Of a stretch of DNA of 64,000 bases, positions 1 through 64,000 are shown one piece after another. Within the stretch, counting starts at the first letter, position 1. Each line of letters opens with the position of its first letter. Origin of the DNA: an uncultured Chitinophaga sp. (lineage in GTDB: Bacteria > Bacteroidota > Bacteroidia > UKL13-3); contig CAYHCF010000002.1 of the NCBI GenBank assembly GCA_964355075.1, positions 16,480 through 80,479 on the forward strand. The letters run 5' to 3'. The position numbers were made by a program, and so were the translations under genes. Under the pieces are notes generated by a model. It saw nothing but the letters and a program-made list of their open reading frames with translations. It did not search any database and was not told the DNA's origin.

Positions 1-342
1 ATCGATTATTTCAGCCGGGATCGTATAATTTGGGCCTCCGTTTCCATCATTTGCGGCAAAAGAATCTTTGGAATTAGGATCACCACCCTGAATAACAAAT
101 CCGGGGATAATGCGATGAAAGGTAGTGCCGTCGAAATAATTGGTATCGGCTAAGGCAAGGAAATTTTTCCGGTGTTGAGGCGTTTCCTTATACAACCATA
201 TATAAATAGTGCCAAAAGAAGTTTTTAGCTGAATGATTTTCTCGGTAGGAATAACAGGTTGCGGTTGCGGTTCCGTTTGCTTTTTTTCCTTGCATGCAAT
301 CATTAAAAAAGCGATGCACAAAATAATGTGTACTGTTTTCAT
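1..342 (-). CDS. Peptidyl-prolyl cis-trans isomerase, cyclophilin type, probable lipoprotein (C-terminus runs off the window)
   Basis: Reverse translation from ATG (complement of 340-342) gives MKTVHIILCIAFLMIAC... (signal peptide plus lipobox-like Cys), then FHRIIPGFVIQGGDP, a cyclophilin core motif. The frame stays open to position 1. Confidence 0.75.
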   Translation of the reverse strand, partial: MKTVHIILCIAFLMIACKEKKQTEPQPQPVIPTEKIIQLKTSFGTIYIWLYKETPQHRKNFLALADTNYFDGTTFHRIIPGFVIQGGDPNSKDSFAANDGNGGPNYTIPAEIID

Positions 343-388
343 AGTAATATTTTTAACAAAGTTGTTTCAATAATTTCCTTAAACAAAT

Positions 389-1285
389 TTATTTAATTTG
401 AAGGCAAAATTTAAAAACAAGACTATCCGGAATTTCCTCATTTTGAAAAAGCAGGAACCTTTGACTCTTACTCAGGCTCATTCTATTTATATAAGAATCA
501 AATATTTTCTGATAGACACAATTTCCGATGGAATCGAACACAACCACAGCGGACTTTTTTTCTAAAGGCAAACCCAGCGCCAGAATGGCAAATAAACGAG
601 GTGAATTTATTTCTGAAGTATATAATGTTTGCAGATTGGCAAAGGGAATTCGATGCGTGTATAAATAGCCATTCTGTTTACATCTGACCTGAATCATCTG
701 ACCTGAAACGATTGAAATATCCAGTGAATCGTTATAGATAGCAGGGGATGCCGGGAAAAATATCTCGTTCGGTTTTTCTTTAAGTGGTTTCAGATTTATA
801 CTGTTTATTTCTTTGGACTTCATTAATTCAGCACTTCCCGTTGGAATAATCAGATTTAACGTTTGATTAAATGGCTTAAATAATAATGTAAATACTAAAA
901 CAGGAGCGATGACGAATAAACTTAAGTTTAGCATTTTATATGCATATGGGGCAGCAATTTTTGAGGCGGTAACATATATCAATAATCCACAAAATGCGCC
1001 AAACAGAGAGGCAGTAACAACTACCGGAATAAACCATCCATAACCTGCATAAATGTCATTATCCAATCTTAAAAAGTTGTCTAGCGCATTTAATAAAACA
1101 TAACTTATGGAAGCGATGGTGTAAAACACGAAAGCATAAAATAGAATTCCATACGATTTTAAGGAGGCTTTTTTTTGAAATTTAACTTTCACATAAAAAA
1201 AGAAAAAGAGAATACTCAGCAGGGAAACCGCAAGTAAAATACTATCCACTTCCATTAAAACAGAAATATAATATTTACCTACCAT
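389..1285 (-). CDS. Hypothetical integral membrane protein
   Basis: 298-aa ORF with about 5 hydrophobic N-terminal segments and a soluble C-terminal half. Its start overlaps the stop of the upstream M23 gene, suggesting translational coupling. No family recognised. Confidence 0.4.
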   Translation of the reverse strand: MVGKYYISVLMEVDSILLAVSLLSILFFFFYVKVKFQKKASLKSYGILFYAFVFYTIASISYVLLNALDNFLRLDNDIYAGYGWFIPVVVTASLFGAFCGLLIYVTASKIAAPYAYKMLNLSLFVIAPVLVFTLLFKPFNQTLNLIIPTGSAELMKSKEINSINLKPLKEKPNEIFFPASPAIYNDSLDISIVSGQMIQVRCKQNGYLYTHRIPFANLQTLYTSEINSPRLFAILALGLPLEKKSAVVVFDSIGNCVYQKIFDSYINRMSLSKSQRFLLFQNEEIPDSLVFKFCLQIK

Positions 1286-2340
1286 TACTTACTATAAAAT
1301 TGATCATTTCGAATTAAATAATCATTGCTTAGCTCCTTAAAACCTATCCAACGTTTACGGTTCATCTTTCTGAAACGAAATGGCAAACCAATTGAATTGG
1401 AATCATTTATAATTGGTTTTGATTGTATGTGCATATGGAGATGAGGCCAGGTTGTATTCCCACTGTTCCCAGCCAATCCAAGCCATTGTCCGGGTTTTAA
1501 AGTATCACCGGTTTTTACCTGAACCGAACCGGATAACAAATGTTCCAAAAACAAAAACTGAGAATCATTCATTGCAATTTCAACAAAGTTACCAGCTATA
1601 TTAATTGTGTCGCCATCCAATAAAACCTTTTGTGTAGCAAAATTAGAAGCCGAATTTTCTACCATTCCTCCAATTGGGGCAAAAATACTATCCCCAAAAG
1701 CGAAAAAGTCGGAACATTCTATCCCCTGATTAATAAAGTACTTTCCATCCTGATTTAATTTTACCATATCTATCGCAAATTTTTGTGAAGGATAGGCACT
1801 GTGATAATTTACCCAGGCTTCCTGACCAGCATGAACAGCAAGCCAGGTACCGTGTACAGGTAGATCCAATAATACACAATCCTCAGTCTTGGGATAAACA
1901 TAGGTATTTGGAATAATAAAACAGGCTGCACCAAAAGATAAAAAACAAAATATCGAAACCAGAAAAAATATTATTCTTTTAACAAATTGTTTGATTAAGA
2001 CCTCAGAAACAGTGAAACACAATATTAGTTCCTGCACGGCAATAGCAATTAAAACAGTAACGAAGATTCCATTTAGTACAGGGGAAACAACAGCTTTAAA
2101 TTGAGAAATGGTAAAAAACCAAACAGGTACATCAATCAGAAAGGCTATCATGGCGAGCGCAAAGATAAATTTGAGAATAAAAACGAACCATTCTCCTTTA
2201 AAATTGAAAATGAATTTTCGTTTTTTTCTGAATTTGATAACAAAATATAATCTCACGACAAACAGTGTAAAAAAAATACCTGCCGAAATGATCAATCCAT
2301 TTGTGTAAGTATCGCTTAATTCTGCTAAACTATTTGTCAT
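1285..2340 (-). CDS. Membrane-anchored M23 family metallopeptidase
   Basis: N-terminal multi-TM region followed by a LytM/M23-like C-terminal domain (GNSGNTTWPHLHMHIQ, an HxH zinc motif). Confidence 0.65.
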   Translation of the reverse strand: MTNSLAELSDTYTNGLIISAGIFFTLFVVRLYFVIKFRKKRKFIFNFKGEWFVFILKFIFALAMIAFLIDVPVWFFTISQFKAVVSPVLNGIFVTVLIAIAVQELILCFTVSEVLIKQFVKRIIFFLVSIFCFLSFGAACFIIPNTYVYPKTEDCVLLDLPVHGTWLAVHAGQEAWVNYHSAYPSQKFAIDMVKLNQDGKYFINQGIECSDFFAFGDSIFAPIGGMVENSASNFATQKVLLDGDTINIAGNFVEIAMNDSQFLFLEHLLSGSVQVKTGDTLKPGQWLGLAGNSGNTTWPHLHMHIQSKPIINDSNSIGLPFRFRKMNRKRWIGFKELSNDYLIRNDQFYSK

Positions 2341-2342
2341 TT

Positions 2343-3575
2343 CTATTCAAATCTAAGGGCTTCAATCGGATCCAGTTTGGAAGCTTTTATGGCTGGATAG
2401 ATTCCGCTAATCAAACCCACAAGGAAACATAAAGTGATTCCACTAAAGATCCATAGCCAGGGAATAATAAATCCACTCCCAACAAAGTGAGTAACGATAT
2501 TACCTATAATGATTCCTAATATAATACCGCCCATTCCACCTATCTGACAAATCAGAATGGCTTCAAATAAAAATTGCCTTCTTATTGCTTTTTGCGTTGC
2601 TCCAATGGCTTTTCTGATGCCAATTTCCCTGGTTCTTTCAGATACAGAAACCAGCATGATATTCATCAGTCCTACGGCGGCACCCAATAAAGTAATGAAT
2701 CCAATTATCGTGGCGGCGATAGTAACATAACTCAGGTTACTTATCAGTTCTTTTGCTACATTATCAGCTTTGTATATTTCAAAATTATTTTCAGCTTTTA
2801 CCGGCAATTTTCTCACCCTTCTAAAAACACTTGTAGCTTCCTCCACTGCAAAATCAAGAAAGGAAACGTCATTCACGGCAACTGTAATAACACTGCTCAT
2901 ATTCGGCATTGAAAAAGTCTGATACGCATTTTGAAGCGGAACAATAATCATTCTATCCCCTCCAAAACCCATACTGGCACCTTTTGATTTGAGTAAACCA
3001 ATAACCCGGTATTTTGCGCCGCCAATAAAGATACTTTCTCCCACAGGCATCTTGTTTTTGAACAACTTTGTTTTTATTTCGGTACCTATTAATGCAACAT
3101 TTGAAGCAGAATGAATATCCTTTTCCGAAAAATTCCTACCCAAATCAATATCATAACCTGCAACACTTAAGTAATTTTCATCTCCTCCCATTACCATAAC
3201 ATTTGGATCCGTTTTCTTGTTATTATACTTTACAGTACTGGTAAAGCTTGCATTTACCGATAAAGAGGTCGTAGAGGAGAATTTGAAATCGTTTACAAAT
3301 TTTTCGGCTTCCTGAAAACTTATTGTTTTGTATTTTTTGGGGCCTTTGGATGAACCGGAAAAGTGGATATTCTGACCCCGGTTTTTGATGTTAAAGGTAT
3401 TGGCCCCCATGTTAGAAAAGGTATTGTTGATTCCTGCTTTCATTCCGTCAATGGCAGTTAAAATACCGACCAGGGCCATTATTCCAATTGAAATAATCAA
3501 AGCAGTAATGCTTGCTCTTATTTTATTACCTTTAATGGAATTTAATGCTATTTTTAAATTTTCGGTAAAAGTCAT
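2343..3575 (-). CDS. ABC transporter permease, MacB/FtsX family
   Basis: 410 aa. N-terminal TM, large periplasmic domain and C-terminal FtsX-type 3-TM bundle ([15 protein letters not shown] motif typical of MacB/LolE-like permeases). Confidence 0.8.
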
Positions 3576-3583
3576 GAATGGGT

Positions 3584-3889
3584 TTAATTGCTTTGCAATT
3601 TAGCTTTTTCAACTAATTTAAATCCCTTTCTTCCATTTTGTTCAATAAAATCAATAAGCATACCTGCAAAAAAGAAAATCTGATCTGCATTAAAAATTAT
3701 GTCTATACCATTAATTTTTATGGCCTTGTCCTTTTCAGTTTTTGTATCAAAGCCAATTAACAAACTTTTATCCTGTGCATTTTTTTGTTTGATCCCAACT
3801 CTCAAAGCAAAACCTTCGGGTATATTGAGCGTTTTTTTGTAGGCGATTATCGCCTCAATTGCTGAGGGAGTAAATTCAATTAGCTGCAT
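3584..3889 (-). CDS. HesB/IscA-like small protein lacking the canonical cluster cysteines
   Basis: 101 aa. The pattern [11 protein letters not shown]...LRVGIK...IDFIE...GFKL resembles the IscA/HesB fold, but no Cys ligands are present. Confidence 0.4.
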
Positions 3890-3917
3890 CGTATATGTTC
3901 GTTATACCTGAAGAGAA

Positions 3918-4967
3918 CTAGATTACCGGGGCAGGACTTTTAACCCGAATAGCTTTAGCGATTTTTTTTATGAGTTTAGGTCCACCATAAACAAAACCAG
4001 TGTACACCTGAACAAGACCTGCGCCGGCATTTATTTTATCCATTGCCGATATTTCATCATGCACCCCCCCTACTCCAATTATAGGCAATTTCCCATCTGT
4101 CTTTTGATGAATATATTGAATCATTTCGGTAGATTTTTCTGCCAGAATTTTGCCACTCAAACCGCCTTCACCTGCACTAATAATTATTTCTTTAGCTGTT
4201 ATTAAGCCCTCTCTCGATAAAGTTGAATTGGTAGCTACAATGCCATCAATTCCACTTTCCAAAACGATTTCAACCACATCATCAACTTGAGAATAAGTAA
4301 GGTCCGGTGCAATTTTAAGCAAAATGGGTTTATTGGGTTTATTCTTTTTTATCCATAAATTTCTTTGAAAAACGAGTTGGTTCAGAATTTCCAATAAAGG
4401 CTTTTTATCCTGTAATTCTCTTAGATTTGGTGTATTTGGCGAACTCACGTTTACAACAAAATAATCCACTACTTCATATAATTTATCGAAACAAATGGAA
4501 TAATCCTCAACTGCTTTTTCGTTTGGTGTTGATTTATTTTTACCAATATTGCCACCAACAATCAATCCTTTTGGTCTGATTCTCAATCTTTCAGCAATTA
4601 CATTTACTCCTTCATTGTTAAAACCCAATCTGTTAATAAGGCACTCATCCGGTTTCAATCTGAACAACCTAGGTTTATCATTGCCGTATTGAGGCTTTGG
4701 GGTAACTGTTCCAATTTCGATAAACCCAAAACCTAAAGCCTCGATCTCATTCAGATATTCCGCATTTTTATCCATTCCAGCGGCCAGGCCAACCCGGTTA
4801 TGAAATTTTAATCCTAAAAAATCATAGCTATTTTCTACCCTAAAGGTCTGAATACACAGTACCTTAATAAATGGAATTTTCAATAAAACCTTAAGTGCTT
4901 TAAATGTAAATTGATGTGCCGTTTCTGCAGGTAACAGAAACAATAAACTTCTGATTATTTTATACAA
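3918..4967 (-). CDS. pyrD: Dihydroorotate dehydrogenase (quinone), class 2
   Basis: 349 aa with GLAAGMDKN, IEIGTVTP, NRLGFNN, NVSSPNTPNLR and GVGGV motifs characteristic of PyrD. Confidence 0.9.
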   Translation of the reverse strand: MYKIIRSLLFLLPAETAHQFTFKALKVLLKIPFIKVLCIQTFRVENSYDFLGLKFHNRVGLAAGMDKNAEYLNEIEALGFGFIEIGTVTPKPQYGNDKPRLFRLKPDECLINRLGFNNEGVNVIAERLRIRPKGLIVGGNIGKNKSTPNEKAVEDYSICFDKLYEVVDYFVVNVSSPNTPNLRELQDKKPLLEILNQLVFQRNLWIKKNKPNKPILLKIAPDLTYSQVDDVVEIVLESGIDGIVATNSTLSREGLITAKEIIISAGEGGLSGKILAEKSTEMIQYIHQKTDGKLPIIGVGGVHDEISAMDKINAGAGLVQVYTGFVYGGPKLIKKIAKAIRVKSPAPVI

Positions 4968-5175
4968 AATATTTTTTATTTAATTTTTTCAAATTTACAA
5001 TCCTAATCTTTCTTTTTTACACTTTTCGTAAAATTGGGTATCCTCCTGTTTTCCATTGCTTAACGACTCTATTTAGAATAAGTCCAAATTCACAATTTAT
5101 TCAAAAATATGAGTATTATCAGCCTATTAATGGACTATATCTATAATTTCGCACACAAATTTAAAAATAACACTA

Positions 5176-5847
5176 ATGAACTGGGTAACTAAAATGTTTT
5201 CTTCCTCCTTAGGCCAAAAATTTATCATGGCCATCACAGGATTATTTCTTATTACTTTCTTGGTTGTTCACTGCTTTTTAAATGCACTCATCTTTTTCAA
5301 TGACGGAGGAATCATATTTGATAAAGGTGCTGAATTTATGTCAACCAACGTGCTTATCAGAATTGTGGAAGTTGTATTATTTGCAGGATTAATCCTTCAC
5401 ATTATCAGAGCCTATATTTTATTGCGAAAAAACAATAATTCTCGTCCGATAAAATATCAGATGCATGATGGTAAAGCAAATAGTAAGTGGTACTCCCGCT
5501 CGATGGGATTGTTAGGAACGCTTTTGTTAATGTTCCTGATTATTCATTTAAAACATTTTTGGATAGTAAGCCGGTTTACGGATGAAATTAGCAGTGGAAA
5601 ACAAACAATGTTTAATGAAATGAAGGAGGTTTTTGAAAATCCGATTGTTATTATTGTGTACATTCTTGCTATGTTTTCATTAGCCTATCATTTAATGCAT
5701 GGATTTCAATCTGCCTTTCAAACATTAGGAATTAACCATAAAAAATATACTCCATTTATTAAAAGTTGTGGACTCGTATTTTCAATCCTTATTCCTCTCA
5801 TTTTTGCATTGATGCCTCTTGCAATGCATTTCAACTTTATAAAATAA
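5176..5847 (+). CDS. sdhC: Succinate dehydrogenase/fumarate reductase cytochrome b subunit (single large anchor type)
   Basis: 223-aa polytopic membrane protein with conserved His residues, directly upstream of the flavoprotein and Fe-S subunits. Confidence 0.8.
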
Positions 5848-5867
5848 TAATTTTAACAAACAGCAAT

Positions 5868-7868
5868 ATGTCAAAATTAGATGCAAAAATTCCGGAAGGA
5901 CAATTAGAGACCAAATGGACGAAATATAAATCGTCAGTACCTCTCGTAAATCCTTCTAACAAAAGAAATTTAGAAATTGTAATCGTAGGCTCAGGACTTG
6001 CAGGCGCATCGGCCGCTGCTGCTTTAGCTGAATTAGGTTATAAAGTTAAAGTTTTCTGCTTTCAGGATTCGGCCAGAAGGGCGCATAGTATTGCTGCTCA
6101 GGGTGGAATTAATGCCGCAAAAAATTACCAGAATGACGGGGATTCGGTTTACCGTTTATTTTATGATACCATTAAAGGTGGCGATTACCGGGCACGTGAA
6201 GGAAACGTTCACCGATTGGCAGAAGTTAGTAACAATATCATTGACCAATGTGTTGCTTCAGGTGTTCCTTTTGCCCGCGAATATGGAGGCTTATTGAGCA
6301 ACCGCTCGTTTGGCGGTACCCAGGTTCAGCGTACCTTTTATGCCGCCGGTCAAACGGGTCAGCAATTATTATTAGGTGCATACAGCGGATTGCAACGTCA
6401 GGTGGGAATGGGAAATGTGAAAATGTATGCCCGTCACGAAATGCTTGAAGTTGTAAATATTGATGGGGTTTGCCGTGGTATTATTGCCCGCGATCTTACC
6501 ACAGGAAAATTGGAGCGCCATTTCGGACATGCGGTCTTATTATGTACCGGTGGTTATGGCAATGTATTTTACCTTTCTACCAATGCAATGGGTTGTAATG
6601 CAACCGCCATCTGGAAAGCCCATAAAAAAGGGGCATTTTTTGGCAACCCCAGCTTTACACAAATACACCCAACCTGTATCCCGGTCTCAGGCGATCATCA
6701 ATCAAAATTAACGTTGATGAGTGAATCTCTGAGAAATGATGGCAGGATTTGGGTTCCAAAAAATCAGGAAGATGCAAAAGCAATTCGGGAAAACAAAATA
6801 TCCCCAAACCAGATTAAAGAAGAGGACAGAGATTATTTCTTAGAAAGACGATATCCAGCTTTTGGGAATTTGGTGCCACGTGATGTAGCCAGCCGTGCCT
6901 CAAAAGAGCGTTGTGATGCTGGTCATGGTGTGAACAAAACCGGAGAAGCCGTTTACCTTGATTTCAATTTCAATACGAAACGATACGGTACCATTGAGGC
7001 TACAAAAAAGGGGATTCATAATCCAAGCGAAGCTCAGGTAGTTGAATTAGGCAGGGCAGTGATTAAAGAAAAATATGGCAACTTATTTGACATGTACCAG
7101 CAGATTACCGGAGTTAATGCCTATGAGCAACCTATGATGATTTATCCTGCGGTTCATTATACCATGGGTGGTTTGTGGGTTGATTATAACTTAATGACTA
7201 CGGTACCGGGATTGTATTCTTTGGGAGAAGCCAATTTCTCCGACCATGGTGCCAATCGTCTGGGAGCATCCGCCCTAATGCAAGGTTTAGCGGATGGCTA
7301 TTTTGTGATTCCTTATACCATTGGCGCTTATTTATATAAAGAGATCAGTACCAAGGCTATTTCAACTGATCACCAAGCATTTGTTGAAGCAGAAAACAGT
7401 GTTAGAGCCACTATTGATAAATTCTTTGCCATTAAAGGAAGCAAATCAGTTGATTATTTCCATAAAAAACTCGGTTTGATCATGTGGAACCAATGCGGTA
7501 TGGCTAGAAATGCAGAAAACCTGAAAAAAGCAATTGTAGAGATACAGGAATTACGTAAACAATTCTGGGCTGATGTAAAAGTTACCGGAAATGCAGATGA
7601 ACTGAATCCGGAACTTGAAAAGGCCGGAAGAGTTGCCGATTTCTTTGAATTAGGAGAATTGATGTGCATGGATGCTTTGAACCGCGAGGAAAGCTGTGGT
7701 GGGCACTTCCGCGAAGAACACCAAACTGAAGAAGGGGAAGCCATGCGAAACGATGAAAACTTTAAGTTTGTTGCAGCATGGGAGCATATTTCAAACAATA
7801 CTTGGGAAATGCATAAAGAAGAATTGATTTACGAAAATATTAAAATAGCCCAAAGGAGCTATAAATAG
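5868..7868 (+). CDS. sdhA: Succinate dehydrogenase/fumarate reductase flavoprotein subunit
   Basis: The tracked ORF starts at 5766 but overlaps sdhC. The in-frame ATG at 5868 ([11 protein letters not shown]) precedes the FAD motif [23 protein letters not shown] (covalent FAD His) and HYTMGG motifs are present. Confidence 0.95.
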
Positions 7869-7935
7869 GAATTCGGTAAAGGAATGAAATCAGACCTAAA
7901 AAAATCCTAAAACCTAAGCATAAAAATTAAGCAAA

Positions 7936-8697
7936 ATGGAAAAAAGTTTAAATCTGAAATTGAAAATCTGGCGCCAGAAAAATGCCAAAGATAAAGGTAA
8001 TTTCGAGGAGTATAAATTAAGTAACATCTCCACGGATATGTCGTTTCTGGAAATGTTCGATGTTTTGAATGAAAAACTGGTTAACGAGGATAAAGATCCA
8101 ATTGCGTTTGACCATGATTGCCGCGAAGGTATTTGTGGAGCCTGTAGTATGTTTATCAATGGTCGTCCACACGGACCCAAACAGGCTATTACTACCTGCC
8201 AGTTACATATGCGTAGTTTCAATGACGGCGATACCATTGTTGTTGAACCATGGAGAGCATCCCCATTTCCTGTAATAAAAGACCTTATTGTTGATCGCTC
8301 GGCTTTCGACAGGATAATGACCGCCGGTGGTTTTGTCTCCATTAACACAGGTAGTGCTCAGGATGCCAATTCAATCCTTATTTCAAAAGAATCCGCAGAT
8401 GAATCGCTGGCTGCGGCTGCATGCATTGGTTGTGGAGCCTGCGTTGCAACCTGTAAAAATGCTTCTGCCATGTTATTTGTTGCCGCTAAAGTTTCTCAAT
8501 TTGCCGTATTACCGCAAGGACAGCCTGAACGTAAACAAAGGGTATTAGACATGGTTGCACAAATGGATGCTGAAGGATTCGGAGCTTGCACAAATACGGG
8601 AGCCTGCAGTGCTGAGTGTCCTAAAGAGGTTTCCTTAAAGCATATTGCCCGAATGAATTGTGATTATATGATTGCCGGACTTACCTCAAACACCTAG
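7936..8697 (+). CDS. sdhB: Succinate dehydrogenase/fumarate reductase iron-sulfur subunit
   Basis: 253 aa with CREGICGAC (2Fe-2S), [11 protein letters not shown] and [12 protein letters not shown] (4Fe-4S/3Fe-4S) motifs. Confidence 0.95.
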
Positions 8698-8714
8698 TTG
8701 ATTTTTGTTATATG

Positions 8715-8751
8715 AAAAACCCGCTGCCAAATCTGACAGCGGTTTTTTTTT
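8715..8751 (+). terminator. Rho-independent terminator after sdhB
   Basis: Stem aaaaacccgctg / cagcggttttt, followed by a run of 9-10 T, 18 nt after the sdhB stop. Confidence 0.6.
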
Positions 8752-8899
8752 ATAATAATCCTGGATTATTGGTAAACGAAGGTATGAATAGGATGGGAAA
8801 AAGAATGCAAGTTTTTGGTAAGGAAACGGACTTATACTATTATTTTTTCACAAATGCAACAAATACCTCTAAATTAGCGACTTCAAATAAAGTCGAAAT

Positions 8900-11578
8900 T
8901 TGAAAAGGTCTTACTTCAAAAACATTTTATATCTTCTAACAATATTTATTGTTAATCCTCTTTTTGCAACCCATTATCGTGCAGGAGAAATTACTTATAA
9001 ACAAATAACGCTTTTAACCTACGAAATAACTGCTATTACTTATACTGACCCGACCAACAAAAGTGCTGACAGGCCTGAAATGGAGATTTTGTTTGGCGAC
9101 GGAAAATCTGAAATTGTTAAAAGATCAAATGGAAATGGCGAAATGGTAAATTCTAAACCGGCGTCAAATTTGATCCAAAAAAATATTTACATTACTACCC
9201 ATACGTATCCTGGACCTTATGGTTACATAATTAGTCTTACGGATCAAAACAGGATTAAGGGAATCATAAATATTAACGGAGGGGAGTCTGTGAACATTCC
9301 GTTTTATGTTGAATCTTTTTTGCAAATTACAGCAGGTATCGGCTTTAATCAATCACCGGTGTTAAAATTACCACCGATTGATGTCGGATGTATTTTTCGA
9401 ACTTTTAAACATAATCCAGCTGCTTATGACCCTGATGGTGATAGTTTGGCGTTTACCCTTATTTCACCAAAATCAGGTGTAGGAGTGGATGTTCCAGGAT
9501 TCGTAATTCCAGCTTTTACCGATTCCTTTTCACTTGCTGTTAATGATGGTCAGGTAACCTGGACAAATCCAAAGATTAAGGGACCCTATAATCTTGCAAT
9601 AAAAATAAGCGAATTCAGAAAGGGAATATTAATTGGTTACGTGGTTCGTGACATGCAGGTTTTTATTGATCAATGCTTTAATAAACCTCCGCTAATAAAT
9701 AAAGTTGCAGACACTTGTATCGCAGCCAATCAACTTCTAAAATACACCTTATTTGCAAAAGATTCCGATGTAGGTCAAATCATAACAATCAATAAATACG
9801 GGGGTCCGTTTGATTACCCGATTAGTCCGGCAACCATTACTCCAGACCCTGCAATAGGTCCTTATACCGGTGTTTCAACTTTGTTTAGATGGGAGCCCAG
9901 CTGTAATGCAATCAGGTACGAAAAGCATCAGGCAATATTCAGAGCTACTGATGATGATCCAACAAATCCAATGAGTGATATCATGTTTTGGAACATAAAA
10001 GTAGTGGGTCCTGCTCCAAAAAATGTGCAAATAAAATTGGAAAGTAATGGTTTTAAACTTTCCTGGAACCGTGATTCCTGTAACCTCGCCTTTGGATATA
10101 AAATATATAGAAAAATTGATTCAAGCTATTGGAAACATGGTCCGTGCGAAACCGGTGTTCCTTCCAATATTAGATATGTTTTATTTGATACAACCCAAGG
10201 TGTAAATAATAACAGTTATTTTGACAATGAAAACGGAAGAGGCATTTCGCCCTTAATCCGATATTGTTATTTAATTACGAGTTGGTACCCGTCACGAACC
10301 GAAAACGGGACCATTATTCAGGGAGAGTCAGTTGAAAGTTATGCAAGTGAGGAGGTTTGCAATATTATTTTACGAACCAAACCCATAATAACCAATGTTA
10401 GTGTAGAAAAAACTTCAGTAGATAAAGGCAAAATTTTTGTAAAATGGATAAGGCCAAATTTATTAGATAGCAATCAGTTTCCGGCGCCTTACCAGGTTCA
10501 ATTGCAACGGTCTTTATTTTTAGGTTCAAAATATGCGGATGTGGGTATTCCTTTTAATTACGCCACTTTCAGCGATATTAAAGATGAGCAGGTTATTGAC
10601 AGTAATTTAAACACTTTAGATAATCAGTACTATTATAAGGTTATTTTTTCGGCTACTAAACCAAACTTAATCCCTGTTGAAGAAAGTATTGCTGCAAGTA
10701 GCGTAAGGTTGAGCATTTTAAGCAATAACAGATCGCTTTTGTTAAAATGGAAAGTTAGTGTCCCCTGGCAAAACTACCTTACTACCATCTATAAGAAAAA
10801 TGCCTTGAACACCTATGATTCTATTGGCAATTCAACAACAAATCAATTCTGGGATACGGGTTTATACAATGGTTTCAATTATTGCTATTACCTGAAAACC
10901 ACAGGAAATTATAATCTTAATTATTACCCGAATATTTTGTATAATAATTCTCAGGAAGCTTGTGCTGCGCCAAAAGATACAATCAGGCCCTGCACTCCTT
11001 TATTGAATATCGAAACCCCTTGTAATTCATTCAATATTTTTAAAATTACCCTAAATTGGGTTTACCCCGACAGTTGCGAAAAAGATGTGACCCGGTTTAA
11101 GATATACTGGAGAAAAAATATGAAAGAAAAATGGAGTCTGATTGATTCGGTTCCGTGGGGTGTCAACACTTATTCAGATGTAAGAGAATCTTTAAAATTT
11201 TCTATCGCAGGGTGTTATTCAGTGATTGCGGTAGATTCATTTGACAACCCAAGTTATTTCGCGAATTCAAAATGCATTGATAATTGTCCTTATTATGTGA
11301 TTCCTAATATTTTTACTCCAAATAATGATATGCATAATGACCTGTTGAATCCCTTTCCTTACCGGTTTATTGATAAAATTGACATCAATATTTATAACAG
11401 GTGGGGTTTGATTGTTTTTCAAACGAATGATATTGATATCAATTGGAATGGAAAGGATCAAAAAACCGGTATTGAATGCACAGAAGGCGTTTATTATTAT
11501 ATATGCGACGTATATGAAAGTTATTTGGATGGATCAAAAAAAAGAACGCTCAGGGGTTCATTACAATTAATTAGATAA
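8900..11578 (+). CDS. Large secreted protein with gliding-motility-associated (T9SS type-B, CHU_C-like) C-terminal domain
   Basis: TTG start followed directly by a signal peptide (LLTIFIVNPLFA), THYRAGEITY near the N-terminus, and C-terminal VIPNIFTPNNDMHNDLL...IYNRWGLIVFQ...GVYYYICDV typical of this sorting domain. Confidence 0.75.
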   Translation: MKRSYFKNILYLLTIFIVNPLFATHYRAGEITYKQITLLTYEITAITYTDPTNKSADRPEMEILFGDGKSEIVKRSNGNGEMVNSKPASNLIQKNIYITTHTYPGPYGYIISLTDQNRIKGIININGGESVNIPFYVESFLQITAGIGFNQSPVLKLPPIDVGCIFRTFKHNPAAYDPDGDSLAFTLISPKSGVGVDVPGFVIPAFTDSFSLAVNDGQVTWTNPKIKGPYNLAIKISEFRKGILIGYVVRDMQVFIDQCFNKPPLINKVADTCIAANQLLKYTLFAKDSDVGQIITINKYGGPFDYPISPATITPDPAIGPYTGVSTLFRWEPSCNAIRYEKHQAIFRATDDDPTNPMSDIMFWNIKVVGPAPKNVQIKLESNGFKLSWNRDSCNLAFGYKIYRKIDSSYWKHGPCETGVPSNIRYVLFDTTQGVNNNSYFDNENGRGISPLIRYCYLITSWYPSRTENGTIIQGESVESYASEEVCNIILRTKPIITNVSVEKTSVDKGKIFVKWIRPNLLDSNQFPAPYQVQLQRSLFLGSKYADVGIPFNYATFSDIKDEQVIDSNLNTLDNQYYYKVIFSATKPNLIPVEESIAASSVRLSILSNNRSLLLKWKVSVPWQNYLTTIYKKNALNTYDSIGNSTTNQFWDTGLYNGFNYCYYLKTTGNYNLNYYPNILYNNSQEACAAPKDTIRPCTPLLNIETPCNSFNIFKITLNWVYPDSCEKDVTRFKIYWRKNMKEKWSLIDSVPWGVNTYSDVRESLKFSIAGCYSVIAVDSFDNPSYFANSKCIDNCPYYVIPNIFTPNNDMHNDLLNPFPYRFIDKIDINIYNRWGLIVFQTNDIDINWNGKDQKTGIECTEGVYYYICDVYESYLDGSKKRTLRGSLQLIR

Positions 11579-11581
11579 TGC

Positions 11582-12175
11582 ATGTTTACAGGAATAATTG
11601 AAACTTTAGGATGGGTTAAGGAAATCGAAAAAGAGTTAGGAAATCTAAATATTTGGGTTGAATCCCCCGTTAGTAAAGAGCTAAAAATTGATCAAAGTAT
11701 GGCACATAATGGCGTGTGCTTAACCGTGGTTTCGCTTGGCAATAATTGTCATAAGGTAACTGCCGTTGAAGAAACGATCTCCAAAACAAATTTAGGTTTG
11801 CTTAAACCGGGTTCATTGCTAAATCTGGAACGGTGCATGCTAGCAAATGGAAGATTTGACGGACATATTGTGCAGGGCCATGTGGATGATGTTGCCACTT
11901 GCATAAAAGTTGAGGAAAAATCGGGTAGCTGGCTGTTTTATTTCAGGCTGAACCAAACAAACCAGAAGAATCTGATTGTAAATAAAGGAAGTATTTGCAT
12001 TAATGGCGTAAGTTTAACTGTGGTAGAAATTACAGATATGGAATTCTACGTGACCATCATACCTTATACTTTTGAACATACTCAATTTAAGGAATTAAAA
12101 GAAGGAGACAAAGTGAATATTGAATTTGACATTTTGGGTAAATATGTTCTGAACCAAATAGCATCCCGGCTATAA
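11582..12175 (+). CDS. ribE: Riboflavin synthase (alpha chain)
   Basis: MFTGIIE start and duplicated lumazine-binding repeats (GVCLTV.../ICINGVSLTVV). Confidence 0.9.
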   Translation: MFTGIIETLGWVKEIEKELGNLNIWVESPVSKELKIDQSMAHNGVCLTVVSLGNNCHKVTAVEETISKTNLGLLKPGSLLNLERCMLANGRFDGHIVQGHVDDVATCIKVEEKSGSWLFYFRLNQTNQKNLIVNKGSICINGVSLTVVEITDMEFYVTIIPYTFEHTQFKELKEGDKVNIEFDILGKYVLNQIASRL

Positions 12176-12207
12176 AAACGGCAGGTTTTGATCAAATCAG
12201 CAGCGGT

Positions 12208-13038
12208 TCAAACCAAATATACCCCATTCTCTTCAATACGAATCAAACGTTTTTTGTAAAGAATGCCAATAGCCTTTTTGAATGTTTTTTTACTCATATT
12301 TACCATTGCAGTAATTTGTTCAGGACCGCTACTATCGGAAAGTTCCAGGTAACCCTGATGTGCTTTCAAATAATCCAAAATAACATTTGTCTGGTCGGCA
12401 ATATTCTCAAAACCAATTTTTTGAAGGCTGATGTCAATTTCATTGGTATCCTTAATTTTCTTGATATATCCCGTAATAATATCACCCGGGAAAATCGGTT
12501 TATATACTTCATTATGATAAATAAGCCCCTTGTGTTTCCCTTCCAGGATAACAAAAAAACCAAGCGCTGAATTTTCATAAACCATCATTTCCACTTCATC
12601 ACCAACCTGAAAATCAATATTTTCGTTGCTTAAGATTTTATTCATACGGGTAGTCCCTACCAGGCGCTGTGTTTCCTGATCCAAATACATATAAACAACG
12701 TATTCTTTTCCTTCAAACATTTTCTCAGCCTGTTCTTTAAAAGGCACCAGCAGATCTTTCTCCATTCCCCAATCCATAAAAGCCCCAAAGGGAGCAATTT
12801 CATTTACTCTTAACAGGGCAAATTCATCAACCAATAAATAGGGCTCGAGGGTTGTAGCTACTATTCTGTCTTCAGAATCCTTATATATAAAAACTTCTAA
12901 TTCTTCATTTGCACCCAAAGAGGCCGGTACATATTTATTTGGCAACAAAACTTCATTTCCTTCCTCATCAGATAAAAATATCCCGACATTGGTGTTACGA
13001 ATAGCTTTCAGCTTATTTATTTTTCCTATTGAAATCAT
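12208..13038 (-). CDS. S1 domain RNA-binding protein, CvfB/YitL family
   Basis: 276 aa with repeated S1-like segments and a C-terminal winged-helix-like tail. Overall resemblance to YitL/CvfB. Confidence 0.65.
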   Translation of the reverse strand: MISIGKINKLKAIRNTNVGIFLSDEEGNEVLLPNKYVPASLGANEELEVFIYKDSEDRIVATTLEPYLLVDEFALLRVNEIAPFGAFMDWGMEKDLLVPFKEQAEKMFEGKEYVVYMYLDQETQRLVGTTRMNKILSNENIDFQVGDEVEMMVYENSALGFFVILEGKHKGLIYHNEVYKPIFPGDIITGYIKKIKDTNEIDISLQKIGFENIADQTNVILDYLKAHQGYLELSDSSGPEQITAMVNMSKKTFKKAIGILYKKRLIRIEENGVYLV

Positions 13039-13118
13039 CTTTAAAAAAACCTTATGAATTGCACGCGATACAAATCGATCACGAAAATATATTAATTATT
13101 TACTATTCTCTCAAAATC

Positions 13119-16100
13119 CTAATTTAACAAAGTGACATTTCCCTGCAATATGCGCCAATTGTTCTCATTGTCTTTGTAATCAACTATATAGAAATAAACA
13201 CCCCCCAGACATAAACTTCCGTTATAGGTTCCATCCCATCCTTTGGTAAAATCGTCAGTTTTATACATGAGCTGTCCCCAACGATTGTAGATAGAAAGCA
13301 CTCCACCTTTCGAATTGCGATAGATCACATTGAAGATGTCGTTATTGCCATCTCCATTTGGGGAAAATGCATTTGGAACCCATATATATTCACTTCCATT
13401 TATTAAAATATCAACAGATAAGGTATCTATACAAACAGAATTTATTGCCATTAAAACTACCCTGTACAATCCTTCAACCGGAAATAGAAATTCAGGATTT
13501 TCAAGTATACTGGAATTTCCACTTCCAAAATCCCATAAGAAATTTTTGGCATAAAGCGAATTAGACTTAAATATTACCGGAAAATCAATAGTTGGCAAGG
13601 CAGGATGAAAAGTAAAAGCCGCAACAGGTATTCGCAATACTTCAATGGTACGTTTGCTTGAATCGGAACAACCATATTGGTCAATTTGGTATGTAATTGT
13701 ATAATTTCCATAAACTCCGGGATCAAAATAACTGCCTGCTACATAGGGTCCTTTAAAAATGCCCCCCGGATTGTCGGGTATTAAACCAATTAACGGAGCA
13801 CCTTCACATATCAATGTATCAGTTGGGGAAAAATGAGCGGATGTTTTTGGCCTGTAATCAACTACCTTATCATCAGAGCTGACACCGCATTGATTGACTG
13901 CATTGAGGGTAAGCCTGGTTGCTCCAATAATCCCTTTATTGACTGTAAACAAAGGAGTAAGTGAATATTTATTGCTGAAAATACCATTAGAATTATCCAA
14001 CCAGCGAATCGAATCATAATTGGATGCAATTGCATCTAACTGCAAAGCCAATTCATTACATAAAATTGTATCCGGACCGGCATAAACAAGTGCATCCGAT
14101 TTTAACTTAACATAGGTTGTATCGGAATTATTACAATAATTGGAATCCGTGAAGATAACCCAATACTTTCCATCCTTCCCTATTGAAATAGAATTACTAT
14201 TTGAACCCGTACTCCAGAAATATTGTATAAATCCATTCAATCCTAAAACATTATTATTTGCACAAATAATACTCGTATCAGGCATATTGGCCTGAGGTAC
14301 CGGATAAAATCCAACATGCACCATATTCGATTCTGCGTTATTGCAATTTCCGGAAACATAGGCATAGTAATTTCCTGTATCTGAGGCAAGCAAATTATTG
14401 AGTACCAACGAGTCAAAGATTTCACCCAAAATTTGCGTATTATTTTTAAACCATTGATAAGAATTTATGGCGATTCCACTTAATCTGAAAATACCTTTTC
14501 CTCCAATACATTGAAGAATATCAACCGGTTGAGAGGTAATGCTGGTTGGCGTAATAACACCTAAATGTGTGGTATTTGAATTGGTAACCCCACAAGGAGT
14601 ACTTACCATTACAAAATAATTTCCTGTATCGGCATAGGCAACGGGTAGGATCAGGAGTGAATCTGAAGTTGCATTAGTTATAGCGAAACCATCCTTTTTC
14701 CATTGATAAAATATCGGACTGGTTCCTACCACATTTACTTTTAGCCCGAAGGTATCATCAATACATTTATTGATATTTTGACCTGATCCTAAAATGGAAG
14801 TAAGCGCATTAATTGCCAATGGAACTGAATCTGTTATGATGCTGTCGCAAGCCGATTTTACAGTTAAATAATAATAGCCTGTATCAGTTATCCCTGAACT
14901 ATTAATTATCAGGGAATCACTGGTGGCACCCGTAATTATTTGTCCGTTTTTTATCCATTGGTAAAGCAATGTATTCATGCCAATTGCGCTTGCTTTGAAT
15001 ACCGCTTTACTACCCATACAAGGAACAACCGCTTGTGGCTGCAAAGTAATTTGCGTTGGTGGAAACAGGTTCAAAGTTACGGTAAGGGATGCTAAACTGT
15101 CGCAGGGTCCTTTTCCGATCACATAGTAGTTACCTGTATCCATAAATGATAAAGAAGAGAAAACCAGTGAATCATTTATTTCACCGATAATGGGTAAATT
15201 ATTTTTATACCATTGGTAGGTATTCATCCCGATTCCAACCAATCTAAAAACGCCAAAACTTCCTTTACATTGAAGGATTGGATTGGGTTGTACAGGAATA
15301 CCCAACGGAACATTAAGATTTAATATCGCAGCTGTTGAGGTATCGGTTCCACATGGACCATTCACTATAACCGAATAGGCTCCAGTATCTGAATAAATGG
15401 TATTATTAAAATAGAGTGAATCGCTATTGGCTCCGGTAATAATTGCTCCATTCTTCATCCATTGATAAGTTAATGGAATTGCTCCGATTGCAAATACCGA
15501 AAAGCTGAAATTATCCCCAAAACACCTGTAAGTTGATTGGGGATTGTTGACAATACCGGTTTTTTGTTTTACATTTATAAAAACCGAATCTGAAAGCAAG
15601 CTATCACACACAGATATTACCATCACCTTATAGTATCCTGAATCGGGATAAGCAATATTACTGAATAGCAATGAATCCTTATTTGCACCTGATACAGGTA
15701 TTCCGTTTTTAATCCATTGGTAAGAAATTGGCCCGGTTCCACTGGCAATTATTTTCAAAGAAGCGGAAGTCCCAAAACATGCATTGACAGATGAAGGTTG
15801 AAGCGAAATGACCGGTTTTGGATAGTTATTTAAACTGACTGAAATGGAATTGGTGCTGTCGCAATTTCCTTTTACACGAACAAAATAATTCCCCGTATCC
15901 CCATCATATACCACAGGTATTTCCAATGAATCTAAATTTGCTCCAACTATTGGGACATTATTTTTAAACCATTGGTAAGTATTTATTCCGAATCCGCCTA
16001 CCTTAAAAACTGCCCTGCTCCCATTGCATAGCAACAAAGAAACTAGCTGGATATTTATTACAGGAGGTGCATTGATGTTCAGTTGCGCCAAACCGGAGTT

Positions 16101-18752
16101 TATCGTTCCGCAAGGACCCGTTACAGCCACAGAATAATTTCCGGAATCAGCATAGCTGACATTTCTGATGATCAAACTATCCAGCGTTGCCCCACTTATA
16201 ACCGTACCATTTTTCTTCCACTGAAAACTTAAGGGAGCTACACCGGCATAACTTATTTTAAACGCAAAAGTATCGCCTAAACACCTCACGGTACTTTGCG
16301 ATTGAACCAAGATAACAGGAATCTGCCTGACCGATAAAAATACAGAATCTGAAAGCACACTGTCGCAGGCATTTTTTACCATTACAGCATAATATCCTGT
16401 ATCAGATAAACTCACACTACTGAAAATAAGTGAATCGGCAGTGCCGGAAATATTGATCCCATTTTTCTTCCATTGGAAGTTTAGGGGATTGATACTGGTT
16501 GCACTCACCCTAAAGGATGCCTTTATTCCCAGGCATGGGCTGACCGGTTGCGGTTGTAAGATGATAAGTGGCTTTGGGAAAAAGCTTAAAGTAACAACAT
16601 TGGAAAGCAGGCTGTCGCAATTTCCCTTCACCCAAACCGAATAATTCCCGGTATCGGTATAACCTGAGGCCGGTATTTCCAATGAATCTAAATTTGCTCC
16701 AACTATTGGAATATTATTTTTAAACCATTGGTAAGTATTAATTCCAAATCCGCCAACCTTAAAAACTGCACGATTCCCTTTACAATGAAGTATGGATACT
16801 GGTTGAGTTACAATGACCGGGATTGAATATAGTGCAAGATTGGCATTATTAGAGGTTACTATTCCACACAGGCCACTTACCACAGCAGTATAAGATCCAG
16901 TGTCAGCATAATTAATAGAAGCAATAACTATAGAATCTTTGGTTTGGCCAATTAAGGTAACTCCATTCCTTTTCCACTGGTAATTTAAAGGAGTTCCGCC
17001 TGATGCGATTACGTGAAAAGTGTAGCTTGAATTCAGACATTTTATAGTGGATTGCGGTTGAACTAAAATTGCAGTCGGGTATTTTACTGTTAAAAATACA
17101 GAATCAGATAGAATACTATCACAAATAGAGCTTACCGAAACTTTGTAATAACCGGAATCACTTGCTGAAATTGTTGCGAATTTCAAGGAATCTGATGTGG
17201 CACCCGTTATATTGATTCCATTCTTTTTCCACTGATAGCTTAACGGACTAATGCCACCTGCTGTGACCCGCAAAACAGCATTGGAGGCTAAACATGGGCT
17301 TATAGGCTGCGGTTGAACAGAAATAACAGGCATCGGATATACGCTTAGTTTGCCCGGGTTTGATAATAAACTATCACAACCCCATTTCACATTTACCGAA
17401 TAATTACCGGAATCTGAATATGCAATATTGTTCAGTACCAAAGAATCGAGAATTGCACCCGGTATATTTACTCCGTTCTTCTTCCACTGATAGGTATAAT
17501 TTCCATGTCCACCCACACTCATTTTAAAAGTAGCCGAAGAACCCCTGCACTTTGTGATATTCTGCGGTTGGGTAATAATACTATCCCTTCGAATAAAAAT
17601 GGTAAAGCTATCTTTAACACTGCAACTATTTCCATCAACCACGGTTAACGCATAACGTGTAGAAACCGTTGGAGATGCAATAGGGTTTAAACAGGTTGAA
17701 CAGCTTAAATTATTTGTGGGGCTCCAACTAAAAGTCAAAGGCTGAAAACGAGCACTTGCCGTTGCTGTATCCATTAATTGAACCGAATTGTTTTTACATA
17801 TAAAAGTATCTTTGTTTATTTTTAATTTAAGATCAGAAGTATAAATAGTTGTGGATAAGGTATCATCGCAACCATAACCCGGGTATGCAGATAATACTAC
17901 GTGATATTTATTAAAAGTGGCAGGAGTTGGAACCATGACATTTTGGTTGGTATCTAGCAAAACGGTATAAGTGGAATCATACCATTTATAATGTTGAAAG
18001 CCAGGAGGTGCAGAAAGCGAAGAAAAAGGAACCCCTTTACATACAGAGGAGCTGATAGCAAAGAGAACGCAATTCACATCTACATAGCCATATCCAAAAT
18101 GTAAACCCAGACTGCAATCACCACTGGCAAAGTCAACTGCTACCGTTCTTCCTGCATAACCAGATAAATTCAAGCTTGCCGTTGACCAGGGTTTATAATA
18201 TACATTTGGATATAAGGAAGACAAAATGAAGCCCGGTAAAACTGAAGATGCAACAAAACTAAACTGCGCACAGGATATGGGAATATTTGTAATAGAATCA
18301 TACGCTTTCACTTCAAATCTGGGTTGTTCTTTTGGCTGATGCGAAGGATTTTCCAATACCACTGCATATTTTAAAAGCAAACTATAATTATTTAAATTAT
18401 TCGGTACCCGTAAGTAATACCTTGCCCGTTCTGCCTGTGCCGAAGTTTGGCGATTTCCCAATTTTAGTGAGTAAAGTCCTTTACTTGGATCAACTACAGG
18501 AAATCCTCCGTACATATCAATAGAGGCCACATTGGTGATGGTATGCCGGGTTGCAACCGGACCACTTAATGTTGGGGTATTAATGGGGCAACAACTTCCG
18601 ATATATAAATACCAGTTTGAAAAATTATTTGATTCAAAATCAATATTGGGTGGGCAATAAACAACCTGCGCCTGAATTTTCATAAAAGCGAAAGCAAGAA
18701 ACAGGATCATCCTGATTCTCAGTTTTGAGCTATTTGCTATGGTATGATTCAA
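13119..18752 (-). CDS. Giant (1877 aa) cell-surface protein: N-terminal domain, 13 tandem Ig-like (I-set type) repeats, T9SS type-B C-terminal domain
   Basis: Signal peptide (ILFLAFAFMKIQAQ). 13 units of about 84 aa share the pattern QPQ..C.G..A.F.V...G...YQW.KNG..I.GA..DSL......D.G.Y.V.V...C. C-terminal VPNAFSPNGDGNNDIF...IYNRWGQLMY...GVYFYIVDY sorting domain. Confidence 0.8.
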   Translation of the reverse strand: MNHTIANSSKLRIRMILFLAFAFMKIQAQVVYCPPNIDFESNNFSNWYLYIGSCCPINTPTLSGPVATRHTITNVASIDMYGGFPVVDPSKGLYSLKLGNRQTSAQAERARYYLRVPNNLNNYSLLLKYAVVLENPSHQPKEQPRFEVKAYDSITNIPISCAQFSFVASSVLPGFILSSLYPNVYYKPWSTASLNLSGYAGRTVAVDFASGDCSLGLHFGYGYVDVNCVLFAISSSVCKGVPFSSLSAPPGFQHYKWYDSTYTVLLDTNQNVMVPTPATFNKYHVVLSAYPGYGCDDTLSTTIYTSDLKLKINKDTFICKNNSVQLMDTATASARFQPLTFSWSPTNNLSCSTCLNPIASPTVSTRYALTVVDGNSCSVKDSFTIFIRRDSIITQPQNITKCRGSSATFKMSVGGHGNYTYQWKKNGVNIPGAILDSLVLNNIAYSDSGNYSVNVKWGCDSLLSNPGKLSVYPMPVISVQPQPISPCLASNAVLRVTAGGISPLSYQWKKNGINITGATSDSLKFATISASDSGYYKVSVSSICDSILSDSVFLTVKYPTAILVQPQSTIKCLNSSYTFHVIASGGTPLNYQWKRNGVTLIGQTKDSIVIASINYADTGSYTAVVSGLCGIVTSNNANLALYSIPVIVTQPVSILHCKGNRAVFKVGGFGINTYQWFKNNIPIVGANLDSLEIPASGYTDTGNYSVWVKGNCDSLLSNVVTLSFFPKPLIILQPQPVSPCLGIKASFRVSATSINPLNFQWKKNGINISGTADSLIFSSVSLSDTGYYAVMVKNACDSVLSDSVFLSVRQIPVILVQSQSTVRCLGDTFAFKISYAGVAPLSFQWKKNGTVISGATLDSLIIRNVSYADSGNYSVAVTGPCGTINSGLAQLNINAPPVINIQLVSLLLCNGSRAVFKVGGFGINTYQWFKNNVPIVGANLDSLEIPVVYDGDTGNYFVRVKGNCDSTNSISVSLNNYPKPVISLQPSSVNACFGTSASLKIIASGTGPISYQWIKNGIPVSGANKDSLLFSNIAYPDSGYYKVMVISVCDSLLSDSVFINVKQKTGIVNNPQSTYRCFGDNFSFSVFAIGAIPLTYQWMKNGAIITGANSDSLYFNNTIYSDTGAYSVIVNGPCGTDTSTAAILNLNVPLGIPVQPNPILQCKGSFGVFRLVGIGMNTYQWYKNNLPIIGEINDSLVFSSLSFMDTGNYYVIGKGPCDSLASLTVTLNLFPPTQITLQPQAVVPCMGSKAVFKASAIGMNTLLYQWIKNGQIITGATSDSLIINSSGITDTGYYYLTVKSACDSIITDSVPLAINALTSILGSGQNINKCIDDTFGLKVNVVGTSPIFYQWKKDGFAITNATSDSLLILPVAYADTGNYFVMVSTPCGVTNSNTTHLGVITPTSITSQPVDILQCIGGKGIFRLSGIAINSYQWFKNNTQILGEIFDSLVLNNLLASDTGNYYAYVSGNCNNAESNMVHVGFYPVPQANMPDTSIICANNNVLGLNGFIQYFWSTGSNSNSISIGKDGKYWVIFTDSNYCNNSDTTYVKLKSDALVYAGPDTILCNELALQLDAIASNYDSIRWLDNSNGIFSNKYSLTPLFTVNKGIIGATRLTLNAVNQCGVSSDDKVVDYRPKTSAHFSPTDTLICEGAPLIGLIPDNPGGIFKGPYVAGSYFDPGVYGNYTITYQIDQYGCSDSSKRTIEVLRIPVAAFTFHPALPTIDFPVIFKSNSLYAKNFLWDFGSGNSSILENPEFLFPVEGLYRVVLMAINSVCIDTLSVDILINGSEYIWVPNAFSPNGDGNNDIFNVIYRNSKGGVLSIYNRWGQLMYKTDDFTKGWDGTYNGSLCLGGVYFYIVDYKDNENNWRILQGNVTLLN
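14295..17579 (-). repeat. Intragenic tandem array: 13 Ig-like units arranged as a 3-unit (756 nt) super-repeat
   Basis: Units 1,4,7,10,13 / 2,5,8,11 / 3,6,9,12 form three subtypes. The stretch from 15916 matches the stretch from 16672 (offset exactly 756 nt) over about 100 nt with few mismatches. Confidence 0.8.
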
Positions 18753-19235
18753 TACTTTTTATATACTCATTTTTTAGCATTCATTTTTTTATATTTCCAT
18801 TGAAAATCAATTTAATACCATAGCCCAAAAATATAAATTTATCCTATAAAAATCCACTATATTAAAGATTTAAATTTGAATAGCAGCTATTTAATGGTAA
18901 GCAGCGGGGAAATTTCATAGTAAATTAAAATTTACAGCATTTATTTTTGATTTTCAGTTCGCGTATCTAAAATTGAGGCATTTTTTAAAAAAAAATTTGA
19001 GTAAGCTGAAAAAGTTTTTTCGAACAAAATTTCGAAATTTGAGTATCAATAACGAAATGGATATGTGTAAATATCCTAAGAAGTAAAGGAACCTGACTAC
19101 AGCCTATTTTCAATCTTACAAAATCAGTGTGATTTTATACAAACAACTCCAATAAAATCGATAGAAATAGGAGTAAAACTCAAATTTATCAAAATAAGCA
19201 CAAATTTTCTCTTAATCAAAAAATCAAAGTCGAAA

Positions 19236-19271
19236 ATGACTAAAATCATATTTATTTTTGACCAATGTCAA
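19236..19271 (+). promoter_or_regulatory. Pair of Crp/Fnr-type palindromic boxes upstream of the 1441-aa activase-like gene
   Basis: aTGACtaaaaTCAt (19236-19249) and tTGACcaatGTCAa (19258-19271). Centres are 22 bp apart, and the proximal box centre lies about 110 nt before ATG 19375. The same architecture recurs at 23819-23854. Confidence 0.4.
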
Positions 19272-19374
19272 GAAATAGATTCCGCGATATTTGTTTTTTC
19301 GTTTAGCTATAAAACTACCTCCTTTTTATGTTAGGTGAAAAGGATTTTATTAATGATTATTTAAAGCAAGGCTT

Positions 19375-22300
19375 ATGAAAAACATGAATTCTACCCGTCA
19401 CATGGGTATTTGTATTGGCGCTTCTTCTGTATCGGTTGTAGAGCTTCAGAAAGATCATGAAGAAATAAAGTTGACATCATACAGTACAAAGCCACACCAT
19501 GGCAACCCCAAACAAATAATTGAGGAAATTTTCAGCAAAGAAACACCGGATAAAATAGTTGTAACCGGACGGAAATTTCGGAATTTATTAAACATCACTT
19601 CCATTCCCGAACCAGAAGCTGTAGAACTTGCTGCCGAATACCTTCAACTGAATACGGATATAATAATCAGTGCGGGCGGGGAAAATTTTATCATCTATCT
19701 TTTAGATAAAAACCGGAAAATATCAAAGTGCATGACAGGGAATAAATGCGCATCCGGTACCGGAGAATTTTTCCTTCAGCAAATCCAGCGTATGAACCTT
19801 TCGGTGGAGGATGCAATTGCATTAAGTGGTGAAGGAGAGGCATACAATATTTCAGGTAGGTGTTCGGTTTTTTGCAAATCTGACTGCACCCATGCATTAA
19901 ACAAAGGTGTTGCAAAGCAAGATGTAATTGCGGGTTTATGCCGCATGATGGCTAATAAAATCATTGAATTAACTTCTCATATTTCTTGTGACAGGGCAGT
20001 TATTATTGGTGGGGTAGCACGAAACAACAAAATATTAAATACCCTTCATGAGCATTTTAATGAATTGATCGTACCGGATGAAGCTGCCTATTTCGAAGCC
20101 CTTGGAGCGGCTCTTCATTCCGCAAATAATGAAGTGCCTTCTGTGGATATTGAATCATTATTCAGAAAAGAGCATATTTCTTTTACTTTTCATAAAGACT
20201 TGAAACAATTTGTGGATTTTGTTGATTTCAAGGAATTTCAAAAAGGGGAAGTCGCCGAAAATGATGTGTGTATTTTAGGTTTGGATGTGGGTTCAACCAC
20301 TACCAAAGCAATCATGATGCGGGTATCTGACAATGCAGTACTCGCAACAGAATACTTGCGTACCAATGGAGATCCTATCCAGGCTTCTATTGAATGCTAT
20401 AAAAGCCTGAAAGAAAAATTGAATACGAAGGTAAAGATAATCGGTTTGGGGGTTACGGGTTCCGGAAGGCATATTTCTGGGCTTCATGCCAATACCAAAG
20501 GAATTGTAAATGAGATTCTGGCGCATGCAAATGCCACGATTTATTTTGATAAAGATGTTGATACGATTTTTGAAATTGGTGGTCAGGATGCAAAATATAC
20601 CTTTATTACTGCAGGGGTTCCTTCTGATTATGCCATGAACGAAGCCTGTTCGGCAGGTACCGGTTCTTTCCTTGAGGAGGCCGCCAAAGAATCTTTAAAT
20701 ATAGATTATAAACTGATTGGAGACATTGCTTTAATGGCATCCAATCCACCCAATTTTAATGATCAGTGTTCGGCATTTATAAGCAGTGATGTAAAAAACG
20801 CCTTACATGAAGGATTAAATAAAGAAGACATTGTTGCAGGATTAGTTTATTCCATCTGTTTGAATTTTACCAATCGTGTAAAAGGAAACAGACCCGTTGG
20901 AAACAAGGTATTCATGCAAGGGGGTGTCTGTTATAATAAGGCCGTACCCATCGCAATGGCAGCTTTAACAGGCAAGCATATTATTGTACCGCCTGAACCC
21001 GGATTGATGGGTGCATTTGGGGTGGCATTGGAAATTAAAGAAAGATTGGCCCTTAACCTGTTTGAAGAACAACATTTTGATCTGGATGAATTAATAAACC
21101 GGAAAGTTGAATACGGAAAATCATTTATTTGTGCCGGACAACCAGAAGGGTGTGACCGTAAATGCAATGTTAATTTGATACTGATTGAAGGCAGAAAAAT
21201 TCCATTTGGCGGGGCATGTAACAAATATTACGACTACCGCAAAACCAAATCAAAAGAAAAGGCAAATAGTAATTTAGTTAAAGTAAGGCAAGATCTTGTT
21301 TTCGAAAAATATGCTCCATTTCATGAAGTAGCAGAAAATTCAAAGGTATTGGCCATTCCAAAATCATTTTTGGTAAATACGCTTTATCCGCTTTATTATA
21401 ATTTCTTTTCAAAATTAGGATTCAAAGTTGTATTGGGTGAAGAAGCGGTAAAGGAGGGAATCGACAAGCAGCAGGCCTCTTTCTGTTATCCTGTTGAACT
21501 GGCCCATGGGTTTTTTCAGGGACTCATTGACCTCAAACCTGATTATATTTTTCTGCCTCATATAACTGAAATTTATGATCCACTTGATAAAAACTACAAT
21601 AAAACCTGCATTTTACTTCAGTCTGAAGCCTATTATTTACAATCTACTTTTAATAAATCGATCGGCGATATTAAAATACTTGCCCCGATTATTAATTTTT
21701 CACAAGGTTATGCAAGTGGAAAGGATAGTTTTATTGACCTTGCGATCAGTTTAGGAAAAAGCACGTCTCAGGCTGAGGCTGCATTCAAATTTGCGATCAA
21801 TCAGTTGATGCAAATGTTTGAAGAATTTAAAGCCTTGGGAAAACAGGCAATGGAGGATTTGGCAAAGGATCCAAAGCAGATAGCTATTGTGCTCTTTGGG
21901 CGTTCTTATAATGCATTTGCCAAAGAAGCAAACCTTGGAATCCCCCAGAAATTCTCTTCACGTAACCTAACACTTATACCCCATGACTTTATTCCAAGTG
22001 CACATCTCGAAAGTTATGAAAACATGTATTGGGGAACCGGTAATCAAATATTGCGTTCAGCCCGGTTTGTAAAAAATCATGAACAACTGTTTGGAACCTA
22101 TATTACCAATTTCAGTTGCGGACCCGATTCGATGATGATTCCGTATTTCAGAAAAATTATGGGTAACAAGCCATCACTTACCCTGGAGCTCGACAGTCAC
22201 TCAGCGGATGCCGGTTTAAACACACGAATTGAAGCTGCTGTTGATATTATTAACAGATACCGGGAACTTACCAAAAAAGGTATGCTTAATGAAACCGCTA

Positions 22301-23700
22301 GCAACTTTAAGCAAGTGGAAGTTCATGGCGATATTGTTATAGATTCAAATGGTAAAAAACACAGTATCAGGGACAAGAATGTGAAAATTCTGGTTCCTAG
22401 CATGGGAAGATTTGCTACTGATGGTTTTGCTGCTGCCTTCAGATTCTCTGGAATTAATTCGGAACCATTGCCTGTATATTCTTATGAAACCTTAAAAACG
22501 GGTCGAGGTTTAACCACTTCAAAAGAATGTATTCCTTTAACACTTTGCGCAGGAGCAATGGTTAATCATCAAAATAAAAATCCAAAAGAAGATGAAATCA
22601 CCCTGATGTTTATGTCTACAGGTTGTGGGCCATGCAGACAAGGTCAGTATACCGTTTACCTGAAAGACATCATTGCCAATAAAAATCTTAAAAATCATGG
22701 CATATTTACGCTCACTGATGAAGATTCCTACAGCGGGTTGGGTACAGATTTTGTAATTCGTGGATTTACGGCGCTCACTATTTCAGATGTATATCAGAAT
22801 TTGTATTTTGCAGTAGCTGCCCTTGCAGTTGATAAGGAAAAAGCACTTGAAATGGTGGATCAGGAATGGGAAAAGATCGTAGAAAAAATTGAAAAAGGGA
22901 CGGCATCCGAAGTGTATAACCAGCTTGAGATTGCTGCAAAGAAATTTAGTACAATCGAAAAAATAACTACCATCGAGAAAGCCGTTAAAGTGGCATTAAT
23001 CGGAGAGATATTTGTGCGCAATGAAGACTTTTCAAGAAGAGAACTGGTTCAAAAATTGTTAGAACAGCATATCGTGATAAAAACAGCACCAATTGGTGAA
23101 TATTTGTTATATGCAAATTATCAGATAAAACGATTGTATAAAGAGCATTTACCATCTCTTAACTCAAGAATGCGTTTTAAATTGAGAGAAATTATTCAAA
23201 GAAAAGTAGAATTAAAAATTAAAAATATACTGGCTAAATCCGGATTCTACGAATATGAACCCATTGAGATTGAGAACGTAATAAAACATTCAAAAGGGCT
23301 GATACCGATTGAATTAGAAGGGGAAGCGATTCTAACAGTGGGTAGTGCCATGGCTGATATTGTTCATCATGCATCAGGTATTGTATCACTGGGACCGTTC
23401 GGATGTATGCCATCTCGTGTTGCCGAATCCATTTTAAGTGTAAATATGAATGTAAAAGGGAAGGAAAATGCACAGGGAAAAGAGTTAAAAATGAACAATT
23501 CTGAAATCGAAAATTTGCCATTTTTATCTGTTGAAACCGACGGGAATTTATTTCCTCAGATCATTCAATCCAAATTAGAGATTTTCATTTTGCAAACCAC
23601 CCGTCTTCATAAAGCATTAATGAAAAGTTCTGAAGAAAAACAAAAAAGTTTTACATTAGGTTTATTGGATAAAATAAAGGCTCAGCTCAATCTGTTTTAG
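19375..23700 (+). CDS. Giant acyl-CoA dehydratase/BCR activase-related protein: two BcrAD/BadFG/HgdC-type ATPase domains fused to a Cys-rich C-terminal region of about 800 aa
   Basis: Domain 1 has MGICIGASS..., NKCASGTGEFF and GRCSVFCKSD. Domain 2 has ILGLDVGSTTTKA, EIGGQDAKY, NEACSAGTGSFLEE and NDQCSAFISSD. The C-terminal part has CAGQPEGCDRKCNVN...GGACNKYY, NFSCGPDS, STGCGPCRQGQ and LGPFGCMPSRV motifs, as in the uncharacterised CoA-substrate-specific enzyme activase fusion family. Confidence 0.75.
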   Translation: MKNMNSTRHMGICIGASSVSVVELQKDHEEIKLTSYSTKPHHGNPKQIIEEIFSKETPDKIVVTGRKFRNLLNITSIPEPEAVELAAEYLQLNTDIIISAGGENFIIYLLDKNRKISKCMTGNKCASGTGEFFLQQIQRMNLSVEDAIALSGEGEAYNISGRCSVFCKSDCTHALNKGVAKQDVIAGLCRMMANKIIELTSHISCDRAVIIGGVARNNKILNTLHEHFNELIVPDEAAYFEALGAALHSANNEVPSVDIESLFRKEHISFTFHKDLKQFVDFVDFKEFQKGEVAENDVCILGLDVGSTTTKAIMMRVSDNAVLATEYLRTNGDPIQASIECYKSLKEKLNTKVKIIGLGVTGSGRHISGLHANTKGIVNEILAHANATIYFDKDVDTIFEIGGQDAKYTFITAGVPSDYAMNEACSAGTGSFLEEAAKESLNIDYKLIGDIALMASNPPNFNDQCSAFISSDVKNALHEGLNKEDIVAGLVYSICLNFTNRVKGNRPVGNKVFMQGGVCYNKAVPIAMAALTGKHIIVPPEPGLMGAFGVALEIKERLALNLFEEQHFDLDELINRKVEYGKSFICAGQPEGCDRKCNVNLILIEGRKIPFGGACNKYYDYRKTKSKEKANSNLVKVRQDLVFEKYAPFHEVAENSKVLAIPKSFLVNTLYPLYYNFFSKLGFKVVLGEEAVKEGIDKQQASFCYPVELAHGFFQGLIDLKPDYIFLPHITEIYDPLDKNYNKTCILLQSEAYYLQSTFNKSIGDIKILAPIINFSQGYASGKDSFIDLAISLGKSTSQAEAAFKFAINQLMQMFEEFKALGKQAMEDLAKDPKQIAIVLFGRSYNAFAKEANLGIPQKFSSRNLTLIPHDFIPSAHLESYENMYWGTGNQILRSARFVKNHEQLFGTYITNFSCGPDSMMIPYFRKIMGNKPSLTLELDSHSADAGLNTRIEAAVDIINRYRELTKKGMLNETASNFKQVEVHGDIVIDSNGKKHSIRDKNVKILVPSMGRFATDGFAAAFRFSGINSEPLPVYSYETLKTGRGLTTSKECIPLTLCAGAMVNHQNKNPKEDEITLMFMSTGCGPCRQGQYTVYLKDIIANKNLKNHGIFTLTDEDSYSGLGTDFVIRGFTALTISDVYQNLYFAVAALAVDKEKALEMVDQEWEKIVEKIEKGTASEVYNQLEIAAKKFSTIEKITTIEKAVKVALIGEIFVRNEDFSRRELVQKLLEQHIVIKTAPIGEYLLYANYQIKRLYKEHLPSLNSRMRFKLREIIQRKVELKIKNILAKSGFYEYEPIEIENVIKHSKGLIPIELEGEAILTVGSAMADIVHHASGIVSLGPFGCMPSRVAESILSVNMNVKGKENAQGKELKMNNSEIENLPFLSVETDGNLFPQIIQSKLEIFILQTTRLHKALMKSSEEKQKSFTLGLLDKIKAQLNLF

Positions 23701-23818
23701 GGGTCAGATTTAATTCAATTGTTTGCCATGACCCCAATTCAGCCTGTACCGGTGAAGTTGTTTTGGTTAAATCGGAAAATGGCGAACTTAAAAAATATTT
23801 TTTATTTTCACTTACAAT

Positions 23819-23854
23819 ATGACAAAAGTCATTTAGAATTATGATGGCCATCAA
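23819..23854 (+). promoter_or_regulatory. Pair of Crp/Fnr-type palindromic boxes upstream of the bcrC-like gene
   Basis: aTGACaaaaGTCAt (23819-23832) and aTGATggccATCAa (23841-23854; 9/10 match to the FNR consensus TTGAT-N4-ATCAA). Centres are 22 bp apart, and the proximal centre lies about 105 nt before ATG 23953. Confidence 0.4.
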
Positions 23855-23952
23855 TCAAATTTACGTTAAAAGCAACTCACTTTGTTATATAGAAGAAAAT
23901 CAAAAACTTCAGTGCTGATTATTACAACATCAAAAGGAAATAAAACAGTTTA

Positions 23953-25116
23953 ATGAAAACATTAGAAAAAATAATACAAGATTGTGAATCACTGGCATTT
24001 GACTTGAGTTTTACAAGGGCTAAGGAGTGGAAATCGGAAGATCCAAAGCGAATTATTGTAGGTTATCTACCTATCTATATCCCGCGTGAAATTATTCATG
24101 CTGCAAATGGAATTGCGGTAGGCATTATGGGTTCAGGCGACCGAAAACAGATTATCAAGGGAGACGCTTATTATCAATCCTATATATGTCATTTCCCAAG
24201 AGGTGTTATCGAAATGGCATTAGATAACAATCTGGATGGATTTGACGGATTTCTGTTCCCTGCCATATGTGACTGTGTTCGGAATCTTTCGGGCATGTTT
24301 AAATTATCCAAAAAGGGGAAATTTCAACGTTATTTTGACTACCCTCAAAATTTCGAATCCCATATAGGTGGAACTTTTTACAAACAGGAAATTGAAAAGG
24401 TTCTGGACGATATGTTTGCCATCAACGGGATAAAGGTTACTACCAAAGCACTTAATCAATCGATCCTTTTATATAACAGAAACAGAAACCTGATTGAGAA
24501 AATATATGATATCAGACAAGCAACGCCATGGAAACTATCAGCCGTTGAAACCTATTATATTCTTAGAGCTGGTCAGGTAATTCCTGTTGAAGAGCACAAT
24601 GAAATATTGGAACAAGTAGTTTCTCATTTACAAAATGAGAGAGGAGAGCCAATGGACAATATCCGTATAGTTGTTAGCGGCTCCTTCTGCGAACAACCCC
24701 CAATTGGCTTGATAAAGTCGATAGAATTGGCAGGTTGCTATATTGTGGAGGATGATTTTATGTTGGGATCAAGACTCATACAGGGAAATATAAACGCAGA
24801 TTCAGACATCCCTCTGGAAACCCTGGCAGATGCCTATATCAATCACAGTACATTCTCCTCGGCTTTTTATGATGTTGGAAATCCCAAGGGAAAACGACTG
24901 GTAAAACTGGCAAAGGAAAGAAATGCAGATGGTATCATTTTCTGTGCGGCCAGCTTTTGTGACCCTGCCCTACTCGACCGCCCGGAAATGCAGAAAGAAT
25001 GTGACCTTGCAGGAATTCCGCATATCAATTTCCAATTCCATGAAAATACCGGTCAGTTTAAAGTAATAAAAGAACAAGCCGGAACTTTCTCTGATTCGAT
25101 AAAGCTTTGGGCATAA
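23953..25116 (+). CDS. bcrC: Benzoyl-CoA reductase (class I) subunit C-like protein (BCR/2-hydroxyacyl-CoA dehydratase family)
   Basis: 387 aa, first gene of a C-B-A-D ordered set. N-terminal ...RAKEWK...IVGYLPIYIPREIIHAANG and the Cys pattern are typical of the family. Size and position match BcrC/BadD as I recall them. Confidence 0.6.
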   Translation: MKTLEKIIQDCESLAFDLSFTRAKEWKSEDPKRIIVGYLPIYIPREIIHAANGIAVGIMGSGDRKQIIKGDAYYQSYICHFPRGVIEMALDNNLDGFDGFLFPAICDCVRNLSGMFKLSKKGKFQRYFDYPQNFESHIGGTFYKQEIEKVLDDMFAINGIKVTTKALNQSILLYNRNRNLIEKIYDIRQATPWKLSAVETYYILRAGQVIPVEEHNEILEQVVSHLQNERGEPMDNIRIVVSGSFCEQPPIGLIKSIELAGCYIVEDDFMLGSRLIQGNINADSDIPLETLADAYINHSTFSSAFYDVGNPKGKRLVKLAKERNADGIIFCAASFCDPALLDRPEMQKECDLAGIPHINFQFHENTGQFKVIKEQAGTFSDSIKLWA

Positions 25117-25239
25117 TTCAAATTATGAGTTATGAGTTATGAATTTGATTTATTAATGTTTAACGGATAGGTGGAGATTGCATCTGCCCTTCATGGATGA
25201 AAACAATGTTTTAAATATAAAAAAAAATTATTAATTATT

Positions 25240-26544
25240 ATGAGCAAAGGACATCAAGAGGCAATTAAAGAAAATAGCATGGTTATCCAAAAGGAGATGC
25301 TTGCCAAACAATTTAAGGAATTAAGTACTGCGAGTGAACTTGGCAAAAAAGTTGTTTATACTTTTGTTCCGGGAAACCTTACCGAACTTATTCTATCATT
25401 TGACATGCTACCGGTGTACCCCGAGATCAATGCCTTGCAGTCGGGTATGCGAAAAAAATCTGCTGATTATATCCGCGACGCTGAAAAGGTAGGATACTCA
25501 GAAGATGTTTGTACTTACGTAAAATGCGATGTAGGAATGATGTTGAACGGAAATATTGGTCCAACAGGAGAAAAAATTCCGCCACCCGATTTATTATTAT
25601 TGAGCTATACAGGTTGTTTTACTTTTTTAAAATGGTTTGAGAATCTCGAACGCTTGTATCCGGGAGTACCGGTTGCCATGTTGCATACACCCTATCAGGA
25701 AGATGGTAAAATATCTCAGGATCAAATTGACTACATGGTTAAACAAATGAAAGAGGAAGTGATACCAAAAATGGAAATGGTATCCGGGCAGAAATTTGAT
25801 ATGGACCGTCTTTCAAAGATGCTTGTAAATTCAGCAAAAGCTGAAGACTTACTGGTAAAGATTTTAGAGAGTGCAAAACAGGTGCCATCACCTATTGATG
25901 CTTATTTTGCCGGCGTATATTATATAGGCCCGATTTTCACGGCTTTTAGAGGTACCGAAGAAGCTGTAGAATATTATACTGAACTATGGAATGAGGTTCA
26001 GGAAAGAATGAGATTGGGTTTAGGCCCTATTACTCCGGAAGGGGAATTGAAAGAAGAGAAATTCAGGTTGGTTGTTGAAGGACCTCCTAACTGGACTAAT
26101 TTCAGAGAGTTTTGGAAAATATTTTATGATATGGGAGCTGTTATAGTTGCCTCATCCTACACCAAAGTGGGTGGTGTTTACGATCAGGGGTTCAGACATG
26201 ACAGTAAAGAACCGCTTGAAAGTTTAGCAAAATATTGTATGGGGGTTTACACCAATCTGAACCTGCCACAACGTGTGGACATGCTTGAAAAATATGTAAA
26301 AGATTATAAGGCCGACGGTTTTCTTATCAATTCCATAAAAAGCTGCAACTCCTTCTCTGCAGGCCAATTAATGATTATGAGAGAGATTGAACAGAGGGCT
26401 GGAGTGCCTGTTGGATTTATCGAATCTGATTTGGTTGACCCCAGGTACTTTTCCTATGCCAATATTAAGAATAGATTAGAATCGTATTTCCAGATGTTGG
26501 GTCAGCGGAAAATCATAATAAAACAGGTAGAAGCAGAAGTGTAA
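25240..26544 (+). CDS. bcrB: Benzoyl-CoA reductase (class I) subunit B-like protein
   Basis: 434 aa BCR/HAD-family protein (VVYTFVPGNLTELILSFDMLPVYPE..., CTYVKCD). Second position in the four-gene set; size close to BcrB/BadE. Confidence 0.6.
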   Translation: MSKGHQEAIKENSMVIQKEMLAKQFKELSTASELGKKVVYTFVPGNLTELILSFDMLPVYPEINALQSGMRKKSADYIRDAEKVGYSEDVCTYVKCDVGMMLNGNIGPTGEKIPPPDLLLLSYTGCFTFLKWFENLERLYPGVPVAMLHTPYQEDGKISQDQIDYMVKQMKEEVIPKMEMVSGQKFDMDRLSKMLVNSAKAEDLLVKILESAKQVPSPIDAYFAGVYYIGPIFTAFRGTEEAVEYYTELWNEVQERMRLGLGPITPEGELKEEKFRLVVEGPPNWTNFREFWKIFYDMGAVIVASSYTKVGGVYDQGFRHDSKEPLESLAKYCMGVYTNLNLPQRVDMLEKYVKDYKADGFLINSIKSCNSFSAGQLMIMREIEQRAGVPVGFIESDLVDPRYFSYANIKNRLESYFQMLGQRKIIIKQVEAEV

Positions 26545-26712
26545 TTGGTAATCGGTAATTGGTAATTGGTAATTGGTAATTGGTAATCGGTAATTGGTCC
26601 CTTCGACAAGCTCAGGATGACAAATTTTGTTGTCATAGTGAGCCTGTCGAACTACGGTAATTGGTATTTGGTAATCGGTAATTGGTAATCGGTAATTGGT
26701 AATTGGTAATTG
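26541..26712. repeat. Composite repeat: 8 x GTAATYG heptamers, a 50-nt imperfect palindromic core, then 8 x GTAATYG heptamers
   Basis: Heptamer arrays at 26541-26596 and 26657-26712 lie in direct orientation. The core hairpin has arms 26602-26623 and 26630-26651 (22-nt arms, 3 mismatches). The first heptamer overlaps the bcrB-like stop codon. Confidence 0.9.
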
Positions 26713-26750
26713 GTTTAAAAAAAATAAATTAGCATATAAAATAGAATTAA

Positions 26751-28166
26751 ATGAATAAATATTATCTTGGAGTTGATCTTGGCTCCACAACATCAAAGGC
26801 GGTTATCATAAACGATCAGGATGAAATTATTGGTCGTGGAATTACCAATACCCGCGCCAACTACTCGGTGGCGGCAGATATAGCCAGGGAAGAAGCGATT
26901 TATAACGCTCGTTTTTCCATACTCAAAAAAAATCTTGAAAAAGATATGGAATCGAATCCCGAGTACAGAAAGTATATTTCAGATCTGGAAAGTGTTTTTC
27001 AATATGAACAATTCAAAGTTCGGATTGATAAGTTGGGCGAGGAGCTGGTAAAAACCTGTAATAGTTACCTGTCGGGAGACAAGAAAGATCTCATGCTGGA
27101 GAATTTAAGAAATATCAGAAAAGTAATTAAGCCAAAAATAAAACATGCGTATATTTTCGGTGATCTGGGTTCCAAAAATCAGTTTTTCAGGGATATCGTT
27201 TCAGAGCTTTACAACGAAGAAGTAAACAAGCTCGACAGTTCATTATTTGAACCTTTAATGACTATTTGGGATAAAAGTATCAGTCCGGCCGAGAATCAGG
27301 CTGTTGAATTCAACTTCTTTGAATTGATCCAGAAGGCAATGGAATTGCTTAGAGAAAAATATGAAAACCTTCCTGATAATCTCGAAGATGAAAGCATCAA
27401 TTTTGATGCTGAATTAAATTTATTAAAAGGCAAGTTTTATAATGTTAGCGATTCCTTACGCGAGCACATTCATAATATTGCCAGGATTGAATTTAATATT
27501 ACCAATATGACCGGAACGGGCTATGGTCGTGCACTACTTCCATTTCCTCAGGAATGTATCCGTTCTGAAATTTTATGTCATGCTTTTGGTGCCCACGCAA
27601 TTTTTCCTGAAACCCGAACGGTTTTAGACATAGGTGGTCAGGATACCAAAGCAATTCAGGTTGATAAATACGGATTGGTTACCAGTTTCCAGATGAACGA
27701 CAGATGTGCTGCAGGTTGTGGAAGGTACTTAGGTTATATCGCCGATGAGATGAGCATATCTTTAAACGAATTAGGACCCATGGCGATGAAAGCAGAAAAG
27801 GAAGTAGTGATTTGTTCTACCTGTACTGTTTTTGCCGGAGCTGAATTAAGGGAACTTACCAATCTTGGTGAGAAACGAGAGGACATTCTGGGCGGCTTAC
27901 ACAAGGCCATTATTATGCGGGCAATGTCGCTGATTGCCCGTTCAGGTGGTGTATTTAACGAATTTACTTTTACCGGAGGGGTTGCGAGAAATCAGGCGGT
28001 GATTAAGTACCTTACCCAATTAGTAAGAGAAAATTACGGAAATGATATTGTAATAAATATTCACACCGATTCAATTTTTATGGGAGCATTGGGAGGAGCC
28101 ATGTTTGCAAGAAGGAACATGGTTGCTGATTTACCAACTACAAAAAAAACAAAAGAATTAGCATAA
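26751..28166 (+). CDS. bcrA: Benzoyl-CoA reductase subunit A-like ATPase (BcrAD/BadFG family, with insertion)
   Basis: 471 aa. YLGVDLGSTTSKAV (phosphate 1), LDIGGQDTKAI, MNDRCAAGCGRYL and CSTCTVFAGAE (cluster-bridging Cys positions). An insert of about 170 aa follows the first strand region, as in BcrA/BadF-type subunits. Confidence 0.65.
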   Translation: MNKYYLGVDLGSTTSKAVIINDQDEIIGRGITNTRANYSVAADIAREEAIYNARFSILKKNLEKDMESNPEYRKYISDLESVFQYEQFKVRIDKLGEELVKTCNSYLSGDKKDLMLENLRNIRKVIKPKIKHAYIFGDLGSKNQFFRDIVSELYNEEVNKLDSSLFEPLMTIWDKSISPAENQAVEFNFFELIQKAMELLREKYENLPDNLEDESINFDAELNLLKGKFYNVSDSLREHIHNIARIEFNITNMTGTGYGRALLPFPQECIRSEILCHAFGAHAIFPETRTVLDIGGQDTKAIQVDKYGLVTSFQMNDRCAAGCGRYLGYIADEMSISLNELGPMAMKAEKEVVICSTCTVFAGAELRELTNLGEKREDILGGLHKAIIMRAMSLIARSGGVFNEFTFTGGVARNQAVIKYLTQLVRENYGNDIVINIHTDSIFMGALGGAMFARRNMVADLPTTKKTKELA

Positions 28167-28182
28167 AAATAAATAATAATAA

Positions 28183-29022
28183 ATGATGGAAAATTTTTAT
28201 ACAATGGGGATCGATGTGGGTTCTAATTTTATCAAACTTGTATTGGTAGATTACTCCAATAATCCTCAAATAATTGACAAGCACACTGAAAAGATCAGAA
28301 AGCGCAATCCTTCAGTTGTGGCTGAAGAATTGATTCAGGGGATGTTGACGAAAAACAATCTTCAATATGAAGACATTGCATATCTGGCTTCAACCGGTGA
28401 AGGAGATTTGGTAAAACGCAAACGAGGACATTTTTATGGAATGACCACACATGCCAAAGGAGCACACTATTTCTTTCCGGATGCCATTACCGTAGTGGAT
28501 ATGGGAGCGCTATATGTAAGAGCCATTAAAATGACGACAGATGCCCGCGTTCAGGATTATAAGATGACCGGTCAGTGCGCCTCCGGATCGGGACAATTTG
28601 TTGAAAACATTTCGCGCTATCTGGGACTGTCTATTGAAGAAGTAGGAGGTGTTTCCCTGCAAGCTGAAGCTCCCGAATTATCTTCCGGGATTTGTGCAGT
28701 ATTGGCTGAAACTGATGTAATCAATATGGTTTCAAGAGGAATTAAAACACCAAATATTATCAAAGGAATTCACCTCTCCATAGCCAGCAGAATCATTAAA
28801 CTACTAAGCTCCCTCAAGGCAGAATCTCCGATCGTTATTACCGGGGGGATGTCGTTGAATAGTGGCATGATACAGGCCATTGAAGAACAATTACTGGAAA
28901 CCGGGAAAAAATATGTTATCAAAACGCATCCCGACGCCATTTATGCAGGCGCAATCGGTGCGGCTTTGTGGGGAGGATTCAGGCATATTAAATTGAAGGA
29001 AAAGCAAGCTGAACTGGTATAA
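28183..29022 (+). CDS. bcrD: Benzoyl-CoA reductase subunit D-like ATPase (BcrAD/BadFG family)
   Basis: 279 aa. MGIDVGSNFIKLV, TGQCASGSGQFVEN, GICAVLAETDVIN and ITGGMSLN. Last gene of the C-B-A-D order. Confidence 0.65.
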   Translation: MMENFYTMGIDVGSNFIKLVLVDYSNNPQIIDKHTEKIRKRNPSVVAEELIQGMLTKNNLQYEDIAYLASTGEGDLVKRKRGHFYGMTTHAKGAHYFFPDAITVVDMGALYVRAIKMTTDARVQDYKMTGQCASGSGQFVENISRYLGLSIEEVGGVSLQAEAPELSSGICAVLAETDVINMVSRGIKTPNIIKGIHLSIASRIIKLLSSLKAESPIVITGGMSLNSGMIQAIEEQLLETGKKYVIKTHPDAIYAGAIGAALWGGFRHIKLKEKQAELV

Positions 29023-29157
29023 GCACGAAGGTAGGATCCGCGTGATTTCACGAATCCAAAATAGAGAAAAACAGCCATTGGGAAAAAAAGTATAAGTAAT
29101 TAACTTTTAAGTAAGACCCCTATTTCGTAAAATAATAAAAAGAATAAAAATATAATT

Positions 29158-31290
29158 ATGGATTATCAGGGTGAGACAGAAAGTATTGGATCCATTGGAA
29201 TTGAAAACGAATTGGATTCCTTGTTTAAGCCAAAGTCTATTGCAATTATCGGGGCTTCATCAAAAGAACTATCTATCGGAAATGTTATCATTAAAAATCT
29301 GATTCATTTCGGGTTTACAGGAAAAATATTTCCGATTAATCCTAAGGAACCTGAAATTAGGGGAATTAAAGCTTATCCCTCTATATTGGACGTGGAAGAA
29401 AGCATTGATTTGGCGCATATCATTATTCCTTCCAAATTTGTTCCACAAATCATTGAAGAATGTGGTAAAAAGGGTGTTAAATCTGTTATCATAAACTCTG
29501 CAGGATTTAGTGAAATGGGCGAAGAAGGCATGGCACTTCAAAAAGCATTTCTAAGCAAAGCAAAAGAATATGGCATCAGGGTATTTGGCCCAAATTGCCA
29601 GGGGATTATCAATACAGATCCTGTGTATAAAGCCTATTGCGATTTCACCTTTACTTTTCCTGAACCGGGCTCTGTATCGATTGTTGCATTGAGCGGAGGT
29701 GTAGGAGCATTCATTATGCAAAGTTTGTTCGACCTTGAAATTGGAATGCGTTATTATGCCTCCAATGGAAATGCTTGTGATATCTCAATTTCGGAGGTTT
29801 TAGAATATTATGGCAATGATGAAGCTACCAAAGCAATCATTCTATATACCGAAGGATTTAAAAATCCAAGAGAATTCATGGAAGTAGCAAAGACTGTTGC
29901 AAAGAAAAAACCCATACTCGCAATGAAATCAGGCAGAACCGAAGAAGGGGCACAGGCTGCAGCTTCTCATACAGGTTCACTTGCCGGAGTTGATATTTCA
30001 ACTGAATTGATTTTTGAAAAAACAGGAATACTATCCTTTACGAACGAAGAAGAAATGTGTCAGGCAGCAAAAGCATTTTCTTCTCAACCCATTCCAAAAG
30101 GTAACCGGGTTGGTATTATTACCAATACAGGAGGTCCGGCTGTTATTGCCACTGATGAATTGGTAAATTCAGGTATGCATATCCCTCCCCTTTCTGAAAA
30201 AGCAAAAACCATATTACAACAAACTCTTTTGCCTGAAGCCAGTATAGGAAATCCAATTGATGTTGTGGCAACGGGTGGAGGAATTCATTTCAGAAGTGCT
30301 TTAGATGTAATGATGGATGAAGAACAAATTGATTCAGTTTTCATCAATTTTGTAACTGCCCCCTTTACGGATACAAATGAGGTTGCCAGAAATATTGTAG
30401 CAGTAAACCAACAAAAGAGAAAACCCATCATCTGCAATTTTATGACCAATATGAGTCTGGAGCGTTTTCAGGAAACTGCAAAAATTCTCAAAGATGGCGG
30501 AGTTCCCTGCTATAGCTTTCCAACCACCGCAGCCAAGGCTCTCGGGGCATTATATAAATACCATCAATTGCAATCCAGGTATATTGGTGTTCCAAAATAT
30601 TTTAATGATGTAAATAAAACAAAAGCAGATTCCATTTTGAACCAGGTAAACGTTACAGGAGAATTCCTTTCAAGTAGTCACGCATATGAATTGCTTTCAG
30701 CTTATGGGATTCCGGTTGCGGATTGGTGTATAGCTCATACGGTTGATGAGGCTATTACAGGTGCCAGAGAAATCGGATACCCTGTTGTAATCAAAGCGGA
30801 AACAAAATCATTGATACACAAAAGTGATCAGGGTGGCGTGGCAATTAATCTGATCAATGAAGAAGAGGTTCGATATGTAATTGAAAAGATGCAAGAGCAG
30901 TTTTTGGACAATGATTTGAAGTTTTTTGTTCAGAAATTTCTTCCCGGAGTGAAAGAATTAGTTGTGGGTGTGAGCGGACAAAGAGATTTGGAGCACCTGA
31001 TTATGTTTGGTTTGGGGGGGATTTATGTTGAAGTATTGAAAGATGTTGTATTCAAACTTTCTCCAATTACCGAATTGGAAGCGAATGAAATGATTTCATC
31101 GGTAAAAGCAGCAAAATTACTGGAAGGGGTAAGAGGGAAAAGTGGAATTGACAAGCGGAGTGTAATTGACATTATTCTTCGTATTTCTCAATTGGTAAAT
31201 GATTTCCCTCAAATAAAAGAAATGGATCTGAACCCGATTATGGCATTTGAGGACTGCGCGTATGTTGTGGATGCGAGGATTATGGTATAG
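29158..31290 (+). CDS. ADP-forming (NDP-forming) acyl-CoA synthetase, fused alpha-beta type
   Basis: 710 aa. CoA-binding Rossmann (IAIIGAS...GN), succinyl-CoA-synthetase-like ligase domain with phosphohistidine motif AASHTGSLAG, and a C-terminal ATP-grasp domain. Confidence 0.8.
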   Translation: MDYQGETESIGSIGIENELDSLFKPKSIAIIGASSKELSIGNVIIKNLIHFGFTGKIFPINPKEPEIRGIKAYPSILDVEESIDLAHIIIPSKFVPQIIEECGKKGVKSVIINSAGFSEMGEEGMALQKAFLSKAKEYGIRVFGPNCQGIINTDPVYKAYCDFTFTFPEPGSVSIVALSGGVGAFIMQSLFDLEIGMRYYASNGNACDISISEVLEYYGNDEATKAIILYTEGFKNPREFMEVAKTVAKKKPILAMKSGRTEEGAQAAASHTGSLAGVDISTELIFEKTGILSFTNEEEMCQAAKAFSSQPIPKGNRVGIITNTGGPAVIATDELVNSGMHIPPLSEKAKTILQQTLLPEASIGNPIDVVATGGGIHFRSALDVMMDEEQIDSVFINFVTAPFTDTNEVARNIVAVNQQKRKPIICNFMTNMSLERFQETAKILKDGGVPCYSFPTTAAKALGALYKYHQLQSRYIGVPKYFNDVNKTKADSILNQVNVTGEFLSSSHAYELLSAYGIPVADWCIAHTVDEAITGAREIGYPVVIKAETKSLIHKSDQGGVAINLINEEEVRYVIEKMQEQFLDNDLKFFVQKFLPGVKELVVGVSGQRDLEHLIMFGLGGIYVEVLKDVVFKLSPITELEANEMISSVKAAKLLEGVRGKSGIDKRSVIDIILRISQLVNDFPQIKEMDLNPIMAFEDCAYVVDARIMV

Positions 31291-31339
31291 TTAAATAACA
31301 AAATGATCATAAACAATTACAATTATAAACTGAATCAAC

Positions 31340-32560
31340 ATGTATAAAATTCAAACAAGCAAATTAATGAAGGAAATAATGGCAAATTATTTCCTGGGAA
31401 TGAAAGATCCATCAAAAAAAATTGCATGGTGTACGAGTGTTGGCCCTGCTGAACTATTACGCTCATTTGGTTTTGAGGTTCATTTTCCTGAAAATCACGG
31501 TGCCTTATTGGGAGCTACCCGAACGGCGAATGATTTGATTCCTGAATCAGCCATTTTGGGATATTCCAATGATATTTGCTCTTATTTAACTGCAGATATC
31601 GGTTCCTACTTAACCAAACAGACTCCATTAAAAGAGCACTATGGATTAAATGGACCCCCAAGACCTGACCTGATTGTATATAATACCAATCAATGCCGCG
31701 AGGTACAGGATTGGTTCACTTATTTTGCAAGAGAGTTGAATTGCCCGATATTTGGCATTAACCCACCCAGACATGTAACGGAAGTAACACAGGAGGAGAT
31801 TGAAGATGTTGCCTCTCAATTCAAAGCTATGATACCTGTATGTGAAAAGGCAAGCGGCTTAAAATTTGATATCGACCGATTTAGGGAAGTGTTAAAATTA
31901 AGCAAGGAAGCAACCGATTTATGGAAGAAGGTATTGAATACAGCCACTATTTCTCCTGCTCCCATCAGCTTTTTTGATGCCACCATACATATGGGACCCA
32001 TCGTGGTTTTAAGGGGAACAGAGATTGCGAAAGTATATTACGAAACGCTCCTGAGTGAATTAGAAGAAAACGTAAAAAAAGGAATGGGATTTTTAGAAAA
32101 AGAAAAGTCTCGTATATACTGGGATGGGATGCCCATCTGGGGTAAATTGAGATCCTTGTCTGATTTATTTATTCAAAATAATTCGGCAGTGGTAGCTTCC
32201 ACTTATTGTAACAGCTGGATATTTGATGCATTTGATGAAAGAAATCCTTTTGAGTCATCTGCAAAAGCGTATACTGAGATATTTATTAATAGAAGCGAAG
32301 AAGCCAAGCAGAAAATACTCAGTAATCTCGTTCACGATTTCCACGTGGATGGAATGATATTCCATGATGCCAAAACATGCTCTAATAACTCGAACTCAAG
32401 ATTTGGAATGCCTCAGCGAATATCGGAAACACTTGGAATTCCAACCCTGGTCATTGAGGGTGATTTGTGCGATTTGCGATTTTATTCGGAAGGTCAGAGT
32501 GTCACTAAAATTGAAACATTTATTGAGCAGATCGAAAGCTCAAACGTATTCAGTCAATAG
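31340..32560 (+). CDS. Stand-alone 2-hydroxyacyl-CoA dehydratase/BCR-family (D-component-like) protein
   Basis: 406 aa. Family-typical N-terminus (KKIAWCTSVGPAELLRSFGFEVHFPENH). 8 Cys, including WCTS, ICSY, QCRE, YCNS, TCSN and LCDL. No partner subunit gene is adjacent. Confidence 0.7.
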   Translation: MYKIQTSKLMKEIMANYFLGMKDPSKKIAWCTSVGPAELLRSFGFEVHFPENHGALLGATRTANDLIPESAILGYSNDICSYLTADIGSYLTKQTPLKEHYGLNGPPRPDLIVYNTNQCREVQDWFTYFARELNCPIFGINPPRHVTEVTQEEIEDVASQFKAMIPVCEKASGLKFDIDRFREVLKLSKEATDLWKKVLNTATISPAPISFFDATIHMGPIVVLRGTEIAKVYYETLLSELEENVKKGMGFLEKEKSRIYWDGMPIWGKLRSLSDLFIQNNSAVVASTYCNSWIFDAFDERNPFESSAKAYTEIFINRSEEAKQKILSNLVHDFHVDGMIFHDAKTCSNNSNSRFGMPQRISETLGIPTLVIEGDLCDLRFYSEGQSVTKIETFIEQIESSNVFSQ

Positions 32561-32575
32561 AATATTTACCTTAAT

Positions 32576-33049
32576 ATGGTTCTTATGAAAAATGATGATT
32601 TTCAGGAAAAGCAGGTATTCAAACTTTCAACAGGAGAAAAGGTAAACAATGCCGAAATTGAAAAACTTATTGAAAATACCTGTCATTATGTAAAGTTTGT
32701 GACGTTGAGTGATGGAGAAAATGAAAACCATGTTGCTTTAATTTTTCCAAACATAGAATTGCTGAACAATCCGAATTATAAATTAACCCCTGACGAAGGC
32801 TGCTTTTGTCCCCGAAACCTTACAGAACTCGGGAGGTGTTTGTCCGGTTGTATGAATAATGTTAACAAGCAACTGGAACCAGGTTCAGGAACAATTATTT
32901 CTACCCGCATCTTGAATGAGGATAAAAATAAAGCAGAATCATACCAGACTCCTGAAAACATAAACAAAACACTCAAAACTTTTCTAAAGGATTTGATTGA
33001 TGATGTTGATACCTCTGAAAATGAAACATACTATATCCCATCCTTGTAA
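32576..33049 (+). CDS. Hypothetical small Cys-rich protein
   Basis: 157 aa with CFCPRN...GRCLSGC. The N-terminal half (STGEKVNNAEIEKLIE...HVALIFPNIELL) loosely resembles the C-terminal subdomain of AMP-forming long-chain acyl-CoA synthetases. Compactly packed between neighbours on the same strand. Confidence 0.35.
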   Translation: MVLMKNDDFQEKQVFKLSTGEKVNNAEIEKLIENTCHYVKFVTLSDGENENHVALIFPNIELLNNPNYKLTPDEGCFCPRNLTELGRCLSGCMNNVNKQLEPGSGTIISTRILNEDKNKAESYQTPENINKTLKTFLKDLIDDVDTSENETYYIPSL

Positions 33050-33091
33050 TTAATAATCCAAAACAATCTTGAATGATATAACCAAAATAAA

Positions 33092-34942
33092 ATGATGGAA
33101 AAATCAGAAAAACTAAAAGTCGGAGTGGTAGGATTAGGTCCTGTTGGAATGATTCTGGCAGTCAAATTAAAAGAGGCTGACTGCGAAGTTTCGATATGCG
33201 ATAAAGATGATTTTAAACTTAAAAAAATAAGAGAAAGCGGTATTGTATTAGAAAATGCCATTGAATCGAGTACCCGTTTCGAACGGATTTTTGATTCGAT
33301 TGTGGATATGAGATCTCAGGATCTTGATTACCTCATTTTCGCTTTAAAATCTTATCAAACAATAGGAGCTGTTAAAGAGGCTGAGTTATTAAATACAGAA
33401 AAACTCACTTTGGTTTCGGCTCAAAATGGGATAGATGTAGAACAGCTAATTACGGCAACTTTTGGCGAATCCAAAACGCTGCGCATGATTGTAAATTTTG
33501 CCGGAAATATGAAATCCGCAAATACAGTAAAGGTTTCTTTTGTAAATCCTCCAAATTATTTAGGTTCGGTTGATGACAGCAGAACAAAGGAAGCGATTAT
33601 TCTTGCTGAAACTTTGAATAAAGTTGGATTCAGAACTGAAAAATTAGATTCTTTTGACCTGGTAAAAAGCATTTGGCAGAAAACAATTTTAAATGCATCT
33701 TTAAGTGCTTTATGCGGTGTGGGCAGGTTAACTATGGCTGAGGCTATGGCTGATAATGATACAATGGAACTCGTTGAACAAATCATGAATGAGGGAATTG
33801 AGGTTGCCGAAAAGGAGAAGATTCGTTTTGCAGATGATTTTGTTAGAAAATGCATGCAATATCTTAAAAAGGGGGGCGACCATTTTCCCTCATTATCTGT
33901 TGACTTAATAAATAACCGGCCCACCGAAATAGATTTTTTTAATGGAAAAATTGTTGAATATGGCAAAAAGCATTATGTAAAAACTTCTCTAAACCTGGCA
34001 TTTACAAATATGGTGAAGGCCATGACCAATAAAAATGTATTAAACCGGTTTCCCGGTATTGATGAAGAATTATATAAAAAAATTATCAATAAAGGAATGA
34101 TTGAAAAGAGTCGTTCCACTATTTATTATAAAGAACATGATTGCTTCCTTGGAATTGACTTAGGATCGGCATTTACCAAGTTTAATATTATTGATGGGAA
34201 CTCCAATCCCGTGTTCAGGTATATTTTACCTACCATGAACAAAGACCGGAATGCCATGAAAAATGTTCTGAAATCAATTTATGCTTCCTTCCAGATTAAA
34301 CATAGTTGCGCAACCGGTTATGGCAGGAAACATTTTACAGAAACAGATATTATAAAAACAGAAATAAACTGTGCGGCTGTTGGGGTGGGTGAATTTTTCC
34401 AGGGAGAGAAAAATATCATTGATATTGGAGGAGAAGATATTAAGATCATTCATACCAATCAAGAGAATTTTGTTGCAAATTTTTACATGAACGACAAATG
34501 TGCTGCAGGTACCGGCGCTTTTCTGGAAGAAATTTCGGAGAGAGCAGAAATAAATAACGGCGAAATGAGTAGTCTGGCAGCACATTCGTCATTTGATAAA
34601 GAGTTAAATAGTTTCTGTACGGTATTTGCTAAAACCGAGATCATGAGTTGGGTATTTGAAGGCATGATGAAACAAGACATTGCAAGAGGAATCTATATTT
34701 CAATCGCCAATAAAGTAGCGAAAATGAAACTATTCCCAAATATTCCTACTTATTTAATCGGAGGCGTGGTAGCCCATCATCCCTATCTTGGAAATATTTT
34801 AAGCGAAAAATTCCATAAAGAAATACACGCGCTCGACAATCCCCAATATATTGTTGCACACGGTGCTGCTATTTTGGCTAAAGAAAACTGGCTTTTAAAC
34901 AATCCTAAAGAATTCATTATTTCAGAATCCATAACAAATTAA
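33092..34942 (+). CDS. Fusion protein: ketopantoate reductase (ApbA/PanE)-like NAD(P)-binding oxidoreductase plus HgdC/BcrAD-type activase ATPase
   Basis: The N-terminal region of about 320 aa has VGVVGLGPVGMILAVKL (Rossmann) and a PanE-like C-terminal helical part (...TEIDFFNGKIV). The C-terminal region of about 270 aa has FLGIDLGSAFTKF, DIGGEDIKII, MNDKCAAGTGAFLEE and SFCTVFAKTE. Confidence 0.7.
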   Translation: MMEKSEKLKVGVVGLGPVGMILAVKLKEADCEVSICDKDDFKLKKIRESGIVLENAIESSTRFERIFDSIVDMRSQDLDYLIFALKSYQTIGAVKEAELLNTEKLTLVSAQNGIDVEQLITATFGESKTLRMIVNFAGNMKSANTVKVSFVNPPNYLGSVDDSRTKEAIILAETLNKVGFRTEKLDSFDLVKSIWQKTILNASLSALCGVGRLTMAEAMADNDTMELVEQIMNEGIEVAEKEKIRFADDFVRKCMQYLKKGGDHFPSLSVDLINNRPTEIDFFNGKIVEYGKKHYVKTSLNLAFTNMVKAMTNKNVLNRFPGIDEELYKKIINKGMIEKSRSTIYYKEHDCFLGIDLGSAFTKFNIIDGNSNPVFRYILPTMNKDRNAMKNVLKSIYASFQIKHSCATGYGRKHFTETDIIKTEINCAAVGVGEFFQGEKNIIDIGGEDIKIIHTNQENFVANFYMNDKCAAGTGAFLEEISERAEINNGEMSSLAAHSSFDKELNSFCTVFAKTEIMSWVFEGMMKQDIARGIYISIANKVAKMKLFPNIPTYLIGGVVAHHPYLGNILSEKFHKEIHALDNPQYIVAHGAAILAKENWLLNNPKEFIISESITN

Positions 34943-34944
34943 TT

Positions 34945-36207
34945 ATGAAATCCTATCACGATAAAGACAAAGGTATTGCCATTTCATTTGACGATATCTA
35001 TTTAGTAAACGGAGTAAGAACTCCTTTTGGAAAATTTTGCGGAACCTTGGCAAATGTATCTCCTACAGATTTGGGGATATTCGCGTCAAAGGCTGCATTA
35101 AAAAAATCGGGAATTGAGCCTGACGATATTGATCAGGCCATTATAGCGAATATCGGACAAGCCTCTGGCGATGCCTATTTTCTTCCAAGGCATATCTCCT
35201 TATTTGCCGGGTTACGTATGACCGTTCCCTCATTAATGGTGCAGAGAATCTGTGCTTCAGGATTTGAAACACTCATTACTGCCGCCGAACAGATTACTTT
35301 AAATAAAGCAGGATCTGTTTTATGTTGTGGAACCGAAAACATGTCGCTTGCACCCACCGTAAGCTTTGGAAACCGGATGGGTTATGCTCTGGGAAGACCT
35401 GTTTTTAAAGATATGTTGTGGGAAGCTTTAGATGATACCGCTGCCGGATATCCAATGGGGTTTACGGCAGAAAATGTTGCCAAAAAACATCAAATCACCC
35501 GGGAACAATGCGATGAATTTGCATACCTGTCCTTTCAAAGAGCTTTGAATGCACAAAATAAGGAAATCTTTAAAGATGAAATTACTCCCATTAATTCAAC
35601 CGTGTTTGAAATAGAAGGGTTGAAACCAAGAAAGGTTCGTTTACCGGGTGGTGTTAAAAATTTTATAACGGATGAACAGATTCGCGATACTTCCATTGAA
35701 TCTCTAGCAAAATTACCAACCGTATTTTCTGAAGTTGGTGTTTTAACCCCGGGAAATTGCAGCGGTATCGTTGATGGAGCGGGTGCAGCTGTGGTTGCTG
35801 ATGCGAATACGGTTAAATCGAAGAATTTGAAACCCATCGCAAAAATTGTAGCTGCTGCCAGTTGCGGTATTGACCCAAAAATAATGGGATTGGCTCCTGT
35901 ACCTGCCATTCAGTTACTTCTCGAATTTACCGGATTAAAGATAGAGGATATCGGTTTGTTTGAAATAAATGAAGCATTTTCAGCACAGTTGATTGGTTGT
36001 GAAATCGAACTTGGACTAGACCGGGATAAACTAAATGTGAATGGGGGTGCCATCGCAATCGGGCATCCTTTGGCAGCATCGGGATTAAGACTTTCCTTAA
36101 CCATTATCCGTGAAATGAATTTGAGAAACATTAAATACGGAATTGCATCAGCTTGTATTGGAGGCGGACAAGGAACCGCGATTTTATTTGAAAATATTAA
36201 TCTATAA
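34945..36207 (+). CDS. Acetyl-CoA C-acyltransferase (thiolase)
   Basis: 420 aa. VQRICASGFE (active Cys), NEAFSAQ, NVNGGAIAIGHPLAASG and ACIGGGQGTA. Confidence 0.9.
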   Translation: MKSYHDKDKGIAISFDDIYLVNGVRTPFGKFCGTLANVSPTDLGIFASKAALKKSGIEPDDIDQAIIANIGQASGDAYFLPRHISLFAGLRMTVPSLMVQRICASGFETLITAAEQITLNKAGSVLCCGTENMSLAPTVSFGNRMGYALGRPVFKDMLWEALDDTAAGYPMGFTAENVAKKHQITREQCDEFAYLSFQRALNAQNKEIFKDEITPINSTVFEIEGLKPRKVRLPGGVKNFITDEQIRDTSIESLAKLPTVFSEVGVLTPGNCSGIVDGAGAAVVADANTVKSKNLKPIAKIVAAASCGIDPKIMGLAPVPAIQLLLEFTGLKIEDIGLFEINEAFSAQLIGCEIELGLDRDKLNVNGGAIAIGHPLAASGLRLSLTIIREMNLRNIKYGIASACIGGGQGTAILFENINL

Positions 36208-36210
36208 TAA

Positions 36211-37275
36211 ATGGAACAAAATAAAATGTATCAGTGGCAAATGACTGAATTGGATAAGCCATTTGTTTTATCGGAGAGTGTATTGCCTGAAACAAAATCA
36301 GGAGAGGCTCTGGTAAAAATAGCCGGTTGCGGAGTGTGTCATACCGATATCAGCTTTTGGCATCATGGTGTTCAAACCAAACATGCTTTACCCTTAACAC
36401 TCGGACACGAAATAAGCGGAACTGTAATTGCAGGTGACGAAAAATGGATTGGCAAAAAGGTGATTATTCCCGCTGTTCTTCCCTGTGGAGAATGTGAGCT
36501 ATGTTTGACCGGCAGGAGTAATATTTGCAGAAGTCAATTAATGCCCGGAAACGATTTTGACGGAGGTTTTGCTTCCCACATAAAAGTACCTTCCAGATAT
36601 TTATGCGAGGTTCCGGATAAAGTTTTGGAAAAATATTCGCTTGAACAGTTATCTGTTATCGCTGATGCTATTTCAACTCCTTACCAGGTGGTAAAGAAAT
36701 CGGAACTGGTTGCCGGAGATTTTGCAATTGTGATCGGTGTGGGTGGAGTTGGTATTTATGGGGCGCAGATCGCAAAAATATTTGGAGCAAAAGTTTTAGC
36801 CCTTGATATAAGTGATGAGAAATTAGAAATTGCCAAGCAAAATGGCGTTGATGCCACGCTCAACACAAAAGGACTCGACTTTAAAACCATCAAAGAGAAA
36901 GTGAAGGAGATTGCCAAAGAAATAAAGGCTCCAAAATATGGTTGGAAAATATTAGAAATTTCCGGAACCAAAGCCGGACAAGACCTGGCTTTTAACCTGA
37001 TTACTTTTGCCTCAACCCTTTCTATTGTTGGTTTTACGATGGATAAAGTGGAAGTTCGCTTAAGTAACCTGATGGCCTATGATGCAAAATTAATCGGAAC
37101 CTGGGGATGCAAACCTGAATTATATCCCGAGGTAGTTGAACTGGTGGCACAAGACAAACTAAAAATTGATCCCTTCATCGAAACTTTTCCAATGTCACTG
37201 ATTAATGAAGTTTTTAAAAATACGCTCGAACATAAATATACCAAAAGATCTGTTTTAATACCTGACTTTAATTAA
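36211..37275 (+). CDS. had: Zn-dependent alcohol dehydrogenase family; candidate 6-hydroxycyclohex-1-ene-1-carbonyl-CoA dehydrogenase
   Basis: 354 aa MDR. GCGVCHTD, GHEISG and the structural Zn site CGECELCLTGRSNIC. Position is immediately upstream of the Oah/BamA-like and Dch-like genes. The family call is firm; the substrate call is contextual. Confidence 0.55.
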   Translation: MEQNKMYQWQMTELDKPFVLSESVLPETKSGEALVKIAGCGVCHTDISFWHHGVQTKHALPLTLGHEISGTVIAGDEKWIGKKVIIPAVLPCGECELCLTGRSNICRSQLMPGNDFDGGFASHIKVPSRYLCEVPDKVLEKYSLEQLSVIADAISTPYQVVKKSELVAGDFAIVIGVGGVGIYGAQIAKIFGAKVLALDISDEKLEIAKQNGVDATLNTKGLDFKTIKEKVKEIAKEIKAPKYGWKILEISGTKAGQDLAFNLITFASTLSIVGFTMDKVEVRLSNLMAYDAKLIGTWGCKPELYPEVVELVAQDKLKIDPFIETFPMSLINEVFKNTLEHKYTKRSVLIPDFN

Positions 37276-37284
37276 ATTAAAAAA

Positions 37285-38385
37285 ATGGAAGAATTAAAAA
37301 ATCACAATATAGTTGATGTAAACTATAAAGAAATCATTTTCGAAAAACGTCCTTGCCTGGATAAGGATGGAACACCGGTTGATAAATTATTCAATGCCTG
37401 GATCATTATCAATAATCCAAAACAATTTAATTCGTACACTACGGCTGCCATAAAGGAATTAATACTTGCATTTCGGCAGGCTTCAAATGACCGAAGTGTT
37501 GTTGCTGTTGTTCTGACTTCGGTTGGTGATAAAGCATTTTGTACCGGTGGAAACACCAAAGAATATGCAGAATACTATGCAGGAAATCCCCAGGAATATT
37601 CACAATACATGCGTTTATTCAATGATATGGTTTCAACTATTCTGATGTGTGAAAAACCGGTTATCTGCCGTGTAAACGGAATGAGAATTGGCGGCGGTCA
37701 GGAAATTGGAATGGCTTGCGATTTTAGCGTTGCAAGTGATATGGCCAGATTTGGACAAGCAGGGCCAAAACATGGCAGTGCGGCTATAGGCGGAGCCACC
37801 GACTTTCTACCGCTATACGTTGGAGTTGAACGCGCTATGATGTCGTTAACCTTGTGTGAGCCATGGACAGCACATCAGGCTTATTATTATGGGGTTATTA
37901 CTGATATCGCTCCGGTTTTAAAAGCAGATGGGAAATTTATTGCCAATCCTTTGGTTCAAACAGAAAAAATAATGGACGAATATGGCAAGATTTCTTTTGG
38001 AACCATGAAAACAGGTGATGAACTCGCCAAAGCAAAGGAAATTGTTTCCAAATGTGAGACTGATTTAAGCATGCTGGATAAGGCCGTGAATAGCCTGATT
38101 TCAAAAATATTGCATACCTTCCCTAATTGTATGAGTAAAACCATCAGTGAGGTTCGCAAGTTTAAATTGGAACATTGGGATAAAAATAAAGAAGGAAGCC
38201 GCGAATGGCTGGCTTTAAATATGATGAGCGAAGCAAAAGCAGGATTCAAAGCATTTAATGATGGGCCTAAAGATAACAGGGAAGTTAATTTTATTTTATT
38301 AAGGCAATTACTTGCTGAAGGTCATGAGTGGAATGAGGAATTACATCATGCTATTTCACCGCAGTATCAGGCGTCAAATAATTAG
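37285..38385 (+). CDS. oah: Long crotonase-family protein; candidate 6-oxocyclohex-1-ene-1-carbonyl-CoA hydrolase (ring-cleaving, BamA/Oah)
   Basis: 366 aa, about 100 aa longer than ordinary enoyl-CoA hydratases. VGDKAFCTGGN and CRVNGMRIGGGQEIGMACDF resemble the Oah/BamA core as I recall it. Flanked by had-like and dch-like genes. Confidence 0.6.
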   Translation: MEELKNHNIVDVNYKEIIFEKRPCLDKDGTPVDKLFNAWIIINNPKQFNSYTTAAIKELILAFRQASNDRSVVAVVLTSVGDKAFCTGGNTKEYAEYYAGNPQEYSQYMRLFNDMVSTILMCEKPVICRVNGMRIGGGQEIGMACDFSVASDMARFGQAGPKHGSAAIGGATDFLPLYVGVERAMMSLTLCEPWTAHQAYYYGVITDIAPVLKADGKFIANPLVQTEKIMDEYGKISFGTMKTGDELAKAKEIVSKCETDLSMLDKAVNSLISKILHTFPNCMSKTISEVRKFKLEHWDKNKEGSREWLALNMMSEAKAGFKAFNDGPKDNREVNFILLRQLLAEGHEWNEELHHAISPQYQASNN

Positions 38386-38387
38386 AT

Positions 38388-39161
38388 ATGGAAAAAATAC
38401 AGGTAACATATTTATACGAAGATTCAGTTGTACGTATTCTGTTAAATGATGGTAAAGGTAATGTGCTCGACCACATCATGATGGAGGAATTGCAGGCAGT
38501 TTTGAATTCTTTTAGCACCGCCAATCAATTAAAGTTGATCATTTTTGAGGGTTCCGGGAAACATTTTTCATTTGGAGCCAGTGTGGAAGAGCATCAAAAA
38601 GATATGGCAGGAGCCATGCTTTCGTCGTTTCACAAATTATTTTATACGCTGCGTGATTTATCCATTCCAACTCTTGCAAAAATTACAGGACAATGCCTCG
38701 GAGGTGGAATGGAACTTGCCATCATGTGCAATTTTCTTTTTGCGGATCAAACTGCAAAATTTGGGCAACCCGAAATTATTCTGGGTGTATTCCCCCCTCC
38801 GGCATCAATTATTTTATCAGAAAAAATTGGTCTGGCCAGGGCAGAAGAATTGATAATTACCGGAAAAACGATAGGTGCTGAAGAAGCAAAAAACAGTGGT
38901 TTACTGAATTATTTATTTGAGGACAAAGCTGCTCTTGAAACCGGAACAAATGAATGGATAGAGCAGAATATCCTTCCAAAAAGTGCGTCTTCACTCAGAT
39001 TTGCCAACAAAGCAGTAAGACTAAAATTCAACCATTTACTTTCAAACTTCTTACCCCAGTTAGAACAATTGTACGTTAACAGTTTAATGGAAACAAATGA
39101 TGCCAATGAAGGGATCTGTTCATTTTTAGAAAAAAGAAAACCTCTTTGGAAAAATAATTAA
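38388..39161 (+). CDS. dch: Crotonase-family protein; candidate cyclohexa-1,5-diene-1-carbonyl-CoA hydratase
   Basis: 257 aa. KGNVLD...GSGKHFSFGASVEEH...GQCLGGGMELA. Context next to oah-like/had-like and bcr-like genes. Confidence 0.55.
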   Translation: MEKIQVTYLYEDSVVRILLNDGKGNVLDHIMMEELQAVLNSFSTANQLKLIIFEGSGKHFSFGASVEEHQKDMAGAMLSSFHKLFYTLRDLSIPTLAKITGQCLGGGMELAIMCNFLFADQTAKFGQPEIILGVFPPPASIILSEKIGLARAEELIITGKTIGAEEAKNSGLLNYLFEDKAALETGTNEWIEQNILPKSASSLRFANKAVRLKFNHLLSNFLPQLEQLYVNSLMETNDANEGICSFLEKRKPLWKNN

Positions 39162-39171
39162 CCTTAATACT

Positions 39172-41169
39172 ATGGAATCGTTAAAAACAGTTGGTGTTGT
39201 GGGAGCAGGTACGATGGGTTCAGCCCTCACTCAGAAATTTGCCCAGGAAGGATTTAAGGTTATTCTGGCAGACAGGACAATCAGCTTTGTAGACAGAGGA
39301 ATTAATGGCATAAAATCGAGTTTACAGGAAGGAATTCAAAAAAAGGTTTTTACAGAAGAACAAGCTGGTAAAACCCTCAGCAATATTTCCGGCACAGAAA
39401 ATCTGGAAGACTTAAAAGCTTGTGATATTGTTATTGAAGCCATATTTGAAAATTTTGATGCAAAAATTGATTTGTTTAAAAACCTATCAAATGTGTTATC
39501 CGATACTTGTATCATCGCAACCAATACTTCTTCTTTTTCAGTTAATGAATTAAGTGAATATGTAAAAAATCCTGAACGCTTTATTGGCTTGCATTATTTT
39601 TACCATGCGGCAAAAAATCGTCTGGTGGAAATTATCCCGAACAAAAAAACTTCTGCAGGTGTTATCGAAAGTGCCCGGCGTTTTTCGTTTATTTCAGGGA
39701 AAGATGCCATTTATTGTAAGGATTCCTACGGTTTTGTGGTAAACCGTTATTTTGTTCCCTGGTTGAATGAAGCTTGCAGGCTTCTGGAAGAAAATATTGG
39801 AAATATTCCTACCATTGATTCCGTTTGTTCAGAAAAATTTGGTGTAAGCATGGGTCCATTTGCATTAATGAATGCCACCGGAGTTCCCATTACCTATCAT
39901 TCCCAAAAAACACTTGAAGTATTTGGTGAACTCTATAAAACCTCAGAAATATTAAGGATTCAAACTGAATTAAACCAGCCATGGAGCCTTGAAGGAGAAG
40001 TATTGGCTGATGATGTGATCAGAAAAGAAATAGCGGAGCGGATGATCGGAATTGAATTTTTGGTATGTTCACAATTGCTTGAAGAAGAAACCTGCTCAGC
40101 CACCGAAATAAATCGTGGTGCCCGCATCGGTTTAAAATGGAGATCCGGCCCCATTGAATTAATGAGTAGATATGGCGAGGCAGAGACTCAAAGATTCGTA
40201 TCTTTAATAGCTAAAAGATACAATACCCCTGTTCCAGCTACGGTGGATTCAAGTTTCTGGAAACAAGCGTATGTATTATATGAAAAATGGGGTAAAAATG
40301 TTACCCTTACCATGTCGAGACCTGAAGATCTGAACGCACTTAATGAAGAGGTAATCAAACAACTTTTGGAAAAATTTACCATAGCTGATACAGATCCTGA
40401 AGTTGAAAATATCTTTTTGGTTGGTTCCGGAAAAGCCTTTGTTGCCGGCGCCGATATTAAATTTTTTGTTAAACACATGAAGGCGCTTTCCTTCGATAAA
40501 ATTGAAACCTTTACCCGATTCGGTCAGGACGTACTTGAAAGGATTGACCAATCAAACAAAAAGGTTATTGTTATTTTAAATGGAATGGCCTTAGGTGGAG
40601 GCTTAGAGCTGGCATTATGTGCCGACCTGATTGTGGCACTTCCAGGTGCAACTATGTCATTCCCGGAAACCGGTATTGGAATCTATCCGGGTTTGGGAGG
40701 AACACAGAGAAGCGCAAGAAGAATTGATAAAGCATTGAGTAAATACATGATTCATACCGGAAAGACATTAAGTGCAAAAGATGCTTTTGAAATTGGATTA
40801 GTAGATAAGGTCATTTCTGTTGAAGAAATGTTCGATTTGATTTATGGAAATATGGAATTACCTGCTCCTAATAAACCTGTCCTGAATGAAAAATGGCTCG
40901 CCATCAAGAATTTTTTCGAGGATCATAAGCTCGCTGAATTGCTCTCGCATCAGATTCACGATACACTGATTTCTAAAGAAGAAGCGGATCGCATTTGTAA
41001 AACATTGGCATTTAAAGCGCCTCTTGCTTTGCAATATGCCGACAAATTAATTGAAGATGCAAAAGGCTGCGCAGATGAATTGAATTATTTAACCAAAATT
41101 TTCAGCACGCAGGACGCATTGCTGGGATTGACTTCAATTGGAAAGCGGGTTGAATTTAAAGGGCACTAG
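39172..41169 (+). CDS. Bifunctional 3-hydroxyacyl-CoA dehydrogenase (N-terminal) / enoyl-CoA hydratase (C-terminal)
   Basis: 665 aa. VGVVGAGTMGSALTQ Rossmann and 3HCDH C-domains, then a crotonase fold (GSGKAFVAGADIKFF, LGGGLELALCAD, ETGIGIYPGLGGTQR). Confidence 0.85.
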   Translation: MESLKTVGVVGAGTMGSALTQKFAQEGFKVILADRTISFVDRGINGIKSSLQEGIQKKVFTEEQAGKTLSNISGTENLEDLKACDIVIEAIFENFDAKIDLFKNLSNVLSDTCIIATNTSSFSVNELSEYVKNPERFIGLHYFYHAAKNRLVEIIPNKKTSAGVIESARRFSFISGKDAIYCKDSYGFVVNRYFVPWLNEACRLLEENIGNIPTIDSVCSEKFGVSMGPFALMNATGVPITYHSQKTLEVFGELYKTSEILRIQTELNQPWSLEGEVLADDVIRKEIAERMIGIEFLVCSQLLEEETCSATEINRGARIGLKWRSGPIELMSRYGEAETQRFVSLIAKRYNTPVPATVDSSFWKQAYVLYEKWGKNVTLTMSRPEDLNALNEEVIKQLLEKFTIADTDPEVENIFLVGSGKAFVAGADIKFFVKHMKALSFDKIETFTRFGQDVLERIDQSNKKVIVILNGMALGGGLELALCADLIVALPGATMSFPETGIGIYPGLGGTQRSARRIDKALSKYMIHTGKTLSAKDAFEIGLVDKVISVEEMFDLIYGNMELPAPNKPVLNEKWLAIKNFFEDHKLAELLSHQIHDTLISKEEADRICKTLAFKAPLALQYADKLIEDAKGCADELNYLTKIFSTQDALLGLTSIGKRVEFKGH

Positions 41170-41483
41170 GAGATGAGAGATGGGAAATGAGAGATGAGAA
41201 ATGGGAAATGGAATTCGAAAAACCCTGAAGGGGTTTTATAATAATATCCACGGGTTGCTTTGTACAACGAAGCTTTAGCGTAGTTGTGCAACCCGTGGTA
41301 TGAAATGAGCAAAAGAAAGGCGCGGCACAAGAATTTATGAACAGTAAACAGAATTTAAGCCGCGCAATCTGCACAGATTAAAAAAGTGTGGTTAGTCGAA
41401 TTGGACGCTAATCTTAGGATAGAGATGGGAAAGGAAATGGGAGATGGGATGTCTGATAGTTATCGGGAGGGAAATGAGAAATA
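41170..41483. repeat. Composite repeat: GARATGR heptamer arrays flanking a core of about 210 nt with three hairpins
   Basis: 6 heptamers at 41170-41211 start right after the stop codon. A degenerate array lies at 41422-41483. Hairpins: 41219-41237 (7 bp), 41248-41258/41288-41298 (11 bp) and 41320-41326/41359-41365 (7 bp, GC-rich). Confidence 0.8.
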
Positions 41484-41556
41484 AAAATGATAATTATTGG
41501 AATATCGTTGTATAGTAGCCCTTCTGGCTATTTTTTTTCGGTTGAATGAAAATGAA

Positions 41557-42615
41557 ATGAATGATGTATTAAAGATATCGGTTAATCATGCGAACAAAGC
41601 GATAATAATCTGGCTACTTACCGGATGTGTGTTGATATACATCATGGTAGTTGTGGGTGGCGTAACCAGATTGACAAACTCCGGATTATCAATGGTTGAA
41701 TGGAGTCCGGTGGGATCAATACCACCTGTTAATGAACAGGAATGGATGATTCAGTTTGAAAAATATAAGCAATCTCCCGAATTTAAAATTGTAAATAAAG
41801 AATTTACATTACAGGATTTCAAAGGAATATTTTGGTGGGAATACCTGCATCGGTTTATTGGAAGGTTTATCGGAATCGTTTTTATCATACCCTTTTTGTA
41901 TTTTTTAATACGCAATAAATTCCCAAAAGGTTTTACAAAAAAAATGTTGATCCTGTTATTTATCGGATCATTGCAGGGATTTTTAGGATGGTTTATGGTA
42001 AAAAGCGGGTTGCAAAGCAATCCTCATGTAAGTCATTACCGACTTGCCTTGCACCTGATTACCGCATTTACAGCGTTTGGATTTTCGTTTTGGTATGCCC
42101 TGGATTTGATTTATCCAAAAATTGAAATTGAGGAATATTCATCCTTAAAAAAGACAAGTTTGGTATTATTGCTTACCATAACACTTCAGATTGTATACGG
42201 AGCCTTTGTGGCAGGATTGAAAGCAGGATATTTATTCCCAACTTTCCCTAAAATGGGCGATCACTGGATTGCACCTGAAGTAACACTGTTGAATCCTATT
42301 TGGAGAAATTTCTTCGAAGGTCAGGCGGGAGTTCAGTTTATTCACCGAACAATAGCATACCTGATTTTATTTTTAATCGTGCTTTTTTATATAAAATCAC
42401 TAAAATACAACCTCACTCCGCTTCTGAAGAACCTCTTTCTGTTTATTACTGGCATTTATTTTGTTCAATTTTTACTGGGAGTTTCCAATATCCTGTTTGG
42501 TGTTCCGATAATAATTGGGATTCTGCATCAAACAGGTGCTTTCTTCCTGTTTTCATCGGTATTGTTTCTAAACCATAATCTTACAAATAACGCTTCCTTA
42601 AACAAGAAGGCATAA
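41557..42615 (+). CDS. ctaA: Heme A synthase (COX15/CtaA family)
   Basis: Polytopic membrane protein with the conserved His-containing motifs LHRFIGR and IHRTIAY. ATG at 41557 is preferred over the tracked upstream TTG at 41497. Confidence 0.75.
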   Translation: MNDVLKISVNHANKAIIIWLLTGCVLIYIMVVVGGVTRLTNSGLSMVEWSPVGSIPPVNEQEWMIQFEKYKQSPEFKIVNKEFTLQDFKGIFWWEYLHRFIGRFIGIVFIIPFLYFLIRNKFPKGFTKKMLILLFIGSLQGFLGWFMVKSGLQSNPHVSHYRLALHLITAFTAFGFSFWYALDLIYPKIEIEEYSSLKKTSLVLLLTITLQIVYGAFVAGLKAGYLFPTFPKMGDHWIAPEVTLLNPIWRNFFEGQAGVQFIHRTIAYLILFLIVLFYIKSLKYNLTPLLKNLFLFITGIYFVQFLLGVSNILFGVPIIIGILHQTGAFFLFSSVLFLNHNLTNNASLNKKA

Positions 42616-42619
42616 AGTA

Positions 42620-43234
42620 ATGGAACCTCAGGATAAATATAAGGTTATTGTTCTCATGGCGGGTAAATCATCAAGGTTTGGACAGCCTAAGGCTTTTTTA
42701 CCATTTAATAAAGACAGGAACTTTATACAAAACCTCCTCTTCCAATACAGGGAAGCAGGTATTGAGGAAATTATTTTGGTTACTAATGTATCCGTACTTA
42801 AAGAACTGGAAAAACAATTACAGGAAAATTTGTTTGATGGCTCTTTAAAAATTGTTATCAATCCTGAACCCGAATCGGATCGGTTTTTCAGTCTGAAGCT
42901 GGCCTTGAAAAATATGGATATCTGCTGTTCTGCCTTTATCCAAAATATTGATAACCCATTTATATCTTCTGAATTAATCAGTAAGATGAGAAATAAAATC
43001 AAACCCGGGAAATACGTTGTACCAAGCTTTCTAGGCAAAAAGGGTCATCCGGTTTTATTATCAAAAGAGATCCTTCAATACCTCTCAACAATAATGTCTG
43101 ACAGTGAAAACCTGAAAGAAATTTTGGCTGAATTTGCATTTGAAGAAGTATTTGTTGATGATGAAAGCGTTCTGGCTAATATCAACACAAAAGAAGATTA
43201 TTTCAACTATTTCAACTATGCAATCCCTGTTTGA
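42620..43234 (+). CDS. mocA: MobA-like nucleotidyltransferase, probable molybdenum cofactor cytidylyltransferase
   Basis: 204 aa. VIVLMAGKSSRFGQPKAFLPF (NTP_transf_3 motif). Context next to xdhC and Mo-hydroxylase genes. Confidence 0.65.
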   Translation: MEPQDKYKVIVLMAGKSSRFGQPKAFLPFNKDRNFIQNLLFQYREAGIEEIILVTNVSVLKELEKQLQENLFDGSLKIVINPEPESDRFFSLKLALKNMDICCSAFIQNIDNPFISSELISKMRNKIKPGKYVVPSFLGKKGHPVLLSKEILQYLSTIMSDSENLKEILAEFAFEEVFVDDESVLANINTKEDYFNYFNYAIPV

Positions 43235-44042
43235 ACGATTACACCTTGCGCTCGAAAAAAGAGAACAGGTAGCATTATGTACCGTTGTTGAAACATCGGG
43301 ATCAACCCCCTTAAAAGCCGCTTCAAAAATACTAATTTGGTCCGATGGGAAATCTTCAGGAACCATTGGAGGAGGTAATGTTGAATTTCAGGTCATTGAG
43401 GATGCTATTCAGCAAATCAGGAAAAAGGAATCAAAACTGATCGATTATTCATTATTAAAACAAAACATGTGTTGCGGAGGTACTATGAAAATTTTTATCG
43501 AGCCCCAGAAACCGATTAAACAATTAATTATTTTCGGTGCAGGGCATATCGGAAGCAATGTGGCCTTTTTTTCACAAAAGCTTTCTTATAAGATTGTACT
43601 GGTTGATGAACGTAAAGAGATGCTTGATAAAGTTGATTTGCCGGATATAAAAAAAATATTATTGCCCCATAAAAAAGCTTTTGCAGATATTACATTCGAT
43701 GGCGAAACCTATATCATCATTTGTACACACCAGCATGAATATGACAGGGAGATTTTGGCTTATTGTGTAAAACAGCAAACCGCTTATTTGGGAATGATTG
43801 GAAGTATGCGAAAAGTTCTGGTAACCAGAAAGCGGTTTTTGGATCAAAAACTATGCAGCAAAAAACGATTAGATCAGGTTGATATGCCCATGGGATTTGA
43901 TATTGGCCAGAACGGCCCCGAAGAAATAGCACTGGGTATTGTGGCAAAAATTGTGGCCGTATCTAATCATAAAGAGATTATTCAAACAACAAAATCAGAA
44001 AAATATGAAGAAGCGACTTTCGATAGTGACGGGTGCTGCTAA
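43218..44042 (+). CDS. xdhC: XdhC/CoxI family molybdoenzyme maturation factor
   Basis: ATG at 43218 (MQSLFERLHLALEKREQVALCTVVETSGSTP...) overlaps the mocA end by 17 nt. IFGAGHIG Rossmann-like C-domain. Confidence 0.8.
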   Translation: MQSLFERLHLALEKREQVALCTVVETSGSTPLKAASKILIWSDGKSSGTIGGGNVEFQVIEDAIQQIRKKESKLIDYSLLKQNMCCGGTMKIFIEPQKPIKQLIIFGAGHIGSNVAFFSQKLSYKIVLVDERKEMLDKVDLPDIKKILLPHKKAFADITFDGETYIIICTHQHEYDREILAYCVKQQTAYLGMIGSMRKVLVTRKRFLDQKLCSKKRLDQVDMPMGFDIGQNGPEEIALGIVAKIVAVSNHKEIIQTTKSEKYEEATFDSDGCC

Positions 44043-44748
44043 AGGTATTGGTAAATCAATTGCATTGCAGTTGTGTGCTGATGGATTTTTTGTAGTATTG
44101 ATAGATGTTGACAAGGAGGCAGGCATAAGTCTCGAGAAAGAGATAGGGAGTGATTTCAGCCATTTTATTCATGCCAATATCAATGATGAAAAATCGGTTC
44201 AGCAATTATTTGAAGAAGCAAAAAATAGCTACGGGTCGATTGATTTACTCGTAAATAATGCGGGTATAATCCGGGATAAAATGATCTGGAAAATGAGTCT
44301 GGATGAGTTTGATGAAGTTGTTTCGGTAAATTTGAAAGGAACCTGGATCATGTGCCGGGAAGCAGCAAAAATAATGAAAGAACAAACTTTTGGCAGAATC
44401 ATAAATATAGCCTCCAGAGCCTGGCTGGGTAATCCAGGACAATCGAATTATGCAGCCTCAAAAGCCGGTGTAATCGGGCTAACCAGGGTTCTTGCCCTGG
44501 AATTAGGAAGATACAATGTGTTGGTAAATGCTGTTGCCCCCGGCTTAATTGATACGCCTCTTACCCAAAATTTAGAAGCTTCGGTAAGAGAGAAGCTGAT
44601 ACAGGCTCAACCCACAAAAACTATTGGAAAACCGGAAGACGTAGCCAACGCAGTTTCCTTTCTGGCAAATGAAAAAACACAATTTATTACCGGACAGGTA
44701 TTGTATGTTGATGGCGGTAAAAATATTGGAGCAAATATGAGCTTATGA
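44005..44748 (+). CDS. Short-chain dehydrogenase/reductase (FabG-like)
   Basis: In-frame ATG at 44005 (MKKRLSIVTGAAKGIGKS). NNAG and the catalytic S...YAASK are present. Confidence 0.85.
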   Translation: MKKRLSIVTGAAKGIGKSIALQLCADGFFVVLIDVDKEAGISLEKEIGSDFSHFIHANINDEKSVQQLFEEAKNSYGSIDLLVNNAGIIRDKMIWKMSLDEFDEVVSVNLKGTWIMCREAAKIMKEQTFGRIINIASRAWLGNPGQSNYAASKAGVIGLTRVLALELGRYNVLVNAVAPGLIDTPLTQNLEASVREKLIQAQPTKTIGKPEDVANAVSFLANEKTQFITGQVLYVDGGKNIGANMSL

Positions 44749-47639
44749 AGCAACTCAATTTAAAAATAAACGAAAAGCAATTTAATTTTCTGGTGGGGGA
44801 ACATGAAATGCTCTCCACTGTGATAAGAGAGAAAGCCGGATTAACCGGAACAAAAATTGGATGTGAACAAGGAAGTTGTGGAGCCTGTACGGTACTGGTA
44901 AATAATGAGCCTGTATTGAGCTGTATCACACCTGCCCTTAAATTTGCTGACGCCGGAATCACTACTATTGAAGGGCTTTCCCAAAATGGTGAACTTCATA
45001 AACTTCAGGAAATATTTGTTGAAAAAGGGGCCATTCAATGTGGATTTTGTACACCGGGAATGGTGATCACATCCCTGGATTTTGTCCATAAACATCCCAA
45101 TCCAACTATAGAACAAATCAAAGAAGGACTTTCGGGTAATTTATGCAGGTGTACAGGTTATAAGAAAATAATTGAAGCAGTTGCCGAATATGCGAAAGAA
45201 GTTAACGGTTCACCATTGGCCGTTCACAGTTTAGAATCATCCAATTTAAAATCAGTAGGAGTTGGGCGACCCTACATTGAAGCTTCAAAAAAAGTACAGG
45301 GTTTGGCAGAATATGCGGATGATATCAAATTAAAAGGCGCCCTTCAAATAAAATTTGTACGAAGCATTTTCCCGCATGCCCGAATTGAAAATATTGACAC
45401 ATCGGATGCTCAGAAACTGGAAGGAGTTCGATATATCGCTACCGGAAAAGAATTGCCCATCACTTTCGGTGTGCTTCCCATTTCGCAGGATGAAAATGCG
45501 ATTGCCATTGAAAAGACAAGATATATTGGTGAAATAGTTGCTGCCGTAGCTGCCGATACCGAAGAGATTGCCAAAGAGGCCTGCAAACTGATTAAAGTAA
45601 AATATCTTCCAATCAAAGAATTTCTGTCCATTGAGGATTCATTAAATGATGCAGGTGAAAATGAAAAAATCCACCCGGAACATGGCAAGCAGAATAACAA
45701 TATTCATAAAAAAGCGGAATTGCGTTTTGGGGATCAGGAACAAGGACTGAAAGATGCCGATATTATCAGTGAAATGGACTTCCGTTTTGAAGGCGTTAAC
45801 CATGGTTTTACCGAACCCCATTCAGCATCGGCATTTTGGGATGAAAATGGGTTGACTTTAATTTCGGCAACTCAGGTTACCCATTATTTACACAGGGCGC
45901 TGGCCAAAACCATGGAAGTTCCATTGAGCCGGGTTCGTGTAATAAAACCTCATGTAGGTGGTGGCTTTGGCGGTAAAGGAGATCCATTCCCGCACGAAAT
46001 TATCGTCGCCCATATAGCCCGAAAAACAGGAAAACCTGCGCATGTTCGCTTATCAAGAGAAGAAGTTTTTATAACCAATCATGGACGACATCCTTCAAAA
46101 ATGACCATCAAGTTGGGCGCTGACCGCAATGGAATTTTAAAAGTTTTGGATGCTGATATCGCCATTGATGGAGGTGCTTATGGAAGTTTTGGTGTTGTTA
46201 CCTCCTATTATAATGGGGTATTGCTTCAGGCTCCCTATAAGCTGGATAACTTTGGGTTCAGAACCTACAGAGTATATACCAATAAACCTCAGTGCGGGGC
46301 TATGCGTGGGCATGGAGCGGTAAATTCGCGCTTTGCCGTTGAATCATTGATTGATGATATTGCACATAAAATTAAAATGGATCCGGTAGAATTACGTATA
46401 AAGAATTTCCTGGATTCAAATACGTTAACAGTGGGTCAATACCGTATCACATCGAACGGAAGCAAAGAATCTATTCTAAAAGTTGCCGGGCAATCAGACT
46501 GGAAGAACAAACATGGCAAAATGGAATCGGGACATGGATTTGGGGTTGGTTGTGGATTTTTTATCAGCGGCAGCGCTTTGCCAATTATCTGGAACGAATT
46601 GCCGCAATCGGTTGTTCATTTAAAAGTAGATTTTGATGGACGTGTTCTGGTCACATCAGGTGCCAATGATATTGGTCAGGGTAGCGATACCATGCTGGCC
46701 ATAATTGTTGCTGAAGTTCTTGGTATTGGAATGGAAAAAATATTTGTAATTGGGGCAGATACCTTGCTCACTCCGGTTGATCTGGGAAGCTATTCGAGCA
46801 GGGTAACCTTTATGGCAGGAAATGCGGCTAAGGATGCAGCAGAAAATTTAAGGGCTGAAATTGCAACTGCTGTAGCACGACGATTTACGATTGACGATTT
46901 ACGATTGACGATTGACGATTTACGATTTGCAACTGACGAATTGCGATTGACGAATTACGAAATACGAATCAGGGATCTTGTAGCTGAAATAAATTTTTCT
47001 GATAACCGGGTATTTTCAAATGATAAAAGTATTGATTTGGGATGGAATGAGGCAATTGAAATTCTGACAGCAAACCGGGGCGCTGTTTCGGTGAGTGGGA
47101 AATACATTTCACCAAAATTAGGTGGTGATTTTAAAGGAGCGGGTGCAGGTTTAAGCCCCTCCTACTCATTTGGAGCCTGTGTGGCTGAAGTTACCGTAAA
47201 CCAACAAACGGGGCATGTTAAAATATTAAATATTTGGGGGGCCCATGATTGCGGTAAAGCACTGAATCCATTGGCTGTGGAAGGACAATTAGAAGGCTCG
47301 TGGCATATGGGAATCGGACAAGCAATAAGCGAAGAAATGCGTTACTATAATGGCTTGCTGGTAAATAATAATTTCCTCGATTATAAAATTCCAACTTCAT
47401 TGGATACCCCGGATATTCATACGAATATGATAGAAACAAATGATCCGGAAGGGCCTTTTGGAGCCAAAGAATGCGGTGAAGGAGCCTTGCATCCTGTAAT
47501 CCCGGCTATTGCAAATGCTATTTTCGATGCAGTAGGAATCAGGATAACCAAGTTGCCCATAAAGAGTGAAGAGGTATTAAATCTTATGAAAGAAAAATCC
47601 GGTTTAATAAATAAAAAGGCGTCTGCCAGTTTAAATTAA
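44745..47639 (+). CDS. Molybdenum hydroxylase, fused [2Fe-2S] small subunit plus molybdopterin large subunit (xanthine dehydrogenase/CoxSL/HcrCA family)
   Basis: 964 aa. GCEQGSCGAC, CGFCTPG and CRCTGY (two 2Fe-2S sites), then GGGFGGKG, a QVTHY region, RVTFMAGNA and KECGEGA (active-site Glu region). Confidence 0.85.
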   Translation: MKQLNLKINEKQFNFLVGEHEMLSTVIREKAGLTGTKIGCEQGSCGACTVLVNNEPVLSCITPALKFADAGITTIEGLSQNGELHKLQEIFVEKGAIQCGFCTPGMVITSLDFVHKHPNPTIEQIKEGLSGNLCRCTGYKKIIEAVAEYAKEVNGSPLAVHSLESSNLKSVGVGRPYIEASKKVQGLAEYADDIKLKGALQIKFVRSIFPHARIENIDTSDAQKLEGVRYIATGKELPITFGVLPISQDENAIAIEKTRYIGEIVAAVAADTEEIAKEACKLIKVKYLPIKEFLSIEDSLNDAGENEKIHPEHGKQNNNIHKKAELRFGDQEQGLKDADIISEMDFRFEGVNHGFTEPHSASAFWDENGLTLISATQVTHYLHRALAKTMEVPLSRVRVIKPHVGGGFGGKGDPFPHEIIVAHIARKTGKPAHVRLSREEVFITNHGRHPSKMTIKLGADRNGILKVLDADIAIDGGAYGSFGVVTSYYNGVLLQAPYKLDNFGFRTYRVYTNKPQCGAMRGHGAVNSRFAVESLIDDIAHKIKMDPVELRIKNFLDSNTLTVGQYRITSNGSKESILKVAGQSDWKNKHGKMESGHGFGVGCGFFISGSALPIIWNELPQSVVHLKVDFDGRVLVTSGANDIGQGSDTMLAIIVAEVLGIGMEKIFVIGADTLLTPVDLGSYSSRVTFMAGNAAKDAAENLRAEIATAVARRFTIDDLRLTIDDLRFATDELRLTNYEIRIRDLVAEINFSDNRVFSNDKSIDLGWNEAIEILTANRGAVSVSGKYISPKLGGDFKGAGAGLSPSYSFGACVAEVTVNQQTGHVKILNIWGAHDCGKALNPLAVEGQLEGSWHMGIGQAISEEMRYYNGLLVNNNFLDYKIPTSLDTPDIHTNMIETNDPEGPFGAKECGEGALHPVIPAIANAIFDAVGIRITKLPIKSEEVLNLMKEKSGLINKKASASLN
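46880..46970 (+). repeat. In-frame array of 13 heptanucleotides (ACGATTK and variants) inside the Mo-hydroxylase CDS
   Basis: ACGATTT/ACGATTG units at 46880-46928, degenerating to ACGAATT/ACGAAAT by 46970. Translated as TIDDLRLTIDDLRFATDELRLTNYEIRI. Confidence 0.9.
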
Positions 47640-47650
47640 GGGGTAATAAA

Positions 47651-48604
47651 ATGAGTGCTGAAAAAATATATCACTATGTAAATACCATTGAGCAAGCTTT
47701 TGAAATGGCAAACCAACATGTGCAAAACTTCAAATATCTTGCTGGTGGTACTGATGTGATGGTTAACCGATTTCAGGGAAATGATGAATCAGGATGTTTG
47801 ATTGATTTGTCCGGAATAAGCGAACTGAAAGAAATTAGCGTACAAGGAAATTATCTAAAAATTGGTACGCTTGTAAAGTTGAATGATCTAAAAAAACATA
47901 ACATAATTACCAAACAATTTCCTAGTCTGATACAAGCTGCAAACGAAGTTGGATCGCCCATTATAAGAAAAGCAGCCACTCTTGGCGGCAATATTTTATG
48001 TGAAAACCGATGTTCCTTTTTTAACCAAAGTGCGTGGTGGCGTGAGGCAGTTGGTTATTGTCTGAAATGTGAAGGAGATGTTTGTATTGCTACCGGAGGA
48101 ACAAAAGCCTGTTTCTCTAAATTTGTTTCTGATACCGCACCGGTATTAGTAAGCATGAATGCGCAAATAGAGGTAATTGATCATGCGGAAAGCATAGACG
48201 AAATAAAGACCATTCCGCTCGAAAGTATCTATACTGGCGATGGAATCAATCCAAGAAATTTGTCTAAAACTGCACTTATCAAAAACATTATTCTTCCTCT
48301 TGCTATAAATTATAAAGTAATATTCAAAAAATTACGTCCCCGAGAAGCGGTTGATTTTACTTCCTTAACCACTGCAGTTTCGCTGGATCAACAAGGAAAA
48401 GTAAAAATTGTTGTAGCGGGTGTTGATCCAAAACCTATAGTAGTTGAAGGTATGATGGCTGATTCTGAGGTACTGATTAAACAAATTCTAAAAAAAGCCA
48501 GAATCGTTGACAATGATTTTTATTCAAGAGCCTATAGAAAAGAAATGATGGGCTTATACCTGAAACAAAGCATGGAGGAGTTAGCGAGAGATGAGACCCT
48601 TTGA
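47651..48604 (+). CDS. Molybdenum hydroxylase FAD-binding (medium) subunit with Cys-rich insertion
   Basis: 317 aa. AGGTDVMV and ATLGGNI FAD_binding_5 motifs. An insertion of about 40 aa (LCENRCSFFNQSAWWREAVGYCLKCEGDVCIATGGTKACFSKF, 6 Cys) sits between GGNI and SDTAPVL. Confidence 0.8.
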   Translation: MSAEKIYHYVNTIEQAFEMANQHVQNFKYLAGGTDVMVNRFQGNDESGCLIDLSGISELKEISVQGNYLKIGTLVKLNDLKKHNIITKQFPSLIQAANEVGSPIIRKAATLGGNILCENRCSFFNQSAWWREAVGYCLKCEGDVCIATGGTKACFSKFVSDTAPVLVSMNAQIEVIDHAESIDEIKTIPLESIYTGDGINPRNLSKTALIKNIILPLAINYKVIFKKLRPREAVDFTSLTTAVSLDQQGKVKIVVAGVDPKPIVVEGMMADSEVLIKQILKKARIVDNDFYSRAYRKEMMGLYLKQSMEELARDETL

Positions 48605-48754
48605 CAAGCTCAGGATGACGAGGGAAATGAGACTATGTCAGTTTGAGCGAAGTCGAAAACTAATAAGCTGTGAAAGCAAATCCTATAAGATTACTGTATG
48701 AAACCGTTTTCGACTTCGCTCAAACTAACAACAAACAATTAACAATTAATCACT
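48588..48754. repeat. Composite repeat: heptamer fragments, shared 'gacaagctcaggatgac' core, 21-bp perfect-stem hairpin and AACAATT heptamers
   Basis: 48596-48619 matches 26598-26620 at about 22/24. Perfect inverted repeat 48640-48660 / 48706-48726. AACAAYW units at 48727-48754. The stop codon of the FAD-subunit gene (48602-48604) lies inside the shared core. Confidence 0.8.
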
Positions 48755-48760
48755 AGTAAT

Positions 48761-49306
48761 ATGACAAATCCAAATATTAAAATCCTGTACGATGAGCACG
48801 AAATAATCGTGAACGCCATTGATGTGGCCAAGCAGATGAAACCATTGCTGGAAAAAAATACTGAATTATATGAAACCATGCTTAGGAAACTGATTCTGTT
48901 TTTCAGAAATTATGCTGATAAATACCATCATTTTAAGGAAGAAGAAATTCTTTTCCCCGAAATGAACAGGCGTAACGAATTATTAGAAGACGGAGTAATC
49001 AAAGAAATGCTTGAGAATCACGCAGATTTTAGGGAAATGATCGGTGACATTGAGAAAAATCTGAATGACCATAATTATGCTAAAGCCAACGAAATTCTTG
49101 TCAAATATACCGAGGCACTGCTCGATCATATCGCAGTTGAAAATGATGAGGTATTCCAGATGGCAGAAAGCATTTTTGATAATGCAGAACTCGAAAAAAT
49201 TGGCTTCCGCTTTATGGATTGCGACCGCGATTTGGGCGAAGCAAAAAAAGAAGAATTAAAAGAAATGACTGCTGAATTGAGACGGGAAATGTTTTTGATG
49301 GATTGA
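48761..49306 (+). CDS. Hemerythrin-like (HHE cation-binding) domain protein
   Basis: 181 aa. YADKYHHFKEEE, ENHADFRE and LLDHIAVENDE His/Glu-rich helices typical of hemerythrin-like domains. Confidence 0.6.
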   Translation: MTNPNIKILYDEHEIIVNAIDVAKQMKPLLEKNTELYETMLRKLILFFRNYADKYHHFKEEEILFPEMNRRNELLEDGVIKEMLENHADFREMIGDIEKNLNDHNYAKANEILVKYTEALLDHIAVENDEVFQMAESIFDNAELEKIGFRFMDCDRDLGEAKKEELKEMTAELRREMFLMD

Positions 49307-49473
49307 GTATGCATTCAGGTCAAATAAGAATAATTTTTCTCAAAGAAAATATGCTGTATTAGCCCCTTAAATAGCTGGACTAAATTATAAAAAAAGTTCA
49401 GTACATTTATCAAAGATACGCACTCATTGATCAATGATTATAAAAGATATTTAGATTTCCATTAATTTTGAAA

Positions 49474-49956
49474 ATGGAATTTGAAATCAGAAAAGTAAAA
49501 AAATCAGACAATTTGTTTCTGGCCACAATGATCAGGGAGGTTTTTGAGGAACACAATGCACCCCATGAAGGAACCGTATTTAGTGATCCAACAACCGATC
49601 ACTTATATGAATTATTCCGTAAAGAAAATTCGGTTTTATGGGTTGCGGAAAAAGGGAATTCTATATTAGGCTGTTGTGGCATTTATCCATTGGAGGGTTT
49701 GAATGAAAACTATACTGAATTGGTTAAATTTTATTTGCCTTCCTCTGAACGTGGTAAGGGAATTGGAAAGGCGTTAATGCAGAAAAGCATTGAATCAGCC
49801 AAAGAACTGGGATACAAATACCTGTATTTAGAAAGCTTACCGCATTTTGCAAAAGCTGTTAACCTGTACGAAAAACTTGGCTTCAATAAATTAGATCAAC
49901 CTCTAGGCAACTCCGGACATGCCACTTGCAATATCTGGATGTCAATGGAATTATAG
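49474..49956 (+). CDS. GNAT family N-acetyltransferase
   Basis: RGKGIGKALM acetyl-CoA binding motif. ATG at 49474 is preferred over the tracked TTG at 49468. Confidence 0.8.
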   Translation: MEFEIRKVKKSDNLFLATMIREVFEEHNAPHEGTVFSDPTTDHLYELFRKENSVLWVAEKGNSILGCCGIYPLEGLNENYTELVKFYLPSSERGKGIGKALMQKSIESAKELGYKYLYLESLPHFAKAVNLYEKLGFNKLDQPLGNSGHATCNIWMSMEL

Positions 49957-49969
49957 GGAAAATAAAACT

Positions 49970-50314
49970 TTGATATCACAAATTGTGATATCAAAAACAG
50001 AAACAAGAGGTGGAACTCAAAAACTCCCATTTGCCTTTACAGAACAAGGAGTAGCAATGCTAAGTGCCGTTTTACATTCTGATAAAGCAATCCAAACCAG
50101 TATCGCGATTATGAAAGCTTTTGTGTTTTTAAAACAATATGCATTAAGTCATAAAGATCTCACTGATAAACTTGAAAAACTTGAACGGAAATTCAACAAA
50201 CATTTTAAAGATGTGTATGAAGTGATTAATTACCTCATGCAAAAGGATCAAATCGAAATTGAAAAAGAAACTTTACTAAAAGACCGGGAACGAATTGGGT
50301 TCAAAAACTATTAA
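49970..50314 (+). CDS. Truncated ORF6N-family paralog retaining only the C-terminal (ORF6C-like) half; possible gene remnant
   Basis: Aligns by eye to residues ~85-182 of the next gene (PFAFTEQGVAMLSAVLHSDKAIQ...KFNKHFKDVYEVINYLMQKDQ) but lacks its N-terminal domain. Only a TTG start is available after the GNAT stop. Confidence 0.45.
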   Translation: MISQIVISKTETRGGTQKLPFAFTEQGVAMLSAVLHSDKAIQTSIAIMKAFVFLKQYALSHKDLTDKLEKLERKFNKHFKDVYEVINYLMQKDQIEIEKETLLKDRERIGFKNY

Positions 50315-50323
50315 CAAACTGGT

Positions 50324-50872
50324 ATGCAATTACAAAAAATACAAACGAAAATTTTCGAAATAAGAGGACAAAAGGTAATGCTGGATTTTGATCTGGCAAT
50401 TCTCTATGAAGTAGAAACCAAGGCTTTAAACCAGGCAGTTAAAAGAAACATTAAACGTTTTCCTGAAGATTTTATGTTTCGGCTTACCCCATTGGAATGG
50501 GGTAATATGTGGTCACAAATTGTGACCATATCAAAAGAAACAAAAATGATGCGGTCACAAATTGTGACCGCATCCCATCATAAAAGAAATGTCTCGTCTG
50601 CCCCTTATGCCTTTACTGAACAAGGTCTGGCTATGCTGAGTGGAATTCTTCATTCAGATAAAGCCATACATGTAAATATTGCAATTATGAGAGCTTTTGT
50701 CTTTATCAGACATTATGCACTAAGTCATAAAGATATCACCGAAAAGCTCAAGAAATTTGAAAGAAAATATAACAAGCAGTTTAAAGATGTTTATGAAGCG
50801 ATAAATTATCTTTTACAGAAGGATCAAGAGGAAATTAAACAAAAGAAGCACAAGAAAATTGGGTTCATGTAA
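50324..50872 (+). CDS. ORF6N domain-containing protein (KilA-N-like DNA-binding N-terminus plus ORF6C-like C-terminus)
   Basis: IFEIRGQKVMLDFDLAILYEVETKALNQAVKRNIKRFPEDFMFRLT is the ORF6N signature. The C-terminal half has YAFTEQGLAMLS. Confidence 0.8.
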   Translation: MQLQKIQTKIFEIRGQKVMLDFDLAILYEVETKALNQAVKRNIKRFPEDFMFRLTPLEWGNMWSQIVTISKETKMMRSQIVTASHHKRNVSSAPYAFTEQGLAMLSGILHSDKAIHVNIAIMRAFVFIRHYALSHKDITEKLKKFERKYNKQFKDVYEAINYLLQKDQEEIKQKKHKKIGFM

Positions 50873-50994
50873 AATCATAATTTTCTACTATTATCATAAT
50901 CAGTCCAATAAATTTTTCCAACGATTATCTATGAAAAACTTGTTACAAACGGGATTGATTTTTGACTTATTATTGCACACAAATTAATTTTAAA

Positions 50995-51945
50995 ATGGAC
51001 TCAACTATTGAACCTATTGAATGCCTGATTATTGGTAGCGGTCCCGCAGGCTATACTGCCGCAATATATGCTGCCCGTGCAGATATGAAACCTGTTATGT
51101 ACACCGGTATGCAACCGGGCGGACAATTAACCATTACCACAGAAGTAGAGAATTATCCGGGTTATCCCGAAGGAATTATGGGACCTGAGATGATGGAACT
51201 TTTTAGGAAACAAGCGGAGCGTTTTGGAGCGGATATTCGATATGGAATGGCAACCCATGTTGATTTTAGCGGCAAACCTCCTTATAAAGTGATTGTTGAT
51301 GAAAGCAAGGAAATTTTGGCTGAAACGGTCATTATTGCCACTGGAGCCAGTGCCAAGTGGTTAGGTATTCCTTCTGAGGAAAAGTTAAATGGCAGAGGTG
51401 TGAGTGCCTGTGCGGTATGTGATGGATTTTTCTTTAAAGGTAAAGATGTGGCCATTGTTGGCGCAGGAGATACTGCTTGTGAAGAAGCTTCTTACCTTTC
51501 AAAAATATGCAGCAAGGTTTATATGATTGTGCGCAGAAATGAATTTCGCGCTTCTAAAGCCATGGTGAACCGGGTAATGAATACCCCAAATATTGAAGTA
51601 TTATTTGATACCCTAACCGACGAAATTTTAGGAGAGGATAAAGTTATTGGAGCGCGTTTAAAAAATAAAGTTAGCGGTGAAATGCGTACCCTTGATTTAT
51701 CAGGATTCTTTGTTGCTATCGGACATCAACCAAATACAGAAATTTTCAAAGCTTATTTGGATATGGATGAAACCGGTTATTTAGTTGCTATTCCCGGTAC
51801 CAGCAAAACCAAAATAGAAGGTGTTTTTGTTTGTGGGGATGCTCAGGATAAAGTTTATCGTCAGGCGGTTACAGCGGCCGGTAGTGGCTGTATGGCTGCT
51901 TTGGATGCAGAGCGGTATTTGGCAGCCAAGGCCGATATGTCATAA
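50995..51945 (+). CDS. trxB: Thioredoxin-disulfide reductase
   Basis: IIGSGPAGYTAAIYAAR, redox-active CAVCDG, GAGDTACEEA and GDAQD. ATG at 50995 is preferred over the upstream tracked start. Confidence 0.92.
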   Translation: MDSTIEPIECLIIGSGPAGYTAAIYAARADMKPVMYTGMQPGGQLTITTEVENYPGYPEGIMGPEMMELFRKQAERFGADIRYGMATHVDFSGKPPYKVIVDESKEILAETVIIATGASAKWLGIPSEEKLNGRGVSACAVCDGFFFKGKDVAIVGAGDTACEEASYLSKICSKVYMIVRRNEFRASKAMVNRVMNTPNIEVLFDTLTDEILGEDKVIGARLKNKVSGEMRTLDLSGFFVAIGHQPNTEIFKAYLDMDETGYLVAIPGTSKTKIEGVFVCGDAQDKVYRQAVTAAGSGCMAALDAERYLAAKADMS

Positions 51946-52030
51946 GCTAAAATGGAAAAAGGAAATTGCACACACTCTGTTTCGCATGTTGATAATCAAC
52001 GCAGCGGTTTATTAAAAGAGGCGATAAGAT

Positions 52031-52456
52031 ATGAAATTTGATTTGATGGAACTACCCTTCAATAAATTAATTGGCATAGCCCTCTCCGATCTTCCCGACT
52101 ATTTACTGATGTTGGATGAAAAACCCATTCACCAAAATCACATCCAATCCATTCATGCCGGGGCACTTTATACCCTGGCGGAAGGCACTTCAGGCTTGTT
52201 TATGCTGAACCAATTTTCCGATTCGGACGCTTATTTACCGGTTCTTAGGAGATCTCAGGTAAAATACCGAAAGCCGGCTTTTGGAAAAATCTACGGCAAA
52301 GGCTGGCTAAAAGAAACAACGATCGAAACCATTAAAACTGCCTTAACCCATAAAGGAACGGCTTTGTTTACAGTGGGTTCAAACCTGTTTAACCTCGAAA
52401 ACCAACTGGTGATGCAATGCGAATTCGAGTGGTTTGTTCAAAAAATAATGGGATAG
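52031..52456 (+). CDS. Hotdog-fold thioesterase-like protein (PaaI/YiiD_C-like)
   Basis: 141 aa. IHAGALYTLAEGTSG resembles the PaaI-type substrate-binding helix. Weak call. Confidence 0.35.
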   Translation: MKFDLMELPFNKLIGIALSDLPDYLLMLDEKPIHQNHIQSIHAGALYTLAEGTSGLFMLNQFSDSDAYLPVLRRSQVKYRKPAFGKIYGKGWLKETTIETIKTALTHKGTALFTVGSNLFNLENQLVMQCEFEWFVQKIMG

Positions 52457-52470
52457 GGTTCAGTAGCTGT

Positions 52471-55221
52471 CTAAAATAATTTGGGTTGTATATTATCATC
52501 CTTTTTAGACTTGCGTTTTTGTTTTGAAATTCCCATTTCGTCATCATCCTCCAGTAACTTTTTTATTTTGGCCTCCTCTTCCTGAAATAAATCCAGGTTT
52601 ACGGCTGATTCCGTATCTTCTTCCACTCCATTGGCGATTGTTTCTTCCAATTCATCAGTTGGATCAGGCGGCAATAATTCCAGGCGGGATAAATCTAATC
52701 CTGCAAATTTGTTTCCAATACTTTTCCATCCCTTTACTTCAATATATTCGACAAGATTGATTTGCTGTTCCTCCAAAGATTTTCCTTTTCCTGTAGTTAA
52801 AATAATGATAGGAATTTTATAATTGGTTGCCAATAAAATGTAGTTCCCTTTTTCTTCCGGAATGCAAAGAAATTTCTTATTTAAAGTTAAGGTTTCAATG
52901 ACAAAACGTTTGACATTGTATTGTTTTGATTTGGCTTCAAAATAAATAATGCTAATGGGTTTATCGGCCTTGAATTTACATATAAGCAGTAATTGCTCAT
53001 ATTCATAGTGGTTGCTGGTATCAAAATTAGTAAGCTCATAATTACCATCTTTGTAAATGGCTAAAATCAAATCTGACCCCAAAAAATTTCCAAGGTAGGA
53101 CCCGTGTTCACTGGTATTCAACCGACCAATAGCGTCATCGTACCAAAGGTTAATACCTCCGAGGGTTGATACCCCTTTTGATTTTAACTTGATGCTTTTT
53201 ACCAGGTATTTGCTCAGAATATTTCCTTGCACCGACCTGCCTTTTATAGCCAAATCGGAGAAATTAAAATCAAAACTCAGTTTTCGGGCATGACTCAGGG
53301 GACTTAAGGTAATATTTACCACCTCCGCTTCGCCCGACGGATTTGCAGTAAAGTATAAAATACGTGAATTTGGCCTTCCCTGGGTTAAATCATATTCTTT
53401 ATCACGAGTGACACCCGTTACAGGAAAACGTTTGGCATAGCTTACTTTGGTTTTCCCATCCAGATAAATCAAATTATAAATGCGGCGTTCATCATTCTTT
53501 CTAAAAACATCCACATGAATAATGTCTTTTCCCATAAAGGCCTTATCCTGTACCTTGCTCACCACCATTTTCCCATCTTTTCTGAACACAATAATATCAT
53601 CGATATCAGAGCAATCACAGAGGTAATCGTCTTTTTTGAGTCCATAACCCACAAAACCTTCAGCTCGATTTACATATAATTTCTGGTTAGCAATGGCAAC
53701 CGTTTTTGAATCGATGGTATCAAATACTCTTATCTCTGTTTTTCGTTCCCTGCCTTTGCCGTATTTTTTAAGTAAGGTTTCAAAATACTTAATGGCAAAT
53801 GCTTTTAGGTTTTCCAAATCGCTTTTAACCTGAGTCAAAGCTACCTCTATGCCCTTCATGATATCATCGGCCTTAAAAGAATCGTATTTAGAAATACGTT
53901 TGATTTTTATTTCTGTCAGGCGAAGAATATCATCCTCGGTAAGATCGCGTCTGAATAATTTTTTATATTTATTCATCCCCTTCCAAATCACATCAATCAC
54001 CTCTTCAAAACTTTCACTCTCTTCAATATTGCGGTAGATGCGTTTTTCGATGAATATTTTCTCGATACAGCTATAATGCCATTGTTCTTCGAGTTCAGCC
54101 TTTTTAATCTCTAATTCCTGTCTTAACAGGTCTTTCGTTTTTTCTGTTGAAACCTGTAACAATTCCTCAACACCCAGAAATACCGGTTTATCATCAACAA
54201 TTACACAGGCATTGGGTGAAATGCTGATTTCACAATCAGTAAAAGCATACAATGCATCAATGGTCTTATCAGGAGAAACCCCCGGGGCTAATTGAATTTC
54301 AACTTCAACATCTCTGGCAGTATTGTCAATAACCTTTTTGATTTTTATTTTGCCGGAATCGTTGGCTTTGATAATAGAATCAATAAGTTGCGTTGTGGTA
54401 GTACCATAAGGCACATCCCGTACAAACAAGGTCTTTTTATCCAATTCCTCTATCCTTGCTCTAACCCTTACTTTCCCCCCTTTTTTCCCCTGGTTATAAT
54501 TTGCAATATCTACCAAACCTCCTGTGTTAAAATCAGGGTAGAGTTCAAACCTTTTACCTTTTAAATAATCGATAGAGGCATTTATTAATTCGCAAAAATT
54601 ATGAGGCATTACCTTAGTGGCTAAGCCAACTGCAATACCTTCAACACCCTGAGCCAAAAGCAATGGGAATTTCATAGGGAGTGCAACCGGTTCTTTTTTA
54701 CGGCCGTCATAAGAGTTTTGCCAAAGGGTAGTTTGCTTATTGAACGCAACTTCTAACGCAAATTTTGATAAGCGTGCTTCTATATATCGTGGGGCTGCAG
54801 CCGAATCTCCGGTGCGAATATCTCCCCAATTTCCTTGTGTTTCAATTAACAAATCCTTTTGACCCAAATTAACCATGGCATCGCCGATGGCAGCATCTCC
54901 ATGCGGGTGGTATTGCATGGTTTGACCGATTATATTTGCTACCTTATTGAAGCGGCCATCATCCATTTCGCGCATGGAGTGCATAATACGACGCTGAACG
55001 GGCTTTAATCCATCTTCAATAGCAGGAACAGCCCGCTCCAGAATTACATAGGAAGCATAATCTAAAAACCAGTTCTCATACAATCCGTTAACCGCTAAAA
55101 TATGGTATTCCTGAGGGATGTCAGTTTCCAAATTCTCCAGGTTGTTGTCTATATTATTCTCGTCCATTCTTCGATTCTCACTCAAGGCAAAGCTATTGAT
55201 ATTTGCAAAAACACTATCCAC
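52471..55221 (-). CDS. parC: DNA topoisomerase IV subunit A (GyrA/ParC family)
   Basis: 916 aa. AVPAIEDGLKPVQRRI, QYHPHGD and AAPRYIEARL (catalytic Tyr region). The long non-GyrA-box C-terminal domain is typical of Bacteroidota ParC. The exact start is uncertain (alternative M at residue 19). Confidence 0.8.
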   Translation of the reverse strand: MDSVFANINSFALSENRRMDENNIDNNLENLETDIPQEYHILAVNGLYENWFLDYASYVILERAVPAIEDGLKPVQRRIMHSMREMDDGRFNKVANIIGQTMQYHPHGDAAIGDAMVNLGQKDLLIETQGNWGDIRTGDSAAAPRYIEARLSKFALEVAFNKQTTLWQNSYDGRKKEPVALPMKFPLLLAQGVEGIAVGLATKVMPHNFCELINASIDYLKGKRFELYPDFNTGGLVDIANYNQGKKGGKVRVRARIEELDKKTLFVRDVPYGTTTTQLIDSIIKANDSGKIKIKKVIDNTARDVEVEIQLAPGVSPDKTIDALYAFTDCEISISPNACVIVDDKPVFLGVEELLQVSTEKTKDLLRQELEIKKAELEEQWHYSCIEKIFIEKRIYRNIEESESFEEVIDVIWKGMNKYKKLFRRDLTEDDILRLTEIKIKRISKYDSFKADDIMKGIEVALTQVKSDLENLKAFAIKYFETLLKKYGKGRERKTEIRVFDTIDSKTVAIANQKLYVNRAEGFVGYGLKKDDYLCDCSDIDDIIVFRKDGKMVVSKVQDKAFMGKDIIHVDVFRKNDERRIYNLIYLDGKTKVSYAKRFPVTGVTRDKEYDLTQGRPNSRILYFTANPSGEAEVVNITLSPLSHARKLSFDFNFSDLAIKGRSVQGNILSKYLVKSIKLKSKGVSTLGGINLWYDDAIGRLNTSEHGSYLGNFLGSDLILAIYKDGNYELTNFDTSNHYEYEQLLLICKFKADKPISIIYFEAKSKQYNVKRFVIETLTLNKKFLCIPEEKGNYILLATNYKIPIIILTTGKGKSLEEQQINLVEYIEVKGWKSIGNKFAGLDLSRLELLPPDPTDELEETIANGVEEDTESAVNLDLFQEEEAKIKKLLEDDDEMGISKQKRKSKKDDNIQPKLF

Positions 55222-55752
55222 AAAAAATTAAACATACCTATTATGATACGCAGCAGCCTAATTTTCAAAACCTTGTGGCACTTAATTGTTTATAATTTCA
55301 GATTAACAAATGTGAAAATTGGATTTTGCAATTATGCACATTACCCCGGATTGAAAAGCATTCTTAAGCGGATAATCCTTCAGTAAATAATTGTCTCCTT
55401 GTTTTTATGCCCCGACCTACTAATGAGATATCAATATTAAATCCTAAAAATGGGATTGGATTGAGGCCTAAAATTAGGTTATGAATTTATTGCTTCATTT
55501 CTTTGAACTAGCAAAAAAGGTTTAGTTGAGATTGTATGATGCTATTTGCCACCTTCTTTTGTTTTCCCTTTTAAATAATTATTAAGGGCAATCGTAAATA
55601 CTACAGGGGTTATTCAAGTTCGCACTTCATTTAACCAAATTTTTCATAAATGATTTAAATCCAACTGGCATGTATGGATAACAATTCATGCTTTTGAGAA
55701 TTTGAACTTTTGGGTCAAAAAAAATGAAAGTAAACTTTTAAATGAAGCGAAT

Positions 55753-58700
55753 ATGAAAACACGCAGGTACATTATTATTTTATTTCTTCTCCAATGGGCC
55801 AGAATTGGATCAGCACAAATTGCCAGTTGGAGCTGGGCTTCATCGCCGGCCAATTTTAACGAAACCGGGGCTCTGTCAAATATCACCGCCTCTGCATTAA
55901 CAACAAGTTCGGGAACTTTAAGTTACATTTCCTCACCTGCCTCCATCAGCAATGCAAGCTGGTCGCAGTCGGGAACATTTTCGAGCGCAGGGAAATATTG
56001 GCAGGTCTCAATTACTCCCAATACCAATTACCAGATCGGTATCAATGGGTTCAGCTTTAGTGCCGGTAGAACGGCAGCCGGACCTCAATTAATAACGGTT
56101 CAATACAGTTTAGATGGATTTGTAAGCGCAGGAATTACACTTATGAGTGGCGAATCCAATGCCAACACCTCTTCACTAAGTAGCTTTTCTGCCGGTTTAA
56201 ACCTACCCATTTCGGCTACAACAAATACGATAACTTTTAGAATATTTGGGTATGGAGCCAGTTCAACCGGAAACTTTAGAATCAATTCGATCAGCATAAA
56301 TGGACTAACTAGTTCTACTAATATGATTACAAATTATTATCTGAAATCATCAGGTTACTGCAATTCAACCAGCAGTTGGACGGATGATTCTACATTGATT
56401 GCAGGAAATAGTCCGGGCAATTTTTCGGCAATGAACCAGGTTTTTAATATCCGGAATCAAAGTCCGTCCACAATTGATGCCGCCTGGAATGTAAGTGGAT
56501 CGGGTTCAAAAATAATCTTAGGTGACAGCATTCATTCCATTACTTTTCAAATACCGGCGAGTTTTGCTTTAAGCAGCGAAAATGGGATTGATGTTTCTGC
56601 CAATGCAACATTAAGCTTATCAAATAGTACACTCCCTGTGTTTGGATTCATCAGCAGCCTGAGTGTCGTCAATTATTCGGCAGTTTCGGCGGTTCAGAAT
56701 ATTGTACAAACCACATATGGAAACCTGGTTTTAAGTGGTTCGGGTAGCCGGGTTTTTCCTTCGGGAACGGTAACTATTACCGGCAGTTTTGATCCTGGAA
56801 ATTTTACTTCGGCCGCAATGGGAACTATTTATTTTAATGGTTCAAACGAACAAACGATCCCGGCATTTGGGTATTATCATTTGAGTTCAGCCAATAACAA
56901 TAGAATTTTAGCTAATGGAACCATTGGGATTCAGGGAACCTTTATAACCGGAACCGGTAATTATACCATTGGAACCAGTACGGTTGATTTTTGTGGTTCA
57001 ATCCTTCAAACCATACCATTAATACCTGTGGTGACAGGGGCAAATTATTATAATTTAAAATATACAGGGAGCAGCAGGGGAACCCTTGCAGATTCGATTA
57101 TTGTTGCCAAAGATGTTACTATCAGCAATGGTAGTATTGTACTAACACAATCAACAAGAAAAGTTTTAACGATTGGAGGTAACCTCATCATTAATGGCGG
57201 CACATTAGATTTTGCTTATATTGGAGCCACAACTGCAGGGGAAGTAAAACTGAGTGGCAATTTAATTCAAACTACTTTATTCGGAACCACCACCAATGGG
57301 AATACCGGAAATGGATTATTAAACTTTTGTGGTAGTGCAACATTGGCTTCTCCTCAAACACTTTCGTTAGAAACTATCAGCTCCTTAAATTATACTAACC
57401 TAAAAGTAAGTTCAGGTACTTGTTTAACTTTATTATCCAATATCTTATTGAGAAGGGAAACAGTTGCAAACGAGAGTTACAAGGGAACATTGACCGTTAA
57501 CGGAACTTTAGATTGTGGAAATTTTACAGTTAATGGAGGCATCAACAGTACCAGTAATAATACCGCAGCAAACTTTACTTTAAACAGCGGGGCAAGCCTA
57601 ATCTCAAGCCATTCATCAGGCCTCAATTCGAGTATCGGAACGAGCAGTTTAATTCGCACGTTTGCGGCAGGAGCTAATTATATTTTGAATGGTAATTCGA
57701 GCACCGCATTCCCAACTGTGGCTCAGCAGGCGAGTTTTGGAAATCCAAATAATTTTACTGTATCCGGAAATTATTCATTAAACAGAGATCTCATTGTTAG
57801 CGGTCTCTTACGAATTGACAACAATAACACCTTGAACATTGAAGGCTATTCACTGCGTTTTTCAACGATAAGCGGTTCCGGAAAATTAGCTGTTAACACC
57901 AACACAAATCTTACCATTACCGGAAGGCCCAATTCAAATCCCGTTAATGGAGATAATCCCATATATTTCGATGATAATTTCCATTCCCTTGGAAACTTCA
58001 CCCTAGGAAATGGGGTGGATGATGCAACGGTATCAATAGGATCAGCATTGATAATAGCACCCGGCGGATCGATAAATTTTGGAAGCTCCGGAAATAAAAA
58101 TCTTTTCACCAATGGAAACATTCGTATTCAATCCAATATTTCGGGCACCGGGTCAATTGGTAATACCCATGGCGCCATCATTAGCGGAAATATGTTTATT
58201 GAAAGGTTTATCAATTCAAATACCCGAAGATTCAGGTTTCTGGGTTTTCCTTTTGTTTCGGGAGTTACTTTGCAAAATTACAGAGATGATATCTGGTTAA
58301 GCGGGCCTGGAACAGGAAGCGGAACATTGGATTCGGGAAATTATAATAGCAATGGCTTTCATTATACGAACGCCAATGATACATCCGTATATTTTTTTAA
58401 TGAATCCCGCAATGCCGGTTTATCCAATTCAAGATGGGCAGGCATTTCCAACATCAATAACAACCTGGAGGCAGGGATTGGATACCGGGTTTTTTATCGG
58501 GGTCCGGTATCGCAAGGAATTACCTGTATCAATGGTTCAAAGCCTGCGCCTTTATCAGGAACTTTGTCGGCATCGGGTGTGATTAAATCAGGAATACAAA
58601 CCTTTTCAATAGCTTGTTCAAATGGCTGCCTGAATGTAAGCGGAGTAACCCCAACAAATCTGGATGATGGCTGGAATTTTATCGCCAACCCCTACCCTTG

Positions 58701-59637
58701 CGCCATTGATTGGAACAGCAGTTCCGGCTGGACAAAAACCCACCTAAATGATGTTGTATACATCTGGAACCCGGTAAATGGATCCTATGGTTGTTGGGAT
58801 GGCCTGACCCAGGTGAATGCCGTGAATGGAATTATAGCTTCCGGTCAGGCATTTTTTGTGCGGGCAAATGCTTCCAATCCAGCTTTAAGTTGTACGGAAG
58901 AAGTGAAAATAATCTCTACGCCATCGAATATGTTTAAAGCTGCGAAAAAAGATTATCTAAGCGTCCGGTTAATTTATGATTCACTCAATAATGACGAATG
59001 CATTATTCGATTCCTGGCTAATAAAAGCGACTCGTTTCAGTCAAATGAAGATGTCATAAAACTGATGAATTCGAATTATAATGTTTACTTCATTTCCGAA
59101 ACAGCACAAAACCTTGCCATAAGTTATTTGAATGCGTTCAACCCTAATAAAACATACCGGATAAAACTCGGCATCAAAGCAGCAAAAGCAAGTTATACCT
59201 TGAGGTTTGACGAATTACAAAGTTTCAATTCAGGTTCAGTTTTTCTTAAGGATAACTATCTTCATCAAACCATAGACATAAAATATTTTAGTAATTATCC
59301 TTTTGAAATCAATGATCAAACCGCCACTCAGGGTGACGAAAGATTTGAATTGATATTTAATGAGAATATCCTGGGAATTAAACAAGATGTTTTCAATAAT
59401 TCATCGATGGCAATGGTTTATCCAAACCCGGTTAAAGGTAGTTTACACATTGATTTCTCCTTTGAAAACTCAGAAATCATTTATTCCATTTCAGACCAAT
59501 TGGGTCAAAAAATACAAGAGGGGAAATTGATAGAACAAAAAAATGGTATTGATTTATCCATGCTTACTTCAGGTATTTACTTTTTACACCTCATGAAATC
59601 AAATGGAGAATCCCAACTTATTAAACTTGTAAAATAA
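55753..59637 (+). CDS. Large secreted protein with T9SS type-A (Por secretion tail) C-terminal domain
   Basis: ATG at 55753 gives MKTRRYIIILFLLQWARIGSAQ (signal peptide). Ser/Thr/Asn/Gly-rich beta-helix-like body. C-terminal VYPNPVKGSLHIDF...GIYFLHLMKSNGESQLIKLVK sorting domain. Confidence 0.75.
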   Translation: MKTRRYIIILFLLQWARIGSAQIASWSWASSPANFNETGALSNITASALTTSSGTLSYISSPASISNASWSQSGTFSSAGKYWQVSITPNTNYQIGINGFSFSAGRTAAGPQLITVQYSLDGFVSAGITLMSGESNANTSSLSSFSAGLNLPISATTNTITFRIFGYGASSTGNFRINSISINGLTSSTNMITNYYLKSSGYCNSTSSWTDDSTLIAGNSPGNFSAMNQVFNIRNQSPSTIDAAWNVSGSGSKIILGDSIHSITFQIPASFALSSENGIDVSANATLSLSNSTLPVFGFISSLSVVNYSAVSAVQNIVQTTYGNLVLSGSGSRVFPSGTVTITGSFDPGNFTSAAMGTIYFNGSNEQTIPAFGYYHLSSANNNRILANGTIGIQGTFITGTGNYTIGTSTVDFCGSILQTIPLIPVVTGANYYNLKYTGSSRGTLADSIIVAKDVTISNGSIVLTQSTRKVLTIGGNLIINGGTLDFAYIGATTAGEVKLSGNLIQTTLFGTTTNGNTGNGLLNFCGSATLASPQTLSLETISSLNYTNLKVSSGTCLTLLSNILLRRETVANESYKGTLTVNGTLDCGNFTVNGGINSTSNNTAANFTLNSGASLISSHSSGLNSSIGTSSLIRTFAAGANYILNGNSSTAFPTVAQQASFGNPNNFTVSGNYSLNRDLIVSGLLRIDNNNTLNIEGYSLRFSTISGSGKLAVNTNTNLTITGRPNSNPVNGDNPIYFDDNFHSLGNFTLGNGVDDATVSIGSALIIAPGGSINFGSSGNKNLFTNGNIRIQSNISGTGSIGNTHGAIISGNMFIERFINSNTRRFRFLGFPFVSGVTLQNYRDDIWLSGPGTGSGTLDSGNYNSNGFHYTNANDTSVYFFNESRNAGLSNSRWAGISNINNNLEAGIGYRVFYRGPVSQGITCINGSKPAPLSGTLSASGVIKSGIQTFSIACSNGCLNVSGVTPTNLDDGWNFIANPYPCAIDWNSSSGWTKTHLNDVVYIWNPVNGSYGCWDGLTQVNAVNGIIASGQAFFVRANASNPALSCTEEVKIISTPSNMFKAAKKDYLSVRLIYDSLNNDECIIRFLANKSDSFQSNEDVIKLMNSNYNVYFISETAQNLAISYLNAFNPNKTYRIKLGIKAAKASYTLRFDELQSFNSGSVFLKDNYLHQTIDIKYFSNYPFEINDQTATQGDERFELIFNENILGIKQDVFNNSSMAMVYPNPVKGSLHIDFSFENSEIIYSISDQLGQKIQEGKLIEQKNGIDLSMLTSGIYFLHLMKSNGESQLIKLVK

Positions 59638-59669
59638 CTTAATTCAAACAAACATTAAACCTTATCCTT

Positions 59670-59864
59670 ATGAAAAAATTTATAAAAACAGCAATGGCAA
59701 TTTTGATTCTGCTATTTACCATACAGTATGTAAAAGCGCAGCCAGATTTTGATGATGAAGTTCAGGATGCACCAATTGATGGTGGCGTTGGAATTTTAGT
59801 CGTTGCAGGCATCGCTTATGGAATGAAAAAGAGGAATAAAATGAAAAGGGAATCAGAGGATTAA
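59670..59864 (+). CDS. Small protein: signal peptide, short acidic linker, then PIDGG motif, TM helix and basic tail
   Basis: MKKFIKTAMAILILLFTIQYVKA / QPDFDDEVQDA / PIDGGVGILVVAGIAYG / MKKRNKMKR. Architecture resembles PEP-CTERM-class tripartite sorting signals with almost no cargo. Confidence 0.4.
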   Translation: MKKFIKTAMAILILLFTIQYVKAQPDFDDEVQDAPIDGGVGILVVAGIAYGMKKRNKMKRESED

Positions 59865-60000
59865 TTTAGTGGCAGTAATAATGACAATTATTTAAAAAAT
59901 ATCTTTTTGAATACCAGCATGTTATATTATTACTCGCTGTATTGAATTAAAAATTTAGAAAAAATATTTCTAAATTATAAGTATAAATTATATTTTTGTT

Positions 60001-60261
60001 ATGCAAATATCAATTCAAAATATGTCAACTTTCACCAGTTCACTTCCCGATGAACTTCTCAAAAAACTTACAGATGTGGCTAATGCGTTGGCCATGCCAA
60101 AAAACAAGCTGATAGAAAAAGCCTTACGCATCTATTTGGATCAGCTTAATAAAGCAGCGTATATAAAATCCTATAAGCAAATGGGAGATGATACCGATGT
60201 ATTATTACTTGCCGAAGAAGGCATGGAGGAGTATTTCATGCAAATTAAAGATCAGGAATGA
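60001..60261 (+). CDS. Ribbon-helix-helix type antitoxin
   Basis: 86 aa. LPDELLKKLTDVANALAMPKNKLIEKALRIYL is RHH-like. The stop overlaps the toxin start (ATGA). Confidence 0.6.
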   Translation: MQISIQNMSTFTSSLPDELLKKLTDVANALAMPKNKLIEKALRIYLDQLNKAAYIKSYKQMGDDTDVLLLAEEGMEEYFMQIKDQE

Positions 60262-60590
60262 AACAAGGAGAAATTTGGTATACAAGTCTGAATCCGACAG
60301 AAGGAAGCGAGCAGGCAGGATACATGCCCGTATTGGTTTTGAGTGGAAATTTAGCAAATGAGTATGCGCCAGTGGTTATTTGTTGCCCTTTAACCACCAA
60401 ACTCAAAAACTACCAGGGCAATCCCATTCTTGAACCCAATGCGCAAAACGGGCTCAAAGAAAAATCGGAAGTAATGATGATTCATATCCGGAGTTTGACT
60501 AAAACCAGGTTGAAGGAAAAAATTGGGACAGTGCCAAAATCAACCATTCAGCAAATGAAGCAAACCTTAGATGATTTGCTGAATTATTGA
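60258..60590 (+). CDS. mazF: Type II toxin, PemK/MazF family endoribonuclease
   Basis: 110 aa. MKQGEIWYTSLNPTEGSEQAGYMPVLVLS... is the MazF/PemK N-terminal signature. Confidence 0.8.
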   Translation: MKQGEIWYTSLNPTEGSEQAGYMPVLVLSGNLANEYAPVVICCPLTTKLKNYQGNPILEPNAQNGLKEKSEVMMIHIRSLTKTRLKEKIGTVPKSTIQQMKQTLDDLLNY

Positions 60591-60637
60591 AATGGAAATT
60601 CATTTTTAATCCTACAAAAAACAAGTATTTTTGAAAT

Positions 60638-61225
60638 ATGGAAGTACGCGAACCCGACCCAGCTTATGCTGCTTATACTTATGCCGATTACCTTACCTGG
60701 ACAATTCCTGAGATGGTTGAGTTAATTAAAGGCAGAGTTTTTAAGATGGCTGCAGCTCCACGAAGAATTCACCAAAAAGTATCTGGAGAAATCTTTAACA
60801 GTATTTATAACTATCTTAAAGGCAAAAAGTGCGAAGTGTATGAAGCACCCTTTGATGTAAGGCTTCCGGTTAATAGCAAAAAAAACGAAGATATTTACAC
60901 GGTAGTTCAGCCCGATATCTGTGTAATTTGCGACAAGTCAAAATTGGATGATGCGGGTTGCATTGGAGCGCCTGATTTGATTATTGAAATTCTTTCTCCG
61001 GGGAACAACAGAAAAGAATTGCACAACAAATACGAAGTTTACGAAGAAAGTGGGGTTCAGGAATATTGGATAATCCAACCCGAGGATCAAAACTTGTTAA
61101 TATACACTATGGTTGATGGTAAATATAAAGCCTCTAAATTGTTTACAAGCGGTGATGTCATCACAACGCCTATAATGCCTGGTTTTAAATTGGATTTAGA
61201 AGAAGTATTTAATGGGCTATCATAG
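60638..61225 (+). CDS. Uma2 family (DUF820) PD-(D/E)xK endonuclease
   Basis: 195 aa. GAPDLIIEILSPGN...KYEVYEESGVQEYWII matches the Uma2 catalytic core and tail. Confidence 0.8.
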   Translation: MEVREPDPAYAAYTYADYLTWTIPEMVELIKGRVFKMAAAPRRIHQKVSGEIFNSIYNYLKGKKCEVYEAPFDVRLPVNSKKNEDIYTVVQPDICVICDKSKLDDAGCIGAPDLIIEILSPGNNRKELHNKYEVYEESGVQEYWIIQPEDQNLLIYTMVDGKYKASKLFTSGDVITTPIMPGFKLDLEEVFNGLS

Positions 61226-61318
61226 TCTTTAAATACCATATTTCGCCATTGTCCCAATAATCACAATGAAAATATTAAATTTATAATATACTTATATTTA
61301 ATATTTTATAATATTATT

Positions 61319-61355
61319 ATGGAATTATTTGGAATTGAATTACAAATAATTCCAT
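61319..61355. promoter_or_regulatory. 12-bp perfect inverted repeat just upstream of the ATPase gene (possible operator)
   Basis: atggaattattt (61319-61330) and aaataattccat (61344-61355), with a 13-nt spacer, ending 12 nt before ATG 61367. Confidence 0.3.
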
Positions 61356-61366
61356 ATATTTGAAAC

Positions 61367-62530
61367 ATGATTCAACGTGATGCAACAAAAAAACTGAAAG
61401 ATCTTGCTTCAAAATTTAAAGCAGTGGCGATAACAGGTGCACGCCAAACAGGAAAAACCACGCTCATAAAGCAAGTTTTTAAACACAAACCCTATGTTTC
61501 ACTTGAGAATTCCGATATGAGGAACTTCGCATTAGAAGATCCAAGAGGCTTTTTGGGTTCTTACCCGAATGGTGCTGTGTTGGATGAAGTTCAACGTACT
61601 CCTAATTTATTTTCTTACCTCCAGGAAATTTTGGATAATTCTAAAGTTAAAGGGTTGTTTATACTTTCCGGTTCAAACAATTTTTTATTACAACAATCTA
61701 TTTCACAATCTCTGGCCGGAAGAATTGGTTATATCAACCTGTTGCCCTTTTCAATTACAGAACTTCATAAAGCTAAATTATTGCCTGAATCGGATGATGA
61801 ACTGATGTTTAAAGGATTTTACCCTCCGGTTTATGATCAGGATATCCCCATTCAGGATTGGTGTCCGAATTATATCCGAACCTATATTGAAAAAGATGTG
61901 AGGCAGGTAAAGAACATCAGCGACCTGATTGTATTTGAACGCTTTATAAGACTTTTGGCAGGACGAGCCGGTCAGGAATTAAATAACCATGCTATTTCCG
62001 TTGAGGCAGGAGTTGATATTAAAACCATTCAATCGTGGATAGGCATTTTGGAGAGCAGTTTTATCATTTATCTGCTCAAACCCCATTATAAGAATTTCAA
62101 TAAAACAGTGGTTAAACGACCTAAACTATACTTCTACGATACTTCTCTGGTTTGCTGTCTCCTGGGAATTCAACAAGCCCAACAATTGAGTAACTACCCA
62201 TTACGTGGGGCTATTTTTGAAAACATGGTAATAAGTGAATTCATTAAAAAAAGGACCAATGAAGCTTTACCTATTAATTTGTTTTACTGGAGAGATAAAA
62301 CAGGACATGAAATTGACCTGATTATTGACAATGCCGGTGCATTGCTTCCAATAGAAATAAAGTCAGGTAAAACCGTCAATACAGAATTTTTCAGAAATAT
62401 GGATTACTGGTGCAAACTAAGTGGAGTAACAAAATCAATTTTGTTGTATGGTGGTGAGCAAAACCAGAAAAGAAGCAATGGAACAGAGATTTTAAACTGG
62501 AGAAAATTGATGATCAATAATAAAATTTAG
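61367..62530 (+). CDS. AAA-type ATPase with DUF4143-like C-terminal domain
   Basis: 387 aa. Walker A ITGARQTGKTTL, Walker B-like GAVLDEVQ, and a C-terminal PD-(D/E)xK-like HEIDLII...PIEIKSGK. Confidence 0.75.
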   Translation: MIQRDATKKLKDLASKFKAVAITGARQTGKTTLIKQVFKHKPYVSLENSDMRNFALEDPRGFLGSYPNGAVLDEVQRTPNLFSYLQEILDNSKVKGLFILSGSNNFLLQQSISQSLAGRIGYINLLPFSITELHKAKLLPESDDELMFKGFYPPVYDQDIPIQDWCPNYIRTYIEKDVRQVKNISDLIVFERFIRLLAGRAGQELNNHAISVEAGVDIKTIQSWIGILESSFIIYLLKPHYKNFNKTVVKRPKLYFYDTSLVCCLLGIQQAQQLSNYPLRGAIFENMVISEFIKKRTNEALPINLFYWRDKTGHEIDLIIDNAGALLPIEIKSGKTVNTEFFRNMDYWCKLSGVTKSILLYGGEQNQKRSNGTEILNWRKLMINNKI

Positions 62531-62537
62531 GAACATC

Positions 62538-62612
62538 GTTTACGCTTCCAAACGAAGATATTTACACGGTAGTACAACCCGAAGCTCAAAACTTACTGGT
62601 ATATATATATTA
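62538..62612 (+). pseudogene. Decayed Uma2 gene fragment with internal deletion
   Basis: aacgaagatatttacacggtagtacaacccga matches 60887-60918 of the intact gene. It joins directly to a sequence like 61083-61108 (QP-E-QNLL-Y), giving NEDIYTVVQPEAQNLLVY. Confidence 0.6.
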
Positions 62613-62632
62613 TAGAAAATGGCTTAACATAG

Positions 62633-62791
62633 CCACCCAATAAACAAAATGGGTTAAAAACAAAATCGGAAATAATGGTTATTCATATAAGAAGTTTGTC
62701 TAAAAACAGGCTAACAGAGCGGATTGGCTCAATTCCAAAGGAAACAATGCAACTTATGAAGGATACTTTGAATGATTTGTTGAATTATTGA
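62633..62791 (+). pseudogene. 3-prime fragment of a second mazF-like gene
   Basis: Translates PPNKQNGLKTKSEIMVIHIRSLSKNRLTERIGSIPKETMQLMKDTLNDLLNY*, about 70 percent identical by eye to the C-terminal 50 aa of the 60258-60590 product. An in-frame stop lies immediately upstream, and the downstream spacer also resembles 60591-60637. Confidence 0.7.
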
Positions 62792-62875
62792 ATTGAAATT
62801 CGATTTTATACTACAAATAATAAATAGTCAATTCTTTAAAAGTGTTTTAAGATGAACAATATTTTTTTATGCAAA

Positions 62876-62903
62876 AGAGCCTGCCTTTTACAAGGCAGGC
62901 TCT
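62876..62903. terminator. Bidirectional rho-independent terminator
   Basis: 12-bp stem agagcctgcctt / aaggcaggctct with loop ttac. A-run upstream and T-run downstream; lies 39 nt beyond the end of the minus-strand CDS. Confidence 0.7.
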
Positions 62904-62941
62904 TTTATTAATTTTTTGCTAACAATTAAAAGCCTAAGCTA

Positions 62942-64000
62942 TTATATGGGACATTTTGTCAAAGTAATTGTAATTGGGTATCCTCCGGCAATTCCCATAG
63001 CTGTTGCATTGTATGGTTCAGAAACATAGTCTTCTCTGCTGTTTTCGTAATAAACTGAAAATCGATATTTTTCACCCTCTACAAATGTTCCACTCCCAAA
63101 ACTCATTTTGTTATAACTTTTGTTATTATCAATAATCGCCTGAACGGTGGTTTTACTCCATGTTTTTCCCGCGTATGTATTATCACCCGGGTCTATTCTA
63201 TGTGATAGTTTATTGCCATTTGTAGGAACAATAGTATTTTGGAAATCAGTTTCTTTGATATAATATACCTGATAGTTATTAGGCAACAATACCTGACTTC
63301 CATTGGAACATTTTAACAAAAGGTTAAAAATAATGTTGGGCTTATTGTTTGCCCCAACGCTTGTGTTTATTGTTGAATTACAGAGAACTCCGCAAGTACC
63401 ACCAGAGCGATTCATTGGGTCATCTTCGTTAGACATATTTTCTGTATAATAATAATATTGTAAATTTTGAACAGGAATAAAGTCCGTTACGTATTTGTAA
63501 TTTGTTGTATTCGCAGGAACGCTGAAGTCATAACTGTTTAAATGGCCATTTTGATAACAATGACTAAAATTTGTTCCTTTGTTAAGTACCCCAAAACTAA
63601 TACTTACCGCATTTGCGGTAGTATTTGAAAAATTTAATACCAGCGGCAATCCGCAAGGGTTTAGAAAGTTAGATGCCGACCAGGCACTCAGGTGATTTAC
63701 CTTCATAATAGCCTCTAATTTGTTGGTGATAGCATTTTTAACAACTGTGGTAGTACTTTCTTTTACCCAGGTGTTTTGGCCCTCACTACGACTAAAAACA
63801 CCTAAAACATCTCCAACTTTGTAAATTGTTCCTGTTTCGGGGTTTAGCATAGAATCACTAATTTCCATGGCTACATCGATGGGTTGAGAAAAAGATGATA
63901 CTGCATTGCCCCCGGCACTCATATTTATATTTACCCAGCCAACAGGTACAAAGGCCCCGCCCGGCAATGTGTTTCCTGCAGCGTCCTTAACCTGACTTAC
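62942..64000 (-). CDS. Hypothetical secreted/surface protein (N-terminus runs off the window)
   Basis: The open frame continues past the tracked Met at 63967 to the window edge. Asn/Thr/Ser-rich with no recognisable family. Confidence 0.4.
   Translation of the reverse strand, partial: VSQVKDAAGNTLPGGAFVPVGWVNINMSAGGNAVSSFSQPIDVAMEISDSMLNPETGTIYKVGDVLGVFSRSEGQNTWVKESTTTVVKNAITNKLEAIMKVNHLSAWSASNFLNPCGLPLVLNFSNTTANAVSISFGVLNKGTNFSHCYQNGHLNSYDFSVPANTTNYKYVTDFIPVQNLQYYYYTENMSNEDDPMNRSGGTCGVLCNSTINTSVGANNKPNIIFNLLLKCSNGSQVLLPNNYQVYYIKETDFQNTIVPTNGNKLSHRIDPGDNTYAGKTWSKTTVQAIIDNNKSYNKMSFGSGTFVEGEKYRFSVYYENSREDYVSEPYNATAMGIAGGYPITITLTKCPI

Follow-up and report, generated by a model that had tools for sequence, protein, structure and literature searches.

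The 64,000-nucleotide stretch of DNA analysed here (the window), from an uncultured Chitinophaga sp., probably encodes an ATP-dependent (class I, Thauera/BCR-type) pathway for anaerobic benzoyl-CoA degradation that is native to many uncultured Bacteroidota and includes a molybdenum enzyme unit and an accessory module. The genes were assigned from their sequences, and the enzyme activities described below are predicted from those assignments. In the proposed pathway, ATP hydrolysis by BcrA and BcrD would drive a low-potential electron into BcrB and BcrC, which would convert benzoyl-CoA to cyclohexa-1,5-diene-1-carbonyl-CoA. Hydration, oxidation and hydrolytic ring opening by Dch, Had and Oah would yield 3-hydroxypimelyl-CoA, from which a fused HAD/ECH and a thiolase would produce glutaryl-CoA and acetyl-CoA.

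A first-pass annotation had described fifteen tightly packed genes on one strand, beginning at 19236. The shared strand and the packing were borne out by the open reading frame listing, which contained 14 substantial genes between 19375 and 41169, on the + strand like all of the genes given below, encoding proteins of (in order) 1441, 387, 434, 471, 279, 710, 406, 157, 616, 420, 354, 366, 257 and 665 aa with intergenic gaps of 2-252 nt. The start at 19236 was that of a 32-codon open reading frame without support, and two of the cluster's genes, for a 157-aa protein and a 616-aa fusion, had been missing from the description. The labels that it had used (activase fusion, bcrC-B-A-D, ADP-forming synthetase, dehydratase-type, thiolase, had-oah-dch and fused HAD/ECH) agreed with Pfam and NCBIfam, and in HMM searches the bcr-like and Oah products matched the BCR and Oah families. 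Because the HMM E-values across the cluster were 1e-64 to 1e-210, chance matches are of no concern; the earlier observation of a benzoyl-CoA gene cluster is confirmed as real. The extent of the unit was redrawn from synteny among 160 related loci. The 3' boundary previously placed at ~41.2 kb was not upheld, as the conserved unit also takes in a 4-hydroxybenzoyl-CoA-reductase-like Mo enzyme with its maturation genes, an SDR and a hemerythrin (42620-49306), and it excludes the 1441-aa activase fusion.

NCBI's equivalog cut-offs (NCBIfam) were passed by BcrC, BcrB, Had and Oah. BcrC (23953-25116), the non-catalytic HGD-D subunit C of a BCR-type class I benzoyl-CoA reductase, scored 456.7 bits with TIGR02263 (cut-off 421) and is 67-81% identical across 73 related loci. 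The catalytic subunit BcrB (25240-26544) scored 697.2 bits with TIGR02260 (cut-off 487) and 198 with the HadB profile, and alignments placed the three cluster cysteines and the glutamate of BzdO and HadB in its sequence. TIGR02259 was the best match, at full length, of the electron-activating ATPase subunit BcrA (26751-28166; 443.5 bits, below the cut-off of 578), and TIGR02261 was clearly the best family for the ATPase subunit BcrD (28183-29022; 310.6 bits, just below 312.85). The bcr-like products did not cluster with 2-hydroxyacyl-CoA dehydratases or their activators, as the two BcrB scores illustrate; judged by sequence, they belong to a Thauera-type (BCR-type) class I benzoyl-CoA reductase pathway and not to a 2-hydroxyacyl-CoA dehydratase. 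In a neighbour-joining tree the window's BcrB is sister to a high-GC clade with the gene order had-oah-dch-bcrCBAD, to which it is 62-68% identical; its identity to MbdO is only 33%.

The genes for ring opening and beta-oxidation lie downstream. Had (36211-37275), a 6-hydroxycyclohex-1-ene-1-carbonyl-CoA dehydrogenase, scored 461.7 bits with TIGR03201 (cut-off 339), and the 366-aa crotonase was placed with Oah/BamA (oah, 37285-38385; 6-oxocyclohex-1-ene-1-carbonyl-CoA hydrolase) rather than outside that clade by a TIGR03200 score of 583.8 bits (cut-off 464). The gene for a cyclohexa-1,5-diene-1-carbonyl-CoA hydratase-like crotonase (dch, 38388-39161) directly follows oah, as it does in related loci; its best match, at full length, was TIGR03189 (215.5 bits, below the cut-off of 292). 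The set is completed by a thiolase (acetyl-CoA C-acyltransferase, 34945-36207; TIGR01930, 391 bits) and a fused 3-hydroxyacyl-CoA dehydrogenase/enoyl-CoA hydratase (39172-41169; Pfam 3HCDH_N, 3HCDH and ECH_1), the gene for which also comes after dch in two related loci (L086 and L101).

The Mo enzyme unit begins with genes for a MocA-like molybdenum cofactor cytidylyltransferase (42620-43234; Pfam NTP_transf_3; TIGR03310, 88.8 bits) and an XdhC-type maturation factor (43134-44042; Pfam XdhC_CoxI and XdhC_C), the real start of which is probably later than the listed TTG. Of the 65 related loci that extend far enough upstream, 40 have a MocA-like homologue, as a rule in divergent orientation and adjoining bcrC. 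There follow an SDR-family oxidoreductase (43939-44748; Pfam adh_short_C2), which is 59-70% identical in 37 loci and always accompanies the Mo enzyme genes, and a gamma-alpha fusion of the Mo enzyme (44745-47639), for which TIGR03194 was by far the best family (780.7 bits, below the cut-off of 995) and PDB 1rm6_A the best structure (560 bits for the alpha subunit, against 349 for the next). In 23 related loci such a fusion and bcrB are less than 10 kb apart; the subunit in the window carries a 28-aa repeat insertion unique to it. The FAD/[4Fe-4S] beta subunit (47651-48604) best matched PDB 1rm6_B and aligned at the four cysteines of the extra FeS loop specific to 4-HBCR, with a TIGR03195 score (199.8 bits) below the cut-off of 404.55; all three Hcr parts are below equivalog cut-offs. 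A hemerythrin-HHE protein (48761-49306; Pfam Hemerythrin), kept beside the cluster in 34 related loci, ends the unit, and either it or the Mo unit adjoins bcrC in 59 of 65 loci. The Hcr-like Mo/FAD/FeS enzyme, matured by MocA and XdhC, would strip 4-hydroxybenzoyl-CoA of its para-hydroxyl, giving hydroxylated aromatics a way into the pathway too, and the hemerythrin would probably protect or repair oxygen-labile clusters.

Between bcrD and the thiolase gene lies a module that is conserved yet undescribed, the least-known part of the cluster, comprising a CoA-activating enzyme, a dehydratase-type subunit, a Cys-rich ligase C-domain and a KPR-like/activase fusion. The first is an ADP-forming (NDP-forming) acyl-CoA synthetase of fused alpha-beta type (29158-31290; Pfam CoA_binding, Succ_CoA_lig and ATP-grasp_5). 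Among relatives it is near mutually exclusive with an AMP-forming ligase of ~581 aa that adjoins hgdX, the former occurring in 18 loci, the latter in 33 (most) and both in 1. HgdX (31340-32560; Pfam HGD-D) is a single alpha-type subunit of the BCR/2-hydroxyacyl-CoA-dehydratase family; characterised 2-hydroxyacyl-CoA dehydratases are alpha/beta heterodimers, and no beta subunit gene for HgdX was found. It keeps the three cysteines and the glutamate in alignments, falls on the HadB side of the neighbour-joining tree (222 bits with HadB against 160 with BcrB; best PDB match HadB, 3o3m), and its nearest relatives are all uncharacterised. The 157-aa protein, p157 (32576-33049), is the Cys-rich C-terminal domain of the AMP-forming ligase that was displaced, now standing alone: it matches residues 418-568 of the L074 locus's ligase at 42% identity and has a weak AMP-binding_C_3 match; five cysteines are kept in nearly all stand-alone and fused forms of this domain, and the catalytic Lys motif is gone from the stand-alone ones. 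In the 616-aa protein (33092-34942; Pfam ApbA, ApbA_C and BcrAD_BadFG), a ketopantoate-reductase-family (PanE/ApbA) domain with intact KPR catalytic motifs is fused to an acyl-CoA dehydratase activase with both cluster cysteines of HadI/HgdC. Because this fusion is present in the cluster, the dehydratase-type module is not the orphan that it had been called. Of the 51 loci that reach far enough downstream, 45 have hgdX and 43 have the PanE-activase fusion; relatives also have PanE::HgdX fusions, and the module stands beside had-oah-dch in other low-GC lineages as well.

The module may, tentatively, be a 2-hydroxyacyl-CoA-dehydratase-type feeder of arylpyruvates from Phe and Tyr into benzoyl-CoA. 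An arylpyruvate would be reduced to the (R)-aryllactate or its CoA ester, the aryllactate activated with CoA, and radical-type dehydration would give cinnamoyl- or 4-coumaroyl-CoA; beta-oxidation (ECH, SDR or HAD, thiolase) would then lead to benzoyl- or 4-hydroxybenzoyl-CoA. A link with aromatic amino acids is suggested by beta-eliminating lyases in two related loci (L029 and L050) and by an aminotransferase and an IOR-like oxidoreductase in two others (L095 and L097). The evidence for the module itself would fit other 2-oxoacids as well as arylpyruvates. Less probably, it acts on a dicarboxylic 2-oxoacid, from 2-oxoglutarate through (R)-2-hydroxyglutarate and 2-hydroxyglutaryl-CoA to glutaconyl-CoA or in reverse; glutaconyl- or crotonyl-CoA would then be the point at which glutamate metabolism meets the lower benzoyl-CoA pathway. 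The hydroxyglutarate pathway uses the same parts (reductase, CoA activation, dehydratase and activase), glutaryl- and glutaconyl-CoA are lower-pathway intermediates, and the window has no glutaryl-CoA dehydrogenase. However, an ordinary GcdH-like acyl-CoA dehydrogenase occurs in module-bearing loci (L091 and L094), glutaconyl-CoA decarboxylase genes were not seen, and the module is accompanied by the SDR and the Hcr unit, both superfluous to a route from glutamate; the replacement of the ADP-forming enzyme by the AMP-forming ligase in most loci argues against an ATP-yielding reverse direction.

The pathway as a whole could also be directed at another substrate, the BCR-type reductase acting on, for example, a hydroxy-, methyl- or amino-benzoyl-CoA or a heteroaromatic CoA ester, which would make the cluster's substrate a narrower one. 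The sub-threshold BcrA and BcrD scores are consistent with this, as are the merely 45-68% identity of the clade to the high-GC BCR clade and the specialisation of MBR, the sister type of BCR, on 3-methylbenzoyl-CoA (PDB 9g87; PMC11971306). It is nevertheless improbable: the cut-offs that BcrB and BcrC pass were trained on benzoyl-CoA reductases, the co-operonic Dch, Had and Oah (the latter two above their cut-offs) act on unsubstituted ring products, and an Hcr-like enzyme is sensible only if its product, benzoyl-CoA, is then reduced.

As the first-pass annotation had reported, the window lacks a ferredoxin motif and PFOR/KGOR, a full AMP-forming ligase (benzoate-CoA-ligase family) and any acyl-CoA dehydrogenase, including glutaryl-CoA dehydrogenase. 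A ferredoxin system encoded in another part of the genome would have to supply the electrons for benzoyl-CoA reduction; in related loci, PFOR lies beside the cluster in 8 and a small ferredoxin in 6. Class I benzoyl-CoA reductases are inactivated by oxygen. Since heme A synthase and succinate dehydrogenase are encoded in the genome, the host respires oxygen, and this counts against the pathway reading, as do the sub-threshold BcrA, Dch and Hcr scores, the genes missing from the window and the 28-aa insertion in the Mo enzyme.

The giant fused activase/DUF2229 protein (1441 aa, 19375-23700) had been counted as part of the pathway, and might, for instance, be an extra electron-activating enzyme, as it shares the strand and the BcrAD/HGD superfamily and ends 252 nt upstream of bcrC. 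This is very unlikely, since it neighbours bcr in none of 80 related genome loci, the proteins most similar to it (88% and 73% identity) are encoded by lone genes amid unrelated housekeeping genes, and the family occurs widely in Bacteroidales, Ignavibacteria and Bacillota whether or not bcr is present.

That the region is a recent island from Proteobacteria or an assembly chimera, as might be supposed from the proteobacterial origin of characterised class I BCRs, from flanking genes that recur beside the cluster in 0 of 80 related loci and from composite repeats inside it and at its 3' edge (intergenic elements with two heptanucleotide arrays around a hairpin, z = -4.0, at 26541-26728, and with such arrays around a structured core at 41169-41450, after the last benzoyl-CoA pathway gene), is already largely refuted: the cluster matches its flanks in codon usage (synonymous-codon distance 0.085; flank-versus-flank null 0.100 +/- 0.014), GC3 (0.337 against 0.320-0.344) and tetranucleotides (r = 0.97), integrases and transposases are absent among window ORFs of at least 120 aa, no tRNA was found, the closest relatives by BcrB are all Bacteroidota or Ignavibacteria (78-91% identity, against the 62-68% given above), and 4 contigs yielded this same gene arrangement, which with the uniform composition makes chimerism unlikely. 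The flanks are Bacteroidota-type, as had been noted (sdhCAB, CHU_C and Por_Secre_tail proteins, ORF6N), which supports a Bacteroidota-like host.

The cluster was found in at least 296 GTDB species genomes, and the 80 carriers examined were almost all uncultured Bacteroidota or Ignavibacteria; searches for related sequences returned no cultured carrier. Rarity had been implied, but the cluster is neither rare nor a recent island: it is conserved across hundreds of Bacteroidota species genomes and is a native feature of many uncultured members. Its genes are already named in public annotation, many MAGs having been auto-annotated with benzoyl-CoA reductase. Class I bcr genes in FCB-group MAGs have been published (PMC10936416, PMC8099898), and a Flavobacteriales MAG was reported to express enzymes of anaerobic benzoyl-CoA degradation together with peptidases (PMC8099898).

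Fourteen substantial open reading frames (ORFs) were found on the plus strand between 19375 and 41169, separated by spacers of 2-252 nt and encoding, in order, products of 1441, 387, 434, 471, 279, 710, 406, 157, 616, 420, 354, 366, 257 and 665 amino acids. The first-pass annotation had counted 15 tightly packed same-strand genes from 19236 onward; the packing and the strand were confirmed, and the count is 14, position 19236 belonging to an unsupported 32-codon ORF. Every gene label that it had assigned was borne out by Pfam and NCBIfam models, and the flanking genes that it described (sdhCAB, CHU_C and Por-tail secreted proteins, ORF6N) were recovered. The absences that it had listed were confirmed as well: neither a CxxCxxCxxxCP ferredoxin motif nor PFOR, a full AMP ligase or an acyl-CoA dehydrogenase is present in the window, integrases and transposases were missing among its ORFs of at least 120 aa, and tRNA genes were not found either. 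Scans of the window for sigma-70 promoters, terminators and the Bacteroidota -7 motif gave nothing above shuffled expectation.

The genes for the benzoyl-CoA reductase lie in the order bcrC-B-A-D at 23953-29022, where two HGD-D-type catalytic subunits and two BcrAD_BadFG ATPase subunits are encoded together. The 434-aa product scored 697 bits on the benzoyl-CoA reductase subunit B equivalog (cut-off 487) against 198 on 2-hydroxyisocaproyl-CoA dehydratase alpha, and the 387-aa product 457 bits on the subunit C equivalog (cut-off 421). Subunit D was the full-length best match of the 279-aa product, albeit below the cut-off (310.6 against 312.85 bits), and the 471-aa product aligned end to end with subunit A, its best match, at 443 bits (cut-off 578). 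Had (462 bits, cut-off 339) and Oah/BamA (584 bits, cut-off 464) both scored above their thresholds; Dch was a best match at 215 bits, under the cut-off of 292. On the BcrB and Oah scores, the bcr-like products are not dehydratases or activators and the crotonase does not fall outside the BamA/Oah group, two outcomes that had been named at first pass as refuting the annotation. When aligned to the solved BzdO, MbdO and HadB chains, BcrB was found to retain the three cluster cysteines and the glutamate that have been assigned to the active site of the catalytic subunit (PMC11971306). His131 of BzdO was considered as a discriminator between reductases and dehydratases and rejected; the position is Phe in both MbdO and the window BcrB, and His131 is therefore not family-wide. 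The dch, had and oah genes are linked to bcr in one operon-like array, and this linkage is kept in relatives. These observations indicate a class I benzoyl-CoA reductase of the BCR (Thauera) type, for which ATP-dependent reduction of benzoyl-CoA with reduced ferredoxin is predicted.

A molybdenum-enzyme unit follows at 42620-49306 (plus strand), shifted downstream in the window and separated from the benzoyl-CoA genes by the heme A synthase gene ctaA (41497-42615), an interposition seen in this window only. The presence of ctaA and sdhCAB shows that the host respires oxygen, despite carrying oxygen-labile enzymes. A 964-aa gamma-alpha fusion (hcrCA, 44745-47639) and a 317-aa beta subunit (hcrB, 47651-48604) together provide all of the Mo, FAD and 2x[2Fe-2S] subunits. 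The Mo subunit scored 560 bits on the Thauera 4-hydroxybenzoyl-CoA reductase structure against 349 for the next solved structure, and all four cysteines of the extra [4Fe-4S] loop of the FAD subunit aligned with 1rm6_B. The extra FeS loop is not unique to 4-hydroxybenzoyl-CoA reductase, since a comparable cluster occurs in E. coli PaoB. All three parts scored under their equivalog cut-offs (alpha 781 against 995, beta 200 against 404, gamma 164 against 258). Farther along, a pair of neighboring ORFs carries ORF6N domains, of which the first is reduced to its C-terminal portion, and a Uma2-family endonuclease and an AAA_14/DUF4143 ATPase lie more distally (49919-50872 and the 60638-62530 region); these may be defense or mobile-element remnants.

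An in-frame 7/21-nt array within hcrCA (46880-46960) adds 28 residues of TIDDLRL-type heptads, which are missing from 12 orthologs. Repeats of the same kind form intergenic elements. Between bcrB and bcrA (26541-26728), tandem heptanucleotide arrays stand on either side of a stable hairpin (z = -4.0), downstream of the final pathway gene (41169-41450) they enclose a structured core (z = -3.7), and a further short array is found at 25123-25157. The intergenic units are GTAATTG, GGAAATG/GAGATGA and TTATGAG, and an Rfam scan of the window returned no family at gathering score.

The first ORF of the array (19375-23700) encodes the 1441-aa protein, which carries two activase ATPase domains and DUF2229, and is best treated as a neighbor rather than a part of the pathway. 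Such a fusion stood next to bcr in none of 80 related loci, and its closest homologs (88% and 73% identity) are solitary among unrelated genes. The family, of approximately 1420-1470 aa, is widespread in Bacteroidota, Ignavibacteria and Bacillota, and falls among the long archerase fusions already described in the literature, to which no function has been assigned (PMC7317905).

The extent and origin of the cluster were examined using two sets of related loci: 80 from GTDB species genomes centered on BcrB (the best 80 of 296 matched genomes) and 80 from metagenomes centered on Oah. The conserved Bacteroidota order is bcrC-B-A-D, a CoA-activating enzyme, hgdX, a reductase-activase fusion, thiolase, had, oah, dch and HAD/ECH; upstream of bcrC, relatives have a hemerythrin gene or a divergent mocA-xdhC-SDR-hcrCA-hcrB-hemerythrin set. 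None of the genes flanking the cluster in the window recurs beside it in the related loci, and its position is therefore not conserved. A gene for a saccharopine-dehydrogenase-like protein of approximately 381 aa, considered as a transposase and rejected on that identity, lies between bcrA and bcrD in 11 related loci (L004, L006, L014, L017, L028, L030, L044, L046, L058 and L079 among them); the saccharopine-dehydrogenase-like gene sits between bcrC and bcrB in L064 and L069, and the window lacks it.

Recent import or a chimeric contig was considered as an explanation for the cluster, which had initially been called an island. That term did not survive comparison with the flanks: the synonymous-codon distance between cluster and flanks was 0.085 (0.100 +/- 0.014 for random flank splits), GC3 was 0.337 against 0.320-0.344, the tetranucleotide correlation was approximately 0.97 and mobility genes were absent. 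The same gene arrangement was recovered on four contigs, which makes a chimera unlikely, and nothing points to recent import. Relatives of BcrB at 78-91% identity came from metagenome-assembled genomes (MAGs) labeled Bacteroidia, Flavobacteriales, Chitinophagaceae, Saprospiraceae, Sphingobacteriales and Ignavibacteria, from environments including groundwater, lakes, peat, soil and wastewater plants. A search for cultured carriers through the best BcrB clusters (120), GTDB loci (80) and PanE-activase clusters (120) found none. A contig of 68% GC (L090, WBZY01000034.1, GC 0.68) also shows the Bacteroidota-type architecture with its reductase-activase fusion, and BcrB-centered loci occur in bins labeled Armatimonadetes and Competibacteraceae (L056, L004); either transfer outside the phylum or mis-binning would account for these.

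A neighbor-joining tree grouped the window BcrB with sequences from low-GC loci, and the sister of this group was a high-GC clade (57-72% GC) with had-oah-dch-bcrCBAD loci. This is the Thauera gene order, and the high-GC clade is therefore probably proteobacterial. Identity to that clade was 62-68% for BcrB, 45-49% for BcrC, 45-48% for BcrA and 49-53% for BcrD; MbdO (33% identity) and BzdO-like proteins were distant from the window BcrB. Had and Dch were much closer to those of other low-GC clusters (61-83% and 54-75%) than to the high-GC BCR-type clade (45-51% and 36-43%), which gives the operon a mosaic appearance. A tblastn search of plasmids for named Thauera-type BcrB references gave only matches of at most 26% identity, and the placement of BcrB is anchored by NCBIfam equivalogs, solved structures (MbdO, BzdO, HadB) and the unlabeled high-GC clade rather than by a labeled Thauera sequence.

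We know of no described benzoyl-CoA cluster that includes the set of genes lying between bcrD and the thiolase. One of them, hgdX (31340-32560), encodes a 406-aa alpha-type member of the BCR/HAD family that scored 222 bits on HadB against 160 on BcrB, had HadB as its best structure match, retained the three cysteines and the glutamate, and fell on the dehydratase side of the tree. The 616-aa fusion (33092-34942) joins a ketopantoate-reductase-family (KPR) domain, with intact GxGxxG, NG, WxK and TEID motifs, to an activase half (residues 353-597) that has HadI as its best PDB match and both bridging-cluster cysteine motifs. Public NCBI and JGI records label this fusion and its homologs (P0421-P0540) '2-dehydropantoate 2-reductase', and the activase half and the tie to a dehydratase-type enzyme are thereby hidden. 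Where 9.5 kb or more of sequence follows bcrB (51 loci), HgdX was present in 45 and the fusion in 43. The reductase domain is fused to HgdX instead in other lineages (P0266, P0293), and these alternative fusions imply that the three parts work together.

The CoA-activating enzyme of the window is an ADP-forming synthetase (29158-31290). Across the 56 loci with at least 7 kb downstream of bcrB, this enzyme was found in 18 and a FadD-like AMP ligase of approximately 581 aa in 33, with both in one locus only. The 157-aa product (32576-33049), which had matched no family, is the C-terminal domain of the AMP ligase (42% identity). Of 17 ADP-type loci, 14 retain this domain as an ORF of its own, with five cysteines in nearly all copies and the catalytic Lys motif lost; this intactness and cysteine conservation led us to reject a decaying pseudogene. 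In two loci (L021, L040) a longer truncated ligase fossil precedes the synthetase. A beta-subunit gene was not found, the only HGD-D gene besides bcrB and bcrC being hgdX, also in module-bearing loci with no bcr nearby. Nor was a CoA-transferase supplying a 2-hydroxyacyl-CoA found, the synthetase or the ligase occupying that place, and the ten nearest 50%-identity cluster representatives of HgdX, which bear generic names or none, included no characterized close relative.

The gene identities and their conserved linkage allow a route to be predicted. BcrAD would use ATP to drive ferredoxin electrons into BcrBC, which would convert benzoyl-CoA to the dienoyl-CoA; Dch, Had and Oah would then open the ring to 3-hydroxypimelyl-CoA, from which HAD/ECH and the thiolase would form glutaryl-CoA and acetyl-CoA. 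The Hcr-like enzyme would dehydroxylate 4-hydroxybenzoyl-CoA. Ferredoxin, a ferredoxin-reducing enzyme and glutaryl-CoA dehydrogenase were not found in the window. Just upstream of the cluster, relatives have a PFOR of approximately 1190 aa (8 loci) and a single-cluster ferredoxin (6 loci). Chitinophagaceae-type loci (L022, L025, L033, L035, L036, L006, L028 and L016) have upstream of bcrC the PFOR of about 1190 aa, a 413-aa peptidase-U32-family protein, a 73-78-aa ferredoxin, and proteins of 605-616 and approximately 148 aa. The donor is therefore probably PFOR/ferredoxin, encoded elsewhere in the genome, and not the Thauera KGOR. A GcdH-like dehydrogenase is linked in L091 and L094.

In its components the module matches an (R)-2-hydroxyacyl-CoA dehydratase pathway, with a 2-oxoacid reductase predicted to form the (R) product, an enzyme for CoA activation, a dehydratase and its activase. 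The replacement of a CoA-transferase by a ligase is consistent with a product that is kept as a CoA ester and further oxidized. The main alternative for the substrate is that the module serves 2-oxoglutarate and 2-hydroxyglutaryl-CoA. The reading that employs every conserved gene is an arylpyruvate route, in which the module would convert arylpyruvate via aryllactyl-CoA to cinnamoyl- or 4-coumaroyl-CoA, and beta-oxidation (ECH, SDR or HAD, thiolase) would yield benzoyl- or 4-hydroxybenzoyl-CoA. Hints in favor of arylpyruvate come from the surroundings of related clusters, where beta-eliminating lyases of the tryptophanase/tyrosine phenol-lyase family occur (two in L029, 2948-5854; one in L050, 3993-5417), as do a class I/II aminotransferase and an 843-aa IOR-like 2-oxoacid:ferredoxin oxidoreductase with hcr/had/oah/dch (L095, L097). 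A further hint is that D-mandelate dehydrogenases, which belong to the KPR family (PDB 3WFI), act on aromatic 2-oxoacids. Another is the reported expression of peptidases alongside benzoyl-CoA degradation enzymes by a Flavobacteriales MAG (PMC8099898). For a benzene degrader, the arylpyruvate route has recently been proposed, without demonstration (PMC13416013). That the module is a new ATP-primed branch of BCR/HAD radical enzymes lacking a beta subunit, possibly with the Cys-rich domain as the second metal site, and converting Phe- and Tyr-derived arylpyruvates to cinnamoyl- and 4-coumaroyl-CoA is a tentative proposal and, on balance, an unlikely one. If true, aromatic amino acids would reach benzoyl-CoA anaerobically by a route not demonstrated before, and one that is widespread among uncultured members of the FCB group from soils, lakes, groundwater and wastewater plants.

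To our knowledge, class I benzoyl-CoA reductases have been studied biochemically in only a few Proteobacteria. The literature places them in facultative anaerobes, with Thauera as the best-studied case (PMC11971306). Class I bcrABCD has nevertheless been reported to be frequent among MAGs of Krumholzibacteriota, a phylum of the FCB superphylum (PMC10936416), and to be expressed in a MAG of the Flavobacteriales, together with peptidases (PMC8099898). PGAP and IMG already name these Bacteroidota genes; their presence in the phylum is thus that of a known kind of enzyme. What is new is the conserved module of HgdX, KPR-activase and Cys-rich domain, and the displacement of ligase by synthetase. 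The operon that holds the Thauera-type enzyme is compositionally native and widely conserved among uncultured Bacteroidota and Ignavibacteria, and its carriers (groundwater, lakes, peat, soil, activated sludge) are usually thought to live by degrading polymers and peptides. An active pathway would give these organisms a share in the anoxic or micro-oxic turnover of aromatics that derive from lignin and amino acids. Characterization of the module could extend the BCR/2-hydroxyacyl-CoA-dehydratase family by a new reaction and a new single-subunit architecture. Exchange of an AMP-forming for an ADP-forming enzyme cuts the cost of activation by half and is a case of non-orthologous displacement in a pathway that is limited by energy.

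Compared with the Thauera aromatica BcrCBAD pathway, the window shares the C-B-A-D order of the four subunits, the co-location of Dch, Had and Oah, BcrB and BcrC scores above the cut-offs of equivalogs built on the Thauera enzyme, and predicted ATP-driven electron activation. It differs in its host, an uncultured Bacteroidota, in lacking ferredoxin and 2-oxoglutarate:ferredoxin oxidoreductase genes in the cluster, and in having the HgdX/KPR-activase/CoA-activating module inside the operon. T. aromatica HcrCAB (PDB 1RM6/1SB3) is the best structural-sequence match for alpha and beta and is likewise linked to benzoyl-CoA genes; for the gamma domain of the window it is the third-best small-subunit match. 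In the window, gamma is fused to alpha in one 964-aa protein that carries the 28-aa repeat insertion. The Krumholzibacteriota and Flavobacteriales MAGs (PMC10936416, PMC8099898) are also uncultured FCB-group members with a full class I dearomatization set, hcr genes and transcript evidence; the consulted passages of those reports contain no description of the HgdX/KPR-activase module, the ligase-to-synthetase displacement or a distribution across Bacteroidota orders.

The closest parallels to the module are the clostridial dehydratases HadBC/HadI, FldABC/FldI and HgdAB/HgdC, with which it shares an alpha-type subunit with the three-Cys cluster site and Glu, an activase with both bridging-cluster cysteine motifs and HadI as best PDB match, and an (R)-specific 2-oxoacid reductase partner. 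In contrast to those systems, it has no beta subunit, a CoA ligase or ADP-forming synthetase in place of the CoA-transferase, a reductase of the ketopantoate-reductase family fused to the activase (elsewhere to HgdX), and an adjoining Cys-rich ligase C-domain, and its setting is the oxidative breakdown of aromatics, not a reductive fermentation. The double-cubane cluster protein DCCP, with DCCP-R, offers a precedent for a homodimeric, single-gene catalytic member with its own activase (PMC7317905), although on the double-cubane model HgdX reached no more than 60 bits, compared with 222 on HadB.

Follow-up and report, generated by a model that had tools for sequence, protein, structure and literature searches.

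The 1441-aa protein encoded at one end of an aromatic gene island in the window (the whole stretch of 64,000 nucleotides analyzed here) is, in our judgment from its sequence, probably a PlsA/PlsR-Ger family enzyme, an oxygen-sensitive ether-lipid synthase that is self-contained. It is an ordinary member of that already known family of iron-sulfur enzymes, with which anaerobic bacteria convert ester lipids of the membrane to ether lipids, and its ORF is complete, with an ATG start and a length of 4326 bp. The ORF contains two activase-like ATPase domains (Act1 and Act2), a four-Cys linker, and two C-terminal halves (Red1 and Red2), arranged as follows:

19375..23700, + strand: whole ORF, Act1-Act2-4Cys-Red1-Red2, putative single-polypeptide PlsA/Ger-family enzyme.
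19402..20130, + strand: Act1, first BcrAD_BadFG/ASKHA domain, aa 10-252, with cluster Cys C125 and C163.
20272..21033, + strand: Act2, second BcrAD_BadFG domain, aa 300-553, with cluster Cys C425 and C465.
21130..21219, + strand: four-Cys motif C586-x6-C593-x3-C597...C615 in the Act2-Red1 linker, invariant family-wide.
21322..22269, + strand: Red1, aa 650-965, DUF2229 and an HGD-D-like tail, with the triad C704/C745/C915.
22372..23604, + strand: Red2, aa 1000-1410, internal duplicate of Red1, with the triad C1052/C1087/C1344.
23566..23694, + strand: long C-terminal α-helix, aa 1398-1440, in the predicted model (helix H839-881 of the C-terminal model).

The public record annotates the protein as "acyl-CoA dehydratase activase" only.

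Previous studies assigned this architecture in 2021 as the anaerobic plasmalogen synthase PlsA/PlsR (PMC12838417, PMC9702350) and, in 2022, a PlsA homolog as the glycerol ester reductase Ger (PMC13159169), both of which act on membrane glycerolipids and reduce the acyl ester at sn-1 to an ether (PMC12838417, PMC13159169); the view in the original prediction that the fusion family has no assigned substrate is thus out of date. The published PlsA/Ger architecture of two PF01869 domains plus PF09989 (PMC13159169) was recovered by Pfam in the 1441-aa protein, with two stretches of BcrAD_BadFG (PF01869, E = 1.3e-53) followed by DUF2229 (PF09989) at residues 660-873 (E = 6.8e-43, 147 bits against a cutoff of 29.4), and the NCBIfam model TIGR00241 (CoA_E_activ) matched twice (237 bits against a cutoff of 125). 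Validated single-gene plsA genes measure 4248-4920 bp and the plsA-plsR region of C. perfringens 4287 bp (PMC12838417), and conserved Cys and clusters have been stated for PlsA (PMC12838417). A 1484-aa protein of L. monocytogenes gives a colinear full-length match (25% identity, E = 4e-94, ~1365 residues) that runs through residue 1349, and the Listeria pls ortholog appears to be active anaerobically according to the Goldfine review (PMC9702350), the species being reported to produce plasmalogens in the absence of oxygen. The family numbers more than 8000 homologs, and it spans more than 600 genomes of many phyla as well as DPANN and Methanosarcinales archaea, a distribution that matches the one published for Ger (PMC13159169) and includes Bacteroidota MAGs (PMC11868695). 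The suggested link to the tested enzymes rests on the architecture, the Listeria protein at 25% identity, and the taxon distribution. The ether product may be alkenyl or alkyl, and the sequence cannot tell which: no signature that separates Ger from PlsA has yet been published (PMC11868695; PMC13274423), and the tentative 'BB' criterion for Ger describes the 1441-aa protein and the Listeria protein equally.

The placement of the PlsA/Ger enzyme in the BCR/HAD/DCCP superfamily of ATP-driven low-potential reductases (PMC12838417) is supported by our comparisons. In the predicted model, the Act domains match the folds of HadI, HgdC, MbdQ/P, and DCCP-R with TM scores of 0.78-0.87. The top fold matches of the C-terminal half, DCCP (6ENO) and BzdNO (8S02), are weak (E = 2e-3, TM 0.24/0.41), and a family profile of this half found no solved relative by sequence, HgdAB, HadBC, and DCCP included. 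HGD-D is matched weakly just C-terminal to DUF2229 in other family members, and the C-terminal half of the 1441-aa protein itself gave no HGD-D match even at E <= 10. Red1 and Red2 are homologous to each other (hhalign 95.4%, E = 2e-8, 292 columns) and their Cys triads superpose, so that Red2 is predicted to be a second homologous reduction/dehydration half completing a BCR/HAD-like pseudo-heterodimer. Three other identities were rejected. For a class I benzoyl-CoA reductase, the BcrA/B/C/D and BzdN/O/P/Q models lie below cutoff (TIGR02259, 95 bits against 578; TIGR03192, 88 against 380; TIGR02261, 78 against 313) and there is no conserved association with pathway genes; for a stand-alone HAD activator of the HgdC/HadI type, a free homodimer of ~27 kDa, two copies are fused here in cis to a catalytic module; and for a double-cubane cluster protein (DCCP), the model NF040772 is not among the NCBIfam matches and the fold resemblance is weak.

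The cysteines of the Act domains lie in the motifs NKCASGTG (C125), GRCSVFC (C163), EACSAGTG (C425), and DQCSAFI (C465), and both pairs align with the CAAGTG and C(T/S)VF cysteines of HadI (4EHT) and HgdC (1HUX), which in HgdC are the [4Fe-4S] ligands. These alignments bear out the original prediction that both ATPase domains retain the two cluster-bridging Cys, and since both keep the two ligands, an intramolecular pseudo-dimer with a bridging [4Fe-4S] cluster, as it had also proposed, is the natural reading of the sequence. The two activase domains and every Cys motif it had quoted are present: CAGQPEGCDRKC...GGACNKYY is located at C586/C593/C597/C615, and GCGPCRQG (C1087) and FGCMPS (C1344) lie in the C-terminal half. 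In an alignment of 55 family members with identities reaching down to 23%, 55 columns are invariant and 14 of these are Cys (2+2 for the bridging cluster, then 4, 3, and 3), a conservation that, on this alignment, exceeds chance. The conserved-looking C-terminal motifs thus show Fe-S-like conservation across the 55 members, except for C1084, the first Cys of GCGPC, which is not conserved; conversely, the conserved C704, C745, C915, and C1052 were absent from the earlier list of motifs. The C586-C615 motif is a candidate for an extra [4Fe-4S] or Zn site, in a region where the confidence of the model is low.

The 1441-aa protein belongs to a subfamily, here called subfamily A, that shares 23-31% identity with the Firmicute/Listeria type and comprises sequences of Desulfobacterales, Syntrophales, Woesearchaeota, and Methanosarcinales. 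Its Act1 nucleotide motifs are degenerate (GICIGASS in place of DxGST and GGEN in place of GGQD), while those of Act2 are canonical (DVGSTT and GGQDAK). The invariant signature of subfamily A consists of a Cys where the Act1 phosphate-1 motif would have its catalytic Asp (G-x-C-x-G-A-S), a missing GGxDxK, two additional Cys on the cluster helix (CSVFCKSDC, C167 and C171), and a four-Cys motif of the form C-x6-C-x3-C, whereas subfamily B has C-x2-C-x3-C...C. It is conceivable, though on balance unlikely, that this signature marks the alkyl-ether Ger as opposed to the alkenyl-ether PlsA, with ether-lipid remodelling and benzoyl-CoA reduction placed in one anaerobic regulon of the CRP/FNR type; if true, the signature would imply an activator with one ATP site. 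A functionally diverged branch whose substrate is something other than a plasmalogen or alkyl-ether precursor, for example a generic DCCP-like, ATP-dependent reductase of small molecules, is a reading we regard as improbable. It agrees with the low identity to the Listeria type and the separate invariant signature, with DCCP being the best fold match of the C-terminal half, and with no experimentally tested enzyme having been placed in subfamily A. However, the domain order and all 14 candidate ligand Cys are common to both subfamilies, the NCBIfam double_cubane model does not match the protein, the taxa of subfamily A are those reported with Ger homologs (PMC13159169), and the validated Ger of D. 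alkenivorans comes from Desulfobacterales (PMC13159169, PMC11868695).

A bcr-like operon immediately follows the gene on the same strand, its bcrC separated from it by 252 bp, and each unit is preceded by a palindrome:

19258..19271, no strand assigned: perfect palindrome TTGACcaatGTCAA of the CRP/FNR half-site type, putative regulator site, 116 bp upstream of the ATG of the 1441-aa gene.
23819..23832, no strand assigned: related palindrome aTGACaaaaGTCAt of the neighboring operon, 133 bp upstream of the bcrC-like ATG.

TGAC-N4-GTCA occurs only at these two places in the 64 kb. A functional part in the aromatic island, either as an aromatic/alicyclic acyl-CoA reductase/dehydratase or as a module that supplies additional electron activation to the BCR-like or the third HGD-D enzyme, would accord with this adjacency, with a box found upstream of these two units alone, and with membership of the same superfamily; moreover, a homolog of 72% identity (L002) has CoA-transferase, methylmalonyl-CoA mutase, oxidoreductase, and Mo-hydroxylase genes around it, and in two Eubacteriales loci an enoyl-CoA hydratase gene lies directly downstream of the homolog. 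We nevertheless hold such a part to be very improbable. BcrB/C-like neighbors were found at 0 of 87 independent homolog loci; the 140 genes flanking homologs fall into a heterogeneous set of 171 Pfam families, and neither HGD-D/BCR nor aromatic-pathway families are among the 25 commonest neighbor families listed. The closest ortholog, 88% identical, is flanked by the housekeeping genes lptC, coaX, and birA, lacks bcr neighbors, and retains the box. The neighboring operon is BcrCBAD, with its own BcrA and BcrD ATPase subunits, the third HGD-D enzyme comes with an ApbA-activase fusion of its own, and the scores of the 1441-aa protein fall far under the BCR equivalog cutoffs. Its own two-half catalytic module also makes it more than a mere activase. 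The adjacency looks like a lineage-specific peculiarity of one genome rather than joint function, and the role with the aromatic island that had been proposed is not upheld. Of the two grounds on which that proposal had been staked, Cys conservation in the C-terminal region is present and an association of homologs with aromatic loci is absent.

The shared promoter box is likewise real, but because the closest ortholog keeps it without bcr neighbors, it is better read as a putative site through which two oxygen-sensitive enzyme systems come under the same anaerobic control than as a sign of common chemistry. Together with the adjacency, the box is compatible with some functional coupling. An assembly artefact, or a fusion that is decaying or has lost its function, has a negligible chance of being the right reading of the ORF and is effectively refuted by conservation: canonical ATP-binding residues are missing from Act1, but six independent contigs from different samples carry the identical protein, full-length orthologs exist at 52-88% identity, and the Act1 changes are invariant across subfamily A, which indicates selection rather than decay.

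For the ether-lipid synthase, we propose a mechanism that follows the BCR/HAD paradigm and what has been published for PlsA. The architecture, the homology, the Cys conservation, the internal duplication, the lack of conserved neighbors, and the box are shown by the present analysis; which clusters are bound, how the electron travels, what the substrate and product are, and which regulator acts are inferred. In this mechanism, the N-terminal pair of ASKHA domains would fold back on each other as a pseudo-dimer and share a single bridging [4Fe-4S] cluster, ligated by C125/C163 and C425/C465. ATP would be bound and hydrolyzed mainly or solely at the canonical Act2 site, the Act1 phosphate motifs having lost their acidic residues, and hydrolysis would push a low-potential electron into the Red1/Red2 pseudo-heterodimer, possibly with the invariant four-Cys site C586-C615 as a relay. 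Each half may carry a three-Cys cluster site (C704/C745/C915 in Red1 and C1052/C1087/C1344 in Red2). Within the pseudo-heterodimer, the carbonyl of the acyl ester at sn-1 of a diacyl-glycerolipid from the membrane would be reduced and dehydrated to a 1-alk-1'-enyl ether (plasmalogen), with a further step in Ger-type enzymes to the saturated 1-O-alkyl ether. The gene would be transcribed separately, under a CRP/FNR-type operator of its own, and probably only anaerobic induction would be common to it and the bcr operon.

On this assignment, an orphan-looking fusion beside a benzoyl-CoA reductase operon should be annotated as a PlsA/Ger-type ether-lipid synthase and not as aromatic catabolism. 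The assignment indicates that anaerobic ether-lipid synthesis is probably within the capacity of this Bacteroidota lineage, a point of relevance where ether lipids of bacteria serve as environmental biomarkers. The 14 invariant Cys and the Red1/Red2 duplication provide a residue-level map for a family without a solved structure, and the subfamily A signature offers a testable discriminator between Ger and PlsA.

Compared with known systems, the 1441-aa protein resembles PlsA/PlsR of C. perfringens (CPE1194-1195, Q8XL48/Q8XL47) and the single-gene PlsA of E. faecalis (Q835P9), L. cremoris, B. longum, and Listeria in its size and Act1-Act2-Red1-Red2 order. All 14 candidate Fe-S Cys are shared as well, the gene of the 1441-aa protein behaves as a stand-alone gene of the BCR/HAD superfamily, and the C-terminal helix of PlsA (discussed in PMC12838417) may be compared with the C-terminal α-helix described here. 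However, the identity is ~25% (Listeria), the Act1 nucleotide motifs are intact in the Listeria protein and degenerate in subfamily A, the PlsA type lacks the two extra Cys in the Act1 cluster helix, its four-Cys motif is C-x2-C-x3-C instead of C-x6-C-x3-C, and Pfam at a permissive threshold finds two DUF2229 stretches in the C-terminal half of the Listeria protein and one in the 1441-aa protein. Ger, described as a 'modified PlsA' (T. maritima Tmari_0479/AGL49404 and D. alkenivorans SHJ90043) and compared here by its published description, has the same BB-D(+H) Pfam architecture; subfamily A spans its homolog taxa (Desulfobacterota, the FCB group, DPANN, and Methanosarcinales archaea), and its activity is reported under anaerobic conditions only (PMC13159169). 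In the case of the class I reductases BcrABCD/BzdNOPQ/MbdONPQ, BcrA/D and MbdQ/P are homologs of the ATPase domains and have the same pair of cluster Cys, BzdNO is a weak fold match to the C-terminal half, and both systems would couple ATP to low-potential electron transfer, but those enzymes have four subunits instead of one polypeptide, recognizable HGD-D instead of DUF2229-type catalytic halves, and an aromatic-gene association that the homologs of the 1441-aa protein lack. HgdAB/HgdC, HadBC/HadI, and DCCP/DCCP-R have a similar activator fold (TM 0.78-0.86) with helix-cluster-helix Cys and a heterodimer-like catalytic core with three-Cys sites; their activator is a free homodimer and their substrates are acyl-CoAs or small molecules, whereas the activator of the 1441-aa protein is fused and duplicated in cis, and the substrate assigned to the PlsA/Ger family is a membrane lipid ester.

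The window gene is a real ORF, and its product has two activator-like domains at its N-terminus:

19375-23700, forward strand: window gene, 4326 bp, encoding the 1441-aa window protein

Pfam assigns to this protein two BcrAD_BadFG ATPase domains (Act1 and Act2) and a DUF2229 domain at residues 660-873, and NCBIfam has two matches to TIGR00241 (acyl-CoA dehydratase activase); scores against the equivalog models for benzoyl-CoA reductase are far under cutoff (e.g., 95 bits vs 578). C125 and C163 in domain 1, and C425 and C465 in domain 2, align on the CAAGTG and C(T/S)VF cysteines of HadI (4EHT) and HgdC (1HUX), which in the HgdC structure hold the [4Fe-4S] cluster that bridges the subunits. For residues 1-574, the AlphaFold2 model (pLDDT 84) matches HadI, HgdC, MbdQ/MbdP (the BCR ATPase subunits), and DCCP-R, with per-domain TM values of 0.78-0.87. 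The original prediction of two fused ATPase domains is borne out by the Pfam and NCBIfam domains and by the presence in the translation of every Cys motif it quoted; the intramolecular pseudo-dimer that it suggested is the natural reading of two domains that both keep the cluster cysteines.

The Fe-S-type Cys conservation whose absence would have spoken against the original prediction is present in the C-terminal part: C586/C593/C597/C615, C704/C745/C915, and C1052/C1087/C1344 are invariant in 33 homologs with 52-88% identity. In a 55-sequence alignment that includes Listeria and reaches down to 23% identity, cysteines account for 14 of the 55 invariant columns, namely the four activator cysteines and ten C-terminal ones. 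Profile-profile comparison shows that the first C-terminal half (Red1, aa 650-965) is homologous to the second (Red2, aa 1000-1410; 95.4%, E = 2e-8) and that their Cys triads superpose position by position. The homology and the superposed triads point to an internally duplicated pseudo-heterodimer in the C-terminal 880 aa, predicted to hold two equivalent three-Cys sites with a four-Cys motif ahead of them. When residues 560-1441 were modelled with AlphaFold2 (pLDDT 81), the two best PDB matches, both weak, were 6ENO, a double-cubane cluster protein (E = 2e-3), and 8S02, the core of the benzoyl-CoA reductase BzdNO (E = 1e-2). Some family members give sub-threshold HGD-D matches just after DUF2229. 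A sequence-level kinship of Red1/Red2 to HGD-D found no support, the hhalign comparison with the three single HGD-D proteins of the window not being significant. Searched against the PDB sequences, the family profile matched activators and, apart from them, nothing but unrelated kinases of the ASKHA group; no solved relative of the C-terminal half emerged.

The fusion family had been regarded as having no assigned substrate, a view that is outdated. Jackson et al. (2021) reportedly identified the plsA-plsR genes of Clostridium perfringens as the anaerobic plasmalogen synthase, a multi-domain, BCR/HAD-related enzyme that acts on diacyl lipids and reduces their sn-1 acyl ester to a vinyl ether. 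In many bacteria, plsA-plsR is merged into one gene of 4.2-4.9 kb that encodes Act1, Act2, Red1, and Red2 (PMC12838417; PMC9702350). Ger, the glycerol ester reductase of Thermotoga maritima and Desulfatibacillum alkenivorans, is a PlsA homolog with the published architecture of PF01869 twice, PF09989, and small HGD-D pieces, and its anaerobic expression in E. coli yields saturated 1-O-alkyl ethers (PMC13159169; PMC8788747).

More than 8000 homologs exist in public databases, labelled merely "acyl-CoA dehydratase activase", and a genome scan with two domain-1-specific motifs had matches in over 600 genomes. Of these matches, the best 80 are full length and share 46-73% identity with the window protein; they represent Prolixibacteraceae, Ignavibacteria, Desulfobacterales, Syntrophales, Clostridia, Fibrobacteres, Verrucomicrobiota, Woesearchaeota, and Methanosarcinales, which is the published taxon spectrum of the Ger homologs (PMC13159169); Bacteroidota MAGs have already been reported as carriers (PMC11868695). 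Chromosome-sized 'plasmid' records in PLSDB were the only source of homologs with a named host, among them Listeria, Fusobacterium, and Collinsella. The single 1484-aa protein of Listeria monocytogenes is colinear with the window protein over ~1365 residues (25% identity, E = 4e-94), and the Goldfine review describes the Listeria pls ortholog as seemingly active in anaerobic growth (PMC9702350). The best 120 matches of a Desulfobacterales query were MAG proteins throughout, and cluster look-ups of ten family representatives returned no member from Thermotoga or Desulfatibacillum. Anaeramoeba flamelloides, an anaerobic eukaryote, also has an annotated full-length family member of 1491 aa (KAJ3428733.1; P0185 / P0390 in our protein set), which suggests that a protist acquired bacterial-type ether-lipid synthesis by lateral transfer.

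Downstream of the window gene lies a convincing, complete class I benzoyl-CoA pathway of the Thauera type, followed by molybdenum enzyme genes (scores are for NCBIfam equivalogs):

23953-41169: BcrC (457 bits, cutoff 421), BcrB (697 bits, cutoff 487), BcrA, BcrD, ADP-forming acyl-CoA synthetase, thiolase, Had (462 bits, cutoff 339), Oah (584 bits, cutoff 464), Dch, and a 3HCDH-ECH fusion
31340-34942: a third HGD-D protein (406 aa, most similar to HadB and BcrB), a 157-aa ORF without a Pfam match, and a 616-aa protein that joins a ketopantoate-reductase-like (ApbA) domain to a single activase domain
42620-48604: MobA-like and XdhC-like genes, an SDR, then a Mo-hydroxylase and an FAD subunit; the starts at 42620, 43134, and 43939 overlap and are uncertain

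The pathway genes are flanked by T9SS/CHU_C proteins, and their host appears to be a Bacteroidota genome. The genes at 31340-34942 look as if they encode a distinct HAD-like enzyme and an unusual activator dedicated to it. The 964-aa Mo-hydroxylase, a fusion of 2Fe-2S (gamma) and alpha subunits, is 4-hydroxybenzoyl-CoA-reductase-like; its best NCBIfam match, 4-hydroxybenzoyl-CoA reductase alpha, scores 781 bits, under the 995-bit cutoff.

A role of the window protein in this aromatic island, as the original prediction had it, is not supported by the neighbourhoods of its homologs. With BcrA/BcrD and the ApbA-activase fusion, the island has its own ATPase modules. When the island proteins were compared by tblastn with the fetched loci, BcrB/C-like genes were found in 0 of 87 independent loci and only in two copies of the window's own contig. 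An 88%-identical ortholog is surrounded by lptC, coaX, and birA, and other homologs neighbour genes for sugar, glycan, or cytochrome functions. Across 82 loci, Pfam sorts the immediate neighbours into 171 families, the commonest of which (MFS) accounts for 7 of 140 neighbours. The original prediction had itself named such a lack of association as evidence against it.

Some neighbourhoods have features of their own. Among the neighbourhoods sampled, only that of a 72%-identical homolog (P0012; locus L002, 10001-14398 and flanks, also L003) has an acyl-CoA character: the homolog lies in a same-strand block with genes for a family III CoA-transferase, methylmalonyl-CoA mutase subunits, 2-oxoacid:ferredoxin oxidoreductase, a 1123-aa fused oxidoreductase, and a Mo-hydroxylase. 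In two Eubacteriales MAGs (L067 10872-11693, L072 5882-6670), an enoyl-CoA hydratase gene lies directly 3' of the homolog on the same strand. A birA-like biotin-ligase gene recurs beside the homolog in four loci of Bacteroidota and Ignavibacteria (L001, L007, L020, L033), accompanied in L001 and L007 by a gene for type III pantothenate kinase, a hint of where the homolog lay ancestrally, before the bcr island adjoined it in the window's lineage.

The window gene and the bcr genes share a putative upstream box, TGAC-N4-GTCA, with half-sites similar to those of the FNR consensus TTGAT-N4-ATCAA:

116 bp upstream of the window gene: perfect TTGACcaatGTCAA
133 bp upstream of bcrC: aTGACaaaaGTCAt

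The pattern, picked after sighting so that the chance argument is post hoc, occurs exactly twice in 64 kb vs 0.45 expected; with intergenic sequence making up only 9% of the window, two intergenic matches are unlikely by chance. The closest ortholog lacks bcr neighbours yet carries TTGACggaaATCAA, with one mismatch, at a near-equivalent position. The box is absent upstream of more distant orthologs (~38 loci), being found only in the window's contig and this closest ortholog. A precedent is AcpR of Azoarcus, an FNR/CRP-family activator of the benzoyl-CoA reductase operon upon oxygen deprivation (PMC6678401), and the activity of PlsA and Ger is mainly or only anoxic (PMC13159169; PMC12838417). 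On the simplest reading, the putative box would place two oxygen-sensitive systems, each with its own promoter, under shared anaerobic control. Transcriptional read-through may also occur, since no significant terminator or Rfam element lies between the window gene and bcrC. A terminator reading of the GGGGTCA...TGACCCC hairpin past the stop codon of the window gene was rejected, shuffled sequences doing as well as the hairpin (z = -0.8). Sigma-70 and terminator scans gave no more matches than chance would, Bacteroidota-type promoters lying outside the models of the scan; the Rfam scan of the whole window matched nothing, and no CRP/FNR regulator gene was found within the window.

Three other intergenic regions contain repeats; the first two lie within the bcr island, share an unusual architecture of tandem heptamer arrays around a central inverted repeat, and have no Rfam match:

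26545-26728: (GGTAATT/GGTAATC)n on either side of a 22-nt inverted repeat, 26602-26623 / 26630-26651
41170-41490: (GAGATGG/GAAATGG)n around a perfect 11-nt inverted repeat, 41248-41258 / 41288-41298
48643-48723: perfect 14-nt inverted repeat, TTGAGCGAAGTCGA / TCGACTTCGCTCAA, with the FAD-subunit gene on one side and a hemerythrin-domain gene on the other, probably a terminator or operator

The family alignment (A5) splits cleanly into subfamily A, the window protein's branch (at least 36% identity), and subfamily B (at most 31% identity), which includes Listeria.

Motifs of the two subfamilies
Act1 phosphate-1 motif: A, G-(I/L)-C-x-G-A-S, with Cys in place of Asp; B, G-x-D-x-G-S
Act1 phosphate-2 motif: A, S-A-G-G-E-(N/T), without GGxDxK; B, often intact
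Act1 cluster helix: A, CSVFCKSDC, with two additional invariant Cys; B, none additional
Four-Cys motif: A, C-x6-C-x3-C; B, C-x2-C-x3-C

In Act1 (19402-20130), the additional cysteines of subfamily A (C167 and C171) lie one and two helical turns past the cluster ligand C163. Act2 is canonical in both subfamilies, which, together with the degenerate Act1 motifs, suggests that the subfamily A activator would have one competent ATP site. Alkyl-ether and alkenyl-ether enzymes are held not to be separable by sequence yet (PMC11868695; PMC13274423), and the Pfam domain string fails as a discriminator, leaving the window protein and Listeria unseparated. The Act1 signature of subfamily A could discriminate between Ger and PlsA, and the subfamily signature is the single lead deserving quick follow-up.

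Taken as a whole, the original prediction is partly right as to anatomy (pseudo-dimer, Fe-S cysteines, and low-potential chemistry) and wrong as to novelty and the link to aromatic catabolism. The window gene has exactly the published architecture of PlsA and Ger and, judged by its sequence, would encode an uncharacterised addition to this known, recently characterised family.

Follow-up and report, generated by a model that had tools for sequence, protein, structure and literature searches.

A bcrCBAD gene set in an uncultured Bacteroidota genome very probably encodes a Thauera-type class I benzoyl-CoA reductase

The window analysed here, a whole stretch of 64,000 nucleotides from an uncultured Bacteroidota genome, carries four genes whose sequences make it very probable that their product is a functional, ATP-dependent benzoyl-CoA reductase of class I and of the BCR (Thauera) type. 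These bcrCBAD genes are part of a larger island of genes for the anaerobic degradation of aromatic acids. What the sequences show are orthologous genes in a matching order, with intact ORFs, conserved cluster ligands and conserved synteny; activity, substrate, stoichiometry and electron donor are predicted. The enzyme type is already well known and is partly auto-annotated in related genomes; less ordinary are a lone HadB-like protein with a ketopantoate-reductase::activase fusion, an ADP-forming synthetase and the lack of a ferredoxin gene. All four ORFs are intact, begin with ATG and lie on the plus strand:

23953..25116, + strand: bcrC-like gamma subunit, 387 aa (TIGR02263, 457 bits, cutoff 421)
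25240..26544, + strand: bcrB-like beta subunit, 434 aa (TIGR02260, 697 bits, cutoff 487)
26751..28166, + strand: bcrA-like alpha subunit, ATPase, 471 aa (TIGR02259 best match)
28183..29022, + strand: bcrD-like delta subunit, ATPase, 279 aa (TIGR02261, 310.6 bits, cutoff 312.85); the public gene call begins at the next codon (278 aa)

The original prediction had proposed, from the sequence alone, two BCR/HAD-family subunits followed by two BcrAD/BadFG ATPases in the Thauera-type C-B-A-D order, and this was borne out: the same order is found in the T. aromatica locus (L007), and Pfam placed ORFs 1 and 2 in HGD-D (E 3e-65 and 5e-67) and ORFs 3 and 4 in BcrAD_BadFG (E 1e-67 and 1e-56). The T. aromatica proteins (386, 432, 438 and ~284 aa for C, B, A and D) were the closest characterised homologues, with 47, 68, 46 and 51% identity over 382, 423, 461 and 272 aa, which is nearly full length. 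The top NCBIfam model for each ORF was the matching BCR-type equivalog (C 457, B 697, A 443.5 and D 311 bits), while the bzd-type and HAD models gave 89–198 bits on the same four ORFs. C (456.7 against 421) and B (697.2 against 487) exceeded their equivalog cutoffs, and A (443.5 against 578) and D (310.6 against 312.85, a shortfall of ~2 bits) fell below theirs, such a cutoff being an annotation convention and not a biochemical criterion. Rhodopseudomonas palustris BadDEFG presumably has the BCR-type subunit order and falls under the same NCBIfam equivalogs.

Pfam alone, which gives just HGD-D and BcrAD_BadFG, would also accommodate a 2-hydroxyacyl-CoA dehydratase with its activator (acting on lactyl-, phenyllactyl-, hydroxyglutaryl- or hydroxyisocaproyl-CoA) and no ring reductase, and a real HAD-like module does lie 2 kb downstream. 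The (R)-2-hydroxyisocaproyl-CoA dehydratase HadBC with its activator HadI (PDB 3o3m, 4eht) belongs to the same BCR/HAD radical-enzyme superfamily and has the cluster-binding Cys pattern of the window proteins in its alpha-type subunit and its activator. However, on the four genes in question the Had models scored far below the BCR ones (HadB/HadC 198/157 bits against 697/457 for BcrB/BcrC), there are two distinct ATPase subunits, one with the BcrA insertion, whereas the HAD activator is a homodimer, and had, oah and dch share the operon, so that we put the chance of a dehydratase at next to nil.

Within class I, the best solved-structure match for all four subunits was the 3-methylbenzoyl-CoA reductase MbdONQP (MBR; PDB 9g87/9gai; 206–212 bits for B, C and A), and the MBR and BCR types both belong to the permanent heterotetramer architecture class (PMC11971306). 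The MBR type was rejected on the basis of an identity of only 31–33% in the catalytic subunits and of the A subunit, which carries the BcrA-specific inserted domain, ~195 aa that MbdQ (269 aa) and HgdC lack; the MBR gene order, O-N-Q-P, also corresponds to B-C-A-D. BzdNOPQ of Aromatoleum sp. CIB (BZD; PDB 8s02) represents the same enzyme class, and this type was likewise rejected, with the bzd models at 89–137 bits against cutoffs of 380–454 and a Phe at the His131 position; identity was just 23–25%, the ATPase genes run in the opposite order (delta before alpha) and the extra BzdN Cys residues for the [8Fe-9S] cluster have no aligned counterparts in the window.

Cluster-ligand Cys are kept in all four subunits. 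The gamma subunit, predicted to be the Fe-S subunit that transfers electrons in the catalytic dimer, has C79, C106 and C336, invariant across BcrC, MbdN and BzdN, together with C246 and C262, common to BcrC and MbdN. In the beta subunit, the predicted catalytic subunit with the active-site [4Fe-4S] cluster, the three cluster Cys C91, C126 and C369 equal BzdO C95, C128 and C380, and Y93 and Y307 equal Tyr97 and Tyr298. E62 (YPEIN) aligned with HadB E55 and BzdO E65 and is the probable catalytic Glu, although this N-terminal stretch aligned differently in a larger MAFFT run. Where the alignment was reliable, which set aside three N-terminal positions, window B carried the T. aromatica BcrB residue at every BzdO active-site position examined; His131 and Gln274 of BzdO are replaced by Phe and Pro in both proteins.

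The two Cys positions predicted for each ATPase were also found, as C319 (MNDRCAAGCG) and C358 (STCTVFAG) in A and C132 (QCASGSG) and C171 (ICAVLAE) in D, and both pairs aligned with Cys127/Cys166 of HgdC (1HUX) as well as with MbdQ, BcrA and BcrD. A matched TIGR02259 over its full length (3–432 of 432), and D has the BcrD-type degenerate motif D-x-G-A-L; the window and T. aromatica have all cluster Cys, the BcrA inserted domain and the degenerate BcrD ATP motif in common. The suspicion that A was longer than BcrA proved correct: the additional 33 aa (471 against 438) comprise a ~24-aa insertion and an 11–13-aa C-terminal tail, which T. aromatica BcrA lacks, and a long A (471–475 aa) is common to the whole Bacteroidota/Ignavibacteria clade.

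The genes surrounding the four-gene set are as follows:

19375..23700, + strand: protein of 1441 aa containing DUF2229 and two activase domains, lying 253 nt ahead of bcrC
29158..31290, + strand: ADP-forming (NDP-forming) acyl-CoA synthetase, 710 aa (Pfam CoA_binding, Succ_CoA_lig, ATP-grasp_5)
31340..32560, + strand: lone HadB/BcrB-like HGD-D protein, 406 aa (HadB model 222 bits, BcrB model 160 bits)
32576..33049, + strand: 157-aa ORF (38% identity to residues 417–567 of the ligase of locus L002, E 3e-32)
33092..34942, + strand: ketopantoate-reductase-family (PanE/ApbA)::HgdC-type activase fusion, 616 aa (Pfam ApbA, ApbA_C, BcrAD_BadFG)
34945..36207, + strand: thiolase, 420 aa
36211..37275, + strand: had, 6-hydroxycyclohex-1-ene-1-carbonyl-CoA dehydrogenase (TIGR03201, 462 bits, cutoff 339)
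37285..38385, + strand: oah, 6-oxocyclohex-1-ene-1-carbonyl-CoA hydrolase, ring cleavage (TIGR03200, 584 bits, cutoff 464)
38388..39161, + strand: dch-like cyclohexa-1,5-diene-1-carbonyl-CoA hydratase (TIGR03189 best match, 215 bits, under the 292 cutoff)
39172..41169, + strand: FadB-like 3-hydroxyacyl-CoA dehydrogenase/enoyl-CoA hydratase fusion
42620–44748: MobA-like, XdhC and SDR genes, ahead of the Mo enzyme genes
44745..48604, + strand: 4-hydroxybenzoyl-CoA-reductase-like Mo enzyme (gamma-alpha fused 44745–47639, FAD beta 47651–48604)
48761..49306, + strand: hemerythrin-domain protein (Pfam PF01814)

The had, oah and dch genes lie on the bcr strand in the same operon, 7–10 kb downstream. 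They are linked to the reductase in the window and T. aromatica alike, following it after extra genes in the former and standing directly upstream of it in the latter, and the dch-like gene shows 42% identity to the T. aromatica dch region. The oah product reached only 122 bits with the BadI model against 584 with its own, which indicates a downstream route of the Thauera kind and not of the R. palustris kind, where the hydrolase is BadI-type. The Mo enzyme scored 781 bits with TIGR03194, the top of the xanthine-oxidase family and under the 995 cutoff, and 200 bits with TIGR03195.

These downstream genes also bear on whether the physiological substrate might be a substituted (methyl-, hydroxy-, halo-) benzoyl-CoA or another aryl-CoA, reduced by a BCR-type aryl-CoA reductase. 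In favour of this, the clade forms a separate lineage, sister to those Proteobacterial enzymes that have been characterised (B 68%, A/C 46–47%), its A and D are under the equivalog cutoffs, and class I has substrate-shifted relatives such as the MBR type. Nevertheless, we consider a substituted substrate improbable, given the agreement of window B with T. aromatica BcrB at the reliably aligned active-site positions, the standard unsubstituted ring-processing kind of Had and Oah, both above cutoff, and the nearby 4-hydroxybenzoyl-CoA-reductase-like enzyme, which would yield plain benzoyl-CoA.

With benzoyl-CoA as the substrate, BcrA and BcrD would form an ATP-hydrolysing, electron-activating dimer around one [4Fe-4S] cluster held by two Cys from each subunit; reduced ferredoxin encoded elsewhere would be the electron source, and ATP hydrolysis would drive the electron to BcrC/BcrB. 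Benzoyl-CoA would be bound by BcrB, where the three-Cys active-site [4Fe-4S] cluster would offer an open coordination site, and reduced to cyclohexa-1,5-diene-1-carbonyl-CoA at the expense of 2 ATP for every 2 electrons. Dch, Had and Oah, presumably co-transcribed, would then hydrate, oxidise and open the ring, and the thiolase and FadB-like enzyme would shorten the product. Benzoyl-CoA may be supplied from aromatic acids by the Mo enzyme and the CoA synthetase, the latter being a candidate for the aromatic-acid activating enzyme.

The operon is one of a large Bacteroidota/Ignavibacteria clade whose members are strongly conserved; a neighbour-joining tree of B put this clade within the BCR type and left MbdO, BzdO and the HadB-like paralogue outside. 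Identity across ~40 loci of the clade was 74–94% for B and 60–90% for C, which points to strong purifying selection. The Bacteroidota sequences found all come from metagenomes, and the literature searched described neither biochemistry nor an isolate for the clade; in the closest public MAG, B and C are named benzoyl-CoA reductase subunits and A and D, being under the NCBIfam cutoffs, carry a generic ATPase family name. The host also differs in kind, a member of the Bacteroidota as against the Betaproteobacteria for T. aromatica, and, unlike in T. aromatica, the clade operon is accompanied by hemerythrin, the HadB-like protein and the PanE::activase fusion. In many loci of the clade a hemerythrin gene immediately precedes bcrC, and in close relatives the Mo-enzyme cluster adjoins bcrC in divergent orientation. 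The gene for the 1441-aa protein lies outside the conserved cluster; the window's own contig was the only one with it at this place.

A ferredoxin gene adjoins the reductase in T. aromatica but was found neither near bcrD nor elsewhere in the window, where the sole ORF with a CxxCxxCxxxC motif encodes SdhB. No Bacteroidota/Ignavibacteria locus has fdx after bcrD, whereas it is present in Thauera and other Proteobacterial loci; adjoining bcrD, fdx is typical of the Proteobacterial loci and does not define the BCR type. The window also encodes a heme A synthase, so the host probably respires oxygen, although the enzyme class is oxygen-sensitive.

The 406-aa HadB-like protein, whose gene keeps its position in the complete clade loci, has no partner beta-type subunit. 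It shows 28% identity to BcrB, keeps the PEN Glu as well as all three cluster Cys, and has its closest characterised relative in the HadBC type, unlike BcrB/BcrC. In the fusion, the activase half retains the ATP motifs along with its two cluster Cys, and the PanE half the W-x-K and TEID motifs; the best 120 of its 744 relatives were fusions (~600–634 aa), with source names that were all a Bacteroidota taxon or 'bacterium'. The ADP-forming synthetase stands where many relatives have an AMP-forming ligase, and the 157-aa ORF is a free-standing remnant of the ligase C-terminal domain, of which relatives bearing the synthetase keep a fast-diverging counterpart (~153 aa, 30–54% identity).

It is possible, if doubtful, that the Bacteroidota/Ignavibacteria operon represents an undescribed pathway variant that would combine these features with an arylpyruvate route and ADP-forming activation. 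The lone HadB-like protein and the fusion, its dehydrogenase half acting as a ketopantoate-reductase-family D-2-hydroxyacid dehydrogenase and its other half as an HgdC-type activase, would constitute a new 2-hydroxyacyl-CoA dehydratase system that would take arylpyruvates through (R)-aryllactyl-CoA to cinnamoyl- or 4-coumaroyl-CoA. Side-chain shortening by the FadB-like enzyme and thiolase might give benzoyl- or 4-hydroxybenzoyl-CoA for the 4-hydroxybenzoyl-CoA-reductase-like enzyme and BcrCBAD, and in the window's subclade the displacement of the AMP-forming ligase by the ADP-forming synthetase may have made acid activation cheaper. If true, breakdown of aromatic amino acids or phenylpropanoids would be tied to ring reduction in the Bacteroidota, which are not known as anaerobic degraders of aromatics.

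The composite repeat reported between the B and A genes was also recovered, occupying 174 nt of the 206-nt gap with neither ORF disrupted:

26541..26714, no strand: composite repeat, 174 nt
26541–26598 and 26656–26714: (GGTAATT)n arrays, 8.3 and 8.4 copies
26602–26651: imperfect 22-nt palindrome between the two arrays

No chance matches to such a repeat are expected (0), and it was missing from all 71 related loci compared, where the B-A gap is 12–119 nt; it is thus an insertion specific to the window genome. This insertion, the reduction of the AMP-forming ligase to a 157-aa fragment, the relocation of the Mo-enzyme cluster and hemerythrin gene relative to close relatives, and the presence of heptamer arrays even inside one coding region of the window genome might together indicate a decaying or silenced relic operon. 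We regard a relic as very improbable: each of the four bcr ORFs, like every pathway ORF downstream, has its full length and is free of frameshifts and stops, the insertions lie between genes or preserve the reading frame, and the synthetase and small-ORF layout is common to a whole subclade, which argues for an established variant and not for recent decay. The RNA fold of the repeat has an energy of -50.4 kcal/mol (z = -4.5), and such a strongly folding element splitting B from A could reduce expression of A and D. The palindrome arm is itself a very widespread intergenic element.

Four consecutive forward-strand ORFs encode the reductase subunits, with Pfam E-values of 1e-56 to 1e-67 across the four:

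23953-25116, +, bcrC-like gene (C), 387 aa, Pfam HGD-D
25240-26544, +, bcrB-like gene (B), 434 aa, Pfam HGD-D
26751-28166, +, bcrA-like gene (A), 471 aa, Pfam BcrAD_BadFG
28183-29022, +, bcrD-like gene (D), 279 aa, Pfam BcrAD_BadFG

The original prediction of four such ORFs at these positions, forming a Thauera-type C-B-A-D set, agreed in every detail with the ORF calls and Pfam assignments, and the type was borne out by NCBIfam models, identities to Thauera aromatica, gene order and subunit sizes. Each ORF matched the corresponding BCR-type (Thauera/Rhodopseudomonas) NCBIfam subunit model: C, TIGR02263 (456.7 bits, cutoff 421); B, TIGR02260 (697.2 bits, cutoff 487); A, TIGR02259 (443.5 bits, cutoff 578, with the model covered over its full length); and D, TIGR02261 (310.6 bits, cutoff 312.85). 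The bzd-type models reached only 89-137 bits on the four ORFs and the hydroxyisocaproyl-CoA dehydratase models 157-198 bits. For pairwise comparison, BcrC/BcrB of T. aromatica, MbdN/MbdO of T. chlorobenzoica (MBR type) and BzdN/BzdO of Aromatoleum (BZD type) were taken from the source data published with Fuchs et al. 2025 (PMC11971306), and T. aromatica BcrA/BcrD from its genome locus (L007), retrieved together with a BcrB alignment. Identity to T. aromatica was 47% over 382 residues for C, 68% over 423 for B, 46% over 461 for A and 51% over 272 for D, whereas C and B were 31 and 33% identical to MbdN and MbdO and 25 and 23% identical to BzdN and BzdO; the T. aromatica subunits (386, 432, 438 and ~284 aa) agree with those of the window in order and size. 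The closest characterised relatives are thus BCR proteins and not the dehydratases that would have refuted the prediction, and the benzoyl-CoA reductase interpretation is supported.

Alignment identified C319 and C358 of A, and C132 and C171 of D, as the two Cys bridging the inter-subunit [4Fe-4S] cluster, as had been predicted for both ATPases; they align with Cys127 and Cys166 of the activase HgdC (1HUX) and with the equivalent positions of MbdQ, BcrA and BcrD. The degenerate D-x-G-A-L phosphate motif of D is common to T. aromatica BcrD. In the BzdNO crystal structure the catalytic aqua-[4Fe-4S] cluster is held by Cys95, Cys128 and Cys380, and Glu65, Tyr97 and Tyr298 are active-site residues. 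The cluster ligands are kept in B (C91, C126 and C369), as are the two tyrosines (Y93 and Y307), and in C, where C79, C106 and C336 are invariant in all types in an alignment of BcrC, MbdN and BzdN, and C246 and C262 are common to BcrC and MbdN. In two alignments E62 of B (YPEIN) pairs with Glu55 of the hydroxyisocaproyl-CoA dehydratase HadB and with BzdO Glu65; it is graded a probable Glu65 equivalent because a larger MAFFT alignment moves the N-terminal segment of BzdO, so that the match was made via HadB and the smaller alignment only and the equivalents of Ser44 and Trp46 are unassignable. BzdO His131 is replaced in B by Phe, as in T. aromatica BcrB and MbdO, and Gln274 by Pro, as in T. 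aromatica BcrB (Thr in MbdO); the substitutions mark a difference in enzyme type and no defect.

The A subunit carries ~195 residues, inserted at ~56 to ~250, relative to HgdC and MbdQ (269 aa), a domain that T. aromatica BcrA possesses too. A had been noted as somewhat longer than BcrA, and it is (471 versus 438 aa): the 33 further residues comprise a ~24-aa insertion (residues ~211-235) and a C-terminal tail of 11-13 aa. Both are seen in every Bacteroidota/Ignavibacteria relative (A of 471-475 aa), so they are traits of the entire clade. The divergence of A probably explains its score below the cutoff, and divergence probably also explains why the closest public MAG lists B and C as benzoyl-CoA reductase subunits but gives A and D only the name 'BadF/BadG/BcrA/BcrD ATPase family protein'. 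Standard pipelines accordingly label just two of the four subunits.

Downstream, the same strand encodes further pathway enzymes and candidate feeder proteins:

29158-31290, +, ADP-forming acyl-CoA synthetase, 710 aa (profile match)
31340-32560, +, lone HadB-like HGD-D protein, 406 aa (profile matches)
32576-33049, +, 157-aa ORF without a Pfam match, similar to a ligase C-terminal domain
33092-34942, +, PanE/ApbA::activase fusion, 616 aa (profile matches)
34945-36207, +, thiolase (profile matches)
36211-37275, +, Had (462 bits, cutoff 339)
37285-38385, +, Oah (584 bits, cutoff 464)
38388-39161, +, Dch-like hydratase (215 bits, best match)
39172-41169, +, FadB-like protein (profile match)
42620-44748, +, MobA-like, XdhC and SDR genes, preceding the Mo enzyme
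44745-48604, +, 4-hydroxybenzoyl-CoA-reductase-like Mo enzyme block, including the beta subunit
44745-47639, +, fused gamma-alpha protein of the Mo enzyme, 964 aa
48761-49306, +, hemerythrin gene, after the Mo enzyme

The ORF at 37285-38385 scored 584 bits against the Oah model versus 122 bits against BadI, which indicates the dienoyl-CoA route of Thauera. For the reductase, the analysis documents orthology and gene order, cluster ligands, intact ORFs, strong purifying selection and a pathway context that is conserved. By analogy with the family (PMC11971306 and earlier work on the Thauera BCR), BcrAD would place an electron on the bridging cluster, the potential of which ATP hydrolysis would lower, BcrC would pass the electron on, and BcrB would convert benzoyl-CoA to the 1,5-dienoyl-CoA at its aqua-[4Fe-4S] cluster; Dch, Had and Oah would subsequently open the ring.

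The 710-aa synthetase sits in the slot held in many relatives by an AMP-forming ligase, which it has replaced in the subclade of the window; should benzoate or related acids be its substrates, it would activate them more cheaply than the usual AMP-forming benzoate-CoA ligase. The replacement left behind the fast-evolving 157-aa ORF, which is 38% identical (E 3e-32) to residues 417-567 of the AMP-forming CoA ligase of related operons and is a free-standing remnant of its C-terminal domain. An ORF of ~153 aa is kept in all relatives with the ADP-forming synthetase, and it diverges much faster than its neighbours (30-54% versus 69-91% identity). A role as a small dehydratase subunit was also considered for this ORF and was ruled out in favour of the ligase remnant.

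The less ordinary material lies beside the reductase genes, namely the single-HGD-D HAD-like module and the fused activase. The 406-aa HadB-like protein has all three cluster Cys, without a beta partner, and the 616-aa protein joins a ketopantoate-reductase-family domain, with intact catalytic motifs and Enterococcus-type enzymes of that family as nearest solved relatives, to an HgdC-type activase. The latter is publicly named '2-dehydropantoate 2-reductase', a misnaming by standard pipelines that overlooks the fusion. Both proteins are conserved beside bcrCBAD throughout the Bacteroidota/Ignavibacteria (L002-L006, L041-L074), and the pair also occurs at two loci from a different lineage (L047, L050). 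It is plausible that they form a new 2-hydroxyacyl-CoA dehydratase system. A feeder route from arylpyruvate through aryllactyl-CoA and cinnamoyl-CoA to benzoyl-CoA would be coherent, if hypothetical, and we regard it as unlikely.

The window lies on NODE_18 (217 kb) of ENA assembly ERZ4201064. Neighbouring proteins carry type IX secretion sorting domains, and Oah falls within one 90%-identity cluster together with MAG proteins from Bacteroidota; both point to the Bacteroidota as the source of the window. Relatives of BcrB in the databases number in the thousands; the top 120 clusters show 83-92% identity and come from many separate metagenome and MAG datasets, the named sources among them being MAGs of Flavobacteriales, Saprospiraceae, Ferruginibacter, Bacteroidia and Ignavibacteria. 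The closest species representative, Bacteroidota bacterium C13_metabat.bin.6, is 90, 94, 93 and 92% identical in C, B, A and D. A genome scan with N-terminal peptide patterns (one genome per species) yielded 66 loci, R. palustris not among them, and synteny was compared across 74 loci. In Proteobacteria, Myxococcota and Planctomycetota the order is had-oah-dch-bcrCBAD, with fdx next in most Proteobacterial loci, whereas clade loci typically start with a hemerythrin and/or a divergently oriented 4-HBCR-like cluster, followed by bcrCBAD, an AMP-forming ligase or ADP-forming synthetase, the HadB-like protein and the PanE::activase fusion, and end with thiolase and had-oah-dch, without fdx. In a neighbour-joining tree of BcrB the clade is monophyletic and sister to the remaining BCR-type sequences, with MbdO, the HadB-like paralogue and BzdO falling outside.

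A hemerythrin-domain gene of ~180 aa lies upstream of bcrC in L002-L006 and L042-L074, consistently linked to bcrCBAD in the clade, and is absent from the Proteobacterial loci compared. This linkage suggests a role in sensing oxygen or redox state, or in shielding the oxygen-sensitive reductase, and the heme A synthase and succinate dehydrogenase genes in the window suggest that the host respires oxygen. The window contains no ferredoxin gene, a six-frame search for ferredoxin Cys motifs returning SdhB only, and tRNA and Rfam scans of the window gave no matches. For the Mo enzyme, the best family was 4-hydroxybenzoyl-CoA reductase, with the fused gamma-alpha protein (781 bits) and beta subunit (200 bits) both below cutoff. 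The Mo-enzyme block adjoins bcrC divergently in close relatives, whereas in the window it has moved ~14 kb downstream, to the bcr strand. The place that hemerythrin or the Mo-enzyme cluster has in relatives is held here by a 1441-aa protein (19375-23700, upstream of bcrC on its strand, at a distance of 253 nt) that combines DUF2229 with two activase (BcrAD_BadFG) domains; it is a further member of the BCR/HAD superfamily and lies outside the conserved cluster.

The kind of enzyme is well known, public MAGs already carry partial annotation of related genes, and no concept is changed. To our knowledge, work on class I benzoyl-CoA reductases has been confined to a few denitrifying and phototrophic Proteobacteria. 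Literature searches on benzoyl-CoA reductase in Bacteroidota, Ignavibacteria or Saprospiraceae, or with hemerythrin, returned no description of this clade. The bcr genes of the window fall in a Bacteroidota/Ignavibacteria clade of the class I enzyme that is large, tightly conserved and recovered from many metagenome and MAG datasets, and abundant heterotrophs of these groups may therefore take part in turning over aromatic acids under anoxic or micro-oxic conditions. The conserved hemerythrin, HadB-like protein and PanE::activase fusion, the exchange of ligase for synthetase and the absent ferredoxin are accessory differences that point to testable changes in how substrate is fed in, oxygen handled and electrons supplied.

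The composite repeat noticed between B and A disrupts neither gene: it is a 174-nt element within the 206-nt gap, overlapping neither ORF, with an imperfect 22-nt palindrome between two (GGTAATT)n arrays of ~8 copies each. The gap measures 12-36 nt in relatives and 119 nt, with a different small hairpin, in the closest one, and the heptamer array and the palindrome core were both absent from the other related loci compared; the element is thus an insertion specific to the window genome. That the repeat marks an assembly join was ruled out, since B and A are adjacent in all relatives. As RNA, the element forms a long hairpin (-50.4 kcal/mol, z = -4.5); no U-run or T-run follows, so it is not a canonical terminator, and a promoter/terminator scan of 23.5-29.3 kb gave matches no more numerous than in shuffled sequence.

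The palindrome arm TTYGACAAGCTCAGGATGAC is present at 26602-26651 and 48600-48621 of the window and in L075-L154. It is a very common short intergenic element, carried by at least 120 stretches of metagenome DNA with 34-69% GC, a commonness that places the palindrome in a widespread class of small palindromic elements. We know of no name or function for this arm. The paired examples inspected are intergenic hairpins of the form GTCATCCTGAGCTTGTCGAAGGA...TCCTTCGACAAGCTCAGGATGAC, whereas the window palindrome has its arms in reverse order and is flanked by heptamer arrays. Such arrays pepper the window genome, being combined with the palindrome at the B-A gap. An (ACGATTT)n array at 46880-46967 lies inside the Mo-subunit ORF (44745-47639), where three heptamers equal 21 nt or seven codons and so preserve the reading frame; it encodes an in-frame 28-aa insertion (TIDDLRL TIDDLRF ATDELRL TNYEIRI) that a homologue in L074, 80% identical, lacks. 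Several further intergenic gaps of the island contain small hairpins rich in GC and short arrays of heptamers (TTATGAG, GAGATGG/GAAATGG):

25117-25239, intergenic, extra arrays/hairpins
41169-41211, intergenic, extra arrays/hairpins
41420-41480, intergenic, extra arrays/hairpins
48590-48730, intergenic, extra arrays/hairpins

The hairpin GGAGATTGCATCTGCC in the C-B gap resembles one that the closest relative (L070) has in its B-A gap.
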